Shown here piece after piece: positions 1 to 64,000 of a stretch of 64,000 nt of DNA; the stretch's first letter is position 1; the number at the start of each line of letters is the position of its first letter. The stretch comes from a virus. The notes beneath the pieces are model-generated. The model saw nothing but the letters and a program-made list of their open reading frames with translations. It was not told the DNA's origin and did no database searches. The stretch lies in IMG/VR virus record IMGVR_UViG_3300011013_000001, positions 1 through 64,000 of that record. One strand, 5' to 3'. The position numbers were made by a program, and so were the translations under genes.

Positions 1-135
1 ATCGGCCTCTAATTCTTCTGAACTAATCTCAATTTCCACTAATTCACCCCAACGAGCCATATCATACGCGAGCCATACAATCATAATAAGGCAACCAATA
101 AGAAACCCTAATACCAATTCCATCCAAAACATCAT
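1..135 (-). CDS. small membrane protein (truncated by window edge)
   Basis: Own translation. ATGATG at 135 is preceded by GAGGTGAATGAATA (SD-like). Product MMFWMELVLGFLIGCLIMIVWLAYDMARWGELVEIEISSEELEAD... has one hydrophobic helix then an acidic tail. The frame stays open to the window edge. Not in the ORF track because it is partial. Confidence 0.4.
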   Translation of the reverse strand, partial: MMFWMELVLGFLIGCLIMIVWLAYDMARWGELVEIEISSEELEAD

Positions 136-230
136 TATTCATTCACCTCAGACGCCTGTGTGATGGACCGGGGTAGTATCCAACTGCTCGGCATAGCCGC
201 GTATTCGCGTAGGGGAGATAAGTTTAGTAG

Positions 231-282
231 GTTCAAAACGCACAGTAGGTGTTAAAACGCACACTAACAAAGTTAAAATATA
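231..282 (+). promoter_or_regulatory. direct repeats GTT(C)AAAACGCACA(G/C)TA (231-247, 251-266) plus A/T box TTAAAATATA (273-282) upstream of the plus-strand mini-ORF
   Basis: Read directly in the 168-bp non-coding gap 136-303. The repeats are spaced 20 bp apart. The A/T box lies about -31 to -22 from the ATG at 304, which has no good SD. This fits an archaeal TATA/leaderless layout or a bacterial -10. Confidence 0.3.
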
Positions 283-303
283 ACGAGAGATAATAACAAA
301 TCA

Positions 304-414
304 ATGGAGAGAGTGCCCATAATAGTACTTTGTAGTCAATGCGGCGGCGCGCACGAAGCGTTTACGTTGCCCAAATACGACAACGACCAATCAGTCATCC
401 GATGCGATAAGTGA
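304..414 (+). CDS. 36-aa Cys-containing mini-protein (CxxC...H...C)
   Basis: Own translation: MERVPIIVLCSQCGGAHEAFTLPKYDNDQSVIRCDK. It sits in an otherwise non-coding gap and converges on, and overlaps by 24 nt, the 3' end of 391-603. It is below the ORF-track size cutoff. Confidence 0.3.
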   Translation: MERVPIIVLCSQCGGAHEAFTLPKYDNDQSVIRCDK

Positions 415-603
415 CGGCGTTTCCTCTTTGTCAAGGTCACGCAGTCTGCGCGATTTCTGCCACAGGCACGCACATTCGGGGCATTCCCAAATCAGGATTC
501 GGTTCGTTCTGTCGTTGACGTATCGGCCTTCAATCCGTTTGGCGAGAACGAGCGTCCAGCACGACGGACATTTCTGCATCAGGCGTTTGAAAAAATCGCC
601 CAT
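391..603 (-). CDS. zinc-ribbon protein (CPSC...CPEC)
   Basis: 70-aa ORF with two CxxC pairs about 30 aa apart. It directly abuts the upstream gene (604). Confidence 0.6.
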   Translation of the reverse strand: MGDFFKRLMQKCPSCWTLVLAKRIEGRYVNDRTNRILIWECPECACLWQKSRRLRDLDKEETPSLIASDD

Positions 604-1917
604 TCACAGTACCGCCTGCTTGATGAGTTTCAACCACGCGCTACCTTCATACACGAACCGCCCGTATTGGTCTGCGGCGATTGACTCGTTGATACCGAGC
701 GAATCAAAAGTAATTGAGCCGGCTCCGCCATCATTACGAATCTCTATGATATGCCCTTCGGGGAAATCGCTAGTGGGGTTCGGGTTGAGAATGATGTTGG
801 TAGCGTCAGGTACGAGCACGAAGATTTGGTCGCCTTCCGGGGTGAGGTTCCAAATCGCACCGCCGTAGTTCTGCGAAGCGGCACGAGCGTCCACACCACG
901 AGCGGACAGGCGTGCTGTTTCCACGCTCGCCGCGTCGTTCACCTGTGATGCGAAATAGAGGACGTCTTTAGTAGGGTTGCTAGCACGGTCGTTACCCTGT
1001 GAAGGACCATAACCGAACCCGTCAGTGCCCGCCACAGGCGGTGTGTTCCCCGCTGTACCATATTGAGCGGTTGACAACCATAGCGCGCCAACGTCGTGCA
1101 AGTCAGTAGCGGCCCCCACCGTGTCGCCAATCCCCCCGGACTCGGCGGCAACGGCGGAGTGTAAGGCTCGGAGGTCAGTAGCATTGTTCACACCATCGCC
1201 GCCTCCGCGAGCGATTTGCGATTGTTTGGTAGCGCTATCGGCGGCGGTACCGCCCGTAGACAGGGGGACGAGATACATTGGATTTGAGCGCAGGAATACC
1301 CGTTTGTCGTTTATTTCCACGACTTCTACTTGGTGAAGCCCGTTGGCCGCGTTGTGTTTACAGCGCACTACAGCGAGCACGATTACTTCTTCATTCTCGG
1401 TAACGACCGCCCCATCGTAGTCATGCAGATATTGTTCAGGCAGGGTTGGATACACGCCTGTAGTTACATCAACAGGAGTCCCGCCCGCGTAAATTAGTTC
1501 AGCGTGACCGGCAGTCCCGCCCGCCGCTCCGTCAGCAGCAGCAAGTAGAATTGTGTAGACTGATTGTTCAGCAGCAGCGGCTAGAGCCGTACCTGTACCT
1601 GAACCGGCAGCACCGAGAGTAAGCGTGGTAGAACTTCCCGGTCCGCCTGCATACTCGTACAGCGCTCCGTCAAGGACACAATAACCACCTTGCACGGTTA
1701 GAACAAACCCGCCTGTACCGCTGACAGCACCTTCAACACCATCAACGATGTTTCTGCTGCTACCGTACGCGCTATCGTGTAAGCGCAGCAGACCGTTACC
1801 GTGGACTGCTTCAAGAGCGTTAGTGATTGACGGTGAAGTGATGACATCACCATCGCGCAGACCGTCCTGCCCGCCTGTGTTTTGAGCAGCAGTGTGCCCG
1901 CTTAGTGGATTACTCAT
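604..1917 (-). CDS. Gly/Ala/Thr-rich structural protein, putative distal tail fibre / receptor-binding protein
   Basis: 437-aa ORF at the distal end of the tail module. Its G/A/T/S-rich, beta-type composition is typical of fibre proteins. Function is assigned by position only. Confidence 0.55.
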   Translation of the reverse strand: MSNPLSGHTAAQNTGGQDGLRDGDVITSPSITNALEAVHGNGLLRLHDSAYGSSRNIVDGVEGAVSGTGGFVLTVQGGYCVLDGALYEYAGGPGSSTTLTLGAAGSGTGTALAAAAEQSVYTILLAAADGAAGGTAGHAELIYAGGTPVDVTTGVYPTLPEQYLHDYDGAVVTENEEVIVLAVVRCKHNAANGLHQVEVVEINDKRVFLRSNPMYLVPLSTGGTAADSATKQSQIARGGGDGVNNATDLRALHSAVAAESGGIGDTVGAATDLHDVGALWLSTAQYGTAGNTPPVAGTDGFGYGPSQGNDRASNPTKDVLYFASQVNDAASVETARLSARGVDARAASQNYGGAIWNLTPEGDQIFVLVPDATNIILNPNPTSDFPEGHIIEIRNDGGAGSITFDSLGINESIAADQYGRFVYEGSAWLKLIKQAVL

Positions 1918-2128
1918 TTTGCATCATCTCCGGGTAGTAATAGTTCAACCACGCGAGTCGCTGCTCGGGTGTCATATCGTTCAGTTCCCACCACCATTTC
2001 ACTTGCGGGTTGTTAGGTTGTAGGCGCGGCCACAACTTGTCGTTAGCGAGGTTCGCCTGAGCCTGACGCGCTGTGTCTACGTGCCGCTGAATGCTTCGGT
2101 ATTGGGAAGGGGTTGGGTGGAAAGTCAT
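1910..2128 (-). CDS. hypothetical protein
   Basis: 72-aa ORF with coupled overlaps to both neighbours. Trp-rich (KWWWE). Confidence 0.5.
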   Translation of the reverse strand: MTFHPTPSQYRSIQRHVDTARQAQANLANDKLWPRLQPNNPQVKWWWELNDMTPEQRLAWLNYYYPEMMQNE

Positions 2129-2667
2129 ACGTCTTCCCCCGGTATATCGTGCACACCTTCCGGTAACACTATCTCATTCCACGCATCATCACCTTCGCGG
2201 TTACCCATCCACTTCCCGTCAGGCCCCGTCTTATCCCACCACCATTTCGGTCTCATTTCAGAGCGAGTGGACCCTGATACAGGTCCCGGGCGTACAGCCG
2301 TACGGAAATTATTTTCAAGACTTAAACCGGGTGCTATCTCATCCAATTCGTAACGGGTCAGCGGGCGCTCACCTCTACTCATACCTTTGCCCCTCCCACT
2401 GCTGACTACCTCACGCTCAACATGCGGCCATCGCTGGTACCGTTTAAGAGGGAAATTATGCAACGCTTCTCGGAACTTACGTGCACGGACACCGGATTGT
2501 GCTGTACCGATGCGATTCCAATAATGCTGAGTGATATGCGGCATACCATGAGGTGGTTTTTCTAAGGCCCGCTTCGGGTAATGTCTTTCGTCTTCGTACC
2601 CGCTCTTAGAAGAGTAGAGCGCTTCCTTGAGCAACCGCCACGCGAGGTCCATAGGTTCGCCTGCCAT
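2125..2667 (-). CDS. hypothetical protein with N-terminal EPMDLAWRLLK tag
   Basis: The ORF track gives 2125-2712. I prefer the ATG at 2667 (MAGEPMDLAWRLLKE), preceded by GGTGAcacat. This puts the tag at the N-terminus, as in the other carriers. Confidence 0.65.
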   Translation of the reverse strand: MAGEPMDLAWRLLKEALYSSKSGYEDERHYPKRALEKPPHGMPHITQHYWNRIGTAQSGVRARKFREALHNFPLKRYQRWPHVEREVVSSGRGKGMSRGERPLTRYELDEIAPGLSLENNFRTAVRPGPVSGSTRSEMRPKWWWDKTGPDGKWMGNREGDDAWNEIVLPEGVHDIPGEDV

Positions 2668-2752
2668 ATGTGTCACCAAAAGCAACCGGCCATTAGGGTT
2701 TCGGCGCATCAAACCGGGTCACGGGAGACCAGCGCTTGCACCAAAAAGGGGA

Positions 2753-2929
2753 CTAAGAGTGAAAAACCGTATAGGTAATCATACCCATAATGACTTCACA
2801 GGTAATATGCACCACCTCGTTCTTCATAATCCCGTCATCGTCCAACTTCTGCTGTAACTCGGCGGCCATACTGTTGTCCGCACCATTCGGCGGCCATCGG
2901 TAGATTTTGACGAAGATGTCTGATGCCAC
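2753..2929 (-). CDS. possible 58-aa hypothetical protein
   Basis: Own translation in the 260-bp gap. GTG start after GAGGCGG; product VASDIFVKIYRWPPNGADNSMAAELQQKLDDDGIMKNEVVHITCEVIMGMITYTVFHS. No motif support. Confidence 0.25.
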   Translation of the reverse strand: MASDIFVKIYRWPPNGADNSMAAELQQKLDDDGIMKNEVVHITCEVIMGMITYTVFHS

Positions 2930-2971
2930 GGCCCCGCCTCAATACAGGTGAAACGTGCCTAACTGATTAAA

Positions 2972-4705
2972 TTATGCCCGTTTCCACGGTACGCCTGTAC
3001 CGTTTTCTCCTTCAGTGGTAGCGAGAGCGTGCTCGTTCATACTAGCGCCTTGACCGTGCAACCACGCGTTTGCGTTATGATGGTCAGTCCATTGATTCTC
3101 TCCGAATTGAGCAGCGTCCACATTAGCATCAAGCCATTGGCCTAATTGCTTCATTCGTCCTGAGCCGCCATACCGGTCTTTACCGGACGCCTGTGACCGT
3201 TCCCCTGTATCCGCGTCTGCTTGCATCAATACATGACCTTGTTCCGCTGCGCCGGCAGGTTTGATGAAATAACCGGAGGGTGATGTTGTGTATTGCCCTG
3301 CTTGATTATAACCTGAAAAGTTACCACCTTTAGTATCATATCCGAAAAATGGAGCGAAATCGCCGGCGCGCGCTCCTTCGCTCGGGTCATCTACACCCGC
3401 GCTACCACCACCGGAACGAGTGTAAAACGGAAAAGTGCGTCTTACAGACGGGTCACGGCTACTCGCATAAGAAGCCGCTCCAATATGCCGACCCTGATGG
3501 TCTGTCCCGTGGTAATCAAAGCGCGGCTCACTCAGAGGAGTGTCCCATTCTTTGAGTAAACGCCAAGCGAGGTCCATAGGCTCGCCTGCCTCAATTGTGT
3601 CTTGCCAATCAGGGTCATCATCTGTCGGTAGGTTATGCGCCAGCGCGGTACGCTCTTCGTTAGTTAGACCGTGCTCGTCTTCCCACAGTTGCCAATCACC
3701 CCATGCGTCGTCTGTTGGTTTCACGGGTGCCGCATCACGGAGAGTTTTGTTGCGTAAGTCTTCCCAATTAGCGCGCTTCCCTGTACCATCACACCACGCG
3801 CAGATGTCGGATACTGCCCCTTGACCTGTTCCTCTACACATAGAGCATGGCTCGTCTTCAGGGTAGCCTGCCGTGTCGGGCATTGACGCTTTCAGCAACC
3901 GCATAGCGATTTCCATTGGCTCGCCCTTGTTCCGTTGCTGAAACTCAGGCGAGAATTGAGCATCTTCGCTAGTCCTTGGTAGAGCGAGATTCTGTTGGAC
4001 ATAGTATTTCTCTTCGTCAGTCAAACCATGCTCGTCTGTTAGTTTCACGGGTGCCGCATCACGGAGAGTTTTGTTGCGTAAGTCTTCCCAATTAGCGCGC
4101 TCCCCTGTACCATCACACCACGCGCAGATGTCGGATACTGCCCCTTGACCTGTCCCTCTACACATAGAGCATGGCTCGTCTTCAGGGTAGCCTGCCGTGC
4201 CGGGCATTGACGCTTTCAGCAACCGCATAGCGAGGTCCATTGGCTCGCCTGTCTTCTTATCTTGCCAATCTGTGCTCGGTAATTGATAATCGGGGTCACC
4301 CGATGCTTGTTGTCCTATGAATAATGCCATATCTTCCTCATCTTCGGGGGTCATATTATCAAAAAATTGACGATATGCTTCAGCCTCATCACGCATTAGT
4401 TTGTCTTGCCACCAATTTTCATCAACTTGCATTTCGGGGTTCCCATTGGAAGCAGGGATAGTGATGATTCTACCCACTTCATCTCTACGAGGAGCCACTC
4501 GCGCAATACTACCCATGTGGTAGTTGTCCCATTCGGGCATCGCTTGCCCATGCTTTGCCTCATACGCTTCGTGCGTTAATCGCTCAGCGATTGGATGGAT
4601 TGTATATTGGGGCGTGTGAGTGATATTACCTCGGTCAATATCATGCTGTGCAATATAAGGGTCAGTGTTGATGGCTTGGTGGGGCAACGCTTTCCATACC
4701 ATCAT
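2972..4705 (-). CDS. tag-bearing Zn-finger protein: 3 x EPMDLA[WM]RLLK and 2 x DnaJ-type CxxCxGxG-x7-CxxCxGxG modules
   Basis: 577-aa ORF. It has two 108-aa tandem modules (GEPM[DE][LI]AMRLLKASMP.TAGYPEDEPCSMCRGTGQGAVSDICAWCDGTG...) and a third tag copy. The C-terminal half is Gly/Ser/Tyr-rich. Confidence 0.85.
   Translation of the reverse strand: MMVWKALPHQAINTDPYIAQHDIDRGNITHTPQYTIHPIAERLTHEAYEAKHGQAMPEWDNYHMGSIARVAPRRDEVGRIITIPASNGNPEMQVDENWWQDKLMRDEAEAYRQFFDNMTPEDEEDMALFIGQQASGDPDYQLPSTDWQDKKTGEPMDLAMRLLKASMPGTAGYPEDEPCSMCRGTGQGAVSDICAWCDGTGERANWEDLRNKTLRDAAPVKLTDEHGLTDEEKYYVQQNLALPRTSEDAQFSPEFQQRNKGEPMEIAMRLLKASMPDTAGYPEDEPCSMCRGTGQGAVSDICAWCDGTGKRANWEDLRNKTLRDAAPVKPTDDAWGDWQLWEDEHGLTNEERTALAHNLPTDDDPDWQDTIEAGEPMDLAWRLLKEWDTPLSEPRFDYHGTDHQGRHIGAASYASSRDPSVRRTFPFYTRSGGGSAGVDDPSEGARAGDFAPFFGYDTKGGNFSGYNQAGQYTTSPSGYFIKPAGAAEQGHVLMQADADTGERSQASGKDRYGGSGRMKQLGQWLDANVDAAQFGENQWTDHHNANAWLHGQGASMNEHALATTEGENGTGVPWKRA
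3718..4249 (-). repeat. in-frame tandem duplication, period 324 bp (core copies 3718-3925 and 4042-4249)
   Basis: By-eye alignment shows 208-bp cores differing at about 6 positions. The offset is exactly 324 nt, or 108 codons. Confidence 0.9.
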
Positions 4706-5049
4706 TCCACCTCCAATAGGAACGAAAACCGCAGTTCGTTCTGCGCGTTCTTCGTGATGTTGGTGATGTCAGTACGGTACACCGGTACAAACTCGCCCGT
4801 AGCAGGGTCACGGTATTGCAGGTAGACTTCTTGGACATCAGTAGTGAAGGCGTGAGTCGTACCGAAAACGCCCTCAACGAGTAGCGTTTGGTCGTCAATG
4901 ACCGTGACGGTCGGAGTAATCTTGACCAGCGAGCGCGCCCCACCATCGTCCGCCGAGGCTTGCGTGCCATCGCTACCAATATGCAACTCGTTGACGAGCG
5001 TAGCAAAATGTTCGGTGAGGCGACGCTTGACTCCGTTCAGTATCGGCAC
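4702..5049 (-). CDS. hypothetical small beta-rich protein (tail module)
   Basis: 115-aa ORF with an ATGA overlap to the downstream gene. Confidence 0.6.
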   Translation of the reverse strand: MPILNGVKRRLTEHFATLVNELHIGSDGTQASADDGGARSLVKITPTVTVIDDQTLLVEGVFGTTHAFTTDVQEVYLQYRDPATGEFVPVYRTDITNITKNAQNELRFSFLLEVE

Positions 5050-5050
5050 T

Positions 5051-5440
5051 CTATCTTCCCCTCGCTCTTCCCAATATCAACTGTTGTTCCTCTTCGGGCA
5101 GACCTGCTAAAGCACTCATGATAGCGGGGTATTCCGCTGCTCGTTTTCTCTGCCCCTCATCCATTTGCGATAGCCGAGGGATTAACCATTGGTATAATTC
5201 GGGGTCAATCTCGCGATGGATATTCTCGTGAGTAGACGCGTAATTTATCCAATCAGTCAATCTCTGTTCGTCATCTGCCCCCGATTCGGAAGCGATTTGG
5301 TTTAGATAGATGCGCGGCTCGGGGCGCGTTTCGGGTACAGGGTACTGTGATTCATACACCCCCAAGCGCCCTTCGTGCTCGGGAGGCGCTGATATAACGG
5401 TCTCTAATTTTAGCACGAGCCAAGCCTTCTCCATCGGCAC
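5051..5440 (-). CDS. hypothetical protein with N-terminal MPMEKAWLVLK tag
   Basis: 129-aa ORF with the tag at residues 1-11. Confidence 0.65.
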   Translation of the reverse strand: MPMEKAWLVLKLETVISAPPEHEGRLGVYESQYPVPETRPEPRIYLNQIASESGADDEQRLTDWINYASTHENIHREIDPELYQWLIPRLSQMDEGQRKRAAEYPAIMSALAGLPEEEQQLILGRARGR

Positions 5441-5441
5441 C

Positions 5442-7298
5442 TCACCATCTCCTAAACCGTTTCGCTACACCCTTCGGTGACCCCATCTCGTGTGCGCGAG
5501 AGCGTAACAATCTAACAATACTTCCGGCGATTACTGCCGGAATTACGCCTGTGCGTGGGGTTGGAGCGCCTGAGAGGGTGAAAGTCGTGGCGCTAGCGAC
5601 AGTCGCCTCGTGCTGACACGCTTCGCCTGTATCTCCGTCATGGATGCTGATTTCTATTAGCCCTGTCTGAGGGAACCCGGCAGTGCTGCCCACTGTCAGC
5701 GTAGCCCCAACAAGAGTTGTAGCGGCCGTGTACGGGCTACCGTTCGCGCCGCCCAGCGCACCACGCACGCTGCTCGCAGCATCAGTTCGGAAAACCGTGC
5801 CGCCCGTAGTAGCGACAATCTTCCGCACGCCGAGCAGGAATCCGGCATGAATATCAGGAGCAGTATTATTGAGAGTAATCGGTTCAACCGTGACAGCGCT
5901 GTGCACACGCGCCCGCTTGCCAAGAACATGCCGAATGCTACCAACCATCCTGACGTTCAGGCGAGCGCGGCCGATACCCGACACGTCTTTTGTTATGATT
6001 TGCAGACCACGGTCAGGCTGAGCATCTTCTGCTAACAGTTCCTGACCTTCACCAAACGCCTGAAGCACTCCTTCAAGCCCTTGCTGATACGAAGCGAATT
6101 GGAATGACGAAGTATGCTTAGACAGAATATGAGAAGCCTCAATGACCGCCACTTTCGCGTTCTGTTTGTCTACCGGGTTTTGGTACTCAACCACCTCTCC
6201 TGCACTCAAATCCCACGATTTAACGTGCTTCTTGGACCGAAAAGTCCCTTGTGCCTTCCTGTTGGACCGTAGTAATTGGTTGGCAGACCGGCGCGCTTTA
6301 CGCTCAGTAGTAGCAGTCGGGTCGGTCACTTCTTCCTGTTTGATATGCCCGTGTTTCTTTTGCAGTTCCGCGTCATCAACCACTATGACGATGTCGTCAT
6401 TGTTCGCCTGTCTGACCCCTGTCACCATCAGTCTGTTAGCCACGTCTGTAATCGGGTCGGCTTCAGACTCGCCCATACCTTGAGACTGTCCGACCACCCT
6501 GTCGGTATGCGCGAACACTTTAGGCGTATACAGAAAGTTACCGAACCGGTCGTAGAACAACCCGTAGCCGTCATGCCGAGCGATGAACCGGAGCGCTGTC
6601 GGAATCCTCACGCCTCGGAAGTTCTGCGAAAGGAAAGTGAGAGAGTGGCGTGCTATGTCTGCTCCTTTGTAAGACGACACGGTGCCGGCTCTCGGTCCTG
6701 AAAACGAGTTGCCGACACTGACTGAGTTCAGACCGTGCAACTTGTCGGTGAACAGGCGTTGGGTCAAATCTGTTGTTCTGAACCCTACGCCTACTTTCTG
6801 TCCTAACCTGATATGGGTTTCATCACCGAACTGAATATCAGCGAGCGACCGCCCTTTCATGTTCTGCAAGTTCAGGCGTGTCCCTTTGGTGGCCGACTCT
6901 ACGCTTTTCGCTTTGAGCCGGTTCACCGGTTCAGATTCAGCGTAAGCGAGTAGCGGCGGTTGGTCACCCGTAATCAGTTTCCCGCCGGTGAAATACACCT
7001 GACCCTCACGGTCCACTCCTGCTTTGTCAGCGTGAGTCAGGCGAACAGCAGACTGTTCTTCCGTGAATCGGTAACGCCTGTCGTGAGTCATTTGGAAATC
7101 CGATTGAGTCGGTGGTTTAACCTGTAATTTGCGACCGCTGACAGCGTCATCATCGCGCCGGTATTCGGCGTGAAGCACCGCGTTGTCCACGAATACGGGC
7201 GTTTCCACGCTTGACTTGACGGTATCTTGTACGTTGTCAAGCCGAGCGCGAGGCGAGTAAGCACGCGAAGGACCGGGCGCAGGCGGGACATACGGCAT
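5442..7298 (-). CDS. putative tail hub / baseplate-type protein
   Basis: 618-aa ORF downstream of the giant fibre gene. The segment IARHDGYGLFYDRFGNFLYTP resembles the conserved core of gpD/gp27/Tal-type hub proteins. This is recalled from memory and not verified. Confidence 0.45.
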   Translation of the reverse strand: MPYVPPAPGPSRAYSPRARLDNVQDTVKSSVETPVFVDNAVLHAEYRRDDDAVSGRKLQVKPPTQSDFQMTHDRRYRFTEEQSAVRLTHADKAGVDREGQVYFTGGKLITGDQPPLLAYAESEPVNRLKAKSVESATKGTRLNLQNMKGRSLADIQFGDETHIRLGQKVGVGFRTTDLTQRLFTDKLHGLNSVSVGNSFSGPRAGTVSSYKGADIARHSLTFLSQNFRGVRIPTALRFIARHDGYGLFYDRFGNFLYTPKVFAHTDRVVGQSQGMGESEADPITDVANRLMVTGVRQANNDDIVIVVDDAELQKKHGHIKQEEVTDPTATTERKARRSANQLLRSNRKAQGTFRSKKHVKSWDLSAGEVVEYQNPVDKQNAKVAVIEASHILSKHTSSFQFASYQQGLEGVLQAFGEGQELLAEDAQPDRGLQIITKDVSGIGRARLNVRMVGSIRHVLGKRARVHSAVTVEPITLNNTAPDIHAGFLLGVRKIVATTGGTVFRTDAASSVRGALGGANGSPYTAATTLVGATLTVGSTAGFPQTGLIEISIHDGDTGEACQHEATVASATTFTLSGAPTPRTGVIPAVIAGSIVRLLRSRAHEMGSPKGVAKRFRRW

Positions 7299-7630
7299 TA
7301 GTTATCCCCCATCCCTTTGTGTTCAGGACATTCACCCCATTCAGAAATATCCCCATGCGGGTCATTAGGTGGCAATTGTTCCACTTTGTATGGTTCGCTT
7401 TCGGGGGGACAGTGCATACAATACCACGACAATTCACCTTGATTGGCTCTGGAATCTTGGATACACTCAAGACAAGACCACTCTCGCGGTGCTCTCTCGC
7501 GCCCGCATTCGTTTATACAAGGCTCTCCGGTAGGTTGGTCTAATGGTTCTTCACTATGGGCTACATATTCTTCACCCGTATCTTTATCATGGGTTTTCAA
7601 CACGCGCCAAGCGGTATCTATTGGATTCAA
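7298..7630 (-). CDS. Zn-finger protein with N-terminal MNPIDTAWRVLK tag
   Basis: 110-aa ORF. Its TTG start overlaps the giant ORF's TGA stop (TTGA), 3 nt after GAGGTGAATAA. Three CxxC pairs. The N-terminus is nearly identical to that of 33780-34889. Confidence 0.7.
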   Translation of the reverse strand: MNPIDTAWRVLKTHDKDTGEEYVAHSEEPLDQPTGEPCINECGRERAPREWSCLECIQDSRANQGELSWYCMHCPPESEPYKVEQLPPNDPHGDISEWGECPEHKGMGDN

Positions 7631-10600
7631 TTATTCACCTCGCTATAATCGTCGCTAACCTCGCCTGAATGGTCGCCGGTATTGAACTTCGTGCCGGGAT
7701 GGGTTGTTTGCGAATGACGCGGCTGAACCGAGTAGTCCGGTCGTACCACTACGTCATCGTCTTCTGTCAGGGTCGCCTGTCGCCGCGGCGCGTCCGAGCG
7801 GTAATGTTGGAGTGTGTTAGCGCTGACGATTAGGCGAGCGACAGTCTGTCGCAGGCTGAGACTGAATCCGGCAGATTGTGCCCCGGGTATGAACGGCCCT
7901 ACGCTGACAGGAGCAGTAAGGCTCACCGCAGGGTCTACGAAATAGACAGGGGCGTACGGTGGATTGGTCGGTGAAGGAGCGGCCGTAAGCAGATAATCCT
8001 CAACGCGAGCACCGGGAGCATCGTATACAAACACACCGTACCGGCCGCCAGCAGTAGCACTGAAATAATTTTTCTCGTCTTGCGGCGAAGCGACAGCGAC
8101 TCGCCGTGCGTGCCTGAACACAGACACGTAACGGTGGTCAAGCACGCTAACAGGTCGCAAGAGTAGGCGTAATTGTTTGTCAGTATTATTAGTCCGGCCC
8201 GTGAACGGGTCGTGGTCAGGTGTCTGATACGGGTTGCTCGTGCGCCACGAAGTTGTAGCGTGCAAAACTCCGTATTTGGTAGCGAGATAGCCTTCAATTT
8301 CTAACCGCTCGGCCGCTGTTAATTCTCGGTCATAGAAAATAACTTCTGCAATATCTCCGTTCAAAAAGAACGAAGCGGGGACATTCCCTACCGTAAATGG
8401 TCCGCTATCGGCTTTCCAAAACGGTTGATTGACAGCAGACACAAGCGAGCCGTCAACCCACATTGATACATCTGCGTTGCCGCCTACACCATCCCCGTTA
8501 GCGATTTGAGCCGTAGTGAGATATGCCTGATTGAGAGTAATACTCGGCCCGATTATCGTGCCCCATGAAGTATCTTGACCCCACCAAAACTCCCACCTGT
8601 CGCTTGCTCCACTCATATTGGCATAGAAATTGTAACCTGACCTTGTGACAGGCGAAGACGCCCTACTCTCAATCGTGCCTTGAAAATTAGCGTTATCGGT
8701 GGTAACGGCACTTACCACAAACACCGTGAACTCGGTAGGGTTGAGGTCAGCATCAAACGGTATTTCCATTTTGTCGTTACCGTCACAACGGACAACAGGC
8801 CGGTTATTGAAATCGGCATCAGAAGCAGCATAGGTTGGTTGCGCGCTTCCTGTCGCTTGAACGGCATGACGCCCGTTCCCGCTTGAATCATCCCACTGCG
8901 CTAACGCAGCACCATCAGCCACTCCTTTGATTGCATCGGCCTTAAGCCACAACTGCATACCCGATTGAGGGATTTGCGCGCCCCAATTAGCATCGCTCAC
9001 CGGTTCCATGTAGTTACCAAGGTCAAGAATATAATTGCCGCCGAGCGGGTTGATTCCGTCAGTCAGTGACAGTTTCATCACGTCGTCCGTATCGGTACTG
9101 AAATCAAGAGAAGTCAGGTCGTAGTCTATCGCTACCGTGTACCGCTGACCAACACTCCTGTCTGTATGCAGGCTTAGAGCGTGAGTCCCTTGAACCACGT
9201 AAGCGCGGTCGGCATCACCTGTTGCTTCACCGACCGTCATACCGTCAAGACCGATTCGTGGTGAGATTCGGGCTATTGCTTCTTGGATGAATGCTCCGCC
9301 CGAGAGGAAATCCGTCTCGGCTTCTTCTACATTTAGGCCACTCATGGCTTCAGGTTTCAGCAAGCCTTCCTCGTTGTTTATTCCGAGCCTGCGACTAATT
9401 CCTACGGGCAGGTCGGTGCTACTGATAGCATCGTTAGTGGGCCGTAATAGCCCGGTAGTGAACGGAGGTTCAGCGGTATGATGACTGAGCACCATCCCGA
9501 TTGGGCGTATTGGAATACTGACGTCTTGTAGCACATTCTCGTTAAACGCTGTGCTCCACCTACAACCGCGACCATCACCCCTGTCTCCGACTCGCATCGC
9601 AGAAGGAGGGTTGAACCAATCTACTAAATCTTCAACACCAGCCCCACGATTAGTCCGATTATCTACCCCTTCGGTAAGCGATGGTAGAGCGAAATGAGAG
9701 CGGTCACGATACAAATTGTTAGCGGACGGGTCGTTGCTCGGCAGGGCATAAGCATCTTCCGGGTCCCAAGACGGACGGATTCCGAACCCTCTTACAGGGA
9801 ACTTGCGCACGTCTTCGCCTGTAGTGTTACCCCACCAATCTACCACGTAGAACATGTTAGCAGGAGCGAGGTTGCGCTTGTCTGTACTCATGATACTATT
9901 GACACCAACAAACACATCGCCGGGATGCAGTCGCTTAGCGGTAGTAGGATTGACGATGTTGCGCACAGGGCACCCGAACGGACGAGTCATTCGCCTGCCG
10001 TCAGAATACCTAACTTGGTGCCCGCGAACGTCTGCTCCGAGTAGCGCAGAAGCGTTCGTCTGCCGCTCGGTGACACCGGCATTCGTAGGACCGAGTGTGA
10101 AATCAGCAAGACCGTCCTCACCTTCGTAAGTCCAATCACCGTCATCATGTTGCACGAGTGGGCCGTGTTCATATCCACCGTGCGGGAAATCAAACGAGCC
10201 GCCAATCCCTTTCGCTACTTGGATAGCCCAACGCGGTCGGTTGTATGGCTGGCGAACTGCAAACCGGTGGCCGAAGCAGTATTGCCTGTGATACGCATAG
10301 GTGGCATCGGACCCGCTATACACGGTAGCGACATCAGTTTGATTGATTGTAGTACCGTGAGCATCACCGTTCACCCAAACCTTACAGTCGTCCATTTGCA
10401 GATTCTGTTCGCCCCAGCCTCTATACACGTCTCCCCAATGGTCTAGCCGACTCGCCTGTGCTCCGTAGCGAGAACCGCCCGGCCAGTAGTTAGAGAGGTG
10501 GTAGGTCCGTCCGTCCACTCCACCTTCCGCCGGCGTAGTAGGGTCCAATGCTTCAGGAGCCACAGGCGCTCCTGTGCCGGGCGTACTGCTTGTTGTTTTC

Positions 10601-13600
10601 ATTCTCAAACCGAGTGGACCATTACTGACAGCATAGGTGAACTCGTGATAATGAACCATCTCAAAGAACTCAGGTAAGTGATTGAGCGGTTGTTCAAGGA
10701 ACGCCGGTGAGTCCGCGTTAGGTCTGCTACTGTCAGAATGGAACGTGTACGGGCGTCCGAGATTCGGGTGCCACTTTACAAGAAACGCGTCAGCCATGTG
10801 CAGACTGTTAGTATCACGTGTACCGTGAAGCAATTGAGGCAGGTTGCGTGTAGCGACACTTTTCCGCGAATCGGTATACACTTCGCCGGCATCGTAGTTA
10901 TGGAAATTGGAAGTCAGGCGTATCTTCGCCCCGGCCACCGCTTCTGTCCAAAATAGCACATCTTGCGGCACTACTCCTTCAAACCTGCTAGTGTTCTCCG
11001 TACCAAGACCGACACCTCCACCTGACGTATACCCCCTATTGGTGTATACTGCGAACAGTTTACGACCCTCGCGCGTCACCAACTCAAGTTGCGCTCCATA
11101 GTAATCGGCACCGACTAGCGGGAACAGGTCATTGTTGTCAACCACTACTCGGGAATTACCCATATCTACACTGACTACGGTGCATACAGGCGACAGCGCG
11201 CTGTAATCACCTGTATACGCGTCGTAGAAATGAGTCGGATAACCTGCGAGAGTGATTTGGCTACCGATGGCTCCGAGTGTAGACCGGCAGAAGTGATAGT
11301 ATTGGTCAGGATGATAATGCTCAACACCTTTCCATGGTGAAGGGTTCACTAATCCGAATGGGTCATTGAGCGTGTTAGCCCACCATGGAACGGTGAGGGT
11401 ATAACCCGGTGTCGCTCGCCTGAACATACCGGGGTGATAGGGCAACGACCGGCGCGTGAACGCAGGGCTACTACTCTCATTGACACCAAGCGGGTTGAAA
11501 GTAGCGAGAGGCGGTAGCGTGGCGAACTGTTGACCCGGCGCAGGGTCAATATCTAGCATGGTCTCGTTGAGATAGATTTCGCAACCTCGCACGTCTGCTC
11601 CTATCGCTTCGGCGAGAATCAGACCGATGCCACCGTTAGTTTGCCCGTTGTCGTCATCAATGCCGATTACCGTAGCGACCTGCTGACCTGTGAGGAACGG
11701 TACAAGTGTGTTGAAAGTAGAAGTTGCAGGGTCAAATGGTGGCAGGTCGCTGACCGCATTAGTGTTCTGATGGAACCCGACAAGTTGTTGAGCGTAAACG
11801 TTGGGCTGAATGACAATCTGATACGCCCCAACCTCCATCGGGTCGGGGAAATTAGGAGTGAGAGTGTAGTCTTTAGCCGCTTCTAGATAAACTAGATGCG
11901 ACCCTTTGCTGTTCTGTGTACCGGCGACCCCGTCACTCGCGAGGATTCCATAACCGTCGTACCGAATCTTAGTCTCGGTGAGCAGAGTAAAGGCCCCTCC
12001 GTGGACATCTGATGGAGCATAGTTTGCTGTCAGCCCGCTGAACCAAAGCACCGGGTCTCGTACAGGTAAGGCTGCAAGCGCCGCCGCTAAGGGTGCCCCT
12101 GTTAATCCCGCTATGCTTGCTTCTACTGTTGGATGCGCTGCCGTTGAACAAGCGTAGTGGTTAGTGTACAAGCGCTGGTATAACGGGTGAGCGAAATGTC
12201 CCGGTAGCATAGCCATTGTCGGTGTAACGAAATGGTGACCCATGCGTGGTAGCGGTACAGGCGTGAGAGTATTCTCGGTCAGAATATCGTGAGGTGATTT
12301 GGTGCCAAGAGGTTGCGCTCCTTTGACCTGATTCCATTTTGATAGCGGCATATCAGGAGACTCGCCGCTCAGTTCTGAATGGTCGCGCATGCGCCGAGCG
12401 GCGAAGAACCGGTTGCTACCTGCGGGTACGAAGAATGAGGGTTTAACAGAATCGTTGGCGGTAGCGCTGAATCCGGGAGCGAATACCACTCCGGTAAACT
12501 GCGAGCCTGATACGCCTGTATACGAAGCGATGACTCCGTTCACGCTCAAGAACCACCGACTGCTAGACTGTTCAGCCGCAGGTGTCCACACTCTCTCATC
12601 AATAACTTCGTTGACGGTAAGAGTCGTAGTGGTGCTACTAGCGAACGTAAGAGGATTACTTGTCACGTCAACGTCTACTGTAGAACCTGCAAAGTCGTGG
12701 GTATGGTATTTCACCGGCTCACGTTCGCTTGCCGAATACCCTACTTGGGTCACATGGAAATACAGGCTTCTGTCATGCTGCTCGTAAGCGGTACGCAACG
12801 GAGCGTCATTGGTAGCGTTACGCCACCCGTCAGGTGAATTATCGGGGAAATTGTCAGGGTCAGAATCAATATGGTCCCAAGCGTTGTTCTCCCAAGTCGG
12901 CCATACGCGCGGCCCTTCGTTGGTATTATCAAAAGAACGCTTGACAAGGTCTTCAGCGTCACCGGAGCGTTGCATTCCACCGGTCCCGATACTCTCGTTT
13001 TGGTACGCCTGTGCTCTGTCAAACCCTGAGCGAACGATGATATTGCCGGGGATAGTGTCAGGGTCAGGCAACCGTATTTTCATGTTCGGGGCGTTACCGC
13101 TCCCGGCTTCTGATGGAGCGAGACCTTCAACGTCTCTATCGCTCACAAGTTCAAAGTCACGGATTATAGTACCGAACGGGGACCCGCCCTCAATCACGTG
13201 AGTTTGGCCCGTGTCATCAATCACACTCAGTCTCTCAAACTGTAACTCTTCGTTTGGTATCTCTAACACGTTGCGAACCTCAAACGGGAACAGTTCAGCA
13301 ACTTGTGGATGAGCGAGTTCCTGCGCTTGGATTATCGGGTACATGGCGGCATTTGTGGTTTCAAAAGTAAACCGGTTGTTCCCTAGAACCTTCTCTCCGG
13401 TCTGAATCGCTACACCGCCCTTTACCCGAGTGATAAACGGAACTGCTCCAAGCCCGCGAGCGTTAGAGGCGGGTAACGATAAGTTGCCGCCATCCATTCT
13501 TTTCCATACTACGTGCTGTGTGGTGAAGTTCCACGCGGCGGATAACGACTGCCAAAACGTGAACGGGTTAGTATCAGCATCATTCACGCCCGTAATTCCA

Positions 13601-16600
13601 GCGCAGGTGCGATTGAGAGTCTTGCCACTCATTCCACTGATTTCGGTATCAGCGTAGAAATGCGCTCCCGGGTTTATATCAGTATCAAAGAACAGGTCGC
13701 CCGTAGGGAACAGGCAAGACTCCATCAGTAGCAAATCACCCGGGTCGTCAACAGGGTCGTTCCACGGCAAGTTTTCAGTCGTGGTATCAGGAGGAGCCTG
13801 CCCGTTAACCCATAACGCTTCCACGTTCGGGCCACCGTGAGCCGGTGCAGTGTAACGGTCAGCGTTATGGATTTCAGCATCCCATAGTGTAGTCCCCATC
13901 TGTTCAGCAGTTCCTACTCCACCATCGCCCCAACGGAACGCGATTAGGTCGCCCGTACAGGACACACCGTTCCGGTCAAACTTCGCGACAAGCGGTAACT
14001 CGCTTTCGTGTGACACTACTACGTAGTGGCGAGGATGAACACCGTGCGGGCAATCGGTAGGCACAGGGGTATACTGTACTGAATTATCCGGCCCTCCTTC
14101 TACTGTCACGAGCGCGCCCGATTTTGAATGACAAGCGTTTGAGACCCCGTAAGGCGTAAACCCGAGAGCAGCATGCCACGCGCTTTTCCCTGCGGCTACA
14201 CCGAGACTACCGTCCGGGTTAGTAATTAGTAGACTATTAAGATAGGAATACCGCTCGCCGCCCCAGCCGATACTACCGATAGGCCGCGTCCGGTCAACAG
14301 CGTTTACTGCTCCGTTGAAATGGACTTGAGTAGCAGCCAAATGGTCGAAAATCGTATCAGTCCTTGTAGCAAGATGGCTACCATACTGAGTGTTTAGAGC
14401 GTCTTGCGCCCCGTTTGACCACCGTAGGTTGCCTGTCTTAGTCCAGCAGTATACCTTGTATGTCCCACCCGGTGGCGGTAGTACAGTCAAACCTGACGCA
14501 ACTCCGGCGACTGTTGGGTCTTCTAGATATGGGAGATTGGATTTTCTGTTGTTGTCTAACAGGAATGCGTAATTCCCTAACGCGTGGTCAATGTGGACGC
14601 CATAATAATAGCCGTAAAATCCACGGTCCGTCACACCGGCTGTCGGTGTATCATCTGCTATACGAATCCAACCGTAAGCAGGCACGCTGTCAGGTATGTA
14701 AGGTACTTGGACAAATCCTTGAGTGGTGGGTGTATCTTGAGTCAGGTATTGACCGAAATCCATCTCCAACCATGAATACCTGTCCTGTTGAGACGAACTG
14801 CCGAATGACGGAGCGAAGGTGCCACCGAGAGCCTTGAGTGCTGCTGAACCGGGATAAGTATTGATACTGCCCGCTATGACCGCTCCTAACTCTTCTGCGT
14901 TTTGTACGCGAGTAGCGTCTATGACAATCACGTTATCATCAGCATTGAGAGACAGGGTAGCGTCGTAGTCTGTAATGAGTTGAGCGCACCCGCGATAGAT
15001 GGAAGCATTATCTCCGATTTTTGTACCGGTAATAGGTGAGAGTTGACGTGGAGCGACTGTATTAGTAGTCACGGGATGAACAGGGTTCAGGCGGATACTG
15101 TTGTCAAAGAAATGACCACCTGCCGGGTAGCCACCGTCCATATGCCAAACCATGTTAGCGAGAATCTCGTCAGAATGAATCGGTACACCGTTAGTGAGAA
15201 CCCCGCCGTAGTCTACGAATGGGTGAGCATAACCTACCGAAGCAAGGTTAGCCGCTCCTCCGAAATGGTCGCTTGAGTATAGGGTGTTACCTACGCTTGC
15301 ATGGTTGTAGTTAGCATTAGGGAACCCGTGAGCCGTTTCCCAATTTACGAACGCTTTGAACGCTCCTGCATTTTGCGAAGTGAAAGCCCGGACGGGTGGT
15401 AGGTATTGGTCGGTACCGCCCCGGGTCAGTCCTGCCCAAGCGGTAGAATCGCCGTGAGATATTTCGTTAGGATGGAAAGCGGAGATTCGCGTACTCATAA
15501 AGAAATACATAGCGCTTGTAGGGTCGTAGTGGTACGCTTTAGTAGCGCTTGCTACACTCCATTTGACTGACGGTTCTACACCTGTTTCGCTCGCCTCACT
15601 CGCCCAATGTTTAGGGAACGCTTGGCCGGGTCCGAACACCACATAGGTCGTCTGCGGCGGGTCTGCTTGAGGCGTGTCAGTATAACGACCGTGAGGATGA
15701 GCAAAGCGGAGTAGGAGAGGGGACGGGCGCGTGACGTCTACATTACCATAAGGTTCGGTGTCAAGACCTGTATTCGGGTCTTTGCTATTGTTACCTTGAC
15801 CGTCCATATCAGGCGAGAGAGTTGTATCTTGGTTGGCGAATGGCGGGCTAACCTCCCCCTTGTGTTGGTCAAGCATACCTGTTCCGGGGAACATGGCGAG
15901 CATGGCTACCGTGTCTAAGATACAATGCGACCCCATGATTTCGTTAGCGTGCTGAATACCTGCTGTGCCTGTTGGTCCGCTTGAATACGGGTGAGTGTAG
16001 AATGAAGAGTAATCGTTCTGTGTCCCGTCGTTAATATCCAAAACTACTCCGCTAAACCCGCCACCGAAATACAACGGCACGCTATGGTCAGGCGAGTCTC
16101 GTGCTCCCCGGAAATAGGTAAACGGTTGCCCGAAAGGAGAACCCGTAAGCCTTGCCCCGTCAAATAGAATACTCCTGTCAGTCTCTCCCCATTTAGCCAG
16201 CGTGACTATTGTAACCGGGGAAGTACCACCCGGTCCGGGCATGATTTCTGTCATCAGGATAGTAGTAGTGGTAGCACCGCTCGGTGGTTTGTCAAAGATG
16301 GCTGTCCGGTCATCGGTAACGAATATGTGCTGGAAGTTGCCGGCTACCGTGTCCTGCCCTGCTTTCGGTTCACCCTCAAACGACACGCGGTCGTTGAACC
16401 AAACGCGCGTAAGTGGGGCGTAAGACAAATCAGTGACAAGTCCCCCGAAATCAGGAGTGCCGGTTCCTAAATCCGAACCATGCCGACCGACAGGATTCAA
16501 CCAAAACAGACTCATACCCGGATTACCACCGACAGGCTGAGGCCGCAAAGACAACGACCACACGTTACCGGCTACTGCTGCAAATCCGTCTTCCACCTCA

Positions 16601-19600
16601 AAAACTGCGTTTTCTACGGAAGGCGTAACATGGTCGCCAGCGTATCGTGTGAACTTTTCTCCGCGCAGGTTCTTCTTCCAAGTGGTTAGGTCCACTACGT
16701 TGTCGTGACTATCAATCAAGACAGGCGTGGCTGTATTAGCATTAGTCCCACGATATTTAGTAGTGATGTGGAGAAGAGTGCGTGGTACATAACCTGTATC
16801 CAATCTCTTGTTTACGTCAACCTCAGCGCGTGTTAACCCGCCAAGATGCGTATTCTCAAACACTCCTACGCCTGAAGTTGAAGCAGCGACAGCACTATTC
16901 AAACTACCCGCGTACAACCCCCAATCAGGCTGTCTATCAACCTCAAATAGGTCACGAAGCGGTATCACTTCATGCTTGTCGCTATACGCCTGAACACGTA
17001 TAGCCGATTCGCTGACACCCCATTCTCCAAACGTACGACCATCAGGGGCATGTAAATCCCTACAATCAAACGTGGTCTCGGCGACCTTATCGCTGTTAGG
17101 GTCAATGCTCATAGCGTGTTCAACGACAGCGGCGAGCAGTTCATCGGTGACAAGAGTAGTTTGATTCAACACGGGTGAGATGACGACAGGTGCCCTAGTA
17201 GCATCATTAATTGTAAGCGGGCCAGCCTCAGTCGCGGCAGTAAATAGTGTTGTTAGAGATTCACCTGTAACTCCATAAAATGAATGCTGTCCACCGCGCG
17301 TGTTATGAGTACGGTGAGTATAATGGAACACGTGACCGATGGTATCAACGGTCGTTCCTACGCTATGGGTTAGCCAAATCATACCGCTGTCAGGGAACCC
17401 GAGATGACCGAGTACATCAACTCCGTCAGGAATGTCATGCCAAATCCCGTCAGTGTGATACCCAAGCGCTGCTCCGTTAGCGAGCGGAAGAACGGTATCA
17501 GTTAAGTTGGCGAAATCAAGAGTGACGGCGTACGCTCCTTCAGGCACGTGTAGCCCACTGAACAAGTTACCCTTCCATGCTTGAGCGGCACCTGTAAATC
17601 CTGACGTAATACGCCCAATCGCGTCACCGCTACCTGATATACGATTACCAAGAGAGAACCCACCTTGTCCTACATCACGGTCGTCCATCCATACTATAAT
17701 CTCATTCTCAATGGATGACGGTAGTTTCGTGTTATCGTTAGCGAAGCGTTTTCCATACTGCCGGTAAAGGAATCTAATTGTATGCCGGCGACCGAGATGG
17801 TCAATGAATCGCATACCGTAAATCGGCCGGTCGCCGATAGTATCATCTTTCTCGTCTAAAGCGACATAGGTATTGTATGAACTCGCCCCACCCGTCAAAC
17901 CATAGATGTTGGAGAACCGTTCCGAGTCGTGCCCTTCAATACCGAGACCCCATCTGCCAGCATCGGGTGACCAACCGGGTACACCGCTCGCCACAAGTCC
18001 ACCGAAATTGATTCGGGCACGAGCGCGCGTCCCCACCCGTAGTCCTTCAATGAGCGTACGGTTTTCCTGCTGACTCTCAAATGACTCGTTATTATTAGTA
18101 TTAGAAGACCGACCGGACGGCACTTCGTCGTTAAGGGTCCCCGCGTCAGTCAACGATGTTCCACCGCTTACCGGTTCCCCGTTGAACTCGTCAGCGTACC
18201 CAAGATGATTGTTAGAAGAAAACTCGTCACCCGTTTCTTCCGGTGGCAAGTATTCACGGAGAGTAGTGATAGGGGCGAACGGTCGTCCTTGCTTGTTAAT
18301 CGGCATTGGTGCAGGATGCATGTTTTCACCAAGAAGTTCATCAGGCTGACACCAAAAGTTCCTGAATCGGCCCCCGTGTCCTACCAAGAACTGAGGCTTG
18401 TAAGGAGCCTGCGCTCGGCTATTATCCATCCATACAGCGAAATTGCGCCCGGTAGCGCCCGGTACAGTACTATGAATTACGAGAGTGAATCCTTCCACTC
18501 CGTCCACGTCTTCAACAACTCTACCGATATGCGCTCGCATGTACCCCATGTGGCTACCACGGTCAAAAGAGGAGAACGCAGTATCATCCCAAAACGGCGC
18601 GGGGTCGTGAGTGCTACCGGTGACAGCGAAATCCGCCCGGTGGTGCGGAGCGGTAGGGTCAGACAACTGTTCGCTGTCAGGGCTGTTAGCCGACCTGTTT
18701 GTCCCTTGCTTAGTAATATCAAATCGCTCGCTTTCGCCCGGATATTGGTCGGCAGGTCTACGCTGACTACTACGACCATTCAGTGCCCCCGCTTGGTTGA
18801 TGAGACGGACCACTTCACGAGCCGCCGCTTCAATATCAGTTACTCCTTCCTTAACTCCAACTTCCCCTAAATCCAGTTTCAGGCGTCTGACAAAATCCAT
18901 CTGAGACCAATGCGGTAGGTGCTGTAAACGGGTTTCAGCGTGATTACTCAAATCAAGAGTACCACTCCGTTTACCTTTGAGAGCGAGAAAAGCAGGGATA
19001 GCGCGCGTGCCATCGGGTGTATCAAAGAAAGTGGATTGGAACGGGTAAGCATCAGAATCGTTATTCCAGACCTTTTGTGCTTCAGTAGCGATACCCCCAT
19101 GGTCAATACTACCTTTGAGCAGACTACGAGCGTGTCTATCGTCAGCGGCCCCGGGACAGCAGACTGAATTATCAGTCCTGTCTATTGAGCCGGAAGTAAG
19201 ACACTGTGTCCCATCATTAATAGTAAGGAAATTAGGCGCTTGCCTCTCTTTGACAAACGCTGCGTTAAACGAGTTAGACGCCGGCGTATCCACGAGGTAC
19301 CACGACCGGTGAGAATACGCGCTCTCCATGAACTCTGATTTACCTATATTAGTAATCATTAGGTCGTTGCCGACCGGCGAAGTACCACCAATGTCAGTCT
19401 GACTTGTGACGGTAGTCGGGTAAAGGCTGTCACGGTCACGGCGTTGGCTCTTGAACCCGCTCGCTACATCTAAATCCTCAACTCTCATTTCTTTCTGTCC
19501 GCTCTGAACCTGCATCCAAAGGTCTTGGAACGATACTGCTTCGCGGTCGTGCGCTACATCATAAAGCAACACGCGGGCGTGTTCCTGAGTGGAGAGATAC

Positions 19601-22600
19601 GGGTCAACGTAAGCGATGACAGGCGCAGTGTCGCTTCGTCCCAGTGATGTCCAATTCAGTTCAATGGTCTTGTTCACGTGCTGCGCGTAGTTACGAGCAG
19701 TAGTCAAGCAATCGTCACCAATAAGGAAGTTCTCAAGAGCGATACTGTCCCTCGCTTGGTATTCTGTATTTGAGCGTCCGTCATTGAATCCTGCCCAAAC
19801 TTCAAACTCGTTGAACACCCCTCGTGATTTAGCGAAGATACCTTCAATGGCGTGCGGATTCGTATAGTGCATGTTCATCCAAACAGTATCACCGCCCCGC
19901 AATCCGCCCGGAGCGTATGGGTTATTCCAAGTGGCGTTACATAACCCATCTTCAATTCGTTGAGGGAAGACGCTAGTTGAAACTGAATCTATAGACCGGA
20001 TGACCATTTCGTCCTCGGCGACTAAGGGAGTCGGAGCGCCTGAGTCAAGCACAGGATGAGCGACAATAGTCACTTCTGTCGCTTGCCCAAACGTAGCCGC
20101 AGTCTTGTCAACTTCCATAGCATAGATTTGCCCGTTGCTTTCGTTGACCACCGTATAGGCGTACGTGGCTCCAAACTCGTGCATAGCGCTGAAAGAAACA
20201 GCGTCAGGGTCGTTGACATAATAGATATTACCACCCGGATTAGAAGTGATGGAGAACTTCTGCCCGCCACTCTTTATACGAGGCAAGTGAGGGTTTTCGC
20301 GCGGACCTGCTTTGAACTCTATCGCAGAAACGTATTGCCGTAATCCGTAGTCTACATTCCCACCTTGAGTCTGAACGTTCGCCCTATCATGGTAGTAGGG
20401 CCGCCTGAACTCGCGTTTAGTGGAAGTAGTATAACCATCATCACCAATAATGCTTAGAGCATCGTTGGAGTATTCACCGGCAGGAGATATATGAGTACCA
20501 ACAGTAGCATGTTTTAGGAAGTTCTTGGAAGTGGCGCTGTCCACCCCTCCAAGCGTGTCTATTTGGAGATACCCGTCAGCGACAGGGTCGTTTCTATACC
20601 AACACCATTCTCCGTTAGCGAGATATGCTCGGCGTTTTCTTAGACTGTTGTCCATCTCGCGTACTTCTCCTGTAGATGAAGCGGAGTAAGACGAGTCGGG
20701 GAACACCTGAATATCCTCAACATAGATTCTGTAATTTGAAGGGTCAAACGGTCTGTTGATTTTGGTACTCTTACGATGCTTGTCGTTAATCCAAGTGAAA
20801 TGATACGCCCCCATTACTTCTCGGTCGGCTGGCGCGAAATCGTCGCACCTACGACCGACAGGATTAGGCGACCACGAGTGAGCAGTCATAGTGGCATCAA
20901 GCGTTAGTTTCAGCGAGTTGTCAGGACCGGGGAATACGCCGTTGTCTCTGTCTTCAAAGAAGTGGTAAGGGAAGAGAGGGATTTCCGCTAACGCGCGGGT
21001 GGAAGCGTATTGGGTGCCGAGTTGATAGTCATGGTTCACACTACGCAGTGATTGGAATAACCGGTCGTTAGCAGTAGTCCCGTCAGCGCACAACGCTCCG
21101 TCATTGAACAGATTGTCCACTAAGAACTGTGTCCCGGTTACAACATTATTAGTAGCAATCCACACAGAGTAATCTTCAGACTCGCTCCCGTCAGCGTTCA
21201 GGAACACACCTGTCCCTGTCTGAGTAGTCCCATCAAACGAAAAAGTGGTAGCCGTTTTACTAGAATAAGCAGCACTCGCTCCGCTAGCGAGGTACACACG
21301 CCCGACTTCAGGAAAACAGTAAGTCCCCCAAGAAGCGAGAGCGGTGCTATTATTGTTCAGAGGAGCGACCGTGATAGTAGAAAACGGTACGGCGGGTGCA
21401 CCGACAGTTGTAGCACTCGCTGTACAATCGCGGCGCGTAGACCACCCGAGTCTGCTGAGTGGTGAAGGGTCAAAGGTAGGTTTGGTATTCACTGCCCCTT
21501 GACCGGGTCCGCCGAGCGTGACAGTGACCACAGGCGCGCCCGGCATGATTTCCTTAATCGGGTGAGAGTCAGGCGAACCGTCTCCGGTAAAATCAGCGTT
21601 TACATTGACGTCATCCATCAACCCTCTACAATCAAAAATCAGACGGCGACCTAAAGCATCACTCGCTATATCAACGCTTGACACTCTACCTCTCACTTGT
21701 AGGAACTCAAGCGAGATATGGTTAGCATCGTCACTCGCGTCCGACAGTCCTTCTGCCTTAGCCAACTGCATTACGCGCGAACGTGAACTCGGTTGTACAA
21801 TGAACACATGTTCGCCCCTGTCTCTATAATTATCAATTACGTCAAAGACTTCGTGAACGTGAGATGAATGGTTGTTAGCGGCAACGTCAAACGCTCCGCT
21901 TGTGTTATCATTGTCTATCCTTGGAGTCTGACGGAAATAGGTTGGAGCGACGTCAACCGGCGGGTCGGGTAGACCACGATTGGCAGGCCGCATCACTATT
22001 CTGTTGTAGACTGATGGGTGAGCAGGATTAAGTGAATGTGAAGCATCAACCCCTTGCGGCGGCTGATTACCCGGGTCGGTGGCGCGTACAGGCGTATGGT
22101 TAGCAGGAAGCAGACTTTCGTCTAACTCAATCTCGTACTGCTGTCCGCCTGTGTTATCACCGACAAGGCGATGAGGTTTGAGTGAATCGTTAGAATCCCC
22201 TGCCTCTTTCTCCGTAACCCGAATCATGCCACCCGGCGCGTGAAGAGTCATCCCGCTACCAATTGCTGCTGCAATATGCGCTGCTACCGATTGACCACCG
22301 ATAACTGAACCACCGCTTGGTACGGTTTTCTCTATTAGCAGTACAGGCCCACCCGCTCCCATTTTAGACCCTGTCAGGTCAACTGCGTTATAGTGGATTT
22401 GAACGTAAGGAGCGGCGGGGGCGAGAGTGGGGACTTCAAGGATAGCGATTCGTGATTCGGTTTCAGGAGCGAGATGCAGGTCGTATACGTTATCGGTATT
22501 GAGTATACTCTCAGCAGCATGCCCTTTGAGCAGGAACGGGCGAACGTCAAAGTTAGAGCCACCTATCGCTATAATTTCTCTATTACGTTCAGCACTCGTA

Positions 22601-24264
22601 GCGGCAGTAGTATGCCCGTTTTCAACTATTTCTGTAACCATACTGTTAGTTTTCGTAGCGAGAATCTTACCGATGAATGCTCTGCGGTGCAGAGATACTT
22701 GAGAATTGATAGGCACTTGGTCTTTCATTCCGATAGACTGCGCGTCAAAGTGCACGCTGAAATGGTCAGCCGCTCCGTCAACTGTTTTGGTCACGATTTC
22801 TTCTTGAGCATCAGGGAACACTCGTAGGAACGGGTGACCATTCCGCTGACTATACTTGTGCCGAGCGGTATGCCCTTCTTTAAATCGGTCGTTAAGAACG
22901 GACGGCCAAGCGGCCGCATCAAACGGATTTTTCGTTTGCCCTATTGAGAGTTTGCGAGAGAATACTATACCGTGGTTCAGGCTACCACTTTCGTCTATCA
23001 CCATTTGACCTGTCCTGTCAATCATTTGGGTAGCGATACCCGGTGGTCGGTAAGGCGCACCCGTACCGCTATCAACAAGTAAGTCTCCTTTGACGAGCAC
23101 TACGAGACTATCGTTAGCAAGATTGTTAGTGGTATCAAACGCTGTACGAGCGTGCAGTACTCCGCGCGCCCCTGAAGGCGCAGTATCAAAATCAAGATGA
23201 ATGCTGTTAACGGTTAAATCACCGTTGGTCGCTACGTTCAGCAATCGCACCCGCTCAGGCGGACTGAGGTTAGCCTGTCCTGTTTTAACGTCGCATATTG
23301 TAGGATTGATTAGAAGATTGTAAGAAGTATGAGCGATGTTCTGCTTACCGGTAGGGGTTGATACTTGGTAGTTCCCAAGACCGTAGTCTGTCGCTACGTC
23401 TAACGTACTACTGAAATCTGTCAAACCTGTGATGGTTTCGTATAGAGTTTGAGCGGCGGTTGCGCCGATATTGATAGTAGTAGCACCTTCTGCCACGTTC
23501 GCCTGAATATGAAAATCCGTTTGGTCTACTTCTACCGGTTCTTCAAACCGCCATAACCCGATAGAGTCAGTTCCAGCGATTAATGGCAACGGGCGGACCT
23601 GCTCGTCCGTCCCTCTCCGCCAATGAACCGACTCAATATATCCTCTGAAATCCGACCCGATATACAAATCGTTCTCATTCATTCTAAGGTCATGCCGTTT
23701 ATTGAGTTTGGTTGACGCTACGAGTTCGCCGTTCACGTACACCTTAACGAGTCGGCCGTCAAACGACCCTACTATGTGCAACAACTCGCGCGTGTTTTCG
23801 TTAAGGCAATTGCCCGATTGCATGAAAGAAGCATTGTCCCGTGGGTACACGATTCCGTCCCAACCGACTTGAGTGCCTGCTACTATTACGGGCGTGGCGC
23901 TCACCGCCCCAAACGTCTTCTTGATTCCTTCATCAGACACATGCACATTGAACGAGACCGGTCCCGGCTCACCAATAGCCCCGATTCGTAACTCAAACAA
24001 GTCTTCCTTGACTACGACCACTCCACCGTGGTCAGGCGCTACCCATGCTTCTATACTGAACGATTCAAGAACTTGAGCCACATCTCGTTTGTATGTTCGG
24101 GAAAACCCGTTCACCTGACCGGTGGTCGTGCCGGACGAGCGTGCGCCGTTATCCAATTTGAGACCCGTTCGCTCAAACCCTGATTGAGGGACTACTATAC
24201 CGTCAGCGACTCCATTAAAGAATAGGGTATTGCTGGTTTTTCCAATCAGAGTCATGTGAATCAC
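7627..24264 (-). CDS. giant 5545-aa tail fibre/adhesin-like protein with LamG (concanavalin-A-like lectin) domains at both ends
   Basis: Uninterrupted 16.6-kb ORF. The N-terminal region (~23615-24235) reads [13 protein letters not shown]...SIEAWV...[22 protein letters not shown]...[17 protein letters not shown]. The C-terminal region (~8265-8960) reads QLWLKAD...[11 protein letters not shown]...PTY...FTVFVV...[33 protein letters not shown]. Both match LamG_3-type signatures. Located after the TMP and Dit-like genes. Confidence 0.9.
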   Translation of the reverse strand: [5545 protein letters not shown]

Positions 24265-25511
24265 AATCCCATAATCAAATCTATCGGTTGGAATGTCAGT
24301 TCAGCAGAATACGTAGTTTCCGCTCCGTTATAACTGAAATTACACTGAACGATGGTCCCTCTAATCCCTGTCAGCATATCACGCGAATCAAAAATAGTGG
24401 ACGCGGGGTTCACGTTCCCGGTGGCGTTTTGGTTATCGGGAGAAGTTATCCCTGTAACGATTAAGAAATTACGAGCGGCGTAACCGAGCGGGAGCAAATC
24501 TGTGCCTGTAGTTGAGTGTAATAGAGAACTGTAAGGCAGTTGAAGCCCCACGATATAGTCGTCTTGCGCTCCGCGTAGAGAGAGATTGACGTCAGCATCA
24601 AAACCACCTTTGTCGGTTTCTCCTTTGAATACATTGAATGCCCCACCGAGCGCTCCACCGATGTTTGAGTTGGCGACATTAGCGATTAGGTCTTGCATTT
24701 TATCGCCGGCGCTTTTACAGGAATGGGTGGAAGAACCACCGTTGAACGTTTCCCAACTCGGTACTAGCAATTTTTCTTCGTCTTCATCTGTCCAAAACAA
24801 AGGCGTACCGGAGTTACCGTTCAGGCCAGTCTCAGTCTGTGTAAGAGTGATTAGACAATTCCCGAATCCCTCGTTCTTCCCGGTAGTTAGTGCCCCAACA
24901 GTAAACGCGTCGCTAAAATCTGTACTACCTGCTGCACTTGTCAAGTCAGGCACGAACGCTCCGAGATGAGCGGTGAACGCTGTATGAACAGCGGTAGCGA
25001 GTGCTGCCCCGGAATCTGCCACACCGGACAGGCCAACTGTGAGAATAGTCGTAGCAGCACTACTCGCTGCGGGTAACACGCTTGTATCAAACAGAACAGT
25101 GATGGGTACAATACTTTGAGTGACTTGATGAGTCGTACGGATAGAGAACGATTTGCCGTTCAGATTGGCTATGGTGACCGGTCCTCCATCATCAAGCATG
25201 AACCCGTCTGTAGCATCTTCATCACCCGTAGCCTCAAACACGGACGCTACACTGAAATCAATAGCCGCCCCTGCCGCTGATGGTGCTTTGGCTGTACCTG
25301 AGCAATCGTCATCGGTAAGTACACAATTCATCCGAATATCAACAGACACCGTATTCATATCCACACCGATTCGCTCACCGAGCGCAGGTACAGGTATAGC
25401 GGCTACCGACCGATTAATTGAGAAATTGTAGTCAGTACAGTGTAAATTAATCAAATCCCCGTTGCGCTGGACTAGCCGTATCGGTATTCCACCACTCGTG
25501 CTAGTACCCAT
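24261..25511 (-). CDS. putative distal tail protein (Dit-like)
   Basis: 416-aa ORF immediately downstream of the tape measure. Function assigned by synteny only. Confidence 0.55.
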   Translation of the reverse strand: MGTSTSGGIPIRLVQRNGDLINLHCTDYNFSINRSVAAIPVPALGERIGVDMNTVSVDIRMNCVLTDDDCSGTAKAPSAAGAAIDFSVASVFEATGDEDATDGFMLDDGGPVTIANLNGKSFSIRTTHQVTQSIVPITVLFDTSVLPAASSAATTILTVGLSGVADSGAALATAVHTAFTAHLGAFVPDLTSAAGSTDFSDAFTVGALTTGKNEGFGNCLITLTQTETGLNGNSGTPLFWTDEDEEKLLVPSWETFNGGSSTHSCKSAGDKMQDLIANVANSNIGGALGGAFNVFKGETDKGGFDADVNLSLRGAQDDYIVGLQLPYSSLLHSTTGTDLLPLGYAARNFLIVTGITSPDNQNATGNVNPASTIFDSRDMLTGIRGTIVQCNFSYNGAETTYSAELTFQPIDLIMGL

Positions 25512-25512
25512 A

Positions 25513-27213
25513 TCAGACCGACCTCATTGTAGTACCACGACCCCATCGCCGCATCTCTTTCTGAATCTCGTTAGAAATCTGCATGGCGAGTTCGCGTTTA
25601 TCTGTTCTGTCTGTCACTCCGCCTACATTGATACTGATATTGAAAGTGCTACCCATACCGTTACCGCCACCCTTACTTAGCGGGATAACCGCTTCCGGCC
25701 CTGCTTCACCAATCAAGGCGAGAGTGGGGCCTGTGACTATTCCACCTTCAGCGAGCGCAGGGATTTGCGGTAACAAGTTTACAGGTGTATCCCCGAACAC
25801 TTCGTATCCAGCGATAGTTAGAGCGGGTATGGTGAACGACAGAACACCTGCGAGAGCATTATACAGTTCTACTGCTTTGGCTAGCAGAGCGTCTTTCATC
25901 CTACCGGGTATACCTGTGACCCAAGCGATACCTTTAGCAATCTTGGTGCCAAACGATTTCGCTCTGTCTAATACCATAGCGATTATGCCCATAAATCCTG
26001 TACGGATTTGAGTCTTGTTTTTCACGAGGAACTCTTTGATTTTCTTACCGATAAGTAGACCGAGCATTATAGGGAACGCTACCAACCATTTACCGACTGT
26101 AATAATTTTAGATTTATTCTCCTTCCAAAACGTTTTGGCCCAAGCCACAAACGCTTTAATTTTGTTATAGATTTTTTCTCTATGCACAATGATAAGAGCA
26201 ATAAGTGATACGGCGAGACCGATTGCCGCCGCTACGATAAGTATTGGAGCGGCAATCGTGAAACCAATAATGATAGCCGCTAACGACAACATGAATATTC
26301 CCACCCATGCTAACCATTTCGGGGCCTTGCCTGTGATGACAGCCCAAAATATGGCACCCGCTCCAAGAATTAGAGCGATGGGTAAAGTAACAGCGGCTAC
26401 TGCCATTATACCTGCGCTTGTGAAGAATGCGATGAGCGCTCCCACCACTAAAGTAAAAGTAGCGGCCGCTGCAAGCAACGCTATTTTGGTATCACCGGTA
26501 GCCTTTTTCACTAACTTGAAAGTACCGATTACGAGGAACGCCCCGGCGGTGATAGCGGCAACAGTCGTACCGAATACTATCCATACTGCCGCGAACACGA
26601 ACACGCTCGCTATGACAATATCCATCGCTCCTTTCAGACCACCCTGCCCATCTTCACCATGCAGAACTAAAATTAGCCCATTAATCGCGTTAGATAACAC
26701 CGGTGTATCTTCCGCCATTTTCGCTATCGGACTATTAGCCCCATCAATCGCTAGAGAAATCGCAGTGAACGCGAACACCATGAGGAACAAGATACTGAAC
26801 AGTCCGAAGAAGCGCGCTGTGAGTCGCCCGAGTCCTGTGTTACTCGCTTGTACTATCTTGTTCATCTGCCCACCAATTTTAGTGTAGGCCATCATCGGGA
26901 TTACCAATTTTTGAATGATAGTCATATTACCTTTCATTTCTTTTTTCTGTTCTTTAGTAAGATTTCGCCACTCGGATATACCCTTGTTAGTCCTGAGCAT
27001 TTGTCCGCCCATCGCTTTGATTTGCGCGCCGAACTTAACGATGGGTTGACCGAGTATGGCACCCTTCATCTTAGCCATATTCCTCTCTACAATACCGACA
27101 GACGCCGCCATCGTCTCAAAACCCTGCTGCATCTCATAGATACGAGTGACTTGCTGCTGAGTTAGACCACCCGGGCCTGCCGCTCCGCCTGCATTGTCAG
27201 CCATTTTCTTCAC
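25513..27213 (-). CDS. tail tape measure protein
   Basis: 566-aa ORF with several hydrophobic helices in the middle. The C-terminal LAEGGIVTGPTLALIGEAGPEAVIPL motif is typical of TMPs. Preceded by a chaperone pair. Confidence 0.85.
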   Translation of the reverse strand: MKKMADNAGGAAGPGGLTQQQVTRIYEMQQGFETMAASVGIVERNMAKMKGAILGQPIVKFGAQIKAMGGQMLRTNKGISEWRNLTKEQKKEMKGNMTIIQKLVIPMMAYTKIGGQMNKIVQASNTGLGRLTARFFGLFSILFLMVFAFTAISLAIDGANSPIAKMAEDTPVLSNAINGLILVLHGEDGQGGLKGAMDIVIASVFVFAAVWIVFGTTVAAITAGAFLVIGTFKLVKKATGDTKIALLAAAATFTLVVGALIAFFTSAGIMAVAAVTLPIALILGAGAIFWAVITGKAPKWLAWVGIFMLSLAAIIIGFTIAAPILIVAAAIGLAVSLIALIIVHREKIYNKIKAFVAWAKTFWKENKSKIITVGKWLVAFPIMLGLLIGKKIKEFLVKNKTQIRTGFMGIIAMVLDRAKSFGTKIAKGIAWVTGIPGRMKDALLAKAVELYNALAGVLSFTIPALTIAGYEVFGDTPVNLLPQIPALAEGGIVTGPTLALIGEAGPEAVIPLSKGGGNGMGSTFNISINVGGVTDRTDKRELAMQISNEIQKEMRRWGRGTTMRSV

Positions 27214-27629
27214 CTCAGCGTGCTACCCGGGAACGGTTGCCCCGTGTCTGTCTTACCGACACGTTGCTTCTGTTTCATCTCTCCGGTCGTTTTCTCCATT
27301 TCTTCCGCTTCCATGCGCTGAGCGGCACTCGCCCACGCGAACGATGTAGAAAAATCGTCTTCGCTCATAGAGCGCGCTTCAGCCATACTGATTTTGAAAT
27401 GGCGTGCTACAAGATAGACCATACCATCTATGATATGCTCTGCACTAACATTATCTCGCGGGTTCTTCATGGAACGGTATACGGACTCGGCCTTTTCAGG
27501 CCACTTTACAAAGGGCCGGCCACCAAGTCCTGTGGCTGAGGGAGCAGGGCTGTCAGTTGCTGCCCTACATGAGCGTTCAGGCCCATAAGTTGCCCTTTGC
27601 TCATTTGAGGTTCCGTGCGCTCCACGCAC
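27210..27629 (-). CDS. -1 frame extension (T part) of tail assembly chaperone G/GT pair
   Basis: This ORF overlaps the upstream ORF by 124 nt in the -1 frame. It has no convincing start of its own (GTG only). It ends in an ATGA-type overlap with the TMP gene. Confidence 0.55.
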   Translation of the reverse strand: MRGAHGTSNEQRATYGPERSCRAATDSPAPSATGLGGRPFVKWPEKAESVYRSMKNPRDNVSAEHIIDGMVYLVARHFKISMAEARSMSEDDFSTSFAWASAAQRMEAEEMEKTTGEMKQKQRVGKTDTGQPFPGSTLR

Positions 27630-27883
27630 TCGGTTATCATGTATTTCCAGTACCCTGCAAGGTCAAGGTCTACGCCGCCGTCTGCTGATATGCTGACGAA
27701 CGATTTGACCGCTTCTTGCATTTTCAAGAACGTGAGGTCTTTCACCCACACCTTGATAATACTACTTTCGTTCTCCGGGTCAACGTGTATAACGTGCTCT
27801 TTAGGCGCACGTGCCGCCATTAGGCTGTTTATATCACTGACCACTGTATAATTACTGTTCTGCGTCTCCTGTGTTTGACTCAC
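27506..27883 (-). CDS. tail assembly chaperone (gpG-like)
   Basis: 125-aa acidic ORF directly upstream of the TMP gene. It ends GGC CCT TTG TAA. Confidence 0.6.
   Translation of the reverse strand: MSQTQETQNSNYTVVSDINSLMAARAPKEHVIHVDPENESSIIKVWVKDLTFLKMQEAVKSFVSISADGGVDLDLAGYWKYMITECVERTEPQMSKGQLMGLNAHVGQQLTALLPQPQDLVAGPL
27509..27515 (-). promoter_or_regulatory. candidate -1 programmed frameshift heptamer C CCT TTG
   Basis: An X XXY YYZ pattern sits in the 0 frame immediately before the TAA of 27506-27883. A -1 slip reads CCC TTT GTA AAG TGG (PFVKW), which continues the 27210-27629 ORF. Confidence 0.5.
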
Positions 27884-28220
27884 TTACTGTACCCTCCTCG
27901 GGTGATTTTGCCGCGAGCGTGGGGCAATCGCGCTTCGTGTGACCGGGTTCTCGGCACACGCTGCATTTCCTCACGGGCATCGGCGTTTCCTCTTCAGCAG
28001 CCATTTCTGCATCAGCAGAAACAGGGGCTTCGGTGGAATCGGATTTTATCTCTTCAGGGAACGGGTCGTCTGTTATTTTAGCCGCTTCAGGGTCAAACGT
28101 CTCGTCTAACGCCCTTTTTGCAGCAATTTGTTCTGCGAACTGTTCGCGCACAGCGGCTACGTGAGCCTTGCGTGTCTTATGGTCGCTTAGATTGTATCTG
28201 AATCGGCCCATTTCGTTCAC
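27852..28220 (-). CDS. acidic protein with canonical CCHC zinc knuckle
   Basis: 122-aa ORF. CSVCREPGHTKRDC (27924-27965) matches C-X2-C-X3-G-H-X4-C exactly. Confidence 0.7.
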   Translation of the reverse strand: MNEMGRFRYNLSDHKTRKAHVAAVREQFAEQIAAKRALDETFDPEAAKITDDPFPEEIKSDSTEAPVSADAEMAAEEETPMPVRKCSVCREPGHTKRDCPTLAAKSPEEGTVSESNTGDAEQ

Positions 28221-28221
28221 C

Positions 28222-30177
28222 TTAGCAATGGAATAGAGTATCGTGCGCTACCACTTTCACGTGCTTCGGCATGATTTTCAGTTCACTCTTGACTACCCCT
28301 TTGTCTTCGGGAATTGGTAGCGGCGCTTCGGTGATAATATAATCATCAATGATAACTATTATTTGTTCACGGTTAGCGCCTGCTCCTGCTTTAGTTAGAG
28401 TGAGTGTAATAGGTTCGTTGTAATCGTGTTCACGGTTAGTGCGGAACTCGTGCCATAGTAGCGGGTCAGACACGATAATTCCCATTGATAACTCGTATTC
28501 TACTTTACCTTCAACTATTAAGGCAGCATTACGGCTACCACCAAAGGGTACTTGCTCCTTAGATTTGCCTTCATGTAGCCCACTCGCTACCCTGCTCTCG
28601 GCTAAATCGTTACCGCGCACTGTGTAGTGAGTAGTAGTATTATTATTCCCTGTTAGATTGAAGTTAGTAACTTGGGCCATAGTTTGCCCGAACGCAGTAA
28701 TTGACCCGTTATAGAACATGAACGGTTTTTCAGTATTAGGAGCGATACCTGCTTCCTTGCGTTCTTTCAGCCCGCTACCTGTATTCTCAAACATACGATG
28801 AGCGGTATAACGGTCTCCCGGAGTTCCGTCAGTTTCCAGCCGGCCTGTGTCGGTGTAACAGTGAAGTGCATCAAAATTGATAGTCATTTTTGCCTCAGCG
28901 TCAGCGTCAGCAGTGAGCGACCAATCCTTGACCTTGCATCCTTTCCAAACGCGCGTCAGTTGCTTACTGTCGTTCGCTCCGCCGGGCACGTTCGCGGTCT
29001 GCTCGCCGCTGTACGACCCTACATCACGAGTACGCATAGAAGCCTCAAGTGAGAACGATGGTGTATGCCAGCCTGAGAACAGCATGCGTGACACGCGATT
29101 GGTTATGTTACCAAAAGCAGCATCAGTTGTAACAAAGTCAGGCGAACCGTTACCCGCAGCATTAGCGAACTCTAAATGAATCAGGACCTTGCCTGTATCA
29201 TGGTCAAAATTGAACGGGTCATCTACGTATATCCTGCTATCAGCCGCTACTGTCGTATCAATAGCAATAACACGGCGAACTTCGTTAGTCTCGGTGAGGC
29301 TGAATGCTGTCTCTGAGCCTGTCCAAGTAGTACCCGCCGCTGGGTCTTGTCTATCGGTAGGGATTAGAGCAGTGTCAGTATCAACTACTTGAACATAATC
29401 GCCGACCGCTAGTGCTCCGAAACTGTTTACAGTAGTATTGGATTCAATATAATTGTCACCCATAGCGATAGTCTTAGCGGTAGCAGTTAGAGTCGTCGCC
29501 CCGGTGAATGCTGTCATATCAGTAGTAGCCTCATTACCAAGCGCGTAGTATAACCACCGCGCGCTGTGCATCATAGTCTCAAGCGAACCTCCTTCATTGG
29601 AAAACCTTTGAGGGACCTGTACCACTACGTCTCGTCCTACACCTACAACATGGCTACGGAGTAGTTCAACTTTAGTCTCCGGTAGCGTGATAGAAGCCGC
29701 CAAACCGACAAATTGGTCGGTGAGCACGCTTTCATCGCTTGTTGCAGCATTTGAGTTGTAAGTAGTACCGCTAGCATCAGGGGCAGGACAAGCGAGAGCG
29801 TCAATGACGAGAGAATCACCAGCAGCGCTTCCTGTTGTACCTGCGAGGGCAGGGGTGACCTGAATAGTCGCATCTTCGTTCGCTACAATCGTATACAGGC
29901 GACCTGTTTTAGTGTAATCGTCAGGCTCGTAATTGTTACCATCAGCACTCAGCACGCGCAGCATACAACCTACAAGCATTCCCACAGGATACTCAAGAGT
30001 CTGACCGGCGCTAAAGAGTCCGGCAGTCGCTCCTGTGAACGTGATAGTAGACACGCTTCCTGACGTAGTATGACCCCAACCAAGACCGCCTGTAAAATGA
30101 CCGTGTGTTAACACAATTCCGCTTTCGTGACCGAAAGTTACCTCTGATAAATCACCTTTGTATACTGTTGATGGCAT
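28222..30177 (-). CDS. major tail protein (tube- or sheath-class, large)
   Basis: 651-aa ORF between the connector genes and the chaperone/TMP genes. Function assigned by position and size; no separate tube gene follows. Confidence 0.55.
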   Translation of the reverse strand: MPSTVYKGDLSEVTFGHESGIVLTHGHFTGGLGWGHTTSGSVSTITFTGATAGLFSAGQTLEYPVGMLVGCMLRVLSADGNNYEPDDYTKTGRLYTIVANEDATIQVTPALAGTTGSAAGDSLVIDALACPAPDASGTTYNSNAATSDESVLTDQFVGLAASITLPETKVELLRSHVVGVGRDVVVQVPQRFSNEGGSLETMMHSARWLYYALGNEATTDMTAFTGATTLTATAKTIAMGDNYIESNTTVNSFGALAVGDYVQVVDTDTALIPTDRQDPAAGTTWTGSETAFSLTETNEVRRVIAIDTTVAADSRIYVDDPFNFDHDTGKVLIHLEFANAAGNGSPDFVTTDAAFGNITNRVSRMLFSGWHTPSFSLEASMRTRDVGSYSGEQTANVPGGANDSKQLTRVWKGCKVKDWSLTADADAEAKMTINFDALHCYTDTGRLETDGTPGDRYTAHRMFENTGSGLKERKEAGIAPNTEKPFMFYNGSITAFGQTMAQVTNFNLTGNNNTTTHYTVRGNDLAESRVASGLHEGKSKEQVPFGGSRNAALIVEGKVEYELSMGIIVSDPLLWHEFRTNREHDYNEPITLTLTKAGAGANREQIIVIIDDYIITEAPLPIPEDKGVVKSELKIMPKHVKVVAHDTLFHC

Positions 30178-30188
30178 GCTCTCTCCCT

Positions 30189-30629
30189 CTATGCGATAAG
30201 TTCACTGAATATGACTATTTCGATTTGAAACGTGAATCTGTGCAATTGTTTGCTCCTATCTGACAAATCAGTACGCGTTTTATACAACAGTCTGTCGAAG
30301 TTCGCTCCGTCACCTTTCCGCTTAGAATGCACGATTCTGCGAACTTCATCTTCCATCTTCATCATCCTGTCACGACCGCGCACGGTACGCACGTCTACCG
30401 TGACATTGATTCGCGTGTGCACGAAGTCGTAGAACACTTCGGGTTGTTCCTCGTTGTGCGCGGTCTCGTACAGGAACACGCCATCGTTGCGGTTTAGGTT
30501 GAACCTTTTACCGCGCCCTGCATCTAAGGTAGTGATGTCGGTTATGACAGGCTTAACTTGGTCTGTGTTTGCCCTGTTCCAGTTATCGTCAAGGATACCG
30601 CGGATTAGTTCAACGGATTCTGTCGCCAT
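30189..30629 (-). CDS. putative tail terminator / head-tail joining protein
   Basis: The ORF track gives 30189-30653. I prefer the ATG at 30629 (MATESVELIRG), 2 nt after the stop of the mini-ORF. Size and position fit a tail completion protein. Confidence 0.5.
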   Translation of the reverse strand: MATESVELIRGILDDNWNRANTDQVKPVITDITTLDAGRGKRFNLNRNDGVFLYETAHNEEQPEVFYDFVHTRINVTVDVRTVRGRDRMMKMEDEVRRIVHSKRKGDGANFDRLLYKTRTDLSDRSKQLHRFTFQIEIVIFSELIA

Positions 30630-30631
30630 AA

Positions 30632-30742
30632 TCACGCACAGCCCATTTTGCACATACCAGCCTTGTCTAACTTACCATCTTTACACTTAGGACAATCTTT
30701 TGCCTTTAGCAAATCCCAAGCATAGTTTAGCGGTTTACTCAT
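30632..30742 (-). CDS. 36-aa mini zinc-ribbon protein carrying the AW..LK tag
   Basis: Own translation: MSKPLNYAWDLLKAKDCPKCKDGKLDKAGMCKMGCA. The ATG overlaps the last codons of the upstream gene (AATGAGTAA). Below the ORF-track cutoff. Confidence 0.5.
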   Translation of the reverse strand: MSKPLNYAWDLLKAKDCPKCKDGKLDKAGMCKMGCA

Positions 30743-31877
30743 TTCTTGCGCCCCCTTGTTGTTGCGCTAAAGTGCGCAGTGCTTCAAACTTGCGTTGCAT
30801 ATCTTCTTTCAACACCATCCACGCAATGTCCATTGGCTCACCGGCCAATTTAGTGTCCCAATCGTAAGGCTGGTCAAACGCGCGCTCTTCTTGGACTTCT
30901 TGTTGAGGGGGGAAATCGTCTCGATGAATGCGCGTAGTGCCTGACACATTGTCCCACAAATCACGCGCCCCTTGCTTGAATCCACCCCACTTCTGCGCGG
31001 CCAAATCCTTCCAATTTTGCGTTCTGTCATAGTCCGTATTCCACGTCTGAAAGCGCCCAAGTGCATTGTCTATAGCCTGCTGCTTCTCTTCTGCGGAACG
31101 ATAAACAGTGCCTTCTTGATGGAGATTGCGTAATGCTTCTTCTGCCAATCCATGAAATCGTTCATCAATCCCCTTATTGTTCAAGACCCCACTCCATTCA
31201 TCATAATCCTTATCTGAAATAGTGTGAGATTCAGGCATGTCCTTATCGGCTGGCGGTAAATACTCGTTTTCGGCACTCATTCTTTGGACCCAACGAGTGG
31301 GGCCACCTGCACCTGCTCGCGCAGCCATGCTCGCTGCTTGAGGATGAATGGTTTTTTGGTCATGACCCACTTCAGCCGTGCTGCGATGCCCACTCGGGTG
31401 CGCGATATTGAAATAACCTGTTTGACCATCACCAATATCAATCTCATTCGACGAACGCCCGCCCATATAATTTTGCGCAGGTTGCCTGTTGGCTGCTGTC
31501 CATTCGCTGCCCTTGCTATCATCTGTGAAGAACCCACCTTCACGTTCCACTTTCTCACGCGGTTTCATGTTCATGCGGTGGTCATACTGTGAATATCCCG
31601 GTTTTGTTAGCATAGCGTCTCGTCGCCGTTGAGCAACCATGTCGCGGTCTATTGACCCAAACTTGCCCGCTTCAGGGAATTGTTGGGGGTCAGGGTCACC
31701 CCCACCCATCACATTCTTGAATTGCGCAGGTTGGCCGTAACTGGAAAGATAATCCTTTGGTTGTTGCATAGCGTCTCTCATCGTGTCTTCGTTGCCCTCC
31801 GCAGATAGTGTAGCCGCAGGTTCCATCATATTCGGGTCGCCTTTCAGCACCGACCATGCCCGTTCTATAGCAGTCAT
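30735..31877 (-). CDS. disordered protein with the tag at both termini
   Basis: The ORF track starts at 32108, but that extension overlaps 31879-32145 and looks non-protein-like. The ATG at 31877 gives MTAIERAWSVLK. The C-terminus carries GEPMDIAWMVLKE. Confidence 0.75.
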   Translation of the reverse strand: MTAIERAWSVLKGDPNMMEPAATLSAEGNEDTMRDAMQQPKDYLSSYGQPAQFKNVMGGGDPDPQQFPEAGKFGSIDRDMVAQRRRDAMLTKPGYSQYDHRMNMKPREKVEREGGFFTDDSKGSEWTAANRQPAQNYMGGRSSNEIDIGDGQTGYFNIAHPSGHRSTAEVGHDQKTIHPQAASMAARAGAGGPTRWVQRMSAENEYLPPADKDMPESHTISDKDYDEWSGVLNNKGIDERFHGLAEEALRNLHQEGTVYRSAEEKQQAIDNALGRFQTWNTDYDRTQNWKDLAAQKWGGFKQGARDLWDNVSGTTRIHRDDFPPQQEVQEERAFDQPYDWDTKLAGEPMDIAWMVLKEDMQRKFEALRTLAQQQGGARNE

Positions 31878-31878
31878 G

Positions 31879-32145
31879 TCAAACCTTCTCCAACAATTCT
31901 TTGCCTGTTTGACTTGTAACACGCATTTGCATACGACCTCGCTGATAGATAGGTGCGAGTATGGATGGGTCAGTAATGACCTTGTCAGTTTCGGGGTCAA
32001 TGACACCAAGATTGTTGGCAGTGTAGCCAAATTGTGTAGCGCAAGCATTGAGAACGATGATTCCTTCGCCTGTGACACCCAATTCGGCCTCACGCGCTTG
32101 TAGAACAACTTCTTTCCAATCAGTAGTCATATTCATCACTCCCAT
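31879..32145 (-). CDS. hypothetical small protein (connector region)
   Basis: 88-aa ORF. Alternative ATGs at 32136 and 32130 lie closer to a GGGAGTGA SD. Confidence 0.5.
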   Translation of the reverse strand: MGVMNMTTDWKEVVLQAREAELGVTGEGIIVLNACATQFGYTANNLGVIDPETDKVITDPSILAPIYQRGRMQMRVTSQTGKELLEKV

Positions 32146-33776
32146 GGTGTTACTATTTCTACATAGCGCGGTAGCGTCTCGGCCACCTGTTGCTTAAGAA
32201 GTTGATATTTGCTACCCAAATCAATGTTCTGCGTTCCTTCAGGGAACAACACGCTCCGGTCGTCCGAAATCAGTAAATCCATAGCGACGAGTTTCGTACA
32301 AATATCTTCAATCGCTTTCTCCACGTACCGCTCGCCGTACACGTAAGACACCTTTATCGCATTCCATTGGAAATAGGGGTAAGAGTTGTTGAAATAAATG
32401 ACACCTAACTCGTAATCGCACCACCAATCGCGCAATCGCGCTTCGTCCCCGGTAGTAGTCCCGACATAATCAATGAGGAACTTGTGCTGACCGACAGCCA
32501 CATCGTTAGCCATCGCAGCGCTGAACCCTGCGGGTACCAAATCGGTCACGCCTGTAAGGGTATTACCACTCTTGCCTGTATACTGAGCCGCTGTGATTGC
32601 AGCACCGGTGCCTGTATACATGATACCGAAATTAGCGAATGAAGAAGCGTCAGTTAGAGTAAGCGACCCGCCGGCAACCGCTCCGGTAGCGGTAGTAGCG
32701 AGCGTAGTCAGTCCGCTGACGGTGATACCATTTTCGTTAGTAGTAGCAATTGTAGCGTTCTCTCCGCCATCACCGCGCCTCATTGACGTCAATTTCATTT
32801 TCCCGCCACCGTAGTCTGCATTGGCTGATGAAAGGAACTCGTGATGCACGTTAGCAGTTTGCAGACCACCGGCCACCGCATCAGTTTCAAGAGTAAATGA
32901 AGGGGAGAATGCCACGCCTGACTTGTTCCTGCGCGCATCTTTGTTAATCAAATCCGAAAGATTGGAGATGCTTGATTCGTTGTCAAAATCCGCTCGCCAT
33001 TGTCCAGCGCTTGTCCCTACTTGGAGTGACGCTACGCCTCCATCACCGGGACACAGGTAAACGTAGTCGTTCGCTCCGAGAACACTGTTGTCTATAATTT
33101 GAAGCCTACATTCCGCCGCTCCAAGTTCTCTATATTCTTGCCCTTGCCAAATCTCAAGCCGAACTACTTGCTGAACATTTCTGTACAAAAGCGGTGTAGT
33201 CCCCACATAATCGGTATAGTACCTGCGCCTGTACGGTTTGTAAGTATCAAAGTTCTTGAACTCGGCAGTTTGTAACATAGGCCGCCACGCATTGTTGCAC
33301 AGGTTGTCAATTTTGTCCTGAGCGCGCCGGATTAGGTGCTGAACAGCAGCCTTAGTCACTCCGCGCCGCTTACCGTTGGTGAACGATTGGAGGTTTTGCA
33401 GAGTAGCGTTATCCGCTGTATTGTGTGTACCGGTAAGCGAGTAGTCATCTACTCCTACTACGCCTACTGCCGAATCCACTAAATTGAACCTAACATTACC
33501 AGCGCTTAGAACCACGCTACCAATGAATGCCGATTCTGCTAAAGACGCGTCACCGAGAATCTCAATCTCGTCACCCGCTTCGTAACCCGTTTGCCTGAAA
33601 TCAATCGGGCTAATTTCCACGTAAGTTTGAGCAGCGGGGGCGTCGGCGCTCAATAAATCAGGGTCAGGAAACTGAACTTGGAGAAAATCCGCTACTTTTT
33701 GCGGTGAAGTATACACTGTGGCGTCAGGGTCAATAGGCTGAGGGGGCCGCTCACCGGGCTGAAACACTACGGGCAT
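32136..33776 (-). CDS. putative head-tail adaptor/connector protein with large insertion
   Basis: 546-aa ORF between the capsid and tail modules. Function assigned by position only. Confidence 0.45.
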   Translation of the reverse strand: MPVVFQPGERPPQPIDPDATVYTSPQKVADFLQVQFPDPDLLSADAPAAQTYVEISPIDFRQTGYEAGDEIEILGDASLAESAFIGSVVLSAGNVRFNLVDSAVGVVGVDDYSLTGTHNTADNATLQNLQSFTNGKRRGVTKAAVQHLIRRAQDKIDNLCNNAWRPMLQTAEFKNFDTYKPYRRRYYTDYVGTTPLLYRNVQQVVRLEIWQGQEYRELGAAECRLQIIDNSVLGANDYVYLCPGDGGVASLQVGTSAGQWRADFDNESSISNLSDLINKDARRNKSGVAFSPSFTLETDAVAGGLQTANVHHEFLSSANADYGGGKMKLTSMRRGDGGENATIATTNENGITVSGLTTLATTATGAVAGGSLTLTDASSFANFGIMYTGTGAAITAAQYTGKSGNTLTGVTDLVPAGFSAAMANDVAVGQHKFLIDYVGTTTGDEARLRDWWCDYELGVIYFNNSYPYFQWNAIKVSYVYGERYVEKAIEDICTKLVAMDLLISDDRSVLFPEGTQNIDLGSKYQLLKQQVAETLPRYVEIVTPWE

Positions 33777-33779
33777 TTA

Positions 33780-34889
33780 TCATTCACCTCTTCGTGGTGG
33801 CCCTCTTCGTGGTTGTACTCTAACACCACCGCGCCTGCCACTGCGAGTGGGTCTCGCTCTTGTAGATTGGGTAATAGGCGGTTTATTTTGTCCTTCATTC
33901 CATTCCGCGCTTCGCAGTGCTTGTCGTACCCCCTCAAGTTTTTCCATAAAATCAGGGTCCGCTTCCCGTTCTTCGTCTGACATACTGTCATATTGTTGCG
34001 CCATCGGGATATACACATTTCTGAGTTCATCGGTAGACATATTAGCGTAGGTATTCGGTTCACTCCTTTCTGCGCCTTCTGTGAAATAATCTCCCGCTTC
34101 TTCACCCATTTGTCTCGCCATTTCATTCAACTGTGATTCTTCCTCTTGGGCCTGCTGCTCTTTTTCTTCGGCCGGTCTTAGATGTTCTTCTAATTCGTCT
34201 GCGACAGTGCCTCCGCTACCGGTAATTTCTCTCCATGCTGACTCAAGGCTGGGTTCCGGCTCTTCTTCTTCTTCGTACCCGTGCGGTACTTCGGGCCTAT
34301 TTAGGTCCACTCCCACTCGCGAAAACATGTCCAAAAACGGTTGAGCGCCCCACTCGCGACCGAATCGCCTGTTTCGGCGCCGAACTTTCACCGAATCGCC
34401 TCGCATCTCCGGTTCTAATTCGTGCGGGTCGGGCATTTCAGCGCCTTCGCCCGCGAGTGCTTCATCGCGTTCAAATGGTTCTAATTCCGGCCTCATCTCT
34501 CTCTTGTCGGTAGGCACACGCTCGTAGTGGTCGGACGCTCCACCTTCATAGACAGGGTCCATCGCGTCCTTTGTTTCCTCATGCAATTCATCCCATTCTG
34601 CACCCTCCGGCATTCCGCCGAGGCGAGCCTTCGCATCACGCCGTTTTTGTTCCGCATCATGAAGGTCGTCTGCTATCTTATTTTGCTCGTCTATATCACT
34701 ACTGAACTCCGGCGGCATCGTGCCTTCCAAGCCTTCTATCCCACTGGTACGCGCTGCTTGATTCCTATGGCGCTTACGCGCAGAATGCGTAAGAGGTAGG
34801 TGGCTCATAGGAAATCGCTCTTTCTCACCCTCTTCGGGTGGGTCCGGCCACGCTTTAAGGAAATACCATGCAATATCTATTGGGTTCAT
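33780..34889 (-). CDS. highly acidic disordered protein with N-terminal MNPIDIAWYFLK tag and Arg-rich C-terminal tail
   Basis: 369-aa ORF with an ATGA overlap to the upstream gene. E/D/R-rich low complexity, ending RGGVRVQPRRGPPRRGE. Confidence 0.75.
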   Translation of the reverse strand: MNPIDIAWYFLKAWPDPPEEGEKERFPMSHLPLTHSARKRHRNQAARTSGIEGLEGTMPPEFSSDIDEQNKIADDLHDAEQKRRDAKARLGGMPEGAEWDELHEETKDAMDPVYEGGASDHYERVPTDKREMRPELEPFERDEALAGEGAEMPDPHELEPEMRGDSVKVRRRNRRFGREWGAQPFLDMFSRVGVDLNRPEVPHGYEEEEEPEPSLESAWREITGSGGTVADELEEHLRPAEEKEQQAQEEESQLNEMARQMGEEAGDYFTEGAERSEPNTYANMSTDELRNVYIPMAQQYDSMSDEEREADPDFMEKLEGVRQALRSAEWNEGQNKPPITQSTRARPTRSGRRGGVRVQPRRGPPRRGE

Positions 34890-35269
34890 TGGCTTTCCCC
34901 CGGCGGTAATCCGTGGGCCGCTCGCATCTGATTAAGCATAGCGGTATGACATTCTTCACAGATATTATCACCGTGCCATTCGTCTATAGCAGGATTCACA
35001 CGACATAAATCGCATACAGGCCCTTCCATCCGACTCTGCTGTCTTTGTCGCCCTTGCTCTTGTTGCAGTTTACGCCACATAGAAGCCTGCTCATCGGCTC
35101 TACTCTTGTCTTCTTCATTACCCCTATACGCTTGCTTAAGAAATAACCACGCTTTCTCCAACGGATAAGAACGATTGAACGCTTCACGATGCACAGCACA
35201 AAACTTCTCGTTAGGAGCGCATGCTGAATTACAACCCGGTGCCGTGCAGGTTTCCCACCCTTCGTTCAT
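34886..35269 (-). CDS. Zn-finger protein with internal PLEKAWLFLK tag
   Basis: 127-aa ORF with an N-terminal Cys/His cluster and a C-terminal CDLC...CEEC. Confidence 0.7.
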   Translation of the reverse strand: MNEGWETCTAPGCNSACAPNEKFCAVHREAFNRSYPLEKAWLFLKQAYRGNEEDKSRADEQASMWRKLQQEQGRQRQQSRMEGPVCDLCRVNPAIDEWHGDNICEECHTAMLNQMRAAHGLPPGESQ

Positions 35270-35547
35270 TGAGCATCCCTCACTGTACCTAAATTATAAT
35301 CCATCGGTTTATTGCACGCTCCACAGCGCTCAAGCCAACAGAAGTGTAGCATACCACAGTGAGCGCACCGTGTACCGCTCCCTATATCTACAATATCACG
35401 TAAGTTGCGTGTACGGGTCTGCTGTTTTTGGATAACGCCTTTCAGGGGGTCTTCTGAATCACTGACGCTGCCCGCGCCTACTGATTCCGCTTTTCGCCAT
35501 CCTTGCTGCTCCATGCGTTCAAGGTCTTGTACCGTGTAATGCGACAT
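35266..35547 (-). CDS. zinc-ribbon protein (CAHC...CGAC)
   Basis: 93-aa ORF. ATG preceded by GAGGTGttaa. Confidence 0.65.
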   Translation of the reverse strand: MSHYTVQDLERMEQQGWRKAESVGAGSVSDSEDPLKGVIQKQQTRTRNLRDIVDIGSGTRCAHCGMLHFCWLERCGACNKPMDYNLGTVRDAQ

Positions 35548-35710
35548 TTAACACCTCATGATGTAAATACCGTATAAACCTGCATGCCGCGGACGTTATT
35601 ATGCGTGACGTTGATAACCGTTTTACCGGCCATATACGCGTCGAGCGCGGTCTGTATAGTACTCGCTGAATCGCTTGGAGCGAATTGAAATACTTGGGAA
35701 GCGTTAACCA

Positions 35711-35725
35711 CGGGGTCTCACCCCG
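35711..35725 (-). terminator. GC hairpin CGGGGT-CTC-ACCCCG, 1 nt after the stop of 35727-35981
   Basis: Read directly. It opens the largest gap in the structural module (35548-35726). No U-tract follows, so terminator function is uncertain. Confidence 0.25.
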
Positions 35726-35726
35726 C

Positions 35727-35981
35727 TTATCGCCTGCCAATGGCTATCCATGTTCCAGTTTGACCACCGGCTGCGCTCGTAACCCCTACAGTAAGTGTGT
35801 TGTTACTTACTCGGGGAGCGTTCGCTGCGCTTGGGACCGCTCCGTCAGCGGTCGCAATAAACGACAAGATAGCGGAAAACTGACCACTAAGGTCAAGAGT
35901 GCCACCACCTGCTGTATAAGTGCCTGTTACTACATGGAAGTTACCCATTGTGCTTGTTCTTTCGTCTGCTGTCATCGCCAT
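35727..35981 (-). CDS. small Gly/Thr/Ala-rich beta protein (capsid-associated?)
   Basis: 84-aa ORF with a 1-nt overlap to the upstream gene. Confidence 0.55.
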   Translation of the reverse strand: MAMTADERTSTMGNFHVVTGTYTAGGGTLDLSGQFSAILSFIATADGAVPSAANAPRVSNNTLTVGVTSAAGGQTGTWIAIGRR

Positions 35982-36391
35982 TATTCATTCACCTCTATTT
36001 CTATTGGTTGTTCACTAGAGTCTAACTCTACTTGGGGCACAACGCTCTCGTTCATAGGCTCTTCGGTCGGTTCTTCGCTTTCAAGACCTAAAGTCTCTCC
36101 CACGAGTCCGAACAATTGCTTCTTTGTGAGACCGGCGCGCGCACGAATATCGTGCAGAGTTAGCCACTCGTAAATCTGTTGTCGTGTCCACCCATCGTCA
36201 GGCACCTCTCCTTCTACGGGAGGCACAGGCGACTCTGTATCATCGGTGATAACAAAATTGCTATCTTTGACAACACGCTGTCGGTTATCGTTCAGCCAAT
36301 CTTGCGTTACCTCTTGGGGGATACCGCGTAGGTATTCTCCAAAAGGCGTACGCTTAGTCGGCCAACGACCACGGTAGGTTACGGTAGGCAT
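35981..36391 (-). CDS. hypothetical protein with HeH/SAP-like helix-extension-helix segment
   Basis: 136-aa ORF. The segment WTRQQIYEWLTLHDIRARAGLTKKQLFGLV resembles Rho-N/SAP-type motifs often found near capsid genes. Confidence 0.55.
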   Translation of the reverse strand: MPTVTYRGRWPTKRTPFGEYLRGIPQEVTQDWLNDNRQRVVKDSNFVITDDTESPVPPVEGEVPDDGWTRQQIYEWLTLHDIRARAGLTKKQLFGLVGETLGLESEEPTEEPMNESVVPQVELDSSEQPIEIEVNE

Positions 36392-36402
36392 TCAATCCCA
36401 CC

Positions 36403-36810
36403 TCACGAGCAGATAATTGTGAACTCACCTGATACTACACCTAGTGCCGCCTCTACGAGGGTAATCACAAGACCTGATACACTGTTGCTGACAGCAATTG
36501 CTGTACCACCTGCATCTTCGGTCCATCCACCTTGACTTACACTGTGAATTGTGCCTACTTCACCGCTTAGGGTTAGTGTGTCTGCATCTGCGGCACCTGC
36601 CCACTGTACTGTGAGCATTTTTGTTCCACCGATGTAATCGTTTGTCCCGTCAGTCTGACGAGCGCTGAAAGGGGTCAGGCTACCGGGGTAGGAAGACCCA
36701 CCGCCGAGCCATGTTGTCCCATCGTCTGCTACACCGCCCATTCCTAGTTCCCACTGGAATCCGACGGCTGCTGTTCCGCTGCTTGCTGTTACTGTTATTG
36801 TTCCTGACAT
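36403..36810 (-). CDS. putative head decoration / auxiliary capsid protein
   Basis: 135-aa all-beta-looking G/T/S-rich ORF directly downstream of the major capsid gene. Confidence 0.45.
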   Translation of the reverse strand: MSGTITVTASSGTAAVGFQWELGMGGVADDGTTWLGGGSSYPGSLTPFSARQTDGTNDYIGGTKMLTVQWAGAADADTLTLSGEVGTIHSVSQGGWTEDAGGTAIAVSNSVSGLVITLVEAALGVVSGEFTIICS

Positions 36811-36838
36811 TTTTAATCAACTCCTAATATCTCCAACC

Positions 36839-37984
36839 TCAACTTAGGTCACGAATGCTCCCTTGTGAGCCGAAGAAAGAACACCATAGTTCACCCATTG
36901 TTCGGTAAAGTCCTTCTTGACCAAGTCTGTTAATTGCGAACGGGTCACCGGTTTCAATTCCACTCTCAAAGTATTGGGTTGGAATCGCTGTTTGGAACCA
37001 CAAGTAGTCAGTATCAAGGTAATAGATACGACTGCTACCATCTGTCACTACGTCTTTGCTTGGGATGATTGGGACACCGTTGTATGTGCTGACAATAAAT
37101 CCAGCCTCAATACCCGGTACACCTTTCACACCGTTGTATGATGGAGTAACTCTCTTGGTTTCCATGAATCGCTGTTGACTTTGTAGTAACTGCTGAACAT
37201 TCATCAGTGTATCATAGCCAGTTAGCAAGACTTTCGGATTACCACCACGAGTCCAAACTTGTTGGAACAACGCATCAAGGAAATCTAGACTTAGAGCGCG
37301 GTTGGTGCTTGTTGCATCAACGCTAACTTCTGCACTGTGGAAATCCGCAGTACCGTCACGAGTAATGCTGTACATATCGTGGTCAGTGTTAGCGCTCACG
37401 TGAGTAGTTGCTGCTGTCATGTTGTCAGGGTCTGAGGTAACACGGTCAAGCGACTCAAAGTCGTTGCCTGCCGGGGTATCAACATCGCCGGTTAACATTC
37501 TGTTAATGTGGTCTGCGTGGTGCTTACCCATTTCCTCTTTGAGGACTTGGCGCACATCGCCCATTCCATCGTCCTTATCGGACAAGAACATAGCCACTTC
37601 TGACAAGTCAAAGGTATGAGCGATGCTCTTTGGCTTTGCTGCCACGTGTAGGAAATCGGGTTTTGTAGTCTCAGGAAGTGCAGCATTTTCTGCAACACCA
37701 CCGCCCTTAGCGAACGAAGGCTTAGCGGTGATGATTCTCCAACCGCTCTTTTCCCATGGCTTCTTAGGTAGAATGCTAAAAGCATTGAACTCTTGGTTAA
37801 GTTGTGACCACACTTTGCGGCCATAGATTGCTTGGTAAGTACCTGCTGTGGTACTCAATAGCGGTGCATCTGCTTTGAGTATATCACCACTACTGTATGT
37901 GTATCCGGTCAGAGCGTTACCACCGTAGTAGTAGCGCTCCATATCCTGTATTGTTCGTACGTAATCTCTTGCCATTAATTTCAC
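36839..37984 (-). CDS. major capsid protein (HK97 fold)
   Basis: ~380-aa ORF immediately after the prohead protease/scaffold gene. Size, composition and synteny are typical. The ATG at 37975 (MARDYV) has better spacing from AAGGAGAGTGA than the GTG at 37984. Confidence 0.8.
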   Translation of the reverse strand: MKLMARDYVRTIQDMERYYYGGNALTGYTYSSGDILKADAPLLSTTAGTYQAIYGRKVWSQLNQEFNAFSILPKKPWEKSGWRIITAKPSFAKGGGVAENAALPETTKPDFLHVAAKPKSIAHTFDLSEVAMFLSDKDDGMGDVRQVLKEEMGKHHADHINRMLTGDVDTPAGNDFESLDRVTSDPDNMTAATTHVSANTDHDMYSITRDGTADFHSAEVSVDATSTNRALSLDFLDALFQQVWTRGGNPKVLLTGYDTLMNVQQLLQSQQRFMETKRVTPSYNGVKGVPGIEAGFIVSTYNGVPIIPSKDVVTDGSSRIYYLDTDYLWFQTAIPTQYFESGIETGDPFAINRLGQEGLYRTMGELWCSFFGSQGSIRDLS

Positions 37985-39369
37985 TCTCCTTGTATTGCTT
38001 TGTTTGCTAATCGGTGCACGTCATCCCAACTCATCTCAGCGAGTTCAACGCTGGATGGTACGCGAGCCAGTTTTTGAGTCGCGCTCTTTGTGATGGTTTC
38101 ACCGGAGTCTGATGATAGGTTGCTAATACGCTCATTAAGAGCGGCAACCGCTTTCTGAATCTGCTCAAGTGGTTCACGACTGTCAAAGGACTGTCGCTCT
38201 TCTTCGTTAGACTTAGCAACTAGTTCTTGCTCGTAGCGAGCGCTGAATTGTTCACCAAGTTCACCCTTGAACTCTTGTTCTGAGCGTGCTTGCTTGTAGA
38301 CTTCGTAAGCCTTCTCAAGTTCTGCCGCTGAGGTATTTTCCTTGATAACGTATTTGTTACCGGTAGGTGCTGGGTCTGCGCTTGCGCGGATAGCGAACTT
38401 GTTGCTCACTCCACCACTGCCCATATCCATTTTTGGACGTTTCTTTGAGTCTTCTTCACCTGCACCTTCAATTGAACCTTGTCCACGGTGGTCAAATCCT
38501 GACTCCCCGGGGCCGTACCCTTTCGCCACACCGTCAAAGTGCGCGCGTGCAGCAGAAGTATCTACTCCTGCCGATTTTAGGGTATTCTCCATCCAATTTA
38601 GGTAATCAGTTGTGATGACGTCATCAAAACCTTTCTCCATCTCGTCGTCTGAGGAATCGTCATCGGACTTTTTATCGTCTTTCTTCTCATCCTTACTCTC
38701 TTTGTCTTTTGACTTGGATTCTGAGGCTTCTGCGAGCGCGGGTGGTAGTTCACCTTTCGCTGTCATATCCTCACCATCCAACTTCTTAGACAAACGCTCT
38801 AATACATCGTGCAGTTGTGCTGCAACTTCTGTTTCTGTCATATTTTCTGTCTCCTGTTTTAGTATTCTAAATTGGGCTTCCGGGTTTATTCCTTTTTCAC
38901 AGATTGTCACTTCATGTAACTCCATTCGGCTTATTTCCCGGTAACTTCCTCTCTCCCTGTCACTTTTATTCACTCGCTCAAACGCTTGGCCTCCGATACT
39001 GAAGGACTTAAGATTACCCTTTCGTATCTCGGCTGCGACTTCGCGCGCTTTTTCAATGTCGGACCGGAGTTGGATGACGACAAACATTCCGCTGTCATCA
39101 ACTTCGGACTTCCACAAGCGACCGGAAGAATCTGTGTACTCGGGGATAACCTCCCCGACTTGGATATTAGAGTGAGCGAGTTGGACATTCCTGCATTTTT
39201 GGTTGTCCATGAACCCGTTGAATGCTTTACCGAGCGCTCCGTTGGTGATAAGGTCGCCCTGTTTGTCAACGAGTTCAACGCTGGCGTACCCTGCGATAAT
39301 AAGGTCGTCTCCAATCCCCTTGAGGAGGAGCGGAGATTGCGTGGTTGCCATGACTGCACTTGCGCTCAC
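37981..39369 (-). CDS. prohead protease (HK97/S78-type) fused to acidic scaffold-like C-terminal region
   Basis: The N-terminal ~180 aa read IIAGYASVELVDKQGDLI...LAHSN...SFSIGG...ELHEVTICEKGINPEA, as in HK97-family prohead proteases. The C-terminal half is K/E/D/S-rich and coiled-coil-like. Confidence 0.8.
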   Translation of the reverse strand: MSASAVMATTQSPLLLKGIGDDLIIAGYASVELVDKQGDLITNGALGKAFNGFMDNQKCRNVQLAHSNIQVGEVIPEYTDSSGRLWKSEVDDSGMFVVIQLRSDIEKAREVAAEIRKGNLKSFSIGGQAFERVNKSDRERGSYREISRMELHEVTICEKGINPEAQFRILKQETENMTETEVAAQLHDVLERLSKKLDGEDMTAKGELPPALAEASESKSKDKESKDEKKDDKKSDDDSSDDEMEKGFDDVITTDYLNWMENTLKSAGVDTSAARAHFDGVAKGYGPGESGFDHRGQGSIEGAGEEDSKKRPKMDMGSGGVSNKFAIRASADPAPTGNKYVIKENTSAAELEKAYEVYKQARSEQEFKGELGEQFSARYEQELVAKSNEEERQSFDSREPLEQIQKAVAALNERISNLSSDSGETITKSATQKLARVPSSVELAEMSWDDVHRLANKAIQGE

Positions 39370-39396
39370 TGCCTCTGCTCACGCTTGTAATAGTAT

Positions 39397-42300
39397 TTAA
39401 TCCGCTCGTAATTCTAACACTGCTTCGTCATCGTTCACGCGAAGCGTTGCTTTCTCCCCTTCTTCGGTAGTAATCGCGCTTTTATTGCCGGTTTTCGGGG
39501 TTTTCTCTTTGGAGCGCTCATCCTCACCGGGTGAGAAATCAGGGAGCGTTTCAGGTTTTTCTAATTCAGTCGGCCCGCGCGGAGCGGCATCCTCTGTGCC
39601 TAACCCTATCGCTAATCCCTTCGGTCCGGTCCACGTCATTTTCTCTTTAGTAAGCATTTCTTCTAGAATAAGTAACGCTTTGAGTACCACAGGGTCTTTC
39701 AGTAGTTGATTTTCGTCAACTTTCTTCGGTTTCTTATCTTCAGGTCGTGGGTCGGGCTCCACTTCCGCCTTCTTCTTTTTCTCGTGCAGGTACGGGCGCG
39801 GGTCATAATCTGCTGCTACTTTCTCTTTCAGCATTAAAACTGCAACAGGCGACCAGCACGGCTTGAGAGTATTGGATATTCTGACCGAATGTGCAATATC
39901 TTGTGAAGACTGTCCTGCCGCCAATCTCCACGCCTCGCCTTGTTCAGTAGTTTTGTACAATACTTCGTCATCACTCCATGGTAGGCTGACGGTGATTGTA
40001 TCACCTTCCACCACCACGCGGTGCGGTATGGCAGGTACACCTGATTTTGTCAGCAATTCTACTGATTCCGAACTGTCGGTCGCCTGTGATTCTGCCGGAC
40101 CTATGATTTTAGCCCCGTTCAGTGAATATACTTCCGCTCCGTCACGCTCGTTTTTAGTAGCGCTACCGACAGTAACTACTACAAAATCACCAACTTCCCA
40201 ATTATGGTCGCTCTTACTACCATCGGTGGCCGTTCCTACTTCCATATATTTGCGCTTATTGTGAGTATCTGAGCGGTTACCGAGTGAATCAGCAGCCTCA
40301 TCAGTAATCGGACCTATGCCAATTCGGTAATCACCACCCTTAATCCCAAGAACTATGACGCTAACGCGCTTCTCATTATCCATTAATACCCATTTTGGAT
40401 GCCGTGTCTCGCCTTCCATATAGGTAGACTCAGCGTCTCGTAGCATGATTCTATCACCCTCAAGTTCCCCAATCGCTGCTTCTAATCCTTCATCGTCAGT
40501 AGCACGAGTGTTCACAGGCTGAGGCGTATGCACGTGCTCAGTAGACTCAAATGTACCGCGCAGTACTCTCATTCTGTGTTTCAGCGGTTCCTCTACCACG
40601 TCCTCGGTAGCGATTTTAAGCAAATCCATTACCCAAAGAGCGGTCCCGTCCCAAACGCAATCTATCACGAAATCCTTTTCGTTCACCTTCTTGAGGTCGT
40701 CTAGCGCTTCCGCGCTCACGGCGACATCGTTCTTGGTCTTACTTTTCCCGTCCTTTTTCTCTATAAGAACTCGCTCTCCTTCGGGCCATACGCTGACAAC
40801 CCAACTACCACTGAACCCGCGCAGGTTCTCCAAATCTCCTAAATCAAAGATTCTGTGAGCGGCTTTAATTGCGGGAGTTTCACCCTTCTCTCTATCATCA
40901 TCTTCCTTGTACAGAAGATTGAGATTGGTTAGCCATTGTAACGGTTCGCCCATTTGGAATAAGTCACTATCCCTTAACTTATCACGTTTTGCAGTATGTT
41001 TAGCGTGATGCGGTAACGCCCATGACTTAGCATGAGAGCCAGCGCTGTCAATATACCGGGTCATAGACTGTATAGCCGCCGGCCCGATAGTATGCATCGG
41101 TTCAATGTTCGGCTCTACGGTATCACGGATGAGAGACAGTGGTGGAGCGAGCGCATCTTGAGTGACAGCGTGACTCAAATCATTCAAATCTAAGAACTGA
41201 GGTTGGCCTGTAGCGTGGTCAAAGGTAATATCAAACGGAGCGCGTATTGCGTGACCATGATGCCGAGTCATGGCAGGTGATGTATAGGCGGGCTGAACAG
41301 TTTGAGTACCGGCGTTTGAGCGTTGTAGAGGTAGTTGCTGTTGCGATACTATCTGCTTTTGACTCTCAGCAATAGGTGTCAAAAGTTTCCTAAAAATCTT
41401 ATTTTTGTCTTTTAGAATACCCTTTTTTCTAGTTTGCCTCATAGCGCGTTGCGCCCCACCGCCTATACCCCCTTGTCCTGTTTTCAGTCTCTTAGGAGTT
41501 TCACCGAATCTAAACCCTGTCTTATGCAAGGTGTTATTGAAATCGCGCCATACGCTGTTCAGTGCTGCTGTTTCATCAGCAGCGTTATGCTTGTATACTC
41601 GCGATACTCCATTTATACGAGGTTCTTTTACTATAGTCTGCCCTTCTTTAAGTTCAGGTTGCCTGATAGGGTGTCTATCAAACAGAGAATCAAATATGTT
41701 ATTAGGATTATCACGAATCTCTTTTGCTATATCTTGGTGATTCATGCTATCGGTCTCCTTTGCTACATATTTCATCCAATTTTCAGCACTACGAGACTTT
41801 TTAGCACCAACCTTTGCTCCTCTCACCCCATGTTCTTCTGCCGCAAGATTAGGGTTAGATTTCTGCGCTTTCAGTCGCCCGACAGCGTGATGTAGGACTC
41901 CGCGCGCAATCTCGCGAGGGTCAGGTGGTTTCTCTACACCCTCTGGTGTAGGGACCGGTATAGACCCGGGACTAAACACAGGTGAACTATCGTTGAGGAA
42001 CTCGTGAAATAAACTCATCATGCTTTTGTTACCCTTTGACACGTAATCTGCGATTCGGTCGTGTAAATCTTGGTCATGATTAGCGCGCGGTTGACCCATG
42101 ACAGGTAACGGTTCAACGCTCATAATGCCATCTTTCAGTCCGAACTTGGCGTTCTGTTCAGGAGTCTGATGATTGAGAATGTAACGTTCTGCGATTTCAC
42201 ACAACTTCATGTAAGCGACATTGGCCCTGTTCCAATTCTCCATACCGTCTTCGTCAATCTCCGGTTTGAATACATCGGGGTTACGTTTTTCTACAAACTC

Positions 42301-45279
42301 TTTGAGTGGTGGTAGAAGTTGAGCGATAGCACCGTGAGTATTATTCAGATGCTTGGCGTCTTCTACCATCCTACGATTATGTTCATTGCTCTTTTCTAGA
42401 ACCGATAACGGATAATACTCTTTATCTAAATCGTCTACTATTTCCTGTTGCCTCTCCATAGCAGATTCTATACCCTGCCGCTTGTCTTTCAAATCAGGAT
42501 TTTTACCCAAAGCATCATACCGTTCCTGTAACGTTTCAAGATAATACCGAGCAAGGTCGGCAGGATTTTCGTATGACGCGAATACCTTTTGCCCGTCATC
42601 AAGATTTATAGAATGAAAAAGACTCGGGTCTAAATTAGCAGTATCTGCTGGCTCTTTACTACCTGTTACACCGTGTACTTTGACTTGCCCTCTCGGGTTC
42701 GTTTCGTCTCCCCAAAGTTGACCTTGAGTGAAATTACCGAATCTCTCGCTCGCACGAGTATTCAAGAACTGACCTACTTCGTCTCTGCTAGTATCGGTCA
42801 ATCTACCTTCATCACCTTGGATATAGAACGCTCTCGGGTCAAACGTAGGGTAATCAGGATTCCATGGTTCATGGCCCTCAACCTCCCCATCGTACAAGTT
42901 CTGTAACTGAGCGAGATTCGCCTGTTTCCCAAACGGGTCGTTCAGGGAATATACGTTCAGGTTACCCATATAATCTTGAGTGGGCGAAGCGGGTGTTTGA
43001 GTCGGCACTTTCCGGTCTAATGGCGCGTCACCTCTAAGCCCTGCTTCTGTAAGCATAATAGCCCGTTGTCGGTCATTCTGTACTCCCATTTTGTCAGCAC
43101 CTACACGAGGAGCGTGACCGACAGCGCCAAAATCATCTTTCGCTATTTTATTGGCAAGAGACGATATAGGTATTCGGTAAGCGTTAGGTAATTCGTCGTC
43201 TTCATCAAGCCCGCGAGCGAACTGCCCGAATAATGCACCGCGCGTCATTTGGTTAGGGAAACGCGACCGATAAGTGTTCCCGCTCAGGCTACCCCGAGCG
43301 TATCGTTGTTTCGCTCTATCATCAGACTGTTGAGCGAGAAAACCGGGAGTATTGGTATCAAGATTAGCGGTAGGCCATACTGATTGAGCGTGACTCATAC
43401 CCGCTTCCGGTTCCATTATCCCCCACGGTCCGGGCGACTCTTCTCTCAACTCGCGCTCAAAGCGCGGTATTTCACCTTCTTCACTGATAAAATCGTCAAA
43501 CATACCGCTAAAATCTTGAAATCGCTCTTCTTGAGTTTTATCCTCAGTATCAATATCAGGCATTGAGATATGGTAAGAAGAAGAATGAGGCTGGGTAACG
43601 ATACCGGGGAACATTTCATCCAACCAATACTTAACCGAATCGTCATGGTGGCCCATACCACCTCCGCCCAAATCAAACATGTGGGTAAAAGTGTCAGTAC
43701 CATGAGTGAGCGGACTTAGATAATCGCGCATCGCTTGGTTTCCTTTCACTTCGTTCTCGTACTGCCCAACCACTCCTTCTGAGAACATTTTGTGACGAAC
43801 GCTATTATCAAGCCACCCATTGTCCACATAATTATTGATATGACCGGGCGACAAATACTTCTGCTGGCTATGCGAATCTTTCTCTTTGTCCCCTTCGTTG
43901 ATATAATCTACTCTATTACCTTCTTCGTCGAAATGTGGTATCAATAACGACCCAATATCCATACCTTCGTGGGCGGAGCGGCGCAAAATCTCTTCATACG
44001 CAGAGTGAGTCCCTGCCTCTTCCGCTCCGTGATGCGAGAACTCACCTGTCCCGCTATGCACTTGAAGATTAGTCAAGGCGTCTAGAATTGCTTGGCCTGA
44101 ATCAGCGCTATCAATATCCTGAACTACTTTACCACTATGCTCGGGAGCGTTCACGATATTACCATGAGAAGTCGGACCCGCTCTCGCCTTGTTGACTAAG
44201 CGAGACAGGCGAACGGCAATCTGCCTGTTTAAGAACGGAACCATATCGCGCGCTTCCGTACCAAAATACTCTTTCGCTTCAGAAGGGCGTCCGTCCGCTA
44301 TCCATTTCATAGTATTACGGCGCATTGAAGGTGACATCATTTCAGTCGCCCCGAGCCAACCCATGACCCCGAGTTGTTTCTCCGGGTCACGCTTTAATCC
44401 CTTATCCCGTACTAAATCTAATAATTCTTGGTTGGACTGAGGAAAATTACCATCCTCATCTAGAAACTGTCTAAAATCGTACCCTTCCCACTCAAGAGTT
44501 TTCGCGGCATGTACCATCGCTTCCGGGTCGTCCATCGGTTTTCCAAACTCTTTCTCGTAACTATTAGCGAGACGTTCTGATTCGCGTTGATGTAGCGCAC
44601 CAAGTCCGATATTACCGGTATGACGCCCGAACACTGTGTCTCTATGGTGAGGATGATTAGAATGTTTATTTTCATGAGAGTCAAGCCCTTCGTCAAACTC
44701 TTGCGCCCCGCCGTCACGGTACAGGTGTCTGAGGATTCCCTGCATTTGACTTGAAGGTAGAACAGCGTGTCGTTGAGCGAACAGACCAAGTCCTTCCACC
44801 GGGTGTTTATCCGGCCTGACATTATCAGAAGTATGTTCAACCGCCTGAGTCTCAGGTCGCCCTGACGACATTAAATCAAGAACACGATTGATGTCACTCG
44901 TGCTCCCTACCTCTAGCACTTTTTCATACCCCTTGCGTCCTACATGAGGTTTGAGTGATGCTGATGGAATTGGTGGTGCCCAGCCTTGTCTGCGAACAGT
45001 ACTCGGCTCGTCACCGGGTTGATGCTGATACCCACTTTCTTCTGTCGGGTACGCTCTATCTCTCCCACCTGCTTCTTTGATTATGGCTACTGCGCGGTCA
45101 AGAAGCACTAAATCGGATTTAGTTACAGGTGTACCTCGCCTATCACCATCAAGTGCTGCGAGTAGTAATTCAGAAGCGTCGTCCTCATTACAGTCATGAT
45201 ACAAGGATTTGACAAACTCAAAACGAGAGCGTTTCCAAAATGCTCTTGCATCTTCCTTTATGCCCTCACCCCCGTTCAT
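39397..45279 (-). CDS. 1960-aa head-module giant protein with ligase-like nucleotidyltransferase domain near the C-terminus
   Basis: Uninterrupted ORF between the portal-proximal genes and the protease gene. Its position is that of minor head (MuF/gp7-like) or ejection proteins. Ligase-like motifs lie at ~40130-40830. Confidence 0.85.
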   Translation of the reverse strand: MNGGEGIKEDARAFWKRSRFEFVKSLYHDCNEDDASELLLAALDGDRRGTPVTKSDLVLLDRAVAIIKEAGGRDRAYPTEESGYQHQPGDEPSTVRRQGWAPPIPSASLKPHVGRKGYEKVLEVGSTSDINRVLDLMSSGRPETQAVEHTSDNVRPDKHPVEGLGLFAQRHAVLPSSQMQGILRHLYRDGGAQEFDEGLDSHENKHSNHPHHRDTVFGRHTGNIGLGALHQRESERLANSYEKEFGKPMDDPEAMVHAAKTLEWEGYDFRQFLDEDGNFPQSNQELLDLVRDKGLKRDPEKQLGVMGWLGATEMMSPSMRRNTMKWIADGRPSEAKEYFGTEARDMVPFLNRQIAVRLSRLVNKARAGPTSHGNIVNAPEHSGKVVQDIDSADSGQAILDALTNLQVHSGTGEFSHHGAEEAGTHSAYEEILRRSAHEGMDIGSLLIPHFDEEGNRVDYINEGDKEKDSHSQQKYLSPGHINNYVDNGWLDNSVRHKMFSEGVVGQYENEVKGNQAMRDYLSPLTHGTDTFTHMFDLGGGGMGHHDDSVKYWLDEMFPGIVTQPHSSSYHISMPDIDTEDKTQEERFQDFSGMFDDFISEEGEIPRFERELREESPGPWGIMEPEAGMSHAQSVWPTANLDTNTPGFLAQQSDDRAKQRYARGSLSGNTYRSRFPNQMTRGALFGQFARGLDEDDELPNAYRIPISSLANKIAKDDFGAVGHAPRVGADKMGVQNDRQRAIMLTEAGLRGDAPLDRKVPTQTPASPTQDYMGNLNVYSLNDPFGKQANLAQLQNLYDGEVEGHEPWNPDYPTFDPRAFYIQGDEGRLTDTSRDEVGQFLNTRASERFGNFTQGQLWGDETNPRGQVKVHGVTGSKEPADTANLDPSLFHSINLDDGQKVFASYENPADLARYYLETLQERYDALGKNPDLKDKRQGIESAMERQQEIVDDLDKEYYPLSVLEKSNEHNRRMVEDAKHLNNTHGAIAQLLPPLKEFVEKRNPDVFKPEIDEDGMENWNRANVAYMKLCEIAERYILNHQTPEQNAKFGLKDGIMSVEPLPVMGQPRANHDQDLHDRIADYVSKGNKSMMSLFHEFLNDSSPVFSPGSIPVPTPEGVEKPPDPREIARGVLHHAVGRLKAQKSNPNLAAEEHGVRGAKVGAKKSRSAENWMKYVAKETDSMNHQDIAKEIRDNPNNIFDSLFDRHPIRQPELKEGQTIVKEPRINGVSRVYKHNAADETAALNSVWRDFNNTLHKTGFRFGETPKRLKTGQGGIGGGAQRAMRQTRKKGILKDKNKIFRKLLTPIAESQKQIVSQQQLPLQRSNAGTQTVQPAYTSPAMTRHHGHAIRAPFDITFDHATGQPQFLDLNDLSHAVTQDALAPPLSLIRDTVEPNIEPMHTIGPAAIQSMTRYIDSAGSHAKSWALPHHAKHTAKRDKLRDSDLFQMGEPLQWLTNLNLLYKEDDDREKGETPAIKAAHRIFDLGDLENLRGFSGSWVVSVWPEGERVLIEKKDGKSKTKNDVAVSAEALDDLKKVNEKDFVIDCVWDGTALWVMDLLKIATEDVVEEPLKHRMRVLRGTFESTEHVHTPQPVNTRATDDEGLEAAIGELEGDRIMLRDAESTYMEGETRHPKWVLMDNEKRVSVIVLGIKGGDYRIGIGPITDEAADSLGNRSDTHNKRKYMEVGTATDGSKSDHNWEVGDFVVVTVGSATKNERDGAEVYSLNGAKIIGPAESQATDSSESVELLTKSGVPAIPHRVVVEGDTITVSLPWSDDEVLYKTTEQGEAWRLAAGQSSQDIAHSVRISNTLKPCWSPVAVLMLKEKVAADYDPRPYLHEKKKKAEVEPDPRPEDKKPKKVDENQLLKDPVVLKALLILEEMLTKEKMTWTGPKGLAIGLGTEDAAPRGPTELEKPETLPDFSPGEDERSKEKTPKTGNKSAITTEEGEKATLRVNDDEAVLELRAD

Positions 45280-45800
45280 AGACGACGAGTGAGAGATTCA
45301 GCCTGTTCAGCGATATTTTGTAAGACAAACGGGTCGTCCTCTTTCCACGCGCCAAGTAATTGAGATTTCTTTACCCTATTACATTTACACTCGTCACAAC
45401 CTGAAGAGCAAGTGCAGTCTTTAGCGGGACAGTCGCCGCAAGCGCACATATCCGCTTTACCAAATAGGGTTTTTTCGTTAGTAATACCGGCAGGTCGGTC
45501 CCCGCCGCCATCAGTCATATGTGCCGACCATGCCCCGTCGTCAGAGTGAGGGTTCGCTTCACGGAACCGGTAACTCTCCGCTTCAGGAGTGCACCGGTTA
45601 ACGGTTTCAGGATGGTCGGGTAATTGCTGATTAGTCCAATAGTGGGCAGGTCTAACTTCTTCTACACCACGGACATCGCGTAATTCGCTATTATCAGTCT
45701 CGGTGTTAGCCTTCTCTAATTTCTCTTCCATCTCCTTAGCCTTAGCAAGAAGGTCCTCATATTCGCTCCATTCGCCTGCATTCACTTTAATCGGTTTCAT
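45276..45800 (-). CDS. Cys-cluster protein (CACGDCPAKDCTCSSGCDECKC)
   Basis: 174-aa ORF. GAGGTGAacga precedes the ATG. Confidence 0.65.
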   Translation of the reverse strand: MKPIKVNAGEWSEYEDLLAKAKEMEEKLEKANTETDNSELRDVRGVEEVRPAHYWTNQQLPDHPETVNRCTPEAESYRFREANPHSDDGAWSAHMTDGGGDRPAGITNEKTLFGKADMCACGDCPAKDCTCSSGCDECKCNRVKKSQLLGAWKEDDPFVLQNIAEQAESLTRRL

Positions 45801-46171
45801 TCGTTCACCTCAACTGAGCGCCGAGTAGTGACAAAATCACCTCTATCGGCCGGAGCGCCGGCTGTTTCAGCCAACGCGTGAATATCGGACCAATCCATTT
45901 CGTACCATTCTTCATTAGATTTCGGCATTTCTGTAGCATCAACCTCTTCACCATCCCCCGCTTTAGCAATTACACTTGAACGGTCACCACGAAGTGGGTC
46001 GCCCCATACATCGCTTACGGACGGCGATTTCATACGAATAAAACCAGCACGCTTGAGTAGTGAATCGGGATGCCTCATAACATGCTGCATCTCGGTCATT
46101 TGATTATCCATACTCTCCATCTTAGTAATAAGAGCACTCATTAATTTCATTACAGTATCACTTTCACTCAA
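45797..46171 (-). CDS. hypothetical acidic protein
   Basis: 124-aa ORF. TTG start 7 nt after GAGGAGGTG. Confidence 0.6.
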   Translation of the reverse strand: MSESDTVMKLMSALITKMESMDNQMTEMQHVMRHPDSLLKRAGFIRMKSPSVSDVWGDPLRGDRSSVIAKAGDGEEVDATEMPKSNEEWYEMDWSDIHALAETAGAPADRGDFVTTRRSVEVNE

Positions 46172-46490
46172 GGTTCAACACCTCCTCGTCATCAGTAGGC
46201 ATAGGAGGGGATTCAGATTCGCTACCTCTTCCGTAATAAGCGTCTTCCGAACCCGGAAACTGCTCTTCAACTTCTGATTGCATTTGTACAATTTCAGCAG
46301 CCATATCATCAAGCCCGAGTTCCTCAGCGGCGGTAGTCGCTATACTCAATCCCTTATGCAGGTCTTGGACCTCAGAAGGGTGTTCTTCTTGTTTTAGAAT
46401 CTGAAACGACTCGGACTTGACTTTCAAAGGCTGACCTGTAAAAGTAGTATTAGGGATTGCAGACCCTTCACCCGCAGACACTCTTCTCAT
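46164..46490 (-). CDS. hypothetical acidic protein
   Basis: The ORF track starts at a TTG at 46508 with no SD. The ATG at 46490 follows AAGAGG and lies 1 nt after the upstream stop. Confidence 0.55.
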   Translation of the reverse strand: MRRVSAGEGSAIPNTTFTGQPLKVKSESFQILKQEEHPSEVQDLHKGLSIATTAAEELGLDDMAAEIVQMQSEVEEQFPGSEDAYYGRGSESESPPMPTDDEEVLNLE

Positions 46491-46491
46491 A

Positions 46492-46857
46492 TCAAAGCCT
46501 CTTGCCAACAGAAGATTGAGGTTTCATAATTCCGCCAACACGCGCAGGCAGAATTGTACCTTTTAGGACTTGGTCGCGTTTCGCCACGTTGATAACCTGT
46601 TCAGTTTCGTTAAACTGACGAACAGGGACACCACCGGCGAACATATCATTCGGCCCGACTGAAGCGTTAGAGCGTTCTTCGGATTTATAAATCTCCGTAA
46701 CGTCTTCCGACAAATAGTCACTCGTTCTATTGATACTGCGCAATAATTGTTGCGCTGCTACCAAATCTTCTTGTTCTAATGCGCTTTTGAAACCGGCTAA
46801 ATCCGATTCCAATTTTCGCACCATTGGGTCCATTTTTGCTATCTCTGCTGACACCAT
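46492..46857 (-). CDS. hypothetical protein (downstream of portal)
   Basis: 121-aa ORF. Confidence 0.6.
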   Translation of the reverse strand: MVSAEIAKMDPMVRKLESDLAGFKSALEQEDLVAAQQLLRSINRTSDYLSEDVTEIYKSEERSNASVGPNDMFAGGVPVRQFNETEQVINVAKRDQVLKGTILPARVGGIMKPQSSVGKRL

Positions 46858-46890
46858 CTGCTATCCCCCACACACGTCTTCATATTCAAC

Positions 46891-48756
46891 CTATCGCTTG
46901 AACCCGCTCTCTTTCTGCTTACCATTCACCCCTGCGTGTGCTTCGGCCACCGCGTCTAAAGCGCGCTCAACTGCCGACTTTTCACTACCCCGTTGTTTGG
47001 TTTTACCACCAGTGGGGTGACCTGTAAGTCCTTGCTTCTCTTCAACAGGAGCGGGTCCTCTATCTCGTAGTCCTTGACCTTCGCCAAGTCCGGCCATAGG
47101 TTGACCCATTCTAATAGGCATTCCGCCCGGTGGCATTCCGCCACCCATAGGTGCCCTACCCGGTGGCATTCCGCCCGGTGGCATTCCGCCCGGTGGCCGA
47201 GCGCCCATAGGCATTCCGCCCGGTGGCATTCCACCCATAGGCATCGGCGGTGGCATTCCGCCACCCATCATTGGGGGAGCGCCACCCGGAGTAGGGGCAC
47301 CCGGTGGAGCCGCTCCCGCCTGTTCTTCAGGCTTCTTGTATATGAACCGTATATCCCGCGCCGCATCTTCTTTGAGTATAGGCTGGAACCCGAGTTGCAT
47401 CATCCTCTGAGCGACATTGACTTCCATTTCATCACGACGTAGTCGTGTCACATCGTCCTCTTCCTCATTCGGGTATAACGTAACTTTCCAATCAGTCACA
47501 CCCATTTCATTCATTATACGTGGGAACAAGTCACGCGTGTATATCTTCTGACCGAACTCTACTGCGCGATTAGTGACAAGAATCTGCATACCTTCGTTGT
47601 TCAAACCACCTCCTTTACCCGTATCCATCATGAAGATATTAGATACACCGTAGAAGGCTGCGATTCGTGTTCTAATTTCATCGCGGACTTGGGCATACTG
47701 CATCTCATCTAGAGAATCCATAAACCGCACGAACTCAACTTTACCGCGACCTGTCGCAGACTCAACACCAACTTTAGGAATATAGTGAGGGTCACGCTCC
47801 ATTTTTTCTTCGGCACCTTTCCAAAACGATGCGGTAGATTGGATATTATCAGTAGTAATAGCAAGAATACCGCGCGGGATTCGGCGTTTTGAGTAAGCGA
47901 GATACATGTAGTTATCCATAGCGGTAAGGGTCATCGCCTGACGCCACATTGTAGCAACGGGTGAGCGTCCGTAGAGTTTGGACGGATTGTATTTAGAGAT
48001 ATGAATAACCTCGCCTTCAATATAGTATTGGGTCTTACCTGCGCCCGCGCTGTTAACGAAATGAACATCTTGGAGAGGTAGATTGCATTTCTCGCAAAAC
48101 TCGTATTCTTCAGTATGAGGGTAGGTTTTGTCACGGCATCCCGCTCTCAAACAGATGAGCCAGCGCCCGCCACGCGAACCTCTCTTGTCAGCGACAAGTC
48201 TCATGAAGGTAGGGTCGGAGCGCGCTAAACTTTTCACCCGATAAAACTCAACGTCACCTGATTTTTCGTCAATAAAATACTCTTTCTCAAGCACGAGGAA
48301 GGCATCATCTACAATATCCAAATCCCATTCAACCTCTCTCATAACGTCAATGAAAGATTGGTCTTGCTCGTTACGCTGTTTGAATAACCACTTTGGGTAC
48401 AGAAGTTGGTCAACGTCAGGCTCTTGAGTTTCACTACCACATAACTCACATTCAAGCACGTCATGTTGATATTCTTCTTCGCATTCTGTACATTTTCGGT
48501 GAAACTCTTTCTCCCAATAATATCCGCGCCGAAAAATCTCCTGAGCGAGCGTATTGATTGTAGTACGGAGGATAATAGATTCTTGCACAGTAGCGTACAG
48601 AGCGGGAATAGTAACACCCTGAACGAGCACCGGTTCTTGGATTCCGCTTTTCCATAGCGGCATCATAGGCTGAGGAGTACTGCTTCGCCTGAACGGTTTT
48701 CCAAGAGCAGAGAGGAACCGCCCGATTCGTGATTTCTCCTCAGCACCTTCAGGCAT
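46891..48756 (-). CDS. portal protein with inserted zinc ribbons and C-terminal GGMP-repeat tail
   Basis: 621-aa ORF one small gene and one LAGLIDADG gene downstream of the large terminase. Size and core are consistent with a portal. It contains CTEC-x11-CELC and C-x4-C...CEKC insertions. Confidence 0.75.
   Translation of the reverse strand: MPEGAEEKSRIGRFLSALGKPFRRSSTPQPMMPLWKSGIQEPVLVQGVTIPALYATVQESIILRTTINTLAQEIFRRGYYWEKEFHRKCTECEEEYQHDVLECELCGSETQEPDVDQLLYPKWLFKQRNEQDQSFIDVMREVEWDLDIVDDAFLVLEKEYFIDEKSGDVEFYRVKSLARSDPTFMRLVADKRGSRGGRWLICLRAGCRDKTYPHTEEYEFCEKCNLPLQDVHFVNSAGAGKTQYYIEGEVIHISKYNPSKLYGRSPVATMWRQAMTLTAMDNYMYLAYSKRRIPRGILAITTDNIQSTASFWKGAEEKMERDPHYIPKVGVESATGRGKVEFVRFMDSLDEMQYAQVRDEIRTRIAAFYGVSNIFMMDTGKGGGLNNEGMQILVTNRAVEFGQKIYTRDLFPRIMNEMGVTDWKVTLYPNEEEDDVTRLRRDEMEVNVAQRMMQLGFQPILKEDAARDIRFIYKKPEEQAGAAPPGAPTPGGAPPMMGGGMPPPMPMGGMPPGGMPMGARPPGGMPPGGMPPGRAPMGGGMPPGGMPIRMGQPMAGLGEGQGLRDRGPAPVEEKQGLTGHPTGGKTKQRGSEKSAVERALDAVAEAHAGVNGKQKESGFKR
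47110..47320 (-). repeat. coding tandem repeat, ~15-nt unit GGCATTCCGCCCGGT (encodes PGGMP)
   Basis: Read directly. It encodes GGMPPPMPMGGMPPGGMPMGARPPGGMPPGGMPPGRAPMGGGMPPGGMP. Confidence 0.85.
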
Positions 48757-48931
48757 CTTCTTCGCCTCCGCCCATTAACTGTTGAATAAGTTTCATGGCT
48801 TGCTTCATCCCTTCTTCGTGACCTTGCGGTCCATCATACTCGTCGCCGGGGTCATCATCCACCGGTGAATCAGACTTGCCTTTCGGTTTGATTGAGATTC
48901 GCATAACAGCCACTCCCTTCGGTTTGCTCAT
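48749..48931 (-). CDS. small acidic protein
   Basis: 60-aa ORF with ATGA coupling upstream and an 8-nt overlap downstream. The C-terminal GMKQAMKLIQQL is a degenerate look-alike of the tag. Confidence 0.5.
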   Translation of the reverse strand: MSKPKGVAVMRISIKPKGKSDSPVDDDPGDEYDGPQGHEEGMKQAMKLIQQLMGGGEEDA

Positions 48932-50424
48932 TCAAGCACCCCCAAAAGTCGCTCGGCTTCAACGCCAAGAGATATGACTTCAGGGTCTCGCACCAACCAT
49001 TTTTCCACCGTCTCCACGTCTACGCCCCATTCTGCGAGTAGGTCGTCACTCTTTGTGTCTTTCCAATTTTCCCATTTCACGACACGCTGTAATTCAGTCT
49101 TTCTCGCTTTAGCGATTGACTCACGACCAAGTTCCACAAGTTCAAGCACTGCGTCTGCCTGTCGCTTTTTGAGTTCAAGATGAGGGCGTATTCCGGTCAA
49201 TAACTTCCGCAAATCGTCTTTGGAATAAAACTGAAGACGATGTTGTGACCTACGACTATTCTTGTGAACCTTCAAATCAAGTTGTAATACACCGCATCCT
49301 AACGCTTTGTACAAGTTTTCACAGTGGGTTTTACCGCGCGCGCCTGTTGCTATAATCCCAGCACGAGGTTCTCCGCGTTTTGTGATAGTGATATACCCGT
49401 CAGCATCAAGGAAACCGGCAGCATAGGCCCAAACGTCTTTAACGATAATAACTCCTTTACTGTCTTCCACTCCCCACTTATCTCTTGTGACTTTACCGAT
49501 ACCGTATTCATCACCATAAGTTTTGAGTAGCGCTCCAATCTTGGCTGTAGTAATTCCAAAATTGTCACCCTTCTCTACAATATCCTCAGTGATAGACCGA
49601 GTGCTCATCACTCCCTTATCTGCCAAACTGTTAGCGGCATTAGTTAACCACACAACTTCGTGTTTGTTCAGGGTGTCAATTTGGTGCAAGGTATTACGCC
49701 ATTGTTTTTTAGCATCCTTTTTGAGTTGAGTCGCTTTGACCCATTCCTGTTGCTCAGTTTCACCCCAAACCCCTTCATGGTCACTAAGTCGCTTAATGAC
49801 TCCATCAGCCTTCTCCCACGACACACAAGCGCGCCGTAGTCCGACCTCTCTCCCTTGGGCGTGTTTCCTTAGAGCAGTGAGATTGCGGTCTGATAACCCG
49901 AGTTCACGAATCGCCCCGATGTGGCCTTCCGCCCACGGTATTGCTTTGAGAGTATCTTCTACTTCCATTCGCTTCATCAGCCGAATCGCATCAATAGCGT
50001 CGTCAATATCAGTTTTGAACTCTTTATGGACACGGCGCGCTCGTCTCAAATCCTTAACGATTTTCTCTGCTCCTTTACCAAAATAGGTATCAAACCATCC
50101 TGCGCCTGAATCAGGGAACGATAATTGGATTTGGTCTTGCTGAGCGGCTTGCATCCCAAGCGCTCCCGCAGTTTGCATAAGTTTCTGTCTACGCTTCTCT
50201 TCCTCTTCAGGGTTAGCCAGCCCCTCGTTAGTTTTCGGGGCGAGAGTGCCTTCTCCTTCGGAAGTAGCGCTCGGCCCATCGCCTATCGCTCCGGGCGTCA
50301 CTCTTTCTCCCGCTTTAGCGAAGAGCGGGTGCTGAGCAAGATGTTTCACCACCAAAGCGGTGTCCTCATCTAATCCAGCCACCGGTGCGTCATACTCGTC
50401 CCCAATCAATGTACTACCCCACAT
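48928..50424 (-). CDS. LAGLIDADG-domain protein (single-motif homing-endonuclease-like C-terminal domain)
   Basis: 498-aa ORF. AAGFLDADGYITI lies at 49393-49422, followed by ~120 aa typical of one LAGLIDADG half-domain. TAATG overlap with the terminase gene. Confidence 0.7.
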   Translation of the reverse strand: MWGSTLIGDEYDAPVAGLDEDTALVVKHLAQHPLFAKAGERVTPGAIGDGPSATSEGEGTLAPKTNEGLANPEEEEKRRQKLMQTAGALGMQAAQQDQIQLSFPDSGAGWFDTYFGKGAEKIVKDLRRARRVHKEFKTDIDDAIDAIRLMKRMEVEDTLKAIPWAEGHIGAIRELGLSDRNLTALRKHAQGREVGLRRACVSWEKADGVIKRLSDHEGVWGETEQQEWVKATQLKKDAKKQWRNTLHQIDTLNKHEVVWLTNAANSLADKGVMSTRSITEDIVEKGDNFGITTAKIGALLKTYGDEYGIGKVTRDKWGVEDSKGVIIVKDVWAYAAGFLDADGYITITKRGEPRAGIIATGARGKTHCENLYKALGCGVLQLDLKVHKNSRRSQHRLQFYSKDDLRKLLTGIRPHLELKKRQADAVLELVELGRESIAKARKTELQRVVKWENWKDTKSDDLLAEWGVDVETVEKWLVRDPEVISLGVEAERLLGVLE

Positions 50425-51818
50425 TAGTCAATCAGCCCCGCCATAATCTCGTCCAAATCTATAACTCGTTCTCTGAACTCAGTCGTGGCCCAATTAGCGA
50501 GCGCGAGCGCTATTACGAAATCGTCGTGTCGGCCTATGCTCTCTAACCTTCCGCCTCTACTCATCCCAAACATTATCAGTTCGTTTTCCAAGATTCGCGT
50601 CATTTCTCGGCTCTGTTCTTCAGCGTACGGCATTCTTACCTGTTCGCGCTCAAATCGTAGAACCAAGCCCATTAGTAAGGACTGCCTCTTAGTTTTGGAC
50701 GAAATGAAAGTCTTGATTGGTAGGTCGGTATTCGCCCGAAGTTCAGTAGCGAAAACTCGCTGAAAATGGTTAGCCTCAAGTTCTATCACTTCCGGCCGGA
50801 ACTTAGCATTCAATCGCTGAATCTCCATAATCTGAGTCCTGAAATCCATAGCCTTGCGCCGAACATAATGAACAATCTCAAGGTTAGGCGAATCAGGGGG
50901 TTTGCGTAGAACTACCATCACTGTATAATCAGCGCTCCGGTCAGACGAAATCGCCGGGTCCCAGCCGATGAAATACTGCGCTTCATCATCCTCTTCCGGT
51001 CTACGCGGGATTATACACAGGCTGTTATCTCTGCAAGGTTGAAGAATAGTAGTAGGGAACAGGCTTGAAGAATCATCAATCGGTTCACACAGATATTCCC
51101 GAGCGAACGATACTGCTGTCATATCCTTTCGTCTTTCGTCTAGCGCATCTAAATCCCATCGTTCAGGCCATAACGGTTCGCCTTTCTCGTTGATTGCCGG
51201 CCAAGTTTCCACGATGTACCCTTCTTTGCTTTCAAGTTCGGTGTAAAGGTCAGTCGGAGTAAACGGTGTTCCTACTATCATCAATTTCCCGCTGTGATGC
51301 AGCGTGGGAATCATGACTTCGTAGTACCAAGTCGCTACCTTTTTCAGTTCGCTTTCAGTAGTACCCCATAGAATATCGTCACAAAGAATGATGTTAGGGT
51401 GAGCACCACGAACCGCTCCGCCGACCGACTTAGCGGTAATGCGCGACCCGTTAGTGAACCCAAAATAAGTTTTAGCCCACGCGTCTTTTGAGCGCAGGTG
51501 TCGCAGAATCGGTGTCATCATTATCATTTCGTCTATGAATCGCATGTGGCGGATAGTTTGGTCCAGCGAGTGAGAGAAAATAATTGCATCAGTCCGTTCT
51601 TCAAAGGTCACCTTCCATAGTAGGTAACACAAAAACAGTACAGACTTACCATGGTCACGCGACGCTTTCACACAATACCGGTCCTCTTTGTTGAGTTGTT
51701 CAACCCAATGAGCGTGATGGCGAGCGAGTTGCCACCCGAGAATATCTTGAAAAAAGAACGTAAAATCCTTTTTTGACATCTCCCAATCTATCTCAAGGAT
51801 TGGGTCGTCAAACTGCAC
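50424..51818 (-). CDS. terL: terminase large subunit
   Basis: 464 aa. Walker A-like CVKASRDHGKS and Walker B-like IILCDDILW. The RNaseH-like nuclease half reads IGWDPAISSDRSADYTVMVVL ... DDFVIALALANW. Confidence 0.92.
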   Translation of the reverse strand: MQFDDPILEIDWEMSKKDFTFFFQDILGWQLARHHAHWVEQLNKEDRYCVKASRDHGKSVLFLCYLLWKVTFEERTDAIIFSHSLDQTIRHMRFIDEMIMMTPILRHLRSKDAWAKTYFGFTNGSRITAKSVGGAVRGAHPNIILCDDILWGTTESELKKVATWYYEVMIPTLHHSGKLMIVGTPFTPTDLYTELESKEGYIVETWPAINEKGEPLWPERWDLDALDERRKDMTAVSFAREYLCEPIDDSSSLFPTTILQPCRDNSLCIIPRRPEEDDEAQYFIGWDPAISSDRSADYTVMVVLRKPPDSPNLEIVHYVRRKAMDFRTQIMEIQRLNAKFRPEVIELEANHFQRVFATELRANTDLPIKTFISSKTKRQSLLMGLVLRFEREQVRMPYAEEQSREMTRILENELIMFGMSRGGRLESIGRHDDFVIALALANWATTEFRERVIDLDEIMAGLID

Positions 51819-51820
51819 AT

Positions 51821-53131
51821 TTACTCACCTTTCAGCAAGTAATCCCAAGCGTGGTCTATCGCGTCAAAAGAAGTCTGAACAGCGGTCGGGTCTATACCCA
51901 AAGCGCGTTGAGCACCAACCCATCGCCCGCCTTTCCAACCTTTCATTCCAGCCTTCTCGGGGTCGTAAGCCTCCCCTGCTACCATTCGTTCTCGGATTAT
52001 ATCCGCAAGTTCAGGGTCGTTCGCATGAGAGCCTTCCCAAGCGCGTTTTACTCCACCGCTTAACTTACCCCATTGTTCAGGTGTCCACCCATGAGTCTGA
52101 GAGGCGTCTCCTGTAGTCGTCTCTTGCGCCCCGCCCGGCGTAGGTATTGGTATAGGTATCTCAGTATCTTGAGCCTGCGTAGGGTGATTATCGTACAAAG
52201 AAGTCTGTTGAGAGCCGGAACCTTGGTGCGGACTCACATTGATTTCAGGTTCTAGTCCGGGTAAATTGAGTTGAACATTACCAAGGTTGTTCCCGTCAGA
52301 TTGTCCCTGAGTATAATCCCCTTGACCCACGTTCCGCGGTTGCCCTACATTGGATGGAGTCATGCCTTGTTCAAGAGTTGTCGGAAGCGGTACCCGCTCA
52401 CCGGGCAAGTTCCGTGTCGCTTGGTACCCGCGTTCCGCGGTCTGTTCAGGAGTTTCAAACTGCTGAGCAGCATTTACTGCTGATGCCGCAGCATCCTTGA
52501 CCCCTCCCCATGCCTTGCGACCCCAATCTTTTACGCCGACACGACCTGCATCTTCGTCGCCATGCCACGCGTCTTTCACCTGAGCGGCTCCGGCGTCTAA
52601 TTTCTTACCTGCCACTTGCCAACCCGCTTTCGCTCCTCGGCCCATCGCTCTCGCTCCTTGGCCCATCGCTCCTAACGCTTGCTTGAGTCTACCCGGTCCG
52701 CCTTGCTGTAAAGCACCAAACTGCTGCTCGTACGCCTGAACAGGAGACGAGCCGGGGGCCATACCTTGCATCTGTCGGGCTAATTGCGGTTGAGTCCCTT
52801 GCATTGAGTGCCCGTAAGCACCACCTGACATTTCGTATTGAGGTTTACCAAGTCCGAAAAATCTGCCGGGTTTTGAAGTAACGCGCATTTGTTGCAACTG
52901 CTGAGGGTCTATGCCTTGAAGCCCGAGTTGTGGGTTACCATACATTTGCGCTTGCGCTGGCGAAGGAGTTTGAGCCATTTGGTTCTTCAGAAGAGAGTCG
53001 CCACACCAAACCCACTGTTCAACTTCGCGCGAAAAGTTCGCTTTCAGCATAACGGTAGCAACCGCTTCCGCTTCGTCCTCATATATCATCAAAACGTCAA
53101 ACTCACTCTTCAATAATTCGTAACTGTTCAC
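51821..53131 (-). CDS. Gln/Gly/Met-rich low-complexity protein with C-terminal AIDHAWDYLLK tag
   Basis: 436-aa ORF. The tag ends 2 aa before the stop. Confidence 0.7.
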   Translation of the reverse strand: MNSYELLKSEFDVLMIYEDEAEAVATVMLKANFSREVEQWVWCGDSLLKNQMAQTPSPAQAQMYGNPQLGLQGIDPQQLQQMRVTSKPGRFFGLGKPQYEMSGGAYGHSMQGTQPQLARQMQGMAPGSSPVQAYEQQFGALQQGGPGRLKQALGAMGQGARAMGRGAKAGWQVAGKKLDAGAAQVKDAWHGDEDAGRVGVKDWGRKAWGGVKDAAASAVNAAQQFETPEQTAERGYQATRNLPGERVPLPTTLEQGMTPSNVGQPRNVGQGDYTQGQSDGNNLGNVQLNLPGLEPEINVSPHQGSGSQQTSLYDNHPTQAQDTEIPIPIPTPGGAQETTTGDASQTHGWTPEQWGKLSGGVKRAWEGSHANDPELADIIRERMVAGEAYDPEKAGMKGWKGGRWVGAQRALGIDPTAVQTSFDAIDHAWDYLLKGE

Positions 53132-54873
53132 GAGAACACCACCTTTACCGCTCCGACCACAGAGGGTGTTACTTGAAACACTTTCGCTACGCGATGCCAG
53201 TCACCTGTGGCTGAATACAACCCTAAAACGTCTGTATTAGTAAGACCGAGTTTACTCGCCATGAGCGAAACGTCGTTGGTATTATTGACACTGAGACTAT
53301 CGTAGTTGGGTAAGTGTTTGCTTACCTCTATACTCTTTCGTGCGTCAGCCAACTGAATCTCCTCCATCGCTTTAAGAATACGAGAAGCAGGGTCGTCAGA
53401 CCGATAAATCATTTGAGGTACAGGTTGGGGAGTATAAGCAAACTGTTGTTCAGGCGCAGGTGGGGCGACAGGTTCGGGCGCAGCCTGTTGAGGGACCGGT
53501 ATTGGTATCCTATCAGCAGGCGGTTCACGAGAAAGCGCTTCAAGTTCGCGCGGAGCGAGACCTGCAAGAGAGTGCAATTCCATAGCATGCTCGTCTTCAC
53601 CCGGTTCTATCGGTTGCTGAGCGGAATGGTGAACTTCGTCAGGCATAGCCGCTCCCCAATCGAAAGGTTGACCACCACCACGCTCTTCAGCGACAACAGG
53701 TGCTATTTTAGCCCAATTCTCTACTACCCCCTCGTTGACATTGTCCCACGACCCGAAATCAGACAGGTCGTCTCCTATTTGGTTAGCGGTGAACAGTAAA
53801 GCAGCGAGTTCTCGCCCCTTTTTCGCTCCGCGTCCTTTCCATTCAGGATTAGTCTGAACGTGTGAGTGGATTGTGTTATAAGTTTCAGCGTTTTTGCCAC
53901 CAATATCTAATCTGCGAGATAAATCACCTATCAAAGATTCTAGTCTGCCTCGTCCCTGCCCGATTAGCAGTTGCCCGACAGCGGACCCTGCCATATTGTC
54001 CAATAATTCGGGGTCTTGGATACCATATTCTTCACTCAATCTCTCTTTCTGCTTTTTAGGAACACCGCTACCCGCTTTCTCCCAAAAGGCAGGCGGTAGT
54101 TTAGGCGAATCTCCTTCACCAAACAAGATATTGAACGGGTCGGCTGCTGGTAACCCTCGCGTTTGGTTGTGCATTCGCTGGACCGGTCGCGTAACGTGTT
54201 CACCCGGCCCCGGTCCTGTACTTTGATGTCTATACACGTGATTATTGGTCATTGTACCGGGTTCAATATGCGGTTTCTTGAGAACTGAAGGAACGTAACC
54301 CAACAACTCTTGCGCCTGCGCCTGCATTTGCCTGTAAGCGAAGTTTGTACCGCTTTCCGCGTGTTGCCCGAACTCTTCGTGCTCTTTCGCTCTCGCAAAG
54401 AAGTTCACTTGTCGTCCGTCTTCAGTTTTGGTACGCCGGTCGTGAGTATCAACATCATGCCCTTGATATTCAGGCGTAACTGTAACATGAGCGTAATCAG
54501 GATGCAGGTTACCGTTTTTATCAAATACCGGGTTAAGATGATGATTTTTGTCGTGATGTTCATCATTAAACTGATTATGTCCGCCGTTTATCACGTCTTC
54601 TGCCATTTTCAATGCATCATGGCTACTTAAGTTGTGTTTTCCCATGACATCACGAGCGATTTCGTCGCGTAGCGCCTCCATCGGCCACTTATGTTCAATA
54701 TCAGTACGAACATCACCCGTGCGAGGGTCATGGAAGAACGGGTTGTAGTTAGCACCGGGTTTCGCTGCATGCTCGCGAGCGAGAATGAAAGACTGGCCTG
54801 TATCGGGGAACTGAGCGACCACTCCTTGCCCTTTAATGAGCGAAACGTTTGTGCCTCTCACTAAAACTCTCAA
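53128..54873 (-). CDS. hypothetical His-rich protein
   Basis: The ORF track starts at 54918. I prefer the TTG at 54873, which overlaps the upstream TGA (TTGA) and lies ~6 nt after AAGGAGAGGA. Confidence 0.65.
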   Translation of the reverse strand: MRVLVRGTNVSLIKGQGVVAQFPDTGQSFILAREHAAKPGANYNPFFHDPRTGDVRTDIEHKWPMEALRDEIARDVMGKHNLSSHDALKMAEDVINGGHNQFNDEHHDKNHHLNPVFDKNGNLHPDYAHVTVTPEYQGHDVDTHDRRTKTEDGRQVNFFARAKEHEEFGQHAESGTNFAYRQMQAQAQELLGYVPSVLKKPHIEPGTMTNNHVYRHQSTGPGPGEHVTRPVQRMHNQTRGLPAADPFNILFGEGDSPKLPPAFWEKAGSGVPKKQKERLSEEYGIQDPELLDNMAGSAVGQLLIGQGRGRLESLIGDLSRRLDIGGKNAETYNTIHSHVQTNPEWKGRGAKKGRELAALLFTANQIGDDLSDFGSWDNVNEGVVENWAKIAPVVAEERGGGQPFDWGAAMPDEVHHSAQQPIEPGEDEHAMELHSLAGLAPRELEALSREPPADRIPIPVPQQAAPEPVAPPAPEQQFAYTPQPVPQMIYRSDDPASRILKAMEEIQLADARKSIEVSKHLPNYDSLSVNNTNDVSLMASKLGLTNTDVLGLYSATGDWHRVAKVFQVTPSVVGAVKVVFS

Positions 54874-56135
54874 GGTTGTCCTCTCCTTGCTACGATTCCG
54901 TATGAGTGCGCCCCCCAAGTAGTGGCATCGTCTTCCGGGTCAGATTCGGTTGCACCCTTCGGGTCGGAAGTCTGTTTGTTGTGACCGCGCGGTGACGGAC
55001 CTTCAGCGTCGTCACCACAGCCAACGTCATACCCTTTCTTCAACTGACTGAGCAATCTCTTGGCATCGCGTAATAACTGTTTGAACTCAGCAACATCGGC
55101 CTGACGAATCTTGGCTTTTCCTGCAAAGAACTTCAGAAGAAGTCCGTCAAGTTCCATTACGTCTTCACTAAGAGCGAGAGGCGAAGTACCACCTGTCCCG
55201 AACCCGGCACCCATGGGTGTAGAAGCGGTACGAGGCTGCTTAATCTGCTTAGGACCCAGCAAAGCAGATGGGCGGTCGTCGCCCCGCTTACTACGAGGAC
55301 GCCCGTACCGCTGAGGCGTGGCTGTCGGAGTCATTGGTCGCATTGGAGCGGTGTACGGTAAAGCCTGCGGCATTTCCTGACTCATATACCGTTGAGTAAG
55401 TCGCGCTTCACGCTGACGTGGGTCAGGCATAGCGATATGCGCTCGCCGTCCTCCTACACCCCTGAACAGTGGCCCGGTCACTCGTGGCCTGATTGCCCCG
55501 TGTCGCGGGTTATAGTGAACTCTATGCCTAACATGAGACCCGGCTCGCTTCTTCGGGTCACGGAACGAAACGTTTAGCCGTTTACCGCCACGCTGTCTTC
55601 TATGACTTTCTACAAACCCATGCTTCTTGTGTCGTTTCGCCTTCCCGCCTCGCAGTTTAGACCGAGTTGATTCAAGAGTTTCAGTGTCTTCGCGTTTAAG
55701 AACATCAAACGCTCTAACGAACGCTCCACCTTGACCGAAATTACCAGTACCGGGAAGTTCGGGCGGAACCGCTCCGACACCACCACCCATCGCTGAACCG
55801 GTGCCGGTCATGGTACCGACTGCATTGTCTAAGTCGCCACCGCGCGAACCTGCCGGTCCTGTAAGGTCGGACAGTTCACCTGTCTCCTTCTGCGCTTCGT
55901 TTAGTTCGCGTTTTACGTTCTTAACTTTGACTTTCAAGTGCTGGATACCCGCTTTCGCTCGGTCACGTTTTTCCCTTTTGTCACGCTTGTCGTCCAAATC
56001 GTTCTGCTTTTCGTCAGAATCACGAGGATTGTAAGCGGTATGCGATACACCATAACCTAACTCATCACCAGCAGTCTCTCGCGGGTTATACCGCAATCCA
56101 CTCGTTCCGCCCGAGCCACCTGAAGTCATTGGCAT
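54870..56135 (-). CDS. strongly basic (Arg/Lys/His/Gly-rich) protein
   Basis: 421-aa ORF with long R/K/H-rich runs. AAGGTGATgacga precedes the ATG. Confidence 0.7.
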   Translation of the reverse strand: MPMTSGGSGGTSGLRYNPRETAGDELGYGVSHTAYNPRDSDEKQNDLDDKRDKREKRDRAKAGIQHLKVKVKNVKRELNEAQKETGELSDLTGPAGSRGGDLDNAVGTMTGTGSAMGGGVGAVPPELPGTGNFGQGGAFVRAFDVLKREDTETLESTRSKLRGGKAKRHKKHGFVESHRRQRGGKRLNVSFRDPKKRAGSHVRHRVHYNPRHGAIRPRVTGPLFRGVGGRRAHIAMPDPRQREARLTQRYMSQEMPQALPYTAPMRPMTPTATPQRYGRPRSKRGDDRPSALLGPKQIKQPRTASTPMGAGFGTGGTSPLALSEDVMELDGLLLKFFAGKAKIRQADVAEFKQLLRDAKRLLSQLKKGYDVGCGDDAEGPSPRGHNKQTSDPKGATESDPEDDATTWGAHSYGIVARRGQP

Positions 56136-56557
56136 TCGTCATCACCTTCCACGATTCGCTCGTACGTCCCGACAAGCCGACGATGGAGATTCATATAGAA
56201 CTCACGGACGTAGTGAGGAGAACTAAACGGCATAGCAAGTTCGTCGCACAATGTTTTGAACTGACTGAGAGACTGTCTTAATTCACGCCTGTACCTGAAC
56301 GCCTCTTGCGGCTCATCAACTGTTTGGATTCTATCAAATAGTTCTATAATACCGTCTAATAGCAATCGGTGTTCATGATACCGAGCGTATACAGGTGGCC
56401 CATACTCCCCAATCGCCTCGTACCATCGGTCTATCACATCTCGTATCAGACCAAGAAATAACCCAAGTTCCACATCGTTCATAGCCCCACGGTCACGCAG
56501 AATGCCGCTATGTCCAATATCATCACAGGTGAGCGTGGAGATACTGATTGCTTTCAA
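56126..56557 (-). CDS. hypothetical helical protein
   Basis: 143-aa ORF with coupled overlaps. Confidence 0.6.
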   Translation of the reverse strand: MKAISISTLTCDDIGHSGILRDRGAMNDVELGLFLGLIRDVIDRWYEAIGEYGPPVYARYHEHRLLLDGIIELFDRIQTVDEPQEAFRYRRELRQSLSQFKTLCDELAMPFSSPHYVREFYMNLHRRLVGTYERIVEGDDECQ

Positions 56558-57246
56558 ACTTCGTCACCTTCCACTAATTTTGAACGAATCTTACGCCAAA
56601 CATCAGGCGATTCCTTAGACAGTTCAACTTTAATGAGGTTCACAGTCTGTGCGTTAATGCCAGCCTCCGCAGCCTGTCCTCCCATAGCACGCTCTTGGAT
56701 TTTGAGAATATCCTTGACGGTCTCTCGTACTTCTTTGTGCATCCGTTGAAGATTACCGTAAAACTGAGGGTCGTTCCTATCAGGGTTCTCAAACAGGTAA
56801 CCAAGTTCGCCGTTCAATTTCTCAACGTTTTCACGTAGCGCTTCCATCTCACTCCCCGCTTTTAGAGCGATAACCGGAGCGGCAGACGCTTGAACTAACG
56901 GTTTCAGATGATGCTTCAAATGGTTGTACACGGTAGTTTCAGAACAACCACACATTTCTGCAATTTCAGCAGAAGACACATCACCGTTGTAATAATCCTC
57001 TTCAACTTGGTAACGATTGAAATAGGTACAGACTATACATTCTGAATTGGATGCAAGATGATATTCCCCCATATGGTTACGAAAATGCCGGTCAGACGTG
57101 TTTTCACGCCATTCCATCCTCTTGTCTAATTCCTTGGGAGTCACGATTCCGTTCCTTAATTCCTCTTCCAAATCGTCACGCGTTTCGCACTGACACAACT
57201 TGCATGAGGCTCGCGTAATCCGCTCCGCCATGTATAGCGGACACAC
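56554..57246 (-). CDS. DNA-binding protein with duplicated CxxC + helix-turn-helix modules (regulator or small-terminase-like)
   Basis: 230-aa ORF. The two modules are CKLCQ..DLEEELRNG..TPKELDKRM....RHFRNH and CIVCT....EEDYYNGDVSSAEIAEMCGCSETTVYNHLKHH. The start could be the GTG at 57246 or the ATG at 57231. Confidence 0.6.
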   Translation of the reverse strand: MCPLYMAERITRASCKLCQCETRDDLEEELRNGIVTPKELDKRMEWRENTSDRHFRNHMGEYHLASNSECIVCTYFNRYQVEEDYYNGDVSSAEIAEMCGCSETTVYNHLKHHLKPLVQASAAPVIALKAGSEMEALRENVEKLNGELGYLFENPDRNDPQFYGNLQRMHKEVRETVKDILKIQERAMGGQAAEAGINAQTVNLIKVELSKESPDVWRKIRSKLVEGDEV

Positions 57247-57269
57247 CGCTAAATCAAAGAGGTTGCGCC

Positions 57270-57689
57270 TTGTCCGGTCTCATAATGCGGAGATTGGGGC
57301 GCGCCCCGCAAGTTGCGGGAATACCAGTAAATCGCGATACGGCTGAGAGTTTGATGAAAGCCGCTCGTGATTTGGTACTAAACAATAGAGTTGATACTGA
57401 AACGTCGAAAAAGAGGTTACAGGAGTGTATGTCCTGCGAACATTTTAACGGAAGCAGGTGCTCGCAATGCGGTTGTTTCATGAAAACAAAAGTTACACTT
57501 CGGTCGGCAGACTGCCCGTTAAACCGGTGGTCAAGTGCTGAGTCTGCGATAAACCACACCGGTCAGACTGAAAGCAGTAAACAACCCGCCCATCGTCCAC
57601 GCAAGTTGGCTAGAAGTCATATTGTAACCCTCAAAGACGATAAGCAAAAACGCCCCAAGAGCCATAGCGATAACCTGAACCATGATTAG
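57270..57689 (+). CDS. plus-strand Cys-rich small protein (CxxC-x9-CxxCGC-x15-CP..RW)
   Basis: TTG start 7 nt after AAAGAGG. The pattern CMSCEHFNGSRCSQCGCFMKTKVTLRSADCPLNRW resembles a recurrent small phage Zn-protein, as far as I recall. The opposite-strand ORF 57254-57559 looks non-coding. Confidence 0.5.
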   Translation: MSGLIMRRLGRAPQVAGIPVNRDTAESLMKAARDLVLNNRVDTETSKKRLQECMSCEHFNGSRCSQCGCFMKTKVTLRSADCPLNRWSSAESAINHTGQTESSKQPAHRPRKLARSHIVTLKDDKQKRPKSHSDNLNHD

Positions 57690-57788
57690 GTCTATCACGA
57701 CCCTGCTACCAAGATTCGTCATATCGCTCATGGCTATACTCATATTACTGATACTCATTGGGTTCATTCCGTTAGGTTTTACGTCCAT
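57531..57788 (-). CDS. small membrane protein (2 predicted TM helices)
   Basis: 85-aa ORF. GAGGTGAaatt precedes the ATG. Confidence 0.6.
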   Translation of the reverse strand: MDVKPNGMNPMSISNMSIAMSDMTNLGSRVVIDLIMVQVIAMALGAFLLIVFEGYNMTSSQLAWTMGGLFTAFSLTGVVYRRLST

Positions 57789-57792
57789 AATT

Positions 57793-58416
57793 TCACCTCA
57801 TTCCTGTAGCCGCGCCGAACATTCCACGAGCGAGTCCGCCAACAGCACCACCCGCTTGTTCCATGAATCCGTCATTCTGCATAGCAGCAGTCAATGCTCC
57901 ACCCATCATAGACTGTTGCGTCATCTGAAGTATTTGCTGTTGCTGCATCCCACTGTTCTGTACAGCCATGTTAGCGGCTTGCTGTAGTGTCACAAGTTCA
58001 CTCGTTACATTTTCGGAACTCATAGTTTGGAACTGAGCGGGGAGAGAAGTAATATCAATCTTAAGCCCCTTATCCCCATCATCCACAAACTTAGCGTTTC
58101 TGAAAAACTCTACAAGGTTGAGCGCTACAACACTACTGACTACACCTACAACTTGCTTGAACCCGTCAGTCATTAACCACGCGTCAATCGGAGTACTCGT
58201 CTGTTGAAGCATAGCAAAAATCTCTAATTCAGAAGGCGGAGCGACCGGCTGTTGCGGTACGCCTAAACCCGCCATAAACGGATTCTGTTGTTGGGGAGGC
58301 ATACCCCAAGCGGGGGTAGCGCCCATAGACTGTGCTCCGTTAGCGAGTCCAAGATTAAGAGTGCCTGTTGGTTGAGGAGCAGATTGAGTATTATTGTTAC
58401 TAAACGGCCAAACCAT
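57793..58416 (-). CDS. Gln/Met/Gly/Ala-rich low-complexity protein
   Basis: 207-aa ORF. Confidence 0.65.
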   Translation of the reverse strand: MVWPFSNNNTQSAPQPTGTLNLGLANGAQSMGATPAWGMPPQQQNPFMAGLGVPQQPVAPPSELEIFAMLQQTSTPIDAWLMTDGFKQVVGVVSSVVALNLVEFFRNAKFVDDGDKGLKIDITSLPAQFQTMSSENVTSELVTLQQAANMAVQNSGMQQQQILQMTQQSMMGGALTAAMQNDGFMEQAGGAVGGLARGMFGAATGMR

Positions 58417-59361
58417 CTATTCCACCTCGGGCAGATTCGCTTGTTTTTCTGCTAACAATTGCTGCAACCCCGCTCCTACGGGAGCGACCTCTCCTCCTTG
58501 AACCTGTTGCTGTAAGACAGGGAGACCGCTCTTACCTTCAGCGAACTGCCGCATATCAAACACGACCATAGTGACATCGTTGACCCCTGTTTCGCTATTC
58601 TGCATATGAATGATAGGGATTTTATCAGCCTTTATCATTTTGAAGAACGGTTCGTATTTCTGAAGAGTGGTGGGAGTATTATCTTTGGGTTTTACCGCTG
58701 TCATCGGTACGGCTACCATACTAACCCCCTTCTTCACTTTAGCCTTGAGAGTGCCACTATTCGCCTCAATTTCGTTCTCTTCTTCTCTTTCCCATTTAGT
58801 CAGAAGATGATAGAGATGTAGATGTTCAGGACAATAAGTAGCGCGCATCGTACGACCACCGGTCACTTTTTCACGAGCGAGGAATGCCTGATTCTCGCCC
58901 GACACGGGGTCAATGAAATACATATCCCAAAGAGTCCGGCCGGTATCCTCATCGCGAATCTCACTGAACACATTACCCATGGCCTTGAGCAGATAGTCAA
59001 CATCACAACCGTCAACGCAACATTGTGACGTGTTTTTGTTGTACCTGTATTTACCACCAATCAAACGGCGTGGCGAAAAAGCACTACGCTTTGTAGGAGT
59101 TAAGAGGCGATACGCCTGTTTAATGTCCTGACGACGCGCCTTGCGTGGGTTAGCGTGCCTTGAAGGATAGAAGTTAACGCGTGGGATTTCAATATGCGGT
59201 TGATTGTCTGCCGCCGCTTGCATCACCCCTTGGGCCTGCGCTAACCCTTGAAGTTCCGCGAGCGACACGTTCGGAGTGTTCGCCGCAAGCCTCACTAATT
59301 CAGTCTGTGTGTTCATCGCCAAAGGGGTCTGCTGCGCTCCCCACGCTAAAGGATTCATCAT
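58417..59361 (-). CDS. hypothetical protein
   Basis: 314-aa ORF. The N-terminus MMNPLAWG weakly resembles the tag. Confidence 0.7.
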   Translation of the reverse strand: MMNPLAWGAQQTPLAMNTQTELVRLAANTPNVSLAELQGLAQAQGVMQAAADNQPHIEIPRVNFYPSRHANPRKARRQDIKQAYRLLTPTKRSAFSPRRLIGGKYRYNKNTSQCCVDGCDVDYLLKAMGNVFSEIRDEDTGRTLWDMYFIDPVSGENQAFLAREKVTGGRTMRATYCPEHLHLYHLLTKWEREEENEIEANSGTLKAKVKKGVSMVAVPMTAVKPKDNTPTTLQKYEPFFKMIKADKIPIIHMQNSETGVNDVTMVVFDMRQFAEGKSGLPVLQQQVQGGEVAPVGAGLQQLLAEKQANLPEVE

Positions 59362-59381
59362 TTCTCGCTCGCCTCTCTATT

Positions 59382-60107
59382 TTACCACGTTAGCATCTCA
59401 ATTAAAGTGCTTTCCACGTTCCACCCGATGCGGGTAGCCATCATTGAGACTCTACAAGGTACACCCGCTTTCTGCAATTCTACCATACCGGGTCTCAATG
59501 AATCAAAGATTCTGTGTTCGCGCAATCGCTGCTGCTTCCAAAGTATGTTCGCCTGTTCGTCCCACCATTTGTCAGCCTTGTTAGCGACTACTACCACTAA
59601 GGTAGGCTTGTATCGTTTCCCTTTAATCCGAGTCGCTATCCGGCGGTAGTTCCACCGCTGATTGATGATAGCGTCAACAAGGAACTTAAACCCACCAATA
59701 CAGTCTACAGCCCCGCCGCCACCGTTCAGTGCTCGCTCATCAAGCATGAATACTACGATTTCGCATTGTCTGTCCACCATATCCTCAATCCAAAGGTTCC
59801 AAAACCGTTGCTGTCCACCAATATCGGCGCTATGAATGACACGCCTCTCCCCCTTCCACCGGATTCGTTTCCGGGTCGGGCGAGGGAGAGTATACCCTCC
59901 TTTCAATAACCGCTTCGGATGAGCGGTACGCATCTTCTCGGGTATCTCTTCCATTTCACCCGGTGTAGTCATGTAGCGGTCAAAAGTGGTTTTACCCACC
60001 AACGTAGGTCCATAAATGCCGATTCTGCGTGGTTTCCAATAATTCCATAACTGCTGACCCCAAACCGCCGCACCAATTAGCGCAGACCCACCTAGACTCA
60101 TCGTCAA
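59382..60107 (-). CDS. small GTPase, Arf/G-alpha-like (P-loop GPTLVGKTT, DIGGQ, NKAD)
   Basis: 241 aa. G1 is GPTLVGKTT (aa 33-41). G3/switch II is ADIGGQQRFWNLW. G4 is VVANKAD. The G5-like motif is SMMATRIGWNV. The N-terminus is hydrophobic/amphipathic (LIGAAVWGQQLWNYW). Confidence 0.8.
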   Translation of the reverse strand: MTMSLGGSALIGAAVWGQQLWNYWKPRRIGIYGPTLVGKTTFDRYMTTPGEMEEIPEKMRTAHPKRLLKGGYTLPRPTRKRIRWKGERRVIHSADIGGQQRFWNLWIEDMVDRQCEIVVFMLDERALNGGGGAVDCIGGFKFLVDAIINQRWNYRRIATRIKGKRYKPTLVVVVANKADKWWDEQANILWKQQRLREHRIFDSLRPGMVELQKAGVPCRVSMMATRIGWNVESTLIEMLTW

Positions 60108-60113
60108 CGGGCA

Positions 60114-60356
60114 TCACAACCGCGAAAGTTGTTCGCCAGCCCAATCCCCAATACGGGTAACTGATGCTTCCCAAATGCTTGAACCGTAATAAAACTCAAA
60201 CGCTGAAATAACAAACGTAGTGATGAAAACCGCGATTAAGACCTTTAACCAACCGAAAAACCGTTGATATTCACGGTCTACAAGGTTTTGAGTATGCCAA
60301 GCCCTCATCGTCTTCTCAACGGCGTCGTCGCTCGGGGTCTTGAACAGCCAACCCAT
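60114..60356 (-). CDS. small single-pass membrane protein
   Basis: 80-aa ORF with the hydrophobic helix WLKVLIAVFITTFVISAFEFYY. Confidence 0.6.
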   Translation of the reverse strand: MGWLFKTPSDDAVEKTMRAWHTQNLVDREYQRFFGWLKVLIAVFITTFVISAFEFYYGSSIWEASVTRIGDWAGEQLSRL

Positions 60357-60362
60357 TCTCCA

Positions 60363-60929
60363 TCACTTCTTACCTTTCGTTTTAGATTCTGCTACCTTAC
60401 CCGCACCGAGGTCTAACGGTTGGTCGGACTTGGCTTCGTGAGCCGGAGCGGACGGTGCGAAATCCTCGCGCGGCGGTTCAGCCACTTTAGCCATCACCGC
60501 TTCAGGATTATGCTCAAGCATCTTCAGTTGAGCCTCAAGTTGTAATTCCTGTAACCGTAATTCTTGTTCCAATTGCCTACCGGAGAACATTTGCTGCATC
60601 TGCATAACTCGCCTATCCCTCTCCTTCTGTTGCCGAGCAAACGTAGCCCTGCTGTCCATGGAATCCTGCATTAACATTTTGTAAATGAAATAAGAGATAC
60701 CCTGTAAAGTGAACGCTCCCATTGTATAAGTCAGTGCGTTAGTGTACACAGAATCTTCCATTCGGAGCCATAATCGCGCATCAAACACGGCTATCGCCGC
60801 TCCTACCAACATACTCACAAAGGCAATTAAACCCATTACCTTCAATTCGTCTTCATTACCTCTATTCGGCCCTGCGCCCAGCGTCTGCATCATCTCGCCT
60901 CTCAAATAGCGACTACCGCTTTGGTTCAT
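60363..60929 (-). CDS. membrane protein (2 TM) with Gln/Glu-rich coiled-coil tail
   Basis: 188-aa ORF with no SD. An A/T box, TAATGATATT, lies at 60953-60962, about -33 to -24 from the ATG. Confidence 0.65.
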   Translation of the reverse strand: MNQSGSRYLRGEMMQTLGAGPNRGNEDELKVMGLIAFVSMLVGAAIAVFDARLWLRMEDSVYTNALTYTMGAFTLQGISYFIYKMLMQDSMDSRATFARQQKERDRRVMQMQQMFSGRQLEQELRLQELQLEAQLKMLEHNPEAVMAKVAEPPREDFAPSAPAHEAKSDQPLDLGAGKVAESKTKGKK

Positions 60930-60970
60930 AAGAGCGTCGTTCCGATTAACCCAATATCATTAGAACTCTT

Positions 60971-60986
60971 ATCCCCTTTAGGGGAT
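60971..60986 (-). terminator. perfect hairpin ATCCCC-TAAA-GGGGAT, 5 nt after the stop of the 941-aa gene
   Basis: Read directly. No U-tract follows. Together with the A/T box it may mark a transcription-unit boundary. Confidence 0.3.
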
Positions 60987-60991
60987 ACCGC

Positions 60992-63817
60992 TCAAAGGTG
61001 GACCGAGGGCGGGTAGTTGAGAGACGACAAGGACGCAATTTGTCGTACGCCCCCGGCCCGTCTACCCCTATGCCTGTCTGTCGCATAAGATTTCAGTATA
61101 GACCATGCTACATCTATCGGTTCCCCTTTACCGACTAACTCTTCGCGAGGCGTAAGAGTTTCAACGTCTTCGCTCGGTTCCCAATCAGGATGAATGCTCT
61201 TGATTGTACGATATAGAGCGCGTTCGGCTATCGGGGAAGTTAGTATGTCTTCACTTCCACTTTTCTCATACAGTTCGGCCAAATCTTGATGACCTTTCAA
61301 AGCAGCATCCATAAATCTCTCACCGGGGTCAGACCAAACATCGTTCGGGCGTCTGTAAATCTGCGAACGGACAAACTTCTGTTCAGCGCGCTCTGCCGAC
61401 CTATAATGGCTCATCATTTCCTGCCAAATCTTAGTCTTCTCTTCGTTGACTTGGTCTTTGTCCATCCCAAGATATTCAGCGCCCCTATCAAGCCTGCCCA
61501 AAGACTCTTCCCAGCCCGCATGCACCTGCTCAGGGTCCAACCCGGTAGCAGAATCCCAACCGATTAAATCCTTCTTCGGGTACTGATAATGAGTTGGTAT
61601 ATCGGTACCTTCCCACTTAGAAGCATGCATATCACTTTGCTCAAAAGGAGTCTTGAAGTTCTCATCAAGGGTGAACCCTCGCTTGTCATTAGACTCGTAT
61701 TGGTGGTAGTAATCAATCTCGGGTTCTTGTTCAACAGGTTGAGGGGGCGGAATCTGACTAGGCACGGGTACCTCGGACTGAACAGGTAGAGGGATTGGAG
61801 TTTGAGCGCTCGGAACACCATGAGTAGCCGCGGTATCAAACGTAGGAGCGCCGCGGCCTGCCCAATGTTCTAACCCACCGGGTAAGTTCAACACACCACC
61901 GCTCGTCTCCAACCGAGAAGTCTCTTCACCTGTCTCCGGGTCAACAACCTTTACCCAATTCATAGTACCGAGCGGGTCGGTAGGATGGGTAACATCTTCA
62001 TTACCGACACCGGTCGCTCCTTCAGGATATAGACCGCTCCCTATAAGTTGAGCGAACGACATTTTGTCAGCAGGACCGTACGGAGTTTCGGGTTTTAGTG
62101 GCAACGAAGCAGCCATCGTACCCGGATGAGTAGCCGGAGCGAATCCTGTACCGGAGCCTAATTCGGGTTTATACTGCTTCGGGTGGCCGTGACGGACACC
62201 CACTGTCTGTCGTTGAGGCTGCGGTGGTTTTACGAATTGCTCGCGCAGGCCAAACTGCCCTTCACCGGGTTCGGTTTGAAGGAACGACGGAGTGTCTTGC
62301 ATCGCCCCACCACCACCGATTACCGGTACCTTGCCGGGTCGCAACCACGGCTGACCGCTGACCGCTCCGAACGGCTGACCGTGTCGCGCTAGAGAATGAG
62401 CGTGCTTATACTTGGAAGCCTGACGCTGAGTCTGAGCGTATTCTTCGGCGTCTTGGTTAGGTTTGATAGTATCAATAGTCTTGTCGCCACCACAGGTAGA
62501 ACACACGCCTGTACCTGCACACCGCAAACATAGATATTCAGCATGAGGGTTATCCATAAGGTCGCTCAGCGGGTCTTCAGGTGTAGACCAACCCGCTTGA
62601 CCGAACGGACCGGAATGTTCCATCAATTCGTGGTTGATTGTAGAGCGCTCCCCTTCGTGGTTCTCATGAGCCTCGTCCACGCTACCGGTAGCACCTAGCA
62701 TTTGACCATCAGCGATGTCAGCATGAGAATTAACCGAACCATAACGCTGCATTTTAGCATCACCACCAAGATACGACAACAAATTATTACCCGTGGTTGT
62801 ACCATGACCGAGACACAATGTGCAAGGTGTTTGACCTACACGCAACCCGTTAGAGAGCGCTGTATGTAATTCAGGGTGATATAGAGCGTAGTCCTGCTCG
62901 CGTTGCACCGCGTCCTGCTTATGATTAAGAACGTGATTCTTATAGAACCGAAGAGCGCGACCTAAATCGGGGAACGTTTCAGTACCAAGTCCGCCTTTTC
63001 GTGCACCTTTGCCCACTTTTTGCCGCTCGGCCCTACCCTTCCCCATCATAGGTTTGCCCGTCTCAGGGTCAATAATCTGATTACCTTCAGGGTCAAGCAG
63101 AGGAACAACCCCCACGCGTTTTGTCTTACCTTTAACGTCTTTAACAGTCTTCGTCACGTTCTGATGTTGCGGACTCCACTTAGCGCCCCAAGAACTGTCC
63201 TCTCTCGGATGAAACCAAGTCAGCGGAGGGTGAGACCCGTCATGGGCCATAAGTCCGGTGCTCGGGTGACCGATACCCAACTCTTTGTTCAAATCAGTAT
63301 CGTAGAATGCCCCTTTACCGGGAGCGTCCTCAAACAAATACTCAAGATAACGCCTCACCTGTGCTTCTGTCATGCCCGGAGCGCTATGCGTAGTTTTACC
63401 GTCATCACCCCAAGTATTACCGAATGAGCCTACATGGAACCACCCACCTTCAGAATTGTGCTCCTCATCGTCAGGGTGCGGGACGTCAACACCAAACAAG
63501 TCGTCTTTGGTCATCCTGCCGTCCGGTAGTCGCCTGTGTTGAGGATTAGACTCTTTGCTAGGATTGTGGTTCACGTGAACACGCGACCGAGTAAAATGCG
63601 GCGGGTGTTTGACATAATCACGAACCCGAGCGTTTTGGCACTCCGGGCAACCCTTGGTCCCCTCCGGCATCAAAGGCATGCTACCGCGCTGAGCAATCTC
63701 GTGAGCCTCAAGCGGGTCAGTTATCATCGGGACGTCCTTTACGCCTACCAAATCGTTTAGGGACTCTAATTTCTGTTCGTCCAAACTCTCCTCCTCGTTT
63801 TTCACAATCACGTACAT
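60992..63817 (-). CDS. 941-aa protein with DnaJ-type CxxCxGxG fingers and near-C-terminal GEPIDVAWSILK tag
   Basis: Uninterrupted ORF containing CPEC, CTLCLGHGTT and CLRCAGTGVCSTCGGDKT. Tag at 61091-61126. Confidence 0.8.
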   Translation of the reverse strand: MYVIVKNEEESLDEQKLESLNDLVGVKDVPMITDPLEAHEIAQRGSMPLMPEGTKGCPECQNARVRDYVKHPPHFTRSRVHVNHNPSKESNPQHRRLPDGRMTKDDLFGVDVPHPDDEEHNSEGGWFHVGSFGNTWGDDGKTTHSAPGMTEAQVRRYLEYLFEDAPGKGAFYDTDLNKELGIGHPSTGLMAHDGSHPPLTWFHPREDSSWGAKWSPQHQNVTKTVKDVKGKTKRVGVVPLLDPEGNQIIDPETGKPMMGKGRAERQKVGKGARKGGLGTETFPDLGRALRFYKNHVLNHKQDAVQREQDYALYHPELHTALSNGLRVGQTPCTLCLGHGTTTGNNLLSYLGGDAKMQRYGSVNSHADIADGQMLGATGSVDEAHENHEGERSTINHELMEHSGPFGQAGWSTPEDPLSDLMDNPHAEYLCLRCAGTGVCSTCGGDKTIDTIKPNQDAEEYAQTQRQASKYKHAHSLARHGQPFGAVSGQPWLRPGKVPVIGGGGAMQDTPSFLQTEPGEGQFGLREQFVKPPQPQRQTVGVRHGHPKQYKPELGSGTGFAPATHPGTMAASLPLKPETPYGPADKMSFAQLIGSGLYPEGATGVGNEDVTHPTDPLGTMNWVKVVDPETGEETSRLETSGGVLNLPGGLEHWAGRGAPTFDTAATHGVPSAQTPIPLPVQSEVPVPSQIPPPQPVEQEPEIDYYHQYESNDKRGFTLDENFKTPFEQSDMHASKWEGTDIPTHYQYPKKDLIGWDSATGLDPEQVHAGWEESLGRLDRGAEYLGMDKDQVNEEKTKIWQEMMSHYRSAERAEQKFVRSQIYRRPNDVWSDPGERFMDAALKGHQDLAELYEKSGSEDILTSPIAERALYRTIKSIHPDWEPSEDVETLTPREELVGKGEPIDVAWSILKSYATDRHRGRRAGGVRQIASLSSLNYPPSVHL

Positions 63818-64000
63818 TAGGCATCACCCTCCTCGGCATCGGGCGGCCAATTTAACTGACGAGGGTCAACTTCATCAAAAGTAGTTGAAGGTATGATTCG
63901 GACAAAAGGAGGTTTGGTCACTTGGCCGCTCGGCATCCCAACCTTCACCATGCCCGGTGGGGCGGGGAAAGCGGGCGGAGCGAATGCTGTATGAGCCTGA
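63817..64000 (-). CDS. 3' end of a Pro-rich protein (5' part outside window)
   Basis: Own translation: ...QAHTAFAPPAFPAPPGMVKVGMPSGQVTKPPFVRIIPSTTFDEVDPRQLNWPPDAEEGDA followed by a stop. TAATG overlap with the next gene. Confidence 0.45.
   Translation of the reverse strand, partial: QAHTAFAPPAFPAPPGMVKVGMPSGQVTKPPFVRIIPSTTFDEVDPRQLNWPPDAEEGDA

Follow-up and report, generated by a model that had tools for sequence, protein, structure and literature searches.

A peptide of 10-12 residues, with the consensus [G/M]-E-[P/A]-[MFLI]-[D/E/N]-x-A-W-x-[LVFMI]-L-K, is carried at the termini or in the linkers of heterologous proteins of a magrovirus-like, tailed archaeal virus. This tag is selected as a peptide and is restricted to one virus clade and, within the genome, to the structural-gene block. 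We tentatively read it as a lineage-specific docking helix for a single conserved partner, most likely a component of the procapsid or virion, through which its carriers would be packaged and delivered with the DNA.

The window analyzed covers 64 kb of a 109-kb genome. Portal, terminase and tail genes were all present, as expected of a complete tailed virus, together with a gene for an S78 (HK97-type) protease. The HK97-class capsid protein is halovirus-like; its kin are tailed archaeal viruses only, with the haloviruses closest (~35%), and the nearest cultured relative is the halovirus HVTV-1 (35% MCP identity), in which the tag is absent. A thermosome (group II chaperonin), PolB and an ERCC4 nuclease are encoded in the flanks, and a giant laminin-G-type protein is also encoded in this genome. 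The genome size (~109 kb), the archaeal tailed-virus capsid protein, the chaperonin, PolB, ERCC4 and the laminin-G-type giant are all shared with the magroviruses (Marine Group II / Poseidoniales viruses), in agreement with their published descriptions (PMC5434244, PMC10160649, PMC11706807). The tag is not described in these three papers, as judged by a term search of their texts, and a literature query on 'AWxxLK' gave no match. The tag-bearing virus is abundant in the ocean and uncultured.

The first-pass annotation had claimed 13 copies in 10 ORFs, and all of them were recovered in the window, on the minus (coding) strand and in frame:

2626-2661, minus strand: canonical tag GEPMDLAWRLLK, N-terminal after Met-Ala in the 180-aa protein (2125-2667); HMM 23.3 bits
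3551-3586, minus strand: canonical tag GEPMDLAWRLLK, internal (residues 374-385) in the 577-aa protein (2972-4705); HMM 21.5 bits
3890-3925, minus strand: tag variant GEPMEIAMRLLK, repeat unit 2 of the 577-aa protein; HMM 4.0 bits
4214-4249, minus strand: tag variant GEPMDLAMRLLK (W to M), repeat unit 1 of the 577-aa protein; HMM 6.4 bits
5408-5440, minus strand: tag (M)PMEKAWLVLK, N-terminus of the 129-aa protein (5051-5440), GTG start; HMM 14.7 bits
7595-7630, minus strand: tag (M)NPIDTAWRVLK, N-terminus of the 110-aa Cys-rich protein (7298-7630), TTG start; HMM 16.9 bits
30704-30739, minus strand: tag SKPLNYAWDLLK, from residue 2 of the 36-aa ORF (30632-30742)
30807-30842, minus strand: second tag GEPMDIAWMVLK of the 380-aa protein, 23 residues from its C-terminus; HMM 18.7 bits
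31842-31877, minus strand: tag MTAIERAWSVLK, N-terminus of the 380-aa protein (30735-31877); HMM 15.0 bits
34854-34889, minus strand: tag MNPIDIAWYFLK, N-terminus of the acidic 369-aa protein (33780-34889); HMM 12.7 bits
35135-35170, minus strand: tag SYPLEKAWLFLK, internal (residues 34-45) in the 127-aa protein (34886-35269); HMM 13.6 bits
51830-51862, minus strand: tag subtype AIDHAWDYLLK, 2 residues from the stop of the 436-aa protein, directly upstream of TerL
61091-61126, minus strand: tag GEPIDVAWSILK, 32 residues from the C-terminus of the 941-aa protein (60992-63817); HMM 9.2 bits

The HMM was trained solely on copies from other contigs. Window copies scored 9.2-23.3 bits with it; lower scores went to the two AM variants (6.4 and 4.0) and to the AWDYLLK variant (4.3), and the top non-tag matches reached at most 3.1 bits. 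Two look-alikes that had also been proposed were discarded: the one at 48749-48931 scored -2.7, and the one at the N-terminus of 58417-59361 scored -3.2, its 'MMNPLAW' not being conserved across 35 orthologues. The AW..L(L)K form was found in 11 of the 13 copies and the AM..LK form in the other two. Both AM copies lie within a ~108-aa internal duplication of the 577-aa protein, as indicated by their tag DNA, in which units 1 and 2 agree at 34 of 36 positions. In the tiled gene set AW..LK occurred nine times, and once more in the 36-aa ORF, against a chance expectation of 0.09 and a mean of 0.08 (maximum 2) in 2000 per-protein shuffles; the remaining five reading frames held a single occurrence. 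For the full tag pattern the chance expectation is ~1e-4. The public gene calls begin inside the tag for two carriers (2652 versus 2667, and 5434 versus 5440), and the tag consensus favours the upstream positions, 2667 and 5440, as the probable starts.

Several copies stand beside Cys-rich segments. In the 577-aa protein a DnaJ-type CxxCxGxG zinc finger follows the copy at 4214-4249, and the copy at 3551-3586 separates the Zn-finger repeats from the C-terminal region. The copy at 35135-35170 is flanked by two Cys-rich Zn-finger-like segments, and the 36-aa ORF, which is also in the public gene calls, holds beyond its tag only a four-Cys knuckle. The gene of the 110-aa protein lies just downstream of a giant 5545-aa gene, and the copy at 61091-61126 sits near the head of the structural-strand gene block. 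Orthologues of the 369-aa protein in two relatives (L003 and L013) have retained a tag. The 436-aa protein belongs to a family built of an N-terminal domain, a variable spacer of ~300 aa and a conserved C-terminal tag peptide; in 42 positional orthologues HTAAWDSLLKGL was the third most conserved 12-mer (0.59 versus a mean of 0.37). This domain-spacer-tag architecture, in the best-conserved carrier family, was counted for the docking reading.

When relatives from ocean viromes and metagenomes were scanned with the tag profile, the peptide proved to be conserved across a large virus clade, with hundreds more copies. Of the HMM matches of at least 8 bits in 1.9 Mb of relatives, whose orientation was set by TerL or MCP, 111 lay on the coding strand and the opposite strand had 3. 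Two back-translated patterns of the tag gave 29 and 82 loci in IMG/VR, where <0.1 and ~1.5 were expected from pattern degeneracy, and the tag was present on at least 118 ocean metagenome contigs. By contrast, in 185,579 cellular species genomes the two back-translated forms gave 0 matches and 9 single bacterial matches, against ~9 expected. The tag is restricted to this virus clade. Among 207 unique copies, 105 start no more than a few residues from a start codon preceded by a Shine-Dalgarno-like sequence, 16 finish 0-6 residues ahead of a stop, and 86 are internal or undetermined.

The proposal of a dispersed DNA repeat, formed by the tag-coding sequence and driving module shuffling, was not borne out. 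Copies that encode the same peptide show 5 differences in 36 bases, every one of them synonymous, and the longest exact run common to different genes is 14 nt. Across 101 copies there is free codon choice at the invariant A, L, K and P positions (Ala as GCT, GCA or GCG; Leu as five or six codons; Lys as AAA in 58 and AAG in 43). Such free synonymous variation indicates selection on the peptide rather than on the DNA. When only the anchor [PA][MFIL][DEN]xA was required, W came next in 147 cases, and then LK in 100 and LR in 1; A, W, L and K are near-invariant and accompanied by a conserved acidic residue, and the residues downstream of the Lys show no conservation. These data also bear on the possibility that the tag is the edge of a single globular domain family that has diverged, or a translated DNA-level regulatory or recombination element, which we consider very improbable. 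The largest carrier cluster does often have a conserved basic domain of ~80 aa right after the tag, tag-less copies of this domain are preceded by a vaguer '...VLVSK/LLLK' stretch, and a CxxC knuckle lies 4-6 residues past several tags. However, the 66 carrier clusters are unrelated, the peptide falls in no Pfam or PHROG family, and the tag is found at either terminus with nothing beyond it. A DNA element is further opposed by the codon variation and short shared runs above and by the strict frame and strand specificity of the tag.

The absence of other similarity among the carriers was also upheld. With the tag masked, carrier-versus-carrier BLAST gave best E-values of 0.046-0.12, which are due to the Cys-rich Zn-finger stretches, and 121 carriers fell into the 66 BLAST clusters just mentioned. 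Known domains were only scattered among them (SLOG/YAcAr, DprA-like, HD, ParB-like, DnaJ zinc finger, DUF5872), and the flanks of the tag are rich in disorder-promoting residues (0.64-0.66 versus 0.56). A self-contained terminal or linker motif on heterogeneous proteins, as originally described, is genuine at the peptide level and has the features to be expected of a common docking tag.

Over 84 kb of this genome, every copy belongs to one co-directional block with TerL, portal, protease, MCP and tail genes, and none was found in the oppositely oriented 20-kb flanks with the thermosome, PolB and ERCC4; the placement of some carriers in non-structural blocks had to be given up. Conserved virion proteins never bear the tag. 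It is also absent from the large 1960-aa protein at the usual position of packaged polyvalent proteins, which counts against packaging. The carriers are found in four slots that are syntenic and bounded by conserved genes, and they are exchanged from one relative to another. The relatives also contain tag-first arrays of 60-215-aa genes, each starting with the tag, and in these hypervariable small-gene arrays the tag is the sole conserved part. The arrays stand at the head of the structural-strand block and adjoin a conserved module of membrane and GTPase-like proteins (188-aa, 80-aa and 85-aa proteins with TM segments, a 241-aa P-loop protein, 314-aa and 207-aa proteins, and HTH proteins). 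Location on the structural strand is no proof of late expression, and the arrays could hold early or host-directed genes, a point against the packaging reading.

This neighbourhood suggests that the tag might bind the virus GTPase or membrane-protein module and bring variable proteins to a membrane-associated site, where assembly, egress or host remodelling takes place, and not into the capsid. In most relatives the arrays are directly upstream of the conserved block, and the 241-aa protein starts with a hydrophobic helix and has invariant G1 (GxxxxGKT), G3 (DxGG) and G4 (NKAD) motifs. It is among the proteins best conserved between distant tag-bearing genomes (55-59% versus ~50-56% for TerL), and short motifs are a common means by which small GTPases bind many unrelated effectors. 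We nevertheless regard this reading as unlikely: neighbourhood within one long gene block lends weak support, tagged genes are also present in three further slots, which lie near TerL, the head-tail connectors and the tail genes, the match of the 241-aa protein to Arf-like proteins was not significant in a PDB profile search (E = 0.28-0.6), and its AF2 model had a pLDDT of 32.

As a docking element, the tag would be an amphipathic helix of ~10 residues, P/A-Phi-D/E-x-A-W-x-Phi-L-K, acting as a short linear motif. Its hydrophobic face would be formed by Phi(i), A(i+3), W(i+4) and L(i+7), with an acidic residue near the N-cap and a nearly invariant Lys at the end. A low-confidence AF2 model of the 380-aa protein (pLDDT 47) places the N-terminal tag in helix 3-11 and the second tag within helix 349-373. 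The hydrophobic anchors at i, i+4 and i+7 on one face recall the helix-in-groove binding of p53 to MDM2 (Phi-x-x-x-W-x-x-L; F-S-D-L-W-K-L-L in p53, M-D-L-A-W-R-L-L in the tag), and the terminal MIM1 of ESCRT-III likewise ends in L-x-x-L-K/R. Both likenesses are purely physico-chemical, both motifs differ from the tag in its acidic, Ala and Lys positions, and searches of the window proteins gave no SWIB/MDM2 or MIT domain. An amphipathic helix of the generic membrane-targeting kind, as at the ends of MinD, FtsA and SepF, would also be short, Trp-bearing and located at extreme termini, and membrane proteins are encoded nearby. Such helices vary widely, though, whereas A, W, L, K and the acidic residue are held here; with a net charge of ~0 to +1 and a length of only ~10 residues, this function is highly unlikely.

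A conserved Poseidoniales host hub (chaperonin, proteasome/AAA unfoldase or replication clamp) into which changing host-takeover proteins plug is an unlikely partner. The tag is nearly invariant though TerL diverges to ~50%, which suits a slow-evolving partner common to many viruses; DnaJ-type zinc fingers occur among the carriers, and hub-binding motifs, such as clamp- and PCNA-binding boxes, are typically terminal. However, the chance-level matches in cellular genomes give no sign of host proteins using the tag, which on inspection is unlike the PIP box, MIM1, HbYX and Tat consensus, and there is no evident reason for unrelated effectors all to need one hub.

The comparison with capsid targeting in phage T4, made in the first-pass annotation, fits better than expected, as the hypervariable arrays of the relatives conserve only the tag. 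The T4 internal proteins are diverse and fast-evolving, are encoded at polymorphic loci, and share only a targeting sequence of ~10 residues (PMC3012670). As with the T4 CTS of IPI, IPII and IPIII, the variable slots and arrays have nothing conserved but the tag, roughly half of its copies stand at the extreme N-terminus, and a prohead protease is encoded alongside. The two differ in that they share no sequence similarity, the tag ends in Phi-L-K and the T4 gp21 site is L/I-x-E, and the tag is also C-terminal, internal or present in 2-3 copies; moreover, the protease is S78 (HK97-type) and not gp21-type, the host is archaeal, and packaging is here what we infer. The encapsulin comparison holds at the functional level only: in encapsulins a terminal peptide loads heterologous cargo into an HK97-fold shell, and this virus has an HK97-class capsid protein. 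The peptide type does not match, since encapsulin cargo peptides are C-terminal, extended and Gly/Ser/Leu-rich and the tag is a Trp-centred helix; moreover, the virus is a complete tailed one that encodes portal, terminase and tail. The encapsulation peptides of bacterial microcompartments are likewise short amphipathic helices, found on unrelated proteins at the N- or C-terminus, to which hydrophilic linkers of low conservation attach them (PMC4594438). These have 15-20 residues and only a hydrophobic pattern, in contrast to ~10 residues with four near-invariant positions in the tag; the container here would be a virus capsid, and no microcompartment shell genes were found.

Cleavage after the terminal Lys is possible in principle, and the S78 prohead protease may trim the tag there. 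HK97 maturation cleavage falls after Lys103, gp5 residues 101-106 reading FNK/SLG, and the MCP of this virus has an invariant D-[IL]-L-K-A-D-[AS]-P beyond a variable linker. It is distinctly improbable that the tag is mainly a proteolysis signal, a prohead-protease site or a terminal degron, setting the maturation or lifetime of its carriers and not their location. The terminal Lys is almost never Arg, an S78 protease is encoded, the HK97 site has a Lys before the cut, large multi-tag proteins might be cut into modules, and degrons are typically terminal. Against this, ten conserved residues before the scissile bond far exceed the need of known prohead-protease sites, nothing is conserved after the Lys, and C-terminal copies leave just 0-6 residues for removal. 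C-terminal and internal copies likewise count against T4-like trimming, as a cut after the Lys removes almost nothing or splits the protein. Proteolysis is compatible with docking and may form part of it. The conserved C-terminal helix of the protease-scaffold (MSWDDVHRLA) resembles the AWDxLLK subtype, a resemblance with no statistical support (-1.1 bits, about tenth in the proteome).

According to the docking reading, the magrovirus-like lineage would have added the tag, at either extreme terminus or in a flexible linker, to many accessory proteins that are unrelated and quickly replaced, and all of them would dock helix-in-groove on one conserved partner, with 2-3 tags per protein giving avidity toward an oligomeric one. 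This partner would most likely be found in the assembling particle (the capsid interior, protease-scaffold or portal), and the tagged proteins may enter virions and reach the host together with the DNA, in the manner of the hypervariable T4 internal proteins that bear the capsid-targeting sequence.

All 13 copies of the tag, a putative docking peptide of 10-12 residues that the first-pass annotation had placed in 10 ORFs of the window, were recovered at their reported positions, in frame and on the coding strand. The tiled gene set contained nine matches to the core AW..LK, the 36-aa ORF had a further one, and a single copy read AW..LLK; amino-acid composition gave an expectation of 0.09, and 2000 within-protein shuffles a maximum of two. 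The five non-coding frames combined contained a single match, and for the full tag pattern about 1e-4 occurrences were expected. When a profile HMM built without the window copies was applied, the canonical copies scored 9.2-23.3 bits, the two copies in which M replaces W, both in the duplicated region of the 577-aa protein, 6.4 and 4.0 bits, and the AWDYLLK variant 4.3 bits, while all non-tag window sequence remained at or below 3.1 bits. Two degenerate look-alikes proposed earlier are not tag copies: the one at 48749-48931 scored -2.7 bits, and the 'MMNPLAW' N-terminus of the 314-aa protein scored -3.2 bits and was unconserved in 35 orthologues. 'PIDAW' in the 207-aa protein was also rejected as a copy. 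With the tag masked, the ten window carriers (the proteins bearing it) had no significant similarity to one another, as had been claimed. Three further features were recorded among the window proteins:

55695-55724 (-): possible eroded copy AFVRAFDVLK in a 421-aa protein, with W changed to F and the acidic residue lost, below profile recognition; the protein is homologous to true-tag proteins of relatives
52985-53011 (-): possible eroded copy VWCGDSLLK in the 436-aa protein, not scored as a tag by the profiles
2972-4705 (-): 577-aa protein whose residues ~150-370 form a tandem duplication of a ~108-aa unit, each unit comprising a tag variant, with the Trp changed to Met in both, and a DnaJ-type CxxCxGxG zinc finger

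Public gene calls begin two carriers at a Met within the tag (2652 instead of 2667, and 5434 instead of 5440). The tag consensus indicates that the upstream ATG and GTG starts, at 2667 and 5440, are the correct ones; the tag therefore improves gene calling, since two public starts in this genome cut through it.

An exact-protein match placed the window in a metagenomic contig of 109,008 bp (ENA ERZ27251152 k141_769365), where it spans bases 30794-94793. It is 98% coding, with essentially all of its genes on the minus strand, and includes two giant ORFs of 5545 and 1960 aa. The virion genes recognized by Pfam in the window, and the chaperonin gene of the flank L112 with its PDB matches, were the following:

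50424-51818: T4-type large terminase (TerL)
46891-48756: portal
37981-39369 (-): S78 prohead protease fused to a long scaffold-like tail
36839-37984 (-): SU10-type major capsid protein (MCP) of the HK97 class
28222-30177: tail-tube-like protein
5442-7298: tail protein
L112 12603-14108, opposite strand: group II chaperonin (thermosome), best PDB matches at 2e-90, to archaeal chaperonins

The oppositely oriented genes of the two 10-kb flanks (L112 and L114) encode this thermosome, a family B DNA polymerase (PolB), an ERCC4 nuclease and a PD-(D/E)XK nuclease. In a phage collection, the MCP matched archaeal tailed viruses only, the haloviruses HCTV-1, HCTV-5 and HVTV-1 being the closest at ~35%. 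The gene set agrees with what three papers (PMC5434244, PMC10160649, PMC11706807) describe for magroviruses, viruses assigned to Marine Group II (Poseidoniales) archaea. The features compared with two of them (PMC5434244, PMC10160649) were all found here: a halovirus-related MCP, a thermosome or GroEL, PolB, ERCC4, a size of roughly 65-110 kb and a marine origin. The opposite-strand set of thermosome, PolB, ERCC4 and PD-(D/E)XK genes marks it as being of the thermosome-encoding kind. Judged by its gene content, the genome is that of a magrovirus-like archaeal tailed virus, the host assignment (Poseidoniales) being taken from the published papers. Four other window genes were also noted:

48928-50424 (-): 498-aa protein in the TerL-portal interval with a LAGLIDADG-like motif (..AAGFLDADGYITI..), which suggests a homing-endonuclease-derived domain; HVTV-1 has an HNH endonuclease at this position
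27852-28220 (-): 122-aa protein with a Pfam zf-CCHC match (5.9e-05, passing the curated cut-off), a zinc knuckle of the retroviral CCHC type
39397-45279 (-): 1960-aa protein without the tag, one stretch of which weakly resembles ATP-dependent DNA ligases; its place between portal and protease is taken in HVTV-1 by a large 'zeta toxin' protein
7627-24264 (-): 5545-aa ORF without the tag, with a laminin-G-type domain, resembling the 6-kb LamG protein reported for Poseidoniales viruses

The consensus of the tag is [G/M]-E-[P/A]-[M/F/L/I]-[D/E/N]-x-A-W-x-[L/V/F/M/I]-L-K, and it is found in three flavours. The N-terminal one reads M-x-(x)-[PA]-[FIL]-[DE]-x-A-W-x-Phi-L-K; an internal or C-terminal one has a longer lead, Phi-[QM]-x-G-E-P-M-D-Phi-A-W-[RQ]-[LM]-L-K; and a third, [AS]-W-D-x-L-[LM]-K, has one residue more and forms the C-terminal tag of the protein encoded upstream of TerL. 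In an unbiased test anchored solely on [PA][MFIL][DEN]xA, Trp was the next residue in 147 cases, the background being a few percent, and the anchored Trp was followed by LK in 100 cases, MK in nine, IK in three and LR in one. Among 207 non-redundant copies, 105 (~51%) begin no more than a few residues from a start codon with a Shine-Dalgarno-like sequence, 86 are internal or of undetermined position and 16 end 0-6 residues ahead of a stop codon, the last figure being an undercount because the longer subtype scores low. This placement against starts and stops indicates that the tag is complete in itself, with nothing needed before the Pro/Ala or past the Lys. On our reading of a helical wheel, Phi, Ala, Trp, Phi and Leu would share one face and the acidic residue and Lys the other, the latter two at the helix ends, where they would favor helix formation. 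The tag flanks were enriched in disorder-promoting residues, at 0.64-0.66 compared with 0.56 for conserved structural proteins. For the 380-aa carrier, a single-sequence AF2 model placed helices on both tags, with low confidence (pLDDT 47) and a quality too poor for a fold search.

Conservation was confined to the peptide. The copies at 2626 and 3551 encode an identical peptide and differ at five of 36 bases, all synonymously; the longest exact nucleotide run common to different genes was 14 nt, and near-identity at the DNA level was limited to the two duplicated units within the 577-aa protein. In a set of 101 copies taken from other contigs, the invariant Ala was encoded by GCT, GCA and GCG, Pro by CCA, CCG and CCT, Leu by six codons, and Lys by AAA (58) and AAG (43). 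Such free synonymous variation argues for selection on the amino-acid sequence. The idea that the tag-coding DNA is itself a dispersed repeat driving module shuffling was not borne out, as no nucleotide conservation was detected beyond what the peptide needs.

Outside the window, a three-fold tandem tag profile run against a collection of 5.8 billion proteins gave 1014 candidates, none with E <= 10; a local test showed that a single tag cannot become significant at that size, and the distribution was therefore mapped by DNA patterns, the chance expectations being our own estimates from pattern degeneracy. In IMG/VR, the pattern GEPMDxAWxxLK matched 29 loci (expected below 0.1) and M-x-P-F-[DE]-x-A-W-x-x-L-K matched 82 (expected about 1.5). 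The GEPMD pattern was also found in at least 118 ocean metagenome contigs, many from Tara Oceans, and among the matches listed none was of chromosomal length. Across 185,579 cellular species genomes, the GEPMD pattern had no match (expected about 0.3) and the N-type pattern nine single bacterial matches (expected about 9). A hub of the host as the partner of the tag would explain its invariance across diverged viruses, and against it stands this result, neither form exceeding chance in cellular genomes.

The expected conservation of the tag in relatives was observed, as the retrieved virus loci hold many further copies. Relatives of TerL were found at 80 loci or more (67-87% identity among the matches listed) and relatives of the MCP in at least 598 viral-contig stretches, 80 of which were examined and proved 72-93% identical; these numbers indicate a large clade. 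With loci oriented by the query gene, 111 tag hits of at least 8 bits were on the coding strand and three on the other among the TerL and MCP matches listed. The structural half of halovirus HVTV-1, the closest cultured relative, contained no tag (top score 3.4 bits). A literature search with the motif string had no match, and the passages retrieved by term from the magrovirus papers (PMC5434244, PMC10160649, PMC11706807) do not describe the tag.

With the tag masked, 121 carrier ORFs fell into 66 BLAST clusters, and no Pfam or PHROG profile covered the tag in the 10 window carriers or in 114 carriers. Known domains were identified in few of them (DUF5872, YAcAr/SLOG, DprA-like, HD phosphohydrolase, ParB-like, DnaJ-type zinc finger), and several carry two or three copies, often one N-terminal and one of the GEPMD type. 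The view that the tag is the edge of a single diverged domain draws on one large cluster, in which it is paired with a basic ~80-aa domain whose tag-less copies keep a vaguer Leu-Lys stretch, and is contradicted by the 66 unrelated clusters. That domain was observed as follows:

L114 6099-8756: 885-aa protein with the conserved basic domain at residues ~385-465; the domain is also present in many carriers (L006, L014, L015, L018, L023, L028) and is often located directly after the tag; consensus SPEAxRHKxEYDxKYExxPERxKYRxELxRERRKRGxYGxGGxDMSHT...NRARHFKxRGTLK, possibly DUF5872-related, with '..VLVSK/LLLK' in front of the tag-less copies

Synteny placed the carriers in four variable slots between conserved genes:

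Slot (a): upstream of the conserved block of 188-aa, 80-aa, 241-aa P-loop, 314-aa, 207-aa, 85-aa and HTH proteins
Slot (b): from the HTH protein to TerL
Slot (c): from the head-completion genes to the tail tube
Slot (d): past the giant ORF, among the distal tail genes

The occupants of the slots change between relatives and the tag is retained; in slot (a), relatives have whole arrays of 60-215-aa genes, each headed by a tag. None of the conserved virion proteins (TerL, portal, protease, MCP, tube and others) bears a tag. All copies in 84 kb of this genome lie within the structural-strand block; the opposite-strand flanks, 20 kb in all, contain none. Among the carriers, the protein encoded immediately upstream of TerL is the most widely conserved: a conserved domain at its N-terminus is followed by ~300 residues of poor conservation and then by a conserved C-terminal tag, whose 12-mer ranks third in conservation.

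Directly next to the tag arrays is a conserved module that encodes small membrane proteins and a 241-aa protein in which the GTPase motifs G1, G3 and G4 are invariant. This viral module, through its GTPase or its membrane proteins, could be what the tag binds; against this, the Arf-like nature of the 241-aa protein is not significant by sequence. The module was recorded as:

59382-60107 (-), with neighbours 60363-60929, 60114-60356, 58417-59361, 57793-58416, 57531-57788 and 56554-57246: conserved block of seven genes, three of them for small predicted membrane proteins and one for the 241-aa P-loop protein (invariant GxxxxGKT, DxGGQ and NKAD; hydrophobic N-terminal helix)

This protein is possibly an Arf-like GTPase of an archaeal virus. 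A profile of its family matched only Arl8/Arl10 among PDB sequences, non-significantly, and an AF2 model made without alignments (pLDDT 32) was too poor for a fold search.

A self-contained amphipathic helix located at chain ends or in linkers, strongly constrained at the peptide level and attached to unrelated, rapidly exchanged carriers within one virus lineage, supports well the reading of the tag as a short linear docking motif. Less likely readings are a membrane-targeting helix, or a protease site or degron and nothing more. Targeting peptides on heterogeneous viral proteins are already a known kind of device. The T4 capsid-targeting sequence is the closest precedent: the T4 internal proteins are a highly diverse set in which only the targeting sequence, which takes them into the scaffolding core, is conserved (PMC3012670). 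The tag is likewise a short leader that is the sole common element of diverse proteins in polymorphic loci, and the hypervariable tag arrays of relatives mirror the T4 pattern. Unlike the T4 sequence, however, it is not exclusively N-terminal, the remaining copies being C-terminal or internal, and it ends in Phi-L-K instead of the prohead-protease site L/I-x-E. The T4 consensus is similar to MKTYQEFIAE, to which the tag has no resemblance. For a helix at either terminus joined through a variable linker, the closest precedent is provided by the encapsulation peptides of bacterial microcompartments (PMC4594438), with which the tag shares an amphipathic helix (of low confidence in AF2), N- or C-terminal placement and a poorly conserved linker. 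Those peptides have 15-20 residues conserved only as a pattern, whereas the tag has ~10 with near-invariant A, W, L and K; no microcompartment shell-protein family was found among the window proteins. Encapsulin cargo-loading peptides, which are C-terminal, extended and rich in Gly, Ser and Leu, differ in composition and placement, and an encapsulin locus has a shell gene without portal or terminase, while portal, terminase, protease and tail genes are all present here. The PIP box Q-x-x-[ILM]-x-x-[FY]-[FY] was not found in the tag, which has no conserved Gln, a small residue plus Trp instead of two aromatics, and i/i+4 instead of i/i+3 spacing. The scanned window proteins contained no Pfam MIT or SWIB/MDM2 domain that could read a MIM1 or p53-MDM2-type helix.

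Regarding the partner of such a docking motif, a component of the procapsid or virion is tentatively favored. Co-location with virion genes is the only obvious common trait of the carriers, the few recognizable domains among them include DNA- or nucleotide-directed ones, and an S78 protease is present, HK97 maturation cleavage following a Lys. Domains of this sort are typically found in proteins believed to enter the host together with the phage DNA. Residues 101-106 of HK97 gp5 read FNK/SLG, the maturation cleavage being known to follow the Lys. Two further elements were observed in the MCP and the protease-scaffold:

36839-37984 (-): MCP, residues 1-45, with a conserved 19-residue start, a variable Gly/Ser/Thr-rich linker and an invariant D-[IL]-L-K-A-D-[AS]-P, a candidate maturation cleavage site after Lys by analogy with HK97 gp5
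37981-39369 (-): protease-scaffold, last ~25 residues, with a strongly conserved helix ..[ED][LM]AxMSWDDVHRLAxKALxG, likely a capsid-binding element

Given the S78 protease, the HK97 cleavage after Lys and the MCP motif, trimming of the tag after its Lys by the protease would be conceivable, as a speculation. The Phi-L-K sites of the protease itself are uninformative on cleavage, since the conserved N-terminal PLLLKG appears to be part of the protease chain and not a tag, and FRILK is located inside the S78 Pfam match (by eye AAMK in HK97 gp4). A literature search on the cleavage specificity of HK97-type proteases gave nothing informative. The protease-scaffold helix resembles the AWDxLLK subtype by eye only and was rejected as a relative of the tag, the similarity not being significant; the 1960-aa protein was rejected as a multi-site hub because no internal repeats were found.

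A modular addressing system of magrovirus-like viruses, in which the 10-residue helix, placed at one end of any protein or within a linker, would suffice for the protein to be taken up by the particle and brought into the host, is a possibility that we hold with some doubt. If it were true, the tag would mark all the fast-evolving proteins that an uncultivated virus lineage injects, and would provide a portable loading signal for an HK97-fold capsid, usable N-terminally, C-terminally or internally. What is novel here is the sequence of the tag, the archaeal host domain, its use at either terminus, inside proteins and in more than one copy, and the large class of otherwise unannotated genes that it defines. 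Magrovirus-like viruses are among the most abundant archaeal viruses of the ocean, and almost nothing is known of the functions of many unannotated genes in uncultured marine archaeal viruses. One peptide groups dozens of such genes into a single functional class meeting the same partner, and predicts an interaction. Were the procapsid that partner, archaeal viruses would have in the tag their first described capsid-targeting signal, one that differs from that of T4 in its function at either terminus, and the tag would list the proteins carried into Poseidoniales cells, likely counter-defence or takeover factors.

What the first reader, a model, noticed from the sequence alone, without database searches (positions are those of the whole stretch)
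7627..24264. Single 5545-aa (16.6 kb) tail-module ORF with a LamG lectin-like domain at each end
One uninterrupted ORF occupies about a quarter of the window, in the slot normally held by Tal/fibre genes after the TMP and Dit genes. I recognise ConA/LamG-type domains at the extreme N-terminus (~23615-24235) and near the C-terminus (~8265-8960). The ~4900 aa between them match nothing I can name. Proteins this large are rare in tailed viruses. This one may be a fused baseplate/fibre/adhesin, or may carry enzymatic (depolymerase) domains.
Basis: partly seen in the sequence, partly recalled or inferred. Interest (0 to 1): 0.7.

Follow-up and report, generated by a model that had tools for sequence, protein, structure and literature searches.

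The report
Giant fused tail-tip protein, archaeal virus
The 16.6-kb gene is real and encodes a 600-kDa, non-repetitive tail-tip protein of a marine archaeal virus (a magrovirus), made by joining three tail genes end to end; it carries sugar-binding-type (LamG) modules that probably attach the virus to its uncultured host.

Summary
One ORF (7627-24264, minus strand; likely start ATG 24255, 5542 aa, 601 kDa) has LamG/ConA-like domains at aa 67-208 and aa 5162-5319. It is not a sequencing artefact. About 35 independent viral contigs carry an uninterrupted 5100-5690-codon homologue, and dN/dS is 0.05-0.12 along the whole length.

The window is a magrovirus-like tailed virus of marine Poseidoniales archaea.

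The protein is a fusion. In sister lineages the same collinear sequence is split into three genes: A ~850 aa, B ~1700 aa and C ~2500-3200 aa. One lineage has two genes (AB|C). In the split lineages C is fused at its C-terminus to the hub-like protein (Phage-tail_3, YQBQ-like and GTA-megatron-like hits). In the window that protein is the separate 618-aa gene downstream.

I read the giant as the peripheral, host-binding part of a threefold tail-tip complex. The conserved C-terminus would face the hub. The N-terminal ~800 aa is the faster-diverging end. The C-terminal LamG is a swappable cassette.

About 4900 aa match nothing: no repeats, no Pfam, PHROG, NCBIfam or PDB hit, and no Foldseek hit where tested. 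I found no evidence of an enzyme domain. The literature mentions such a protein once, as function unknown.

The parts
7627..24264 (-). Giant ORF: 5545 codons from the GTG, including the stop at 7627-7629. The probable start is ATG 24255, giving 5542 aa and 601 kDa.
22900..24255 (-). Module A (aa 4 to ~455). It is a separate 800-885-aa gene in lineages L084, L085 and L087.
   Evidence: Profile mapping: A proteins match giant aa 6-453.
23641..24066 (-). N-terminal LamG/ConA-like domain (aa 67-208). It is present in all full-length homologues.
   Evidence: Pfam PF13385, E 7.5e-7, above the cut-off. Six of 13 homologues also hit it. Conserved N-terminal FNG[VI]xD motif.
14575..22899 (-). Module B (aa ~456 to ~3230). 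It is a separate 1594-1940-aa gene in sister lineages. It holds the most conserved blocks (aa 1871-2006 and 2726-2788). The B|C boundary is approximate (aa ~3170-3300).
   Evidence: AF2 is confident only for aa ~2070-2550, and no fold match was found.
7630..14574 (-). Module C (aa ~3231-5545). It is a separate 2532-3194-aa gene in sister lineages, where it also carries the hub-like domain at its C-terminus.
8260..8979 (-). C-terminal LamG cassette (aa 5096-5335; Pfam hit at 8308-8781). It is an insertion present in only 4 of 35 full-length relatives and is exchanged independently of its flanks.
   Evidence: L034 vs L040: flanks 92% identical, cassette 38%. Lectin-fold matches.
7630..8259 (-). 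Conserved C-terminal domain (aa 5336-5545), ending in the family motif NTGDHSGE. It has the lowest dN in two of the three pairs compared.
7298..7630 (-). 110-aa Cys-rich small ORF (CxxxC, CxxC, CxxC). It overlaps the giant's stop codon and the start of the next gene. It has no counterpart in the nine related loci compared.
5442..7298 (-). 618-aa hub-like protein ('D'). It is homologous to the C-terminal ~450 aa of the C proteins of the split lineages.
   Evidence: Pfam Phage-tail_3 (24.5 bits, cut-off 23) and YQBQ-like. Weak NCBIfam GTA_megatron hit on the central domain. BLASTP E 8e-30, 8e-23 and 4e-13 to L084, L085 and L087 C proteins.
24261..25511 (-). 416-aa conserved gene between the TMP-like gene and the giant. 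It is a Dit candidate by position only.
   Evidence: Conserved synteny and 24-39% identity in all related loci. No family hit.
25513..27213 (-). 566-aa tape-measure-like protein.
   Evidence: PHROG TMP families, E 2e-7. NCBIfam RcGTA_tape, E 1.4e-4.
27210..27883 (-). Tail-assembly-chaperone-like pair of overlapping ORFs (125 aa and 139 aa; the second is in the -1 frame). The slippery heptamer CCCTTTG lies at 27509-27515.
28222..30177 (-). 651-aa tail-tube-like protein.
   Evidence: Pfam Phage_tube_2, E 5.9e-11.

Best explanation
The ORF encodes a virion tail-tip (baseplate) megaprotein of a magrovirus-type tailed virus of marine Poseidoniales archaea. It is a head-to-tail fusion of three tail genes, A, B and C. 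In sister lineages these are separate or differently fused.

Proposed mechanism (inferred): the conserved C-terminal part associates with the trimeric gp27/megatron-like hub protein, which is the 618-aa product of 5442-7298. The hub caps the tail below the tape measure. Three copies of the giant would then form a peripheral structure of about 1.8 MDa around the tip. The N-terminal LamG module, the swappable C-terminal LamG cassette and, in relatives, other cassettes would bind host envelope glycans. That binding would position the hub for opening and DNA delivery.

Shown here: the gene is real, under selection and widespread. It lies in the tail module. It shows fusion and fission with the hub-like gene. 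It has LamG domains, and the C-terminal one behaves as an exchangeable cassette.

Inferred only: presence in the virion, trimer stoichiometry, orientation, and glycan binding.
For: The ORF is real:
- 351 IMG/VR stretches encode relatives. About 35 contigs hold an intact 5100-5690-codon ORF.
- A 6079-codon ORF occurs in L088.
- The exhaustive HMMER search lists family members of 5136-6311 aa.
- dN/dS is 0.006-0.2 in every 400-codon window of three close pairs.

Virus and host:
- The MCP is 35% identical to Druskaviridae, as reported for magroviruses (PMC5434244).
- A related contig carries a thermosome and an ERCC4 gene.
- A relative lies on a 106-kb contig of a Poseidoniales assembly, AG-422-I20.

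Tail context:
- The gene order is tube-like gene, chaperone pair with -1 slippery site, TMP-like gene, 416-aa gene, giant, hub-like gene.

Fusion and fission:
- The observed architectures are A|B|C-D (L084, L085, L087), AB|C (L092) and ABC|D (window). All are collinear with the giant's profile.

Adhesion modules:
- Two LamG domains are present.
- The C-terminal one folds like the cyanopodophage Pan3 tailspike, the PilC lectin module, CBM40 and the trans-sialidase lectin domain.
- It is swapped independently of its flanks.
- Relatives have other sporadic cassettes, including a beta-propeller-like insert of ~316 aa.

Polarity:
- The C-terminal 1000 aa is the most conserved part among close relatives.
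- The N-terminal ~800 aa shows elevated dN and dS in two of three pairs, which suggests recombination.
Against: - There is no direct evidence that the protein is in virions. No member of this virus group is cultured.
- The giant itself has no recognisable hub, fibre, Ig or beta-helix domain.
- AF2 models are poor (mean pLDDT 60.6 and 42.7). Fold absence was therefore tested properly only for aa ~2070-2550.
- The hub-family hits of the 618-aa protein are weak. Phage-tail_3 is just above its cut-off, and the GTA_megatron hit has E 0.009.
- LamG folds also occur in enzymes.
- Even conservation over 5.5 kaa is unlike typical receptor-binding proteins, whose tips are hypervariable.
- The Poseidoniales link comes from a relative only 32% identical, not from this window's lineage.
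Confidence: 0.7

Rival explanations
1. The protein is a tail-associated enzyme, such as an envelope or S-layer depolymerase, peptidase or glycanase. One or more catalytic domains would be hidden in the unrecognised 4900 aa, with the LamG domains acting as substrate-binding modules. This is compatible with the main reading.
For: - The corresponding tail genes of HCTV-1 are annotated 'Endopeptidase tail' and 'poly-gamma-glutamate hydrolase'.
- There are 43 invariant His residues, including the cluster H4010, H4011, H4023, H4026. There is also an invariant D-x-N-D-G-x-x-N-D loop at aa 2743-2751.
- Foldseek neighbours of the LamG cassette include lectin domains of sialidases and tailspikes.
Against: - No catalytic family appeared in Pfam, PHROGs or NCBIfam, for the window protein or for the relatives scanned, 13 of them in Pfam.
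- PDB profile searches found nothing.
- Foldseek on aa 1751-2800 found nothing.
Confidence: 0.25
2. The giant is a polyprotein. It is translated as one chain and cleaved into A, B and C, which then act as separate baseplate subunits as in the split lineages.
For: - The A|B (~aa 455) and B|C (~aa 3170-3300) boundaries map onto gene boundaries of sister lineages.
- The B|C boundary also coincides with a poorly conserved, indel-prone stretch.
- A prohead protease is encoded at 37981-39369.
Against: - No protease domain or known autocleavage module (for example S74) was found in the giant.
- Several fusion states coexist in nature. This suggests a covalent link is tolerated and that cleavage is not required.
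Confidence: 0.2
3. The giant is an internal or ejected virion protein (a pilot, DNA-delivery or host-takeover protein like N4 vRNAP) rather than an external adhesin.
For: Very large virion proteins of some phages are ejected proteins (general knowledge). Most of the sequence has no assigned fold.
Against: - The gene lies after the TMP-like gene and is fused to a hub-like domain in relatives.
- It carries lectin-type modules with cassette swapping.
- No polymerase, nuclease or membrane segment was found. Only one marginal hydrophobic window exists.
Confidence: 0.05
4. The ORF is an artefact: several genes merged by sequencing or assembly errors, or a chimeric contig.
For: Two related assemblies are broken or shorter: L003 has 3556 + 2028 codons, and in L065 the longest open frame at the locus is 4424 codons.
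Against: - About 35 independent contigs from many samples hold intact ORFs.
- Similarity is collinear over the full length.
- dN/dS is far below 1 throughout.
Confidence: 0.01

Closest known systems
RcGTA baseplate protein 'megatron' (g15) and lambda gpJ-type central tail-tip proteins
   Same: - Both are multi-domain tail-tip proteins of non-contractile tails, encoded after the TMP and distal-tail genes.
- Megatron has adhesin-like and peripheral domains N-terminal to a gp27-like central domain, and it forms a threefold baseplate (PMC7296036).
- Here the hub-like domain (Phage-tail_3, with a weak GTA_megatron hit to positions 855-970, the central domain) follows the giant. In sister lineages it is fused to its C-terminus.
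   Different: - Megatron is 1304 aa. The N-terminal extension here is about 5500 aa, with no detectable similarity to megatron's peripheral domains.
- In the window the hub domain is a separate gene.
- The host is an archaeon without an outer membrane or peptidoglycan.
[quoted passage not shown] 2025 (PMC11706807); and Laminin_G_3 listed as an 'AMG' in four magrovirus groups, Xu et al. 2023 (PMC10160649)
   Same: It is very probably the same gene family: a large LamG-bearing gene in the morphogenetic module of Poseidoniales viruses.
   Different: - The papers give one sentence each. They report no anatomy, no fusion/fission, no link to the hub and no cassette behaviour.
- Calling it an auxiliary metabolic gene is not supported here.
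- Sequence identity could not be checked, because OR863078 is not in the collections.
Carbohydrate-binding modules on siphovirus baseplate proteins ('evolved' Dit/Tal and BppA of lactococcal phages; from general knowledge) and LamG-bearing structural proteins of marine siphophages (phrog_10356; S-CBS4, PA-SR01, vB_EliS_R6L)
   Same: Lectin-type modules are inserted as accessory cassettes in tail-tip proteins. The C-terminal cassette matches phrog_10356 (E 3.7e-19) and these phage proteins.
   Different: Those proteins are a few hundred to ~1000 aa long. Here the cassettes sit in a 5.5-kaa non-repetitive scaffold.
Giant archaeal adhesion proteins with LamG domains (nanohaloarchaeal SPEARE proteins of 5998-8553 aa; halomucin), PMC6642349
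   Same: They are of similar size and are used for contact with an archaeal cell surface. SPEARE proteins carry at least one laminin-G domain.
   Different: Those are cellular, membrane-anchored proteins with protease, toxin and nuclease domains. No sequence relation was found.

Membership tests
LamG / ConA-like lectin superfamily (Pfam PF13385 Laminin_G_3) | Profile score above the curated cut-off | tested here: met
   aa 67-208 scores 29.8 bits and aa 5162-5319 scores 30.7 bits, against a cut-off of 27.6.
LamG / ConA-like lectin superfamily (Pfam PF13385 Laminin_G_3) | Beta-sandwich jelly-roll fold | tested here: met
   This holds for the C-terminal domain only. The AF2 region has pLDDT 50-87 and is all-beta. 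Foldseek matches lectin-type folds at E 3e-6 to 1e-3. The N-terminal domain was not modelled.
LamG / ConA-like lectin superfamily (Pfam PF13385 Laminin_G_3) | Sugar or Ca2+ binding | not testable with these tools
   This needs glycan arrays or structures.
Tal / baseplate hub (gp27-like; Phage-tail_3; GTA megatron central domain) | gp27-like hub domain within the protein | tested here: not met
   The giant has no such hit. The domain is in the next gene, 5442-7298. Foldseek covered only aa 1751-2800 and 4396-5545.
Tape measure protein | A long, mostly helical protein directly after the frameshifted chaperone pair | tested here: not met
   That slot is held by the 566-aa gene. The modelled parts of the giant are mixed alpha/beta, and the protein is rich in G, T, S and D.
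Tailspike depolymerase (parallel beta-helix) | Beta-helix or pectate-lyase-type catalytic domain | tested here: inconclusive
   No Pfam, PHROG or PDB hit anywhere. No Foldseek hit for aa 1751-2800. About 3300 aa were never modelled, and much of what was modelled has low confidence.
Repetitive giant adhesins (arrays of Ig, cadherin, FN3 or similar domains) | Tandem repeated domains | tested here: not met
   Self-BLASTP finds no internal match. hhalign of 16 blocks against each other gives a maximum probability of 21%.
Magrovirus (order Magrovirales) large LamG protein | Lies in the morphogenetic module of a Poseidoniales-associated tailed virus whose head genes resemble Druskaviridae | tested here: met
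   - MCP is 35% identical to HCTV-1 and HVTV-1.
- A ligase-like domain lies in the head module.
- Related contigs carry a thermosome gene or come from a Poseidoniales assembly.
- Direct comparison with named magrovirus genomes was not possible.

The most novel reading that the evidence does not exclude
The protein is a 'single-chain baseplate'. A complete host-adsorption and envelope-penetration apparatus, normally built from many small subunits, would here be encoded as one ~5500-aa chain of about ten unique domains with previously unseen folds. This would include the machinery that breaches the Poseidoniales envelope. Its fusion and fission states across lineages would record how multi-protein tail tips are assembled and re-partitioned in evolution.
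Probability: 0.2. Interest if true: 0.85.

Novelty: new variant of a known kind. Interest (0 to 1): 0.6.

Why it matters
[quoted passage not shown] Neither they nor their Poseidoniales hosts are cultured, and nothing is known about how they recognise cells.

This one gene takes 16.6 kb of genomes reported as roughly 90-110 kb. It is under strong purifying selection over its full length. It is, as far as I know, among the largest proteins of any prokaryotic virus.

The work here defines its module boundaries, its link to the hub and its exchangeable lectin cassettes. These give concrete handles for tagging hosts with recombinant LamG modules, for interpreting viromes and for structural work. 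The ~4900 aa without sequence relatives, and without fold relatives where tested, is a likely source of new protein folds.

Tried and rejected
Searches that found nothing useful:
- Megablast and tblastn of the gene against 50,697 phage records gave nothing for aa 1-3000. For aa 2701-5545 only LamG-region hits appeared.
- An exact-protein lookup of the MCP found nothing.
- Profile searches of both halves against PDB sequences found nothing at E<=1.
- The 618-aa and 416-aa neighbours gave only chance hits against PDB sequences.
- The exhaustive profile search of 1.84 billion representatives found only the family itself, 112 clusters.
- Pfam on the inserted cassettes of relatives recognised only LamG.
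- OR863078 (magrovirus_A_01) is not in the collections.

Structure prediction:
- AF2 of aa 1751-2800 was usable only for aa ~2070-2550. Foldseek then returned no PDB match below E=1, and in BFVD only a family member.
- AF2 of aa 4396-5545 failed outside the LamG cassette.

Failed calls:
- Queries over 5000 aa, or a 4891-aa query, failed.

Hypotheses considered and rejected:
- TMP: the TMP-like gene is the 566-aa one.
- Intein-containing gene: no Hint or LAGLIDADG hit.
- Repeat adhesin: no repeats.
- Auxiliary metabolic gene, as labelled in PMC10160649: the tail-module position and the fusion to the hub argue against it.

Full report
**1. Observation**

The window has one ORF at 7627..24264 on the minus strand, 5545 codons from a GTG. 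Its translation has a single terminal stop. Every homologue begins at the methionine at codon 4 with the conserved M..I.....AL.FNG[VI]SD motif. The real start is therefore probably ATG 24255, giving 5542 aa, 601 kDa and pI 5.15.

Pfam Laminin_G_3 hits aa 67-208 (E 7.5e-7) and aa 5162-5319 (E 4.1e-7). PHROGs recognises only the C-terminal LamG region (phrog_10356, 'virion structural protein', E 3.7e-19). NCBIfam finds nothing.

**2. Is it one gene?**

A pattern scan of IMG/VR found 351 stretches that encode relatives. Of the 80 loci kept, 35 hold the complete gene. In each of these the stop-to-stop frame is 5100-5690 codons without interruption.

- A MAG contig has a 6079-codon version.
- The exhaustive HMMER search lists members of 5136-6311 aa.
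- Similarity to the window protein is collinear over the full length, at 43-49% identity.
- In three closely related pairs, dN/dS is 0.05-0.12 overall and 0.006-0.2 in every 400-codon window.

Hidden stop codons or a non-coding stretch are therefore excluded, short of read mapping of this particular contig. Two related assemblies show a break or a shorter ORF (L003 and L065). I take these to be assembly or frameshift problems.

**3. What genome is this?**

All large ORFs lie on the minus strand. In transcription order they are:

- large terminase,
- an HNH-like gene,
- portal,
- a 1960-aa gene,
- prohead protease,
- major capsid protein,
- several unknown genes,
- a 651-aa tube-like protein,
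- an overlapping chaperone-like pair,
- a 566-aa TMP-like protein,
- a 416-aa protein,
- the giant,
- a 110-aa Cys-rich ORF,
- a 618-aa protein, followed by further conserved genes.

The capsid protein matches only haloarchaeal Druskaviridae (35% identity) and methanogen viruses. This is the pattern reported for magroviruses (33% identity to haloviruses; PMC5434244).

The 1960-aa head-module gene has a weak ATP-dependent ligase domain. This fits the reported ligase embedded in the magrovirus structural module.

Homologues of the giant come from marine metagenomes, many from <0.22 um Tara fractions. One related contig carries a thermosome and an ERCC4 nuclease.

The genome scan found a relative on a 106-kb contig of 'uncultured Candidatus Poseidoniales archaeon isolate AG-422-I20'. 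Other hits sit in MAGs labelled Parvibaculum, Maricaulis or Idiomarina. These are probably mis-binned viral contigs.

The window is therefore most likely a magrovirus-type virus of Poseidoniales. The host link rests on a distant relative (32% identity).

**4. Anatomy of the giant**

It has no internal repeats. Self-BLASTP finds nothing. Profile-profile comparison of 16 blocks against each other peaks at 21% probability. Even the two LamG domains are only ~19% identical.

Conservation is high along the whole chain. The peaks are at aa 900-1130, 1450-1600, 1750-2000, 2700-2800, 3600-3750, 4100-4300 and 4800-5050.

Between these blocks lie discrete indel sites where relatives carry extra modules. 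The sites are after aa 638, 773/787, 1385, 3242, 3617, 4057, 4561, 4634 and 4691. The insert after aa 4561 is ~316 aa with DGTK-type repeats that look like a beta-propeller; this is my reading, and Pfam does not confirm it.

The window's C-terminal LamG (aa 5096-5335) is itself such a cassette. Only 4 of 35 full-length relatives have it. A 75-80% identical relative lacks it. L034 and L040 are 92% identical in the flanks but only 38% identical in the cassette. So it is exchanged as a unit.

The protein has no membrane-like segment.

**5. The giant is a fusion**

In more distant lineages the same sequence is split, and the order is always the same.

- L084, L085/L086 and L087 have three abutting genes: A (800-885 aa), B (1675-1939 aa) and C (2532-3194 aa).
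- These follow a tube-like gene, a SAP-domain gene, a TMP-like gene and a ~420-aa gene.
- Against a profile of the full-length family, A maps to giant aa 6-453. B maps to aa 460-2788. C maps to aa ~3584-5526, which places the B|C boundary near aa 3170-3300.
- The Poseidoniales contig has two genes, AB (2217 aa) and C (2725 aa).
- LamG domains occur at other positions in these proteins.

The window's 618-aa protein is homologous to the last ~450 aa of the C proteins of the split lineages. BLASTP E-values are 8e-30, 8e-23 and 4e-13. The observed architectures are therefore A|B|C-D, AB|C and ABC|D.

The 618-aa protein hits Pfam Phage-tail_3 (above the cut-off) and YQBQ-like. It also hits, weakly, the central domain of the RcGTA 'megatron'. 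In RcGTA that domain is gp27-like, binds the distal tail protein and forms a threefold baseplate (PMC7296036).

The TMP-like gene also has a weak RcGTA tape-measure hit.

This pattern of gene fusion is the strongest evidence that the giant works in one complex with the tail hub.

**6. Structure**

Profiles of both halves find nothing among PDB sequences at E<=1.

AF2 of aa 1751-2800, using 59 sequences, gave mean pLDDT 60.6. It was confident only for aa ~2070-2550, a mix of short strands and helices. Foldseek found no PDB match below E=1. In BFVD it found only an unnamed member of the same family.

AF2 of aa 4396-5545, using 27 sequences, gave pLDDT 42.7 and folded only the LamG cassette. That cassette matches the following structures:

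- the cyanopodophage Pan3 tailspike (E 3e-6),
- the lectin module of the PilC pilin,
- the tetanus toxin HC domain,
- the trans-sialidase lectin domain,
- CBM40.

For most of the protein the fold is therefore unknown. The failure may reflect shallow alignments or obligate oligomeric folds. It is not proof of novelty.

**7. Polarity**

Among moderately close relatives the C-terminal ~1000 aa is the most conserved part (84-91% identity). In two of three close pairs it also has the lowest dN (0.002-0.007).

The N-terminal ~800 aa shows two- to four-fold higher dS and dN in two of three pairs. This points to recombinational exchange of that end.

The C-terminal fusion to the hub domain points the same way. 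Together these suggest that the C-terminus is proximal to the tail and the N-terminal LamG end is distal. This is an inference.

**8. Interpretation**

The best reading is a virion tail-tip megaprotein. It would be the greatly expanded peripheral and adhesin part of a megatron/gpJ-type threefold tail tip. It was produced by fusing three tail genes and is decorated with exchangeable lectin-type modules for host glycan binding.

Rivals:

- A hidden enzymatic domain cannot be excluded, but no search supports it. It is compatible with the main reading.
- Post-translational cleavage into A, B and C is possible but untested.
- An ejected internal protein is unlikely, given the gene position, the hub fusion and the lectin cassettes.
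- An artefact is excluded.

**9. Novelty**

The family has been noticed before. [quoted passage not shown] Xu et al. count Laminin_G_3 among magrovirus 'AMGs' (PMC10160649).

I found no description of its anatomy or role.

The kind of thing, a tail-tip adhesin or baseplate protein, is known. What is unusual is the scale of ~5.5 kaa, the lack of repeats, the lack of any recognisable fold outside LamG, and the documented fusion/fission series.

I rate it a new variant of a known kind, with interest 0.6.

Noticed in passing
window 27210-27883 (-): Two overlapping ORFs (125 aa at 27506-27883; 139 aa at 27210-27629, in the -1 frame) lie directly upstream of the TMP-like gene. The heptamer C_CCT_TTG at 27509-27515, just before the first ORF's stop, leads into the second frame. 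This looks like a classic tail-assembly-chaperone -1 frameshift in an archaeal virus.
   Followed up: partly
window 7298-7630 (-): A 110-aa Cys-rich ORF (CxxxC, CxxC, CxxC, zinc-ribbon-like) is wedged between the giant and the hub-like gene and overlaps both. In five related loci the two large genes abut or overlap directly, and no related locus gave a BLAST match to this ORF.
   Followed up: partly
window 39397-45279 (-): A 1960-aa gene lies between portal and prohead protease. Its only hit is a weak ATP-dependent DNA ligase domain (aa 1500-1630, E 0.0015). HCTV-1 has MuF-like and zeta-toxin-domain proteins in this slot. It is a second very large gene of unknown role.
   Followed up: no
window 48928-50424 (-): A 498-aa gene is inserted between large terminase and portal, with an HNH endonuclease-like region (aa 332-436). 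It is reminiscent of the nuclease reported inside magrovirus structural modules.
   Followed up: no
window 28222-30177 (-): The tail-tube-like protein is unusually long (651 aa; 650-850 aa in relatives). Only its C-terminal half matches Phage_tube_2, so the N-terminal ~350 aa is an unexplained extension.
   Followed up: no
L084, L085 (proteins B and C); insertion site after giant aa 773-793: A ~80-aa module occurs several times in the B and C proteins of the split lineages. It occurs once, at aa ~773-793, in most giant-lineage relatives. The window protein lacks it. Several other inserted cassettes share a '...A(I/L)xHxxGHNG...' helix-strand motif.
   Followed up: partly
L007, L016, L037, L052 (insert after giant aa 4561): A ~316-aa insert has four or more 'DGTK'-type repeats, which suggests a beta-propeller. 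It is present in only some relatives. Pfam does not recognise it.
   Followed up: partly
L088-L091; P0016; P0061: Contigs carrying this viral gene are deposited in MAGs named Parvibaculum, Maricaulis and Idiomarina, as well as Poseidoniales. The bacterial labels are probably binning errors.
   Followed up: no
window 2972-4705 (-) and 4702-5049 (-): Downstream tail-module genes include a 577-aa protein with a DnaJ-type CXXCXGXG zinc-finger-like motif (aa 287-312). There is also a 115-aa protein conserved in all related loci, including the split lineages.
   Followed up: no
giant aa 4006-4029 and 2743-2751 (window ~12178-12249 and ~16012-16038): An invariant His cluster (PRMGHH...PGHxAHP: H4010, H4011, H4023, H4026) and an invariant D-x-N-D-G-x-x-N-D loop are present. 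They could be metal-binding sites. AF2 did not model the loop region confidently, and the His cluster was not modelled at all.
   Followed up: no

Follow-up and report, generated by a model that had tools for sequence, protein, structure and literature searches.

A divergent Ras-like small GTPase in a conserved six-gene module of magrovirus-type tailed viruses of Poseidoniales

What does a virus do with a small GTPase, and do the membrane proteins encoded beside it belong to the same system? These questions were raised by a first-pass annotation of the 64,000-nt stretch of DNA analysed here (IMG/VR record IMGVR_UViG_3300011013_000001, hereafter the window), which described a virus-encoded Arf/G-alpha-like GTPase in a module with three small membrane proteins. 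We found that an abundant group of ocean viruses infecting marine archaea invariably encodes a very divergent small GTPase of the Ras/Arf type. Its gene belongs to a compact cluster of six that also encodes a new zinc protein and small membrane proteins and that seems to be undescribed so far.

The viral origin of the gene was confirmed, since the window is a tailed-virus genome encoding TerL, portal, protease, capsid and tail tube proteins. The virus is of the magrovirus type, a tailed virus infecting Poseidoniales (Marine Group II) archaea, and a Poseidoniales single-cell assembly contains a related contig of 106 kb. The source contig additionally encodes a thermosome-type chaperonin, PolB and ERCC4, which fits the magroviruses, known to encode a thermosome (PMC5434244, PMC5332604). 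The six genes form an operon-like module that is core to these viruses; it lies just upstream of the structural and packaging block and has the same orientation.

The GTPase gene (59382..60107, minus strand) probably starts at ATG 60101 and then encodes 239 aa. Motif conservation, an AF2 model compared with Foldseek, and PDB profile matches identified its product as a divergent small GTPase of the Ras superfamily whose N-terminus is an amphipathic helix. There were 458 homologues at E<=1e-3, and in 121 that were aligned the motifs G1 (GxxxxGKTT), DxxG and NKxD were invariant (G38, K39, T40, T41, D95, G98, N176, K177 and D179), while the G5-like MAT (A224/T225) was present in 120. The G1, DxxG and NKxD residues were also retained in relatives of 23-38% identity. 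The family keeps all residues required for GTP and Mg2+ binding. W106, at +11 from the Asp of switch II, was likewise invariant, and switch II reads DxGG in 108 of the 121. The position of the catalytic Gln in switch II was occupied by E in 59 members, Q in 46, D in 13 and H in 3, so that 75 of 121 have E, D or H there, and this variation puts the mechanism of hydrolysis in doubt. The AF2 model (pLDDT 78, pTM 0.77) matched more than 1000 small-GTPase chains in Foldseek (top E 7e-9, probability 1.0) and resembles Rho, Rac and Rab structures. The protein is thus a real small GTPase, as had been proposed from its motifs. A hydrophobic or amphipathic N-terminus had also been described, and the second adjective is the fitting one: the predicted helix (residues 3-24) has a median hydrophobic moment of 0.31, close to the 0.27 of ARF1. 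It is too polar for a transmembrane span (median best 19-residue Kyte-Doolittle value 1.09), and most members have K/R-E in its middle. Between helix 1 and strand 2 the protein carries an insert of about 20-25 residues, in which TPGEM and RTxH motifs are invariant. Additional segments precede strand 5 and separate G4 from G5. A search of 1.84 billion proteins returned 87 cluster representatives at E<=1e-3; no cellular relative was evident among them, which is not certain, as the 87 matches carry no source annotation. On these results, the GTPase and its homologues make up a new family that stands isolated within the Ras-like small GTPase superfamily.

All six module ORFs were confirmed on the minus strand. 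The first encodes a membrane protein that combines two hydrophobic segments with a coiled-coil tail rich in Q, E and R (60363..60890 by gene caller and hydropathy; the listed ORF, of 188 aa, extends to 60929), found in 78 of 80 related IMG/VR loci with a median identity of 50%. It is followed by an 80-aa protein predicted from hydropathy to be single-pass, with the conserved N-terminus MGWLFKTPSDD (60114..60356; 80/80 loci), and by the GTPase. Directly downstream of the GTPase there is always a 314-aa protein with a Cys/His set (58417..59361), characterised through 606 homologues, residue conservation and AF2. C114, C119, C177, H180 and H182 are invariant or near-invariant in it, and the protein probably binds zinc; its AF2 core has a pLDDT of about 90, and a PDB search gave no match to a known fold. 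The fifth gene (57793..58416; 74/80 loci) encodes a 207-aa Q/M/G-rich protein with an N-terminal MVWPF motif, a conserved central domain and a Gly-rich C-terminus, for which Pfam and PDB searches gave no match. The product of the last gene (57531..57788; 73/80 loci) is an 85-aa membrane protein, likewise with two hydrophobic segments, that ends in VYRRLS. By hydropathy, a strong hydrophobic segment is accompanied by a weaker, conserved one in both the 188-aa and the 85-aa protein.

The gene order of the module was kept in 80/80 loci, with intergenic gaps of 1-9 nt among its six genes, and synteny was still seen at 38% and 30% GTPase identity. The association of the GTPase with small membrane proteins in a conserved module, as first annotated, is therefore upheld. 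In the magrovirus lineages, the two-segment coiled-coil protein and the single-pass protein precede the pair of GTPase and zinc protein, and the Q/M-rich protein and usually the small two-segment protein follow it.

The boundaries of the module were then defined. ATG 60890 is the most likely start of its first gene (175 aa), in agreement with the gene caller: GAGAGGCGAG lies upstream of this codon, while ATG 60929 falls within a conserved non-coding motif, GGGTTAATCGG-N7-CTCTTATGAAC (60924..60951, minus strand), that is unique in the window and where relatives read CTTATGTAG. The earlier statement that the first gene lacks an SD was consequently an artefact of the start codon. The motif takes the form GGGTGAATCAA-N3-7-CTTATGTAG in relatives, and most of the 46 loci inspected have it in front of their orthologue of the first gene. 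It may serve the module as a promoter or regulatory element. The hairpin reported upstream of the module is real. It was read in the sequence as UAUCCCC-UAAA-GGGGAUA with a 7-bp stem (60970..60987, minus strand), forms the principal stem of the MFE structure, and lies a few bases past the stop codon of a 941-aa gene. The region folds only weakly better than shuffles (z -1.77), and by eye relatives have different inverted repeats in the same position. At the other end, the apparent gap of about 285 nt after the module is occupied by a conserved convergent gene on the plus strand (57270..57689; conserved domain ending near 57530), overlooked in the first-pass annotation, which encodes a small Zn-ribbon protein of family DUF6171 (Pfam 30.3 bits against a cut-off of 27). 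By tblastn it was matched in 79/80 loci, in every case with the 85-aa gene on one side and the HTH gene described below on the other, and it is the downstream bound of the module. Because of the conserved upstream motif and this antisense gene, the module looks like a transcription unit of its own, in line with the first-pass annotation. The gene beyond (56554..57246, minus strand; 80/80 loci) encodes a small-terminase-like DNA-binding protein with CxxC and HTH motifs, with weak matches to HTH_20, Sigma70_r4_2, Terminase_5 and PHROG terminase small subunit; it is the first gene of the packaging block and lies outside the module.

The explanation that best accounts for the whole, to which we give a probability of about 0.5, is a membrane-binding GTPase switch module acting late in infection. 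The GTPase would associate with the host cytoplasmic membrane reversibly, in cycles, by means of its N-terminal helix, which is predicted to bind membranes, in the manner of Arf, Sar1 and archaeal ArvA; the membrane vesiculation driven by ArvA (PMC10927574) is a precedent. The zinc protein may be its regulator or effector and the membrane proteins its anchors or targets. The switch would govern a membrane event, placed late by gene position alone. As to what this event is, we tentatively favour virion release, with the host membrane disrupted or remodelled in a timed manner, although this is rather doubtful. In the lambda late operon the lysis genes lie ahead of the terminase genes, and the position of the module resembles that arrangement. 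Pfam and PHROG profile searches recovered no lytic enzyme and no recognised holin family, which counts against this explanation. How archaeal tailed viruses leave their host cells is unknown (PMC10791045).

Alternatively, the GTPase and the zinc protein could be a regulatory pair acting on nucleic acid or gene expression, for instance by switching late transcription, translation or DNA packaging, and the membrane proteins would be neighbours with a role of their own. We consider this unlikely but worth weighing, because the two are the most conserved part of the module (median identity 65% and 60% across the 80 related loci, and 68% for TerL) and the only part present in every distant relative. 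They adjoin each other even in the far relatives L088, L092, L093 and L094, and the adjacency was retained in a far relative matched by hhalign at 97%. In L088 the pair stands behind helicase-like and 463-aa genes without membrane-protein neighbours, so it may not be intrinsically membrane-linked. The zinc protein also has a basic N-terminal stretch besides its Cys/His ligands, and the module adjoins the CxxC-HTH, TerS-like gene. However, no nucleic-acid-binding fold was detected in the zinc protein, and the conserved amphipathic helix of the GTPase counts against such a role. Moreover, five or six genes, membrane proteins included, stay together with 1-9 nt gaps down to 30% GTPase identity. 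Small TM ORFs are again found upstream in L089, one of them a weak homologue of the coiled-coil membrane protein, and L093 and L094 carry equivalents of that protein.

It is similarly improbable that the module acts at the membrane early or throughout infection, in superinfection exclusion, takeover of host transport or envelope, or the formation of vesicles as decoys or for spread, and not in egress. Exclusion systems typically include small membrane proteins, and the module, having its own upstream motif and being separated from the packaging genes by the convergent gene, might be controlled separately from the late genes. ArvA, an archaeal small GTPase with a Zn-ribbon neighbour, drives membrane vesiculation, and GTPases of this type drive archaeal vesicle formation (PMC10927574). 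Yet exclusion and accessory genes are usually variable, whereas the GTPase and zinc protein were found in 16/16 TerL-anchored loci whose upstream DNA was long enough, and the GTPase comes close to TerL in its degree of conservation; in addition, the module adjoins the structural block in the same orientation, and a search for known defence or exclusion families gave no match. A generic P-loop NTPase, or a decayed and inactive GTPase-like protein with Arf motifs by chance, is largely refuted: no Pfam, NCBIfam or PHROG model reached threshold, RecA and ABC P-loop proteins were among the weak profile matches and the catalytic Gln is unconserved, but those matches span the P-loop only, the guanine-specificity NKxD is invariant together with DxxG and G1, and the predicted fold is that of small GTPases.

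Among known systems, phage lysis cassettes (holin/antiholin/endolysin, lambda S-R-Rz) share with the module several small membrane proteins just upstream of packaging genes in late orientation, and the 85-aa protein has two hydrophobic segments and a charged C-terminus. In contrast, the module has no endolysin, spanin or holin family match, and its host is an archaeon. To our knowledge, no described lysis cassette includes a GTPase and a zinc protein. Structurally, the AF2 model matched Rho, Rac and Rab proteins best (E 7e-9 to 6e-7, with a target TM-score of 0.53-0.65), but their sequence identity to the viral GTPase is 10-19%, it has DxGG instead of DTAGQ in switch II, and an N-terminal helix stands in place of a C-terminal prenylation motif.

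The Arf family is also among the closest known systems, but the label Arf-type is only partly supported. The best PDB sequence match of the family profile was Asgard GerdArfR1 (8OUN, E 2.5e-6; also 8OUM, bioRxiv 10.1101/2024.02.28.582541), followed by Arl8, with Rab33B also among the matches; the nearest outlier bearing a Pfam domain among the 1.84 billion proteins, P0205, belongs to the Arf family. The viral and Arf proteins share an N-terminal amphipathic helix that leads directly into strand 1, GKTT in the P-loop, NKxD, and a switch II of the form D-[ILV]-G-G-x...F-x-N-L-W with Trp at +11 (DLGGQLHFRNLW in GerdArfR1, DIGGQQRFWNLW in the window). On the other hand, the Pfam Arf score of the window protein was below threshold (12.9 against 22.3 bits), as it was for 62/62 scanned members, the top 50 Foldseek matches were Rho/Rac/Rab and not Arf, and hhalign did not separate Ras, Rab, Sar and Arf. 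The viral protein further differs in its insert and extra segments, in E, D or H replacing the switch II Gln in most members, and in a host that is euryarchaeal (Thermoplasmatota) rather than Asgard or eukaryotic. The absence of a G-alpha helical domain counts against the G-alpha half of the original label.

Compared by description, the viral module also resembles ArvA-ArvB-ArvC of Haloferax volcanii and other archaea (PMC10927574). There, too, one operon encodes a small GTPase of the Ras superfamily, whose N-terminus is an amphipathic helix, together with a zinc-binding partner and a further small protein. That system is tied to membrane deformation in an archaeon, as the viral module may be. 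No module protein matched DUF2073 (ArvB) or DUF2072 (ArvC) in Pfam, and the viral module has three integral membrane proteins that are missing from ArvABC.

The product of the minus-strand ORF 59382-60107 (239 aa from the likely start ATG at 60101) yields 458 homologues at E ≤ 1e-3. Every one comes from a marine metagenome, and no Pfam domain had been precomputed for any of them; two IMG clusters bear the automatic label "GTPase SAR1 family protein". The complete set of GTPase motifs that the first-pass annotation had read in this protein was borne out by an alignment of 121 homologues. G33 of the G1 P-loop (GxxxxGK[ST]) was present in 120/121 sequences, and G38, K39, T40 and T41 were present in all of them. 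G3 (DxxG; D95 and G98) and G4 (NKxD; N176, K177 and D179) were invariant, and the G5-like MAT motif (A224, T225) was kept in 120/121. The G1, DxxG and NKxD motifs also persisted in relatives at 23-38% identity. Three threonines are candidates for the G2 residue of switch I: T48 and T61, which are invariant, and T78, which is T or S in 119/121 and lies at the onset of predicted strand 2. T78 is the favoured candidate. Ras and Arf have their catalytic Gln at the position that follows DxGG here. In the viral family this position (residue 99; 59811-59813, minus strand) was E in 59, Q in 46, D in 13 and H in 3 of the 121 sequences; since all of these residues are polar, catalysis may proceed in an unusual way or be provided in trans. 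The motifs predict a small GTPase that is competent for nucleotide binding.

The AF2 model (62 sequences; pLDDT 78, pTM 0.77) had its strands and helices in the order typical of small GTPases, with an N-terminal helix at residues 3-24. A Foldseek search against the PDB returned 1021 matches at E ≤ 1e-3, and the top 50 were all Rho, Rac or Rab with a probability of 1.0. The query TM-score of the top matches was only 0.41-0.49 because the GTPase carries inserts: helix 1 and strand 2 are separated by about 20-25 additional residues with invariant TPGEM and RTxH motifs, and further segments are inserted ahead of strand 5 and between G4 and G5. The conserved motifs and the fold match therefore exclude a generic P-loop NTPase, the alternative raised in the first-pass annotation, and G1, G3/G4 and the fold are those of the Ras-like small GTPase superfamily (TRAFAC P-loop GTPases). 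Single-sequence searches of PDB, Pfam, PHROGs, NCBIfam and PADLOC with the GTPase gave no significant match. A profile search of 1.84 billion proteins found only 87 cluster representatives (50% identity) at E ≤ 1e-3, many of them fragments, which indicates that the family is isolated. The representatives that were examined further resembled the same GTPase family and none was identified as ArvA; several distant members lay on contigs too short for their gene context to be read.

The protein had earlier been described as Arf/G-alpha-like, and this description held in part. Its N-terminal helix is conserved and is predicted to be amphipathic, membrane-binding as in Arf, and not transmembrane. 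The family median of the maximum hydrophobic moment was 0.31 (ARF1 helix, 0.27). For the N-terminus the median of the best Kyte-Doolittle score over 19 residues was 1.09, which is below the transmembrane range, and most members carried K/R-E in the middle of the helix. A DxGG motif with a Trp at +11 is the pattern of Arf, Sar1 and G-alpha, while DTAGQ is that of Ras, Rab and Rho. Switch II of the viral family reads D-[ILV]-G-G-x-x-R-F-W-N-L-W, with G97 (DxGG) in 108/121 and W106 (+11) in 121/121. Moreover, a family profile without the borderline members matched 8OUN (GerdArfR1), an Asgard Arf-related GTPase, first among PDB entries (E 2.5e-6), followed by Arl8A/B (E 3.5e-4 to 1e-3; 3.5e-4 for Arl8A) and Rab33B (E 1.2e-3). 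Adding three borderline sequences to the profile brought 8OUN to E 4.4e-10.

On the other side, the window GTPase scored 12.9 bits against Pfam PF00025 (Arf), below the gathering score of 22.3. The Arf model matched weakly in 15/62 family members (best E 0.0063), about the same as Roc, and no Arf structure was among the top 50 of Foldseek, in line with the Rho, Rac and Rab matches there. Alignment of the family profiles by hhalign with single reference sequences of HRAS, ARF1, SAR1A, RHOA, RAC1, RAN, RAB5A and MglA did not separate the subfamilies, and the Gln position is variable. The G-alpha part of the description was not sustained: the helical domain is absent, with only about 20-25 extra residues at that place, and the window protein had no Pfam G-alpha match. 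The N-terminus, with its hydropathy below the transmembrane range, is not an SR-beta-type anchor, and SRPRB matched weakly in 2/62 members. The one sequence to pass SRPRB was the borderline outlier P0205, which is among the weakest matches in the 1.84 billion proteins; it is the one with a clear Pfam domain and passes the Arf gathering score. We read the viral proteins as a family of their own within the Ras-like superfamily, new and isolated, that has several features of the Arf type without being a demonstrable member of Arf.

The six minus-strand ORFs of the module were confirmed where they had been annotated in the window. Directly downstream of the GTPase, ORF 58417-59361 encodes a 314-aa protein with 606 homologues, in which C114, C177, H180 and H182 are invariant and C119 and H185 nearly so. 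This conserved Cys/His set suggests a zinc site. The core of its AF2 model (residues 60-200) was confident. It had no profile-sequence match in the PDB and no PDB fold match at E < 1, and the fold search gave one unnamed viral model of BFVD (E 4e-5, TM 0.25/0.36), from which no function follows. No Pfam match was obtained for the 314-aa protein, the Q/M-rich 207-aa protein (57793-58416) or the transmembrane (TM) proteins. In the Q/M-rich protein, which had no database match, the central domain is conserved and the C-terminus is rich in Gly; its assignment as a SepF/DUF2073-like (ArvB-like) protein was rejected, as neither Pfam nor the PDB supported it. Short aromatic motifs begin both the 80-aa 1-TM protein (60114-60356), with MGWLFKTP or MGRIFKTP (MGWLF/MGRIF), and the Q/M-rich protein, with MVWPF, MGLFG or MAWW. 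They lie at 60342-60356 and 58402-58416 (minus strand) in the window and at 3181-3195 and 5152-5166 in L093, a Poseidoniales single-cell contig, where the two variants are swapped between the proteins. One may speculate that the 80-aa and Q/M-rich proteins share a docking or membrane-targeting peptide.

The arrangement of the module was compared in 80 IMG/VR loci, which were retrieved with the GTPase as query. The order of the 2-TM coiled-coil protein (60363-60890 in the window), the 1-TM protein, the GTPase, the 314-aa protein, the Q/M-rich protein and the 85-aa 2-TM protein (57531-57788), followed by the HTH protein and the large terminase TerL, was kept throughout. Each gene was detected in 73-80 of the 80 loci, and the median intergenic gaps in the six-gene block were 1-9 nt. 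The median identity to the window protein was 68% for TerL, 65% for the GTPase, 60% for the 314-aa protein, 50% for the 2-TM coiled-coil protein, 48% for the 1-TM protein, 47% for the 85-aa protein and 38% for the Q/M-rich protein. In the loci retrieved independently with TerL, the GTPase and the 314-aa protein were found in 16/16 of those with enough upstream DNA. The neighbourhood of a GTPase with small membrane proteins that had been noticed in the one genome is thus conserved in its relatives.

The module could also be followed to more distant contigs. L093 has the full arrangement when read from ORFs (GTPase 38% and TerL 53% identity), and a 101-kb contig that encodes a thermosome has all module genes but the last (GTPase 30% identity). 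On L089, a still more distant virus-like contig, the GTPase follows a run of small TM ORFs, one of which is weakly similar to the 2-TM coiled-coil protein. On L088, another such contig, only the GTPase and the 314-aa protein are still adjacent (BLASTP E 1.5e-5; hhalign 97%, E 8e-11). There (3349-4837 and 5899-9354) the pair lies beside a helicase-like gene and without membrane-protein neighbours, and an opposing block carries an integrase together with anti-defence genes, Tad2-like and Acb5. A mobile element of a different, possibly temperate, kind thus has the pair as well. Taken over the loci, the module is a core gene set of a virus lineage with an archaeal host and is nearly as conserved as the terminase.

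The module had also been proposed to form its own transcription unit, which the conserved elements at its two ends support. Upstream of the first gene, at 60924-60951 (minus strand), the motif GGGTKAATCRR-N3-7-CTTATGNA is found here and in most related viruses. Its form in relatives is GGGTGAATCAA-N3-7-CTTATGTAG, where the ATG is followed at once by a stop codon, and in many of them the motif holds an ATG-TAG start-stop pair after a GGTGA SD-like sequence. It is a candidate promoter, operator or minimal ORF. A role as a general late-promoter signal was rejected because the motif occurs once in the window, with no second copy. The claim that the first gene lacks an SD rested on an ATG at 60929, inside this conserved non-coding motif, and is dropped: the likely start at 60890, which is also the choice of the gene caller, has an SD-like sequence (GAGAGGCGAG upstream; AAGGAGG there in relatives). 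SD sequences of the GGTGA or GAGGTG type precede most genes of the window. The hairpin noted earlier does exist after the 941-aa gene, but it is statistically weak. In a scan for sigma-70 promoters and intrinsic terminators, which does not apply to an archaeal host, promoter-like sites stood about 2 SD above shuffles and terminator-like sites were at the level of shuffles. At the other end, an apparent gap of 285 nt follows the module, and its length is conserved in relatives. It encodes a DUF6171 zinc-ribbon protein (CxxC...CxxCGC...CPxxKW) on the opposite strand in 79/80 loci. In the window this gene (57270-57689, plus strand) lies between the 85-aa and HTH genes on the strand opposite to all its neighbours, and its open frame continues antisense into the 85-aa gene. 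The conserved upstream element and the convergent DUF6171 gene thus bound the module.

The entire window is a single co-oriented tailed-virus gene block, with TerL at 50424-51818, the portal at 46891-48756, the prohead protease at 37981-39369, an SU10-type major capsid protein at 36839-37984, the tail tube at 28222-30177 and two giant ORFs. The module stands at the head of the structural and packaging genes, and the block itself begins about 4 kb further upstream with a 411-aa and a 941-aa gene. The first giant ORF (1960 aa; 39397-45279, minus strand) lies between the portal region and the prohead protease, and its residues 1500-1630 match an ATP-dependent DNA ligase domain weakly (E 0.0015), which is odd within a head-morphogenesis block. 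The second (5545 aa; 7627-24264, minus strand) lies downstream of the tail tube gene and has a weak Laminin_G_3 match on the source contig; its length would be extraordinary for a tape-measure or tail-fibre protein. The HTH protein (56554-57246, minus strand), whose gene precedes those for packaging, carries conserved CxxC pairs at its N-terminus; it is probably either the terminase small subunit or a late regulator. The gene caller shortens it to 196 aa, and conservation in relatives favours the longer form with a start near 57231-57246. Scanning the window against Rfam and for tRNAs found nothing.

The source contig is metagenomic and 109 kb long, and its structural block faces an oppositely oriented replicative block. 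On the opposite strand past the tail genes it encodes a thermosome-type chaperonin (NCBIfam thermosome, E 1e-113), and the same block holds an ERCC4 nuclease, a PD-(D/E)XK nuclease and a family B DNA polymerase. Magroviruses are tailed viruses of Marine Group II (Poseidoniales) archaea; their genomes, about 100 kb in size, have a structural block that opposes the replicative one and encode PolB and an archaeal chaperonin, and the thermosome marks their group A or clade 1 (PMC5434244, PMC5332604, PMC10768690). The traits of Magrovirales, namely genome size, opposed blocks, PolB, chaperonin and a Poseidoniales link, are present here by comparison with the published descriptions. A scan of species-representative genomes identified the syntenic relative L093 as contig AG-422-I20_NODE_2 (106,262 bp) of the Poseidoniales single-cell assembly AG-422-I20. 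Being near genome length and carrying the same module, it is direct single-cell evidence of the host of this virus group. For the host we relied on this assembly alone and set aside the MAG labels of four other loci (L090, L091, L092 and L094: Maricaulis, Promethearchaeati (Asgard), Parvibaculum and Flavobacteriales), as these contigs are short or mis-binned; their placement is almost certainly due to binning errors. Such contigs could mislead surveys of hosts or of "Asgard GTPases". A tblastn search of 50,697 phage records, a collection without the reference magrovirus ON649702, found no homologue of the GTPase, and the best TerL matches there were Bacteroides phages at only 26% identity, so the virus has no cultured relative.

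These results describe a family of small GTPases that is new, and a gene module not described before in viruses. The literature searched contained no work linking magroviruses and GTPases, and the main magrovirus papers do not mention them. Small GTPases with Arf-like membrane-switch features have so far been treated in eukaryotes, in Asgard archaea and in the ArvA family of archaea; the viral family gives them a further, euryarchaeon-associated branch. The conserved zinc protein, whose fold had no match in the PDB, is a candidate for a new kind of GTPase partner. Magroviruses are among the most abundant archaeal viruses of the surface ocean (PMC5434244), and for the exit of archaeal tailed viruses from the cell no machinery is known, a gap that the literature acknowledges (PMC10791045). 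A core module around a membrane-directed small GTPase is a concrete and testable candidate for a late membrane function.

We infer that the GTPase would bind the host membrane in a GTP-dependent manner through its N-terminal helix, as Arf, Sar1 and ArvA do, and that the zinc protein would act as its regulator or effector. The output of the switch would be a late membrane event. Virion release is our main, tentative reading of this event, at a probability of about 0.3. It is favoured because the egress machinery of archaeal tailed viruses is not known and no recognisable holin or endolysin is present here, neither Pfam nor PHROGs giving a match to one in the module or its flanks. Slightly more doubtful is the wider proposal that the six genes supply the egress machinery so far missing for a major group of archaeal tailed viruses. 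The GTPase and the zinc protein would then time when the dedicated small membrane proteins act to open or reshape the membrane, and lysis or release would be under the control of a GTPase, with no counterpart in the holin-endolysin systems of bacteriophages.

Other outputs have to be weighed against release. The GTPase is obligately adjacent to the Cys/His protein and tightly clustered with integral membrane proteins; the GTPase-zinc protein pair could by itself form a nucleic-acid or expression switch. Alternatively, the module may have an early membrane or exclusion role. The PADLOC defence models gave only noise in it (GTPase E 0.027, 314-aa protein E 0.016, none for the others), and outside it the HTH protein matched mad1 (E 3.6e-4) over its HTH stretch. 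Induction of vesicles by the module is a further rival to release.

Compared with known systems, the module differs from a holin-endolysin lysis cassette, in which a recognised holin is accompanied by an adjacent cell-wall hydrolase, as it has no match to either. It also differs from ArvABC, where ArvB is a DUF2073 and ArvC a DUF2072 zinc-ribbon protein, neither of which was matched among the viral module neighbours in Pfam. Switch II of the viral GTPase resembles that of Arf, Sar1 and G-alpha in DxGG...W(+11) but departs from the Arf signature at residue 99, which is not Gln in most of the viral family. Furthermore, ArfGAPs are zinc proteins, as is ArvC, the proposed GAP of the archaeal ArvABC vesiculation operon (PMC10927574), and it is on this likeness that the viral zinc protein is suggested to be a regulator or effector.
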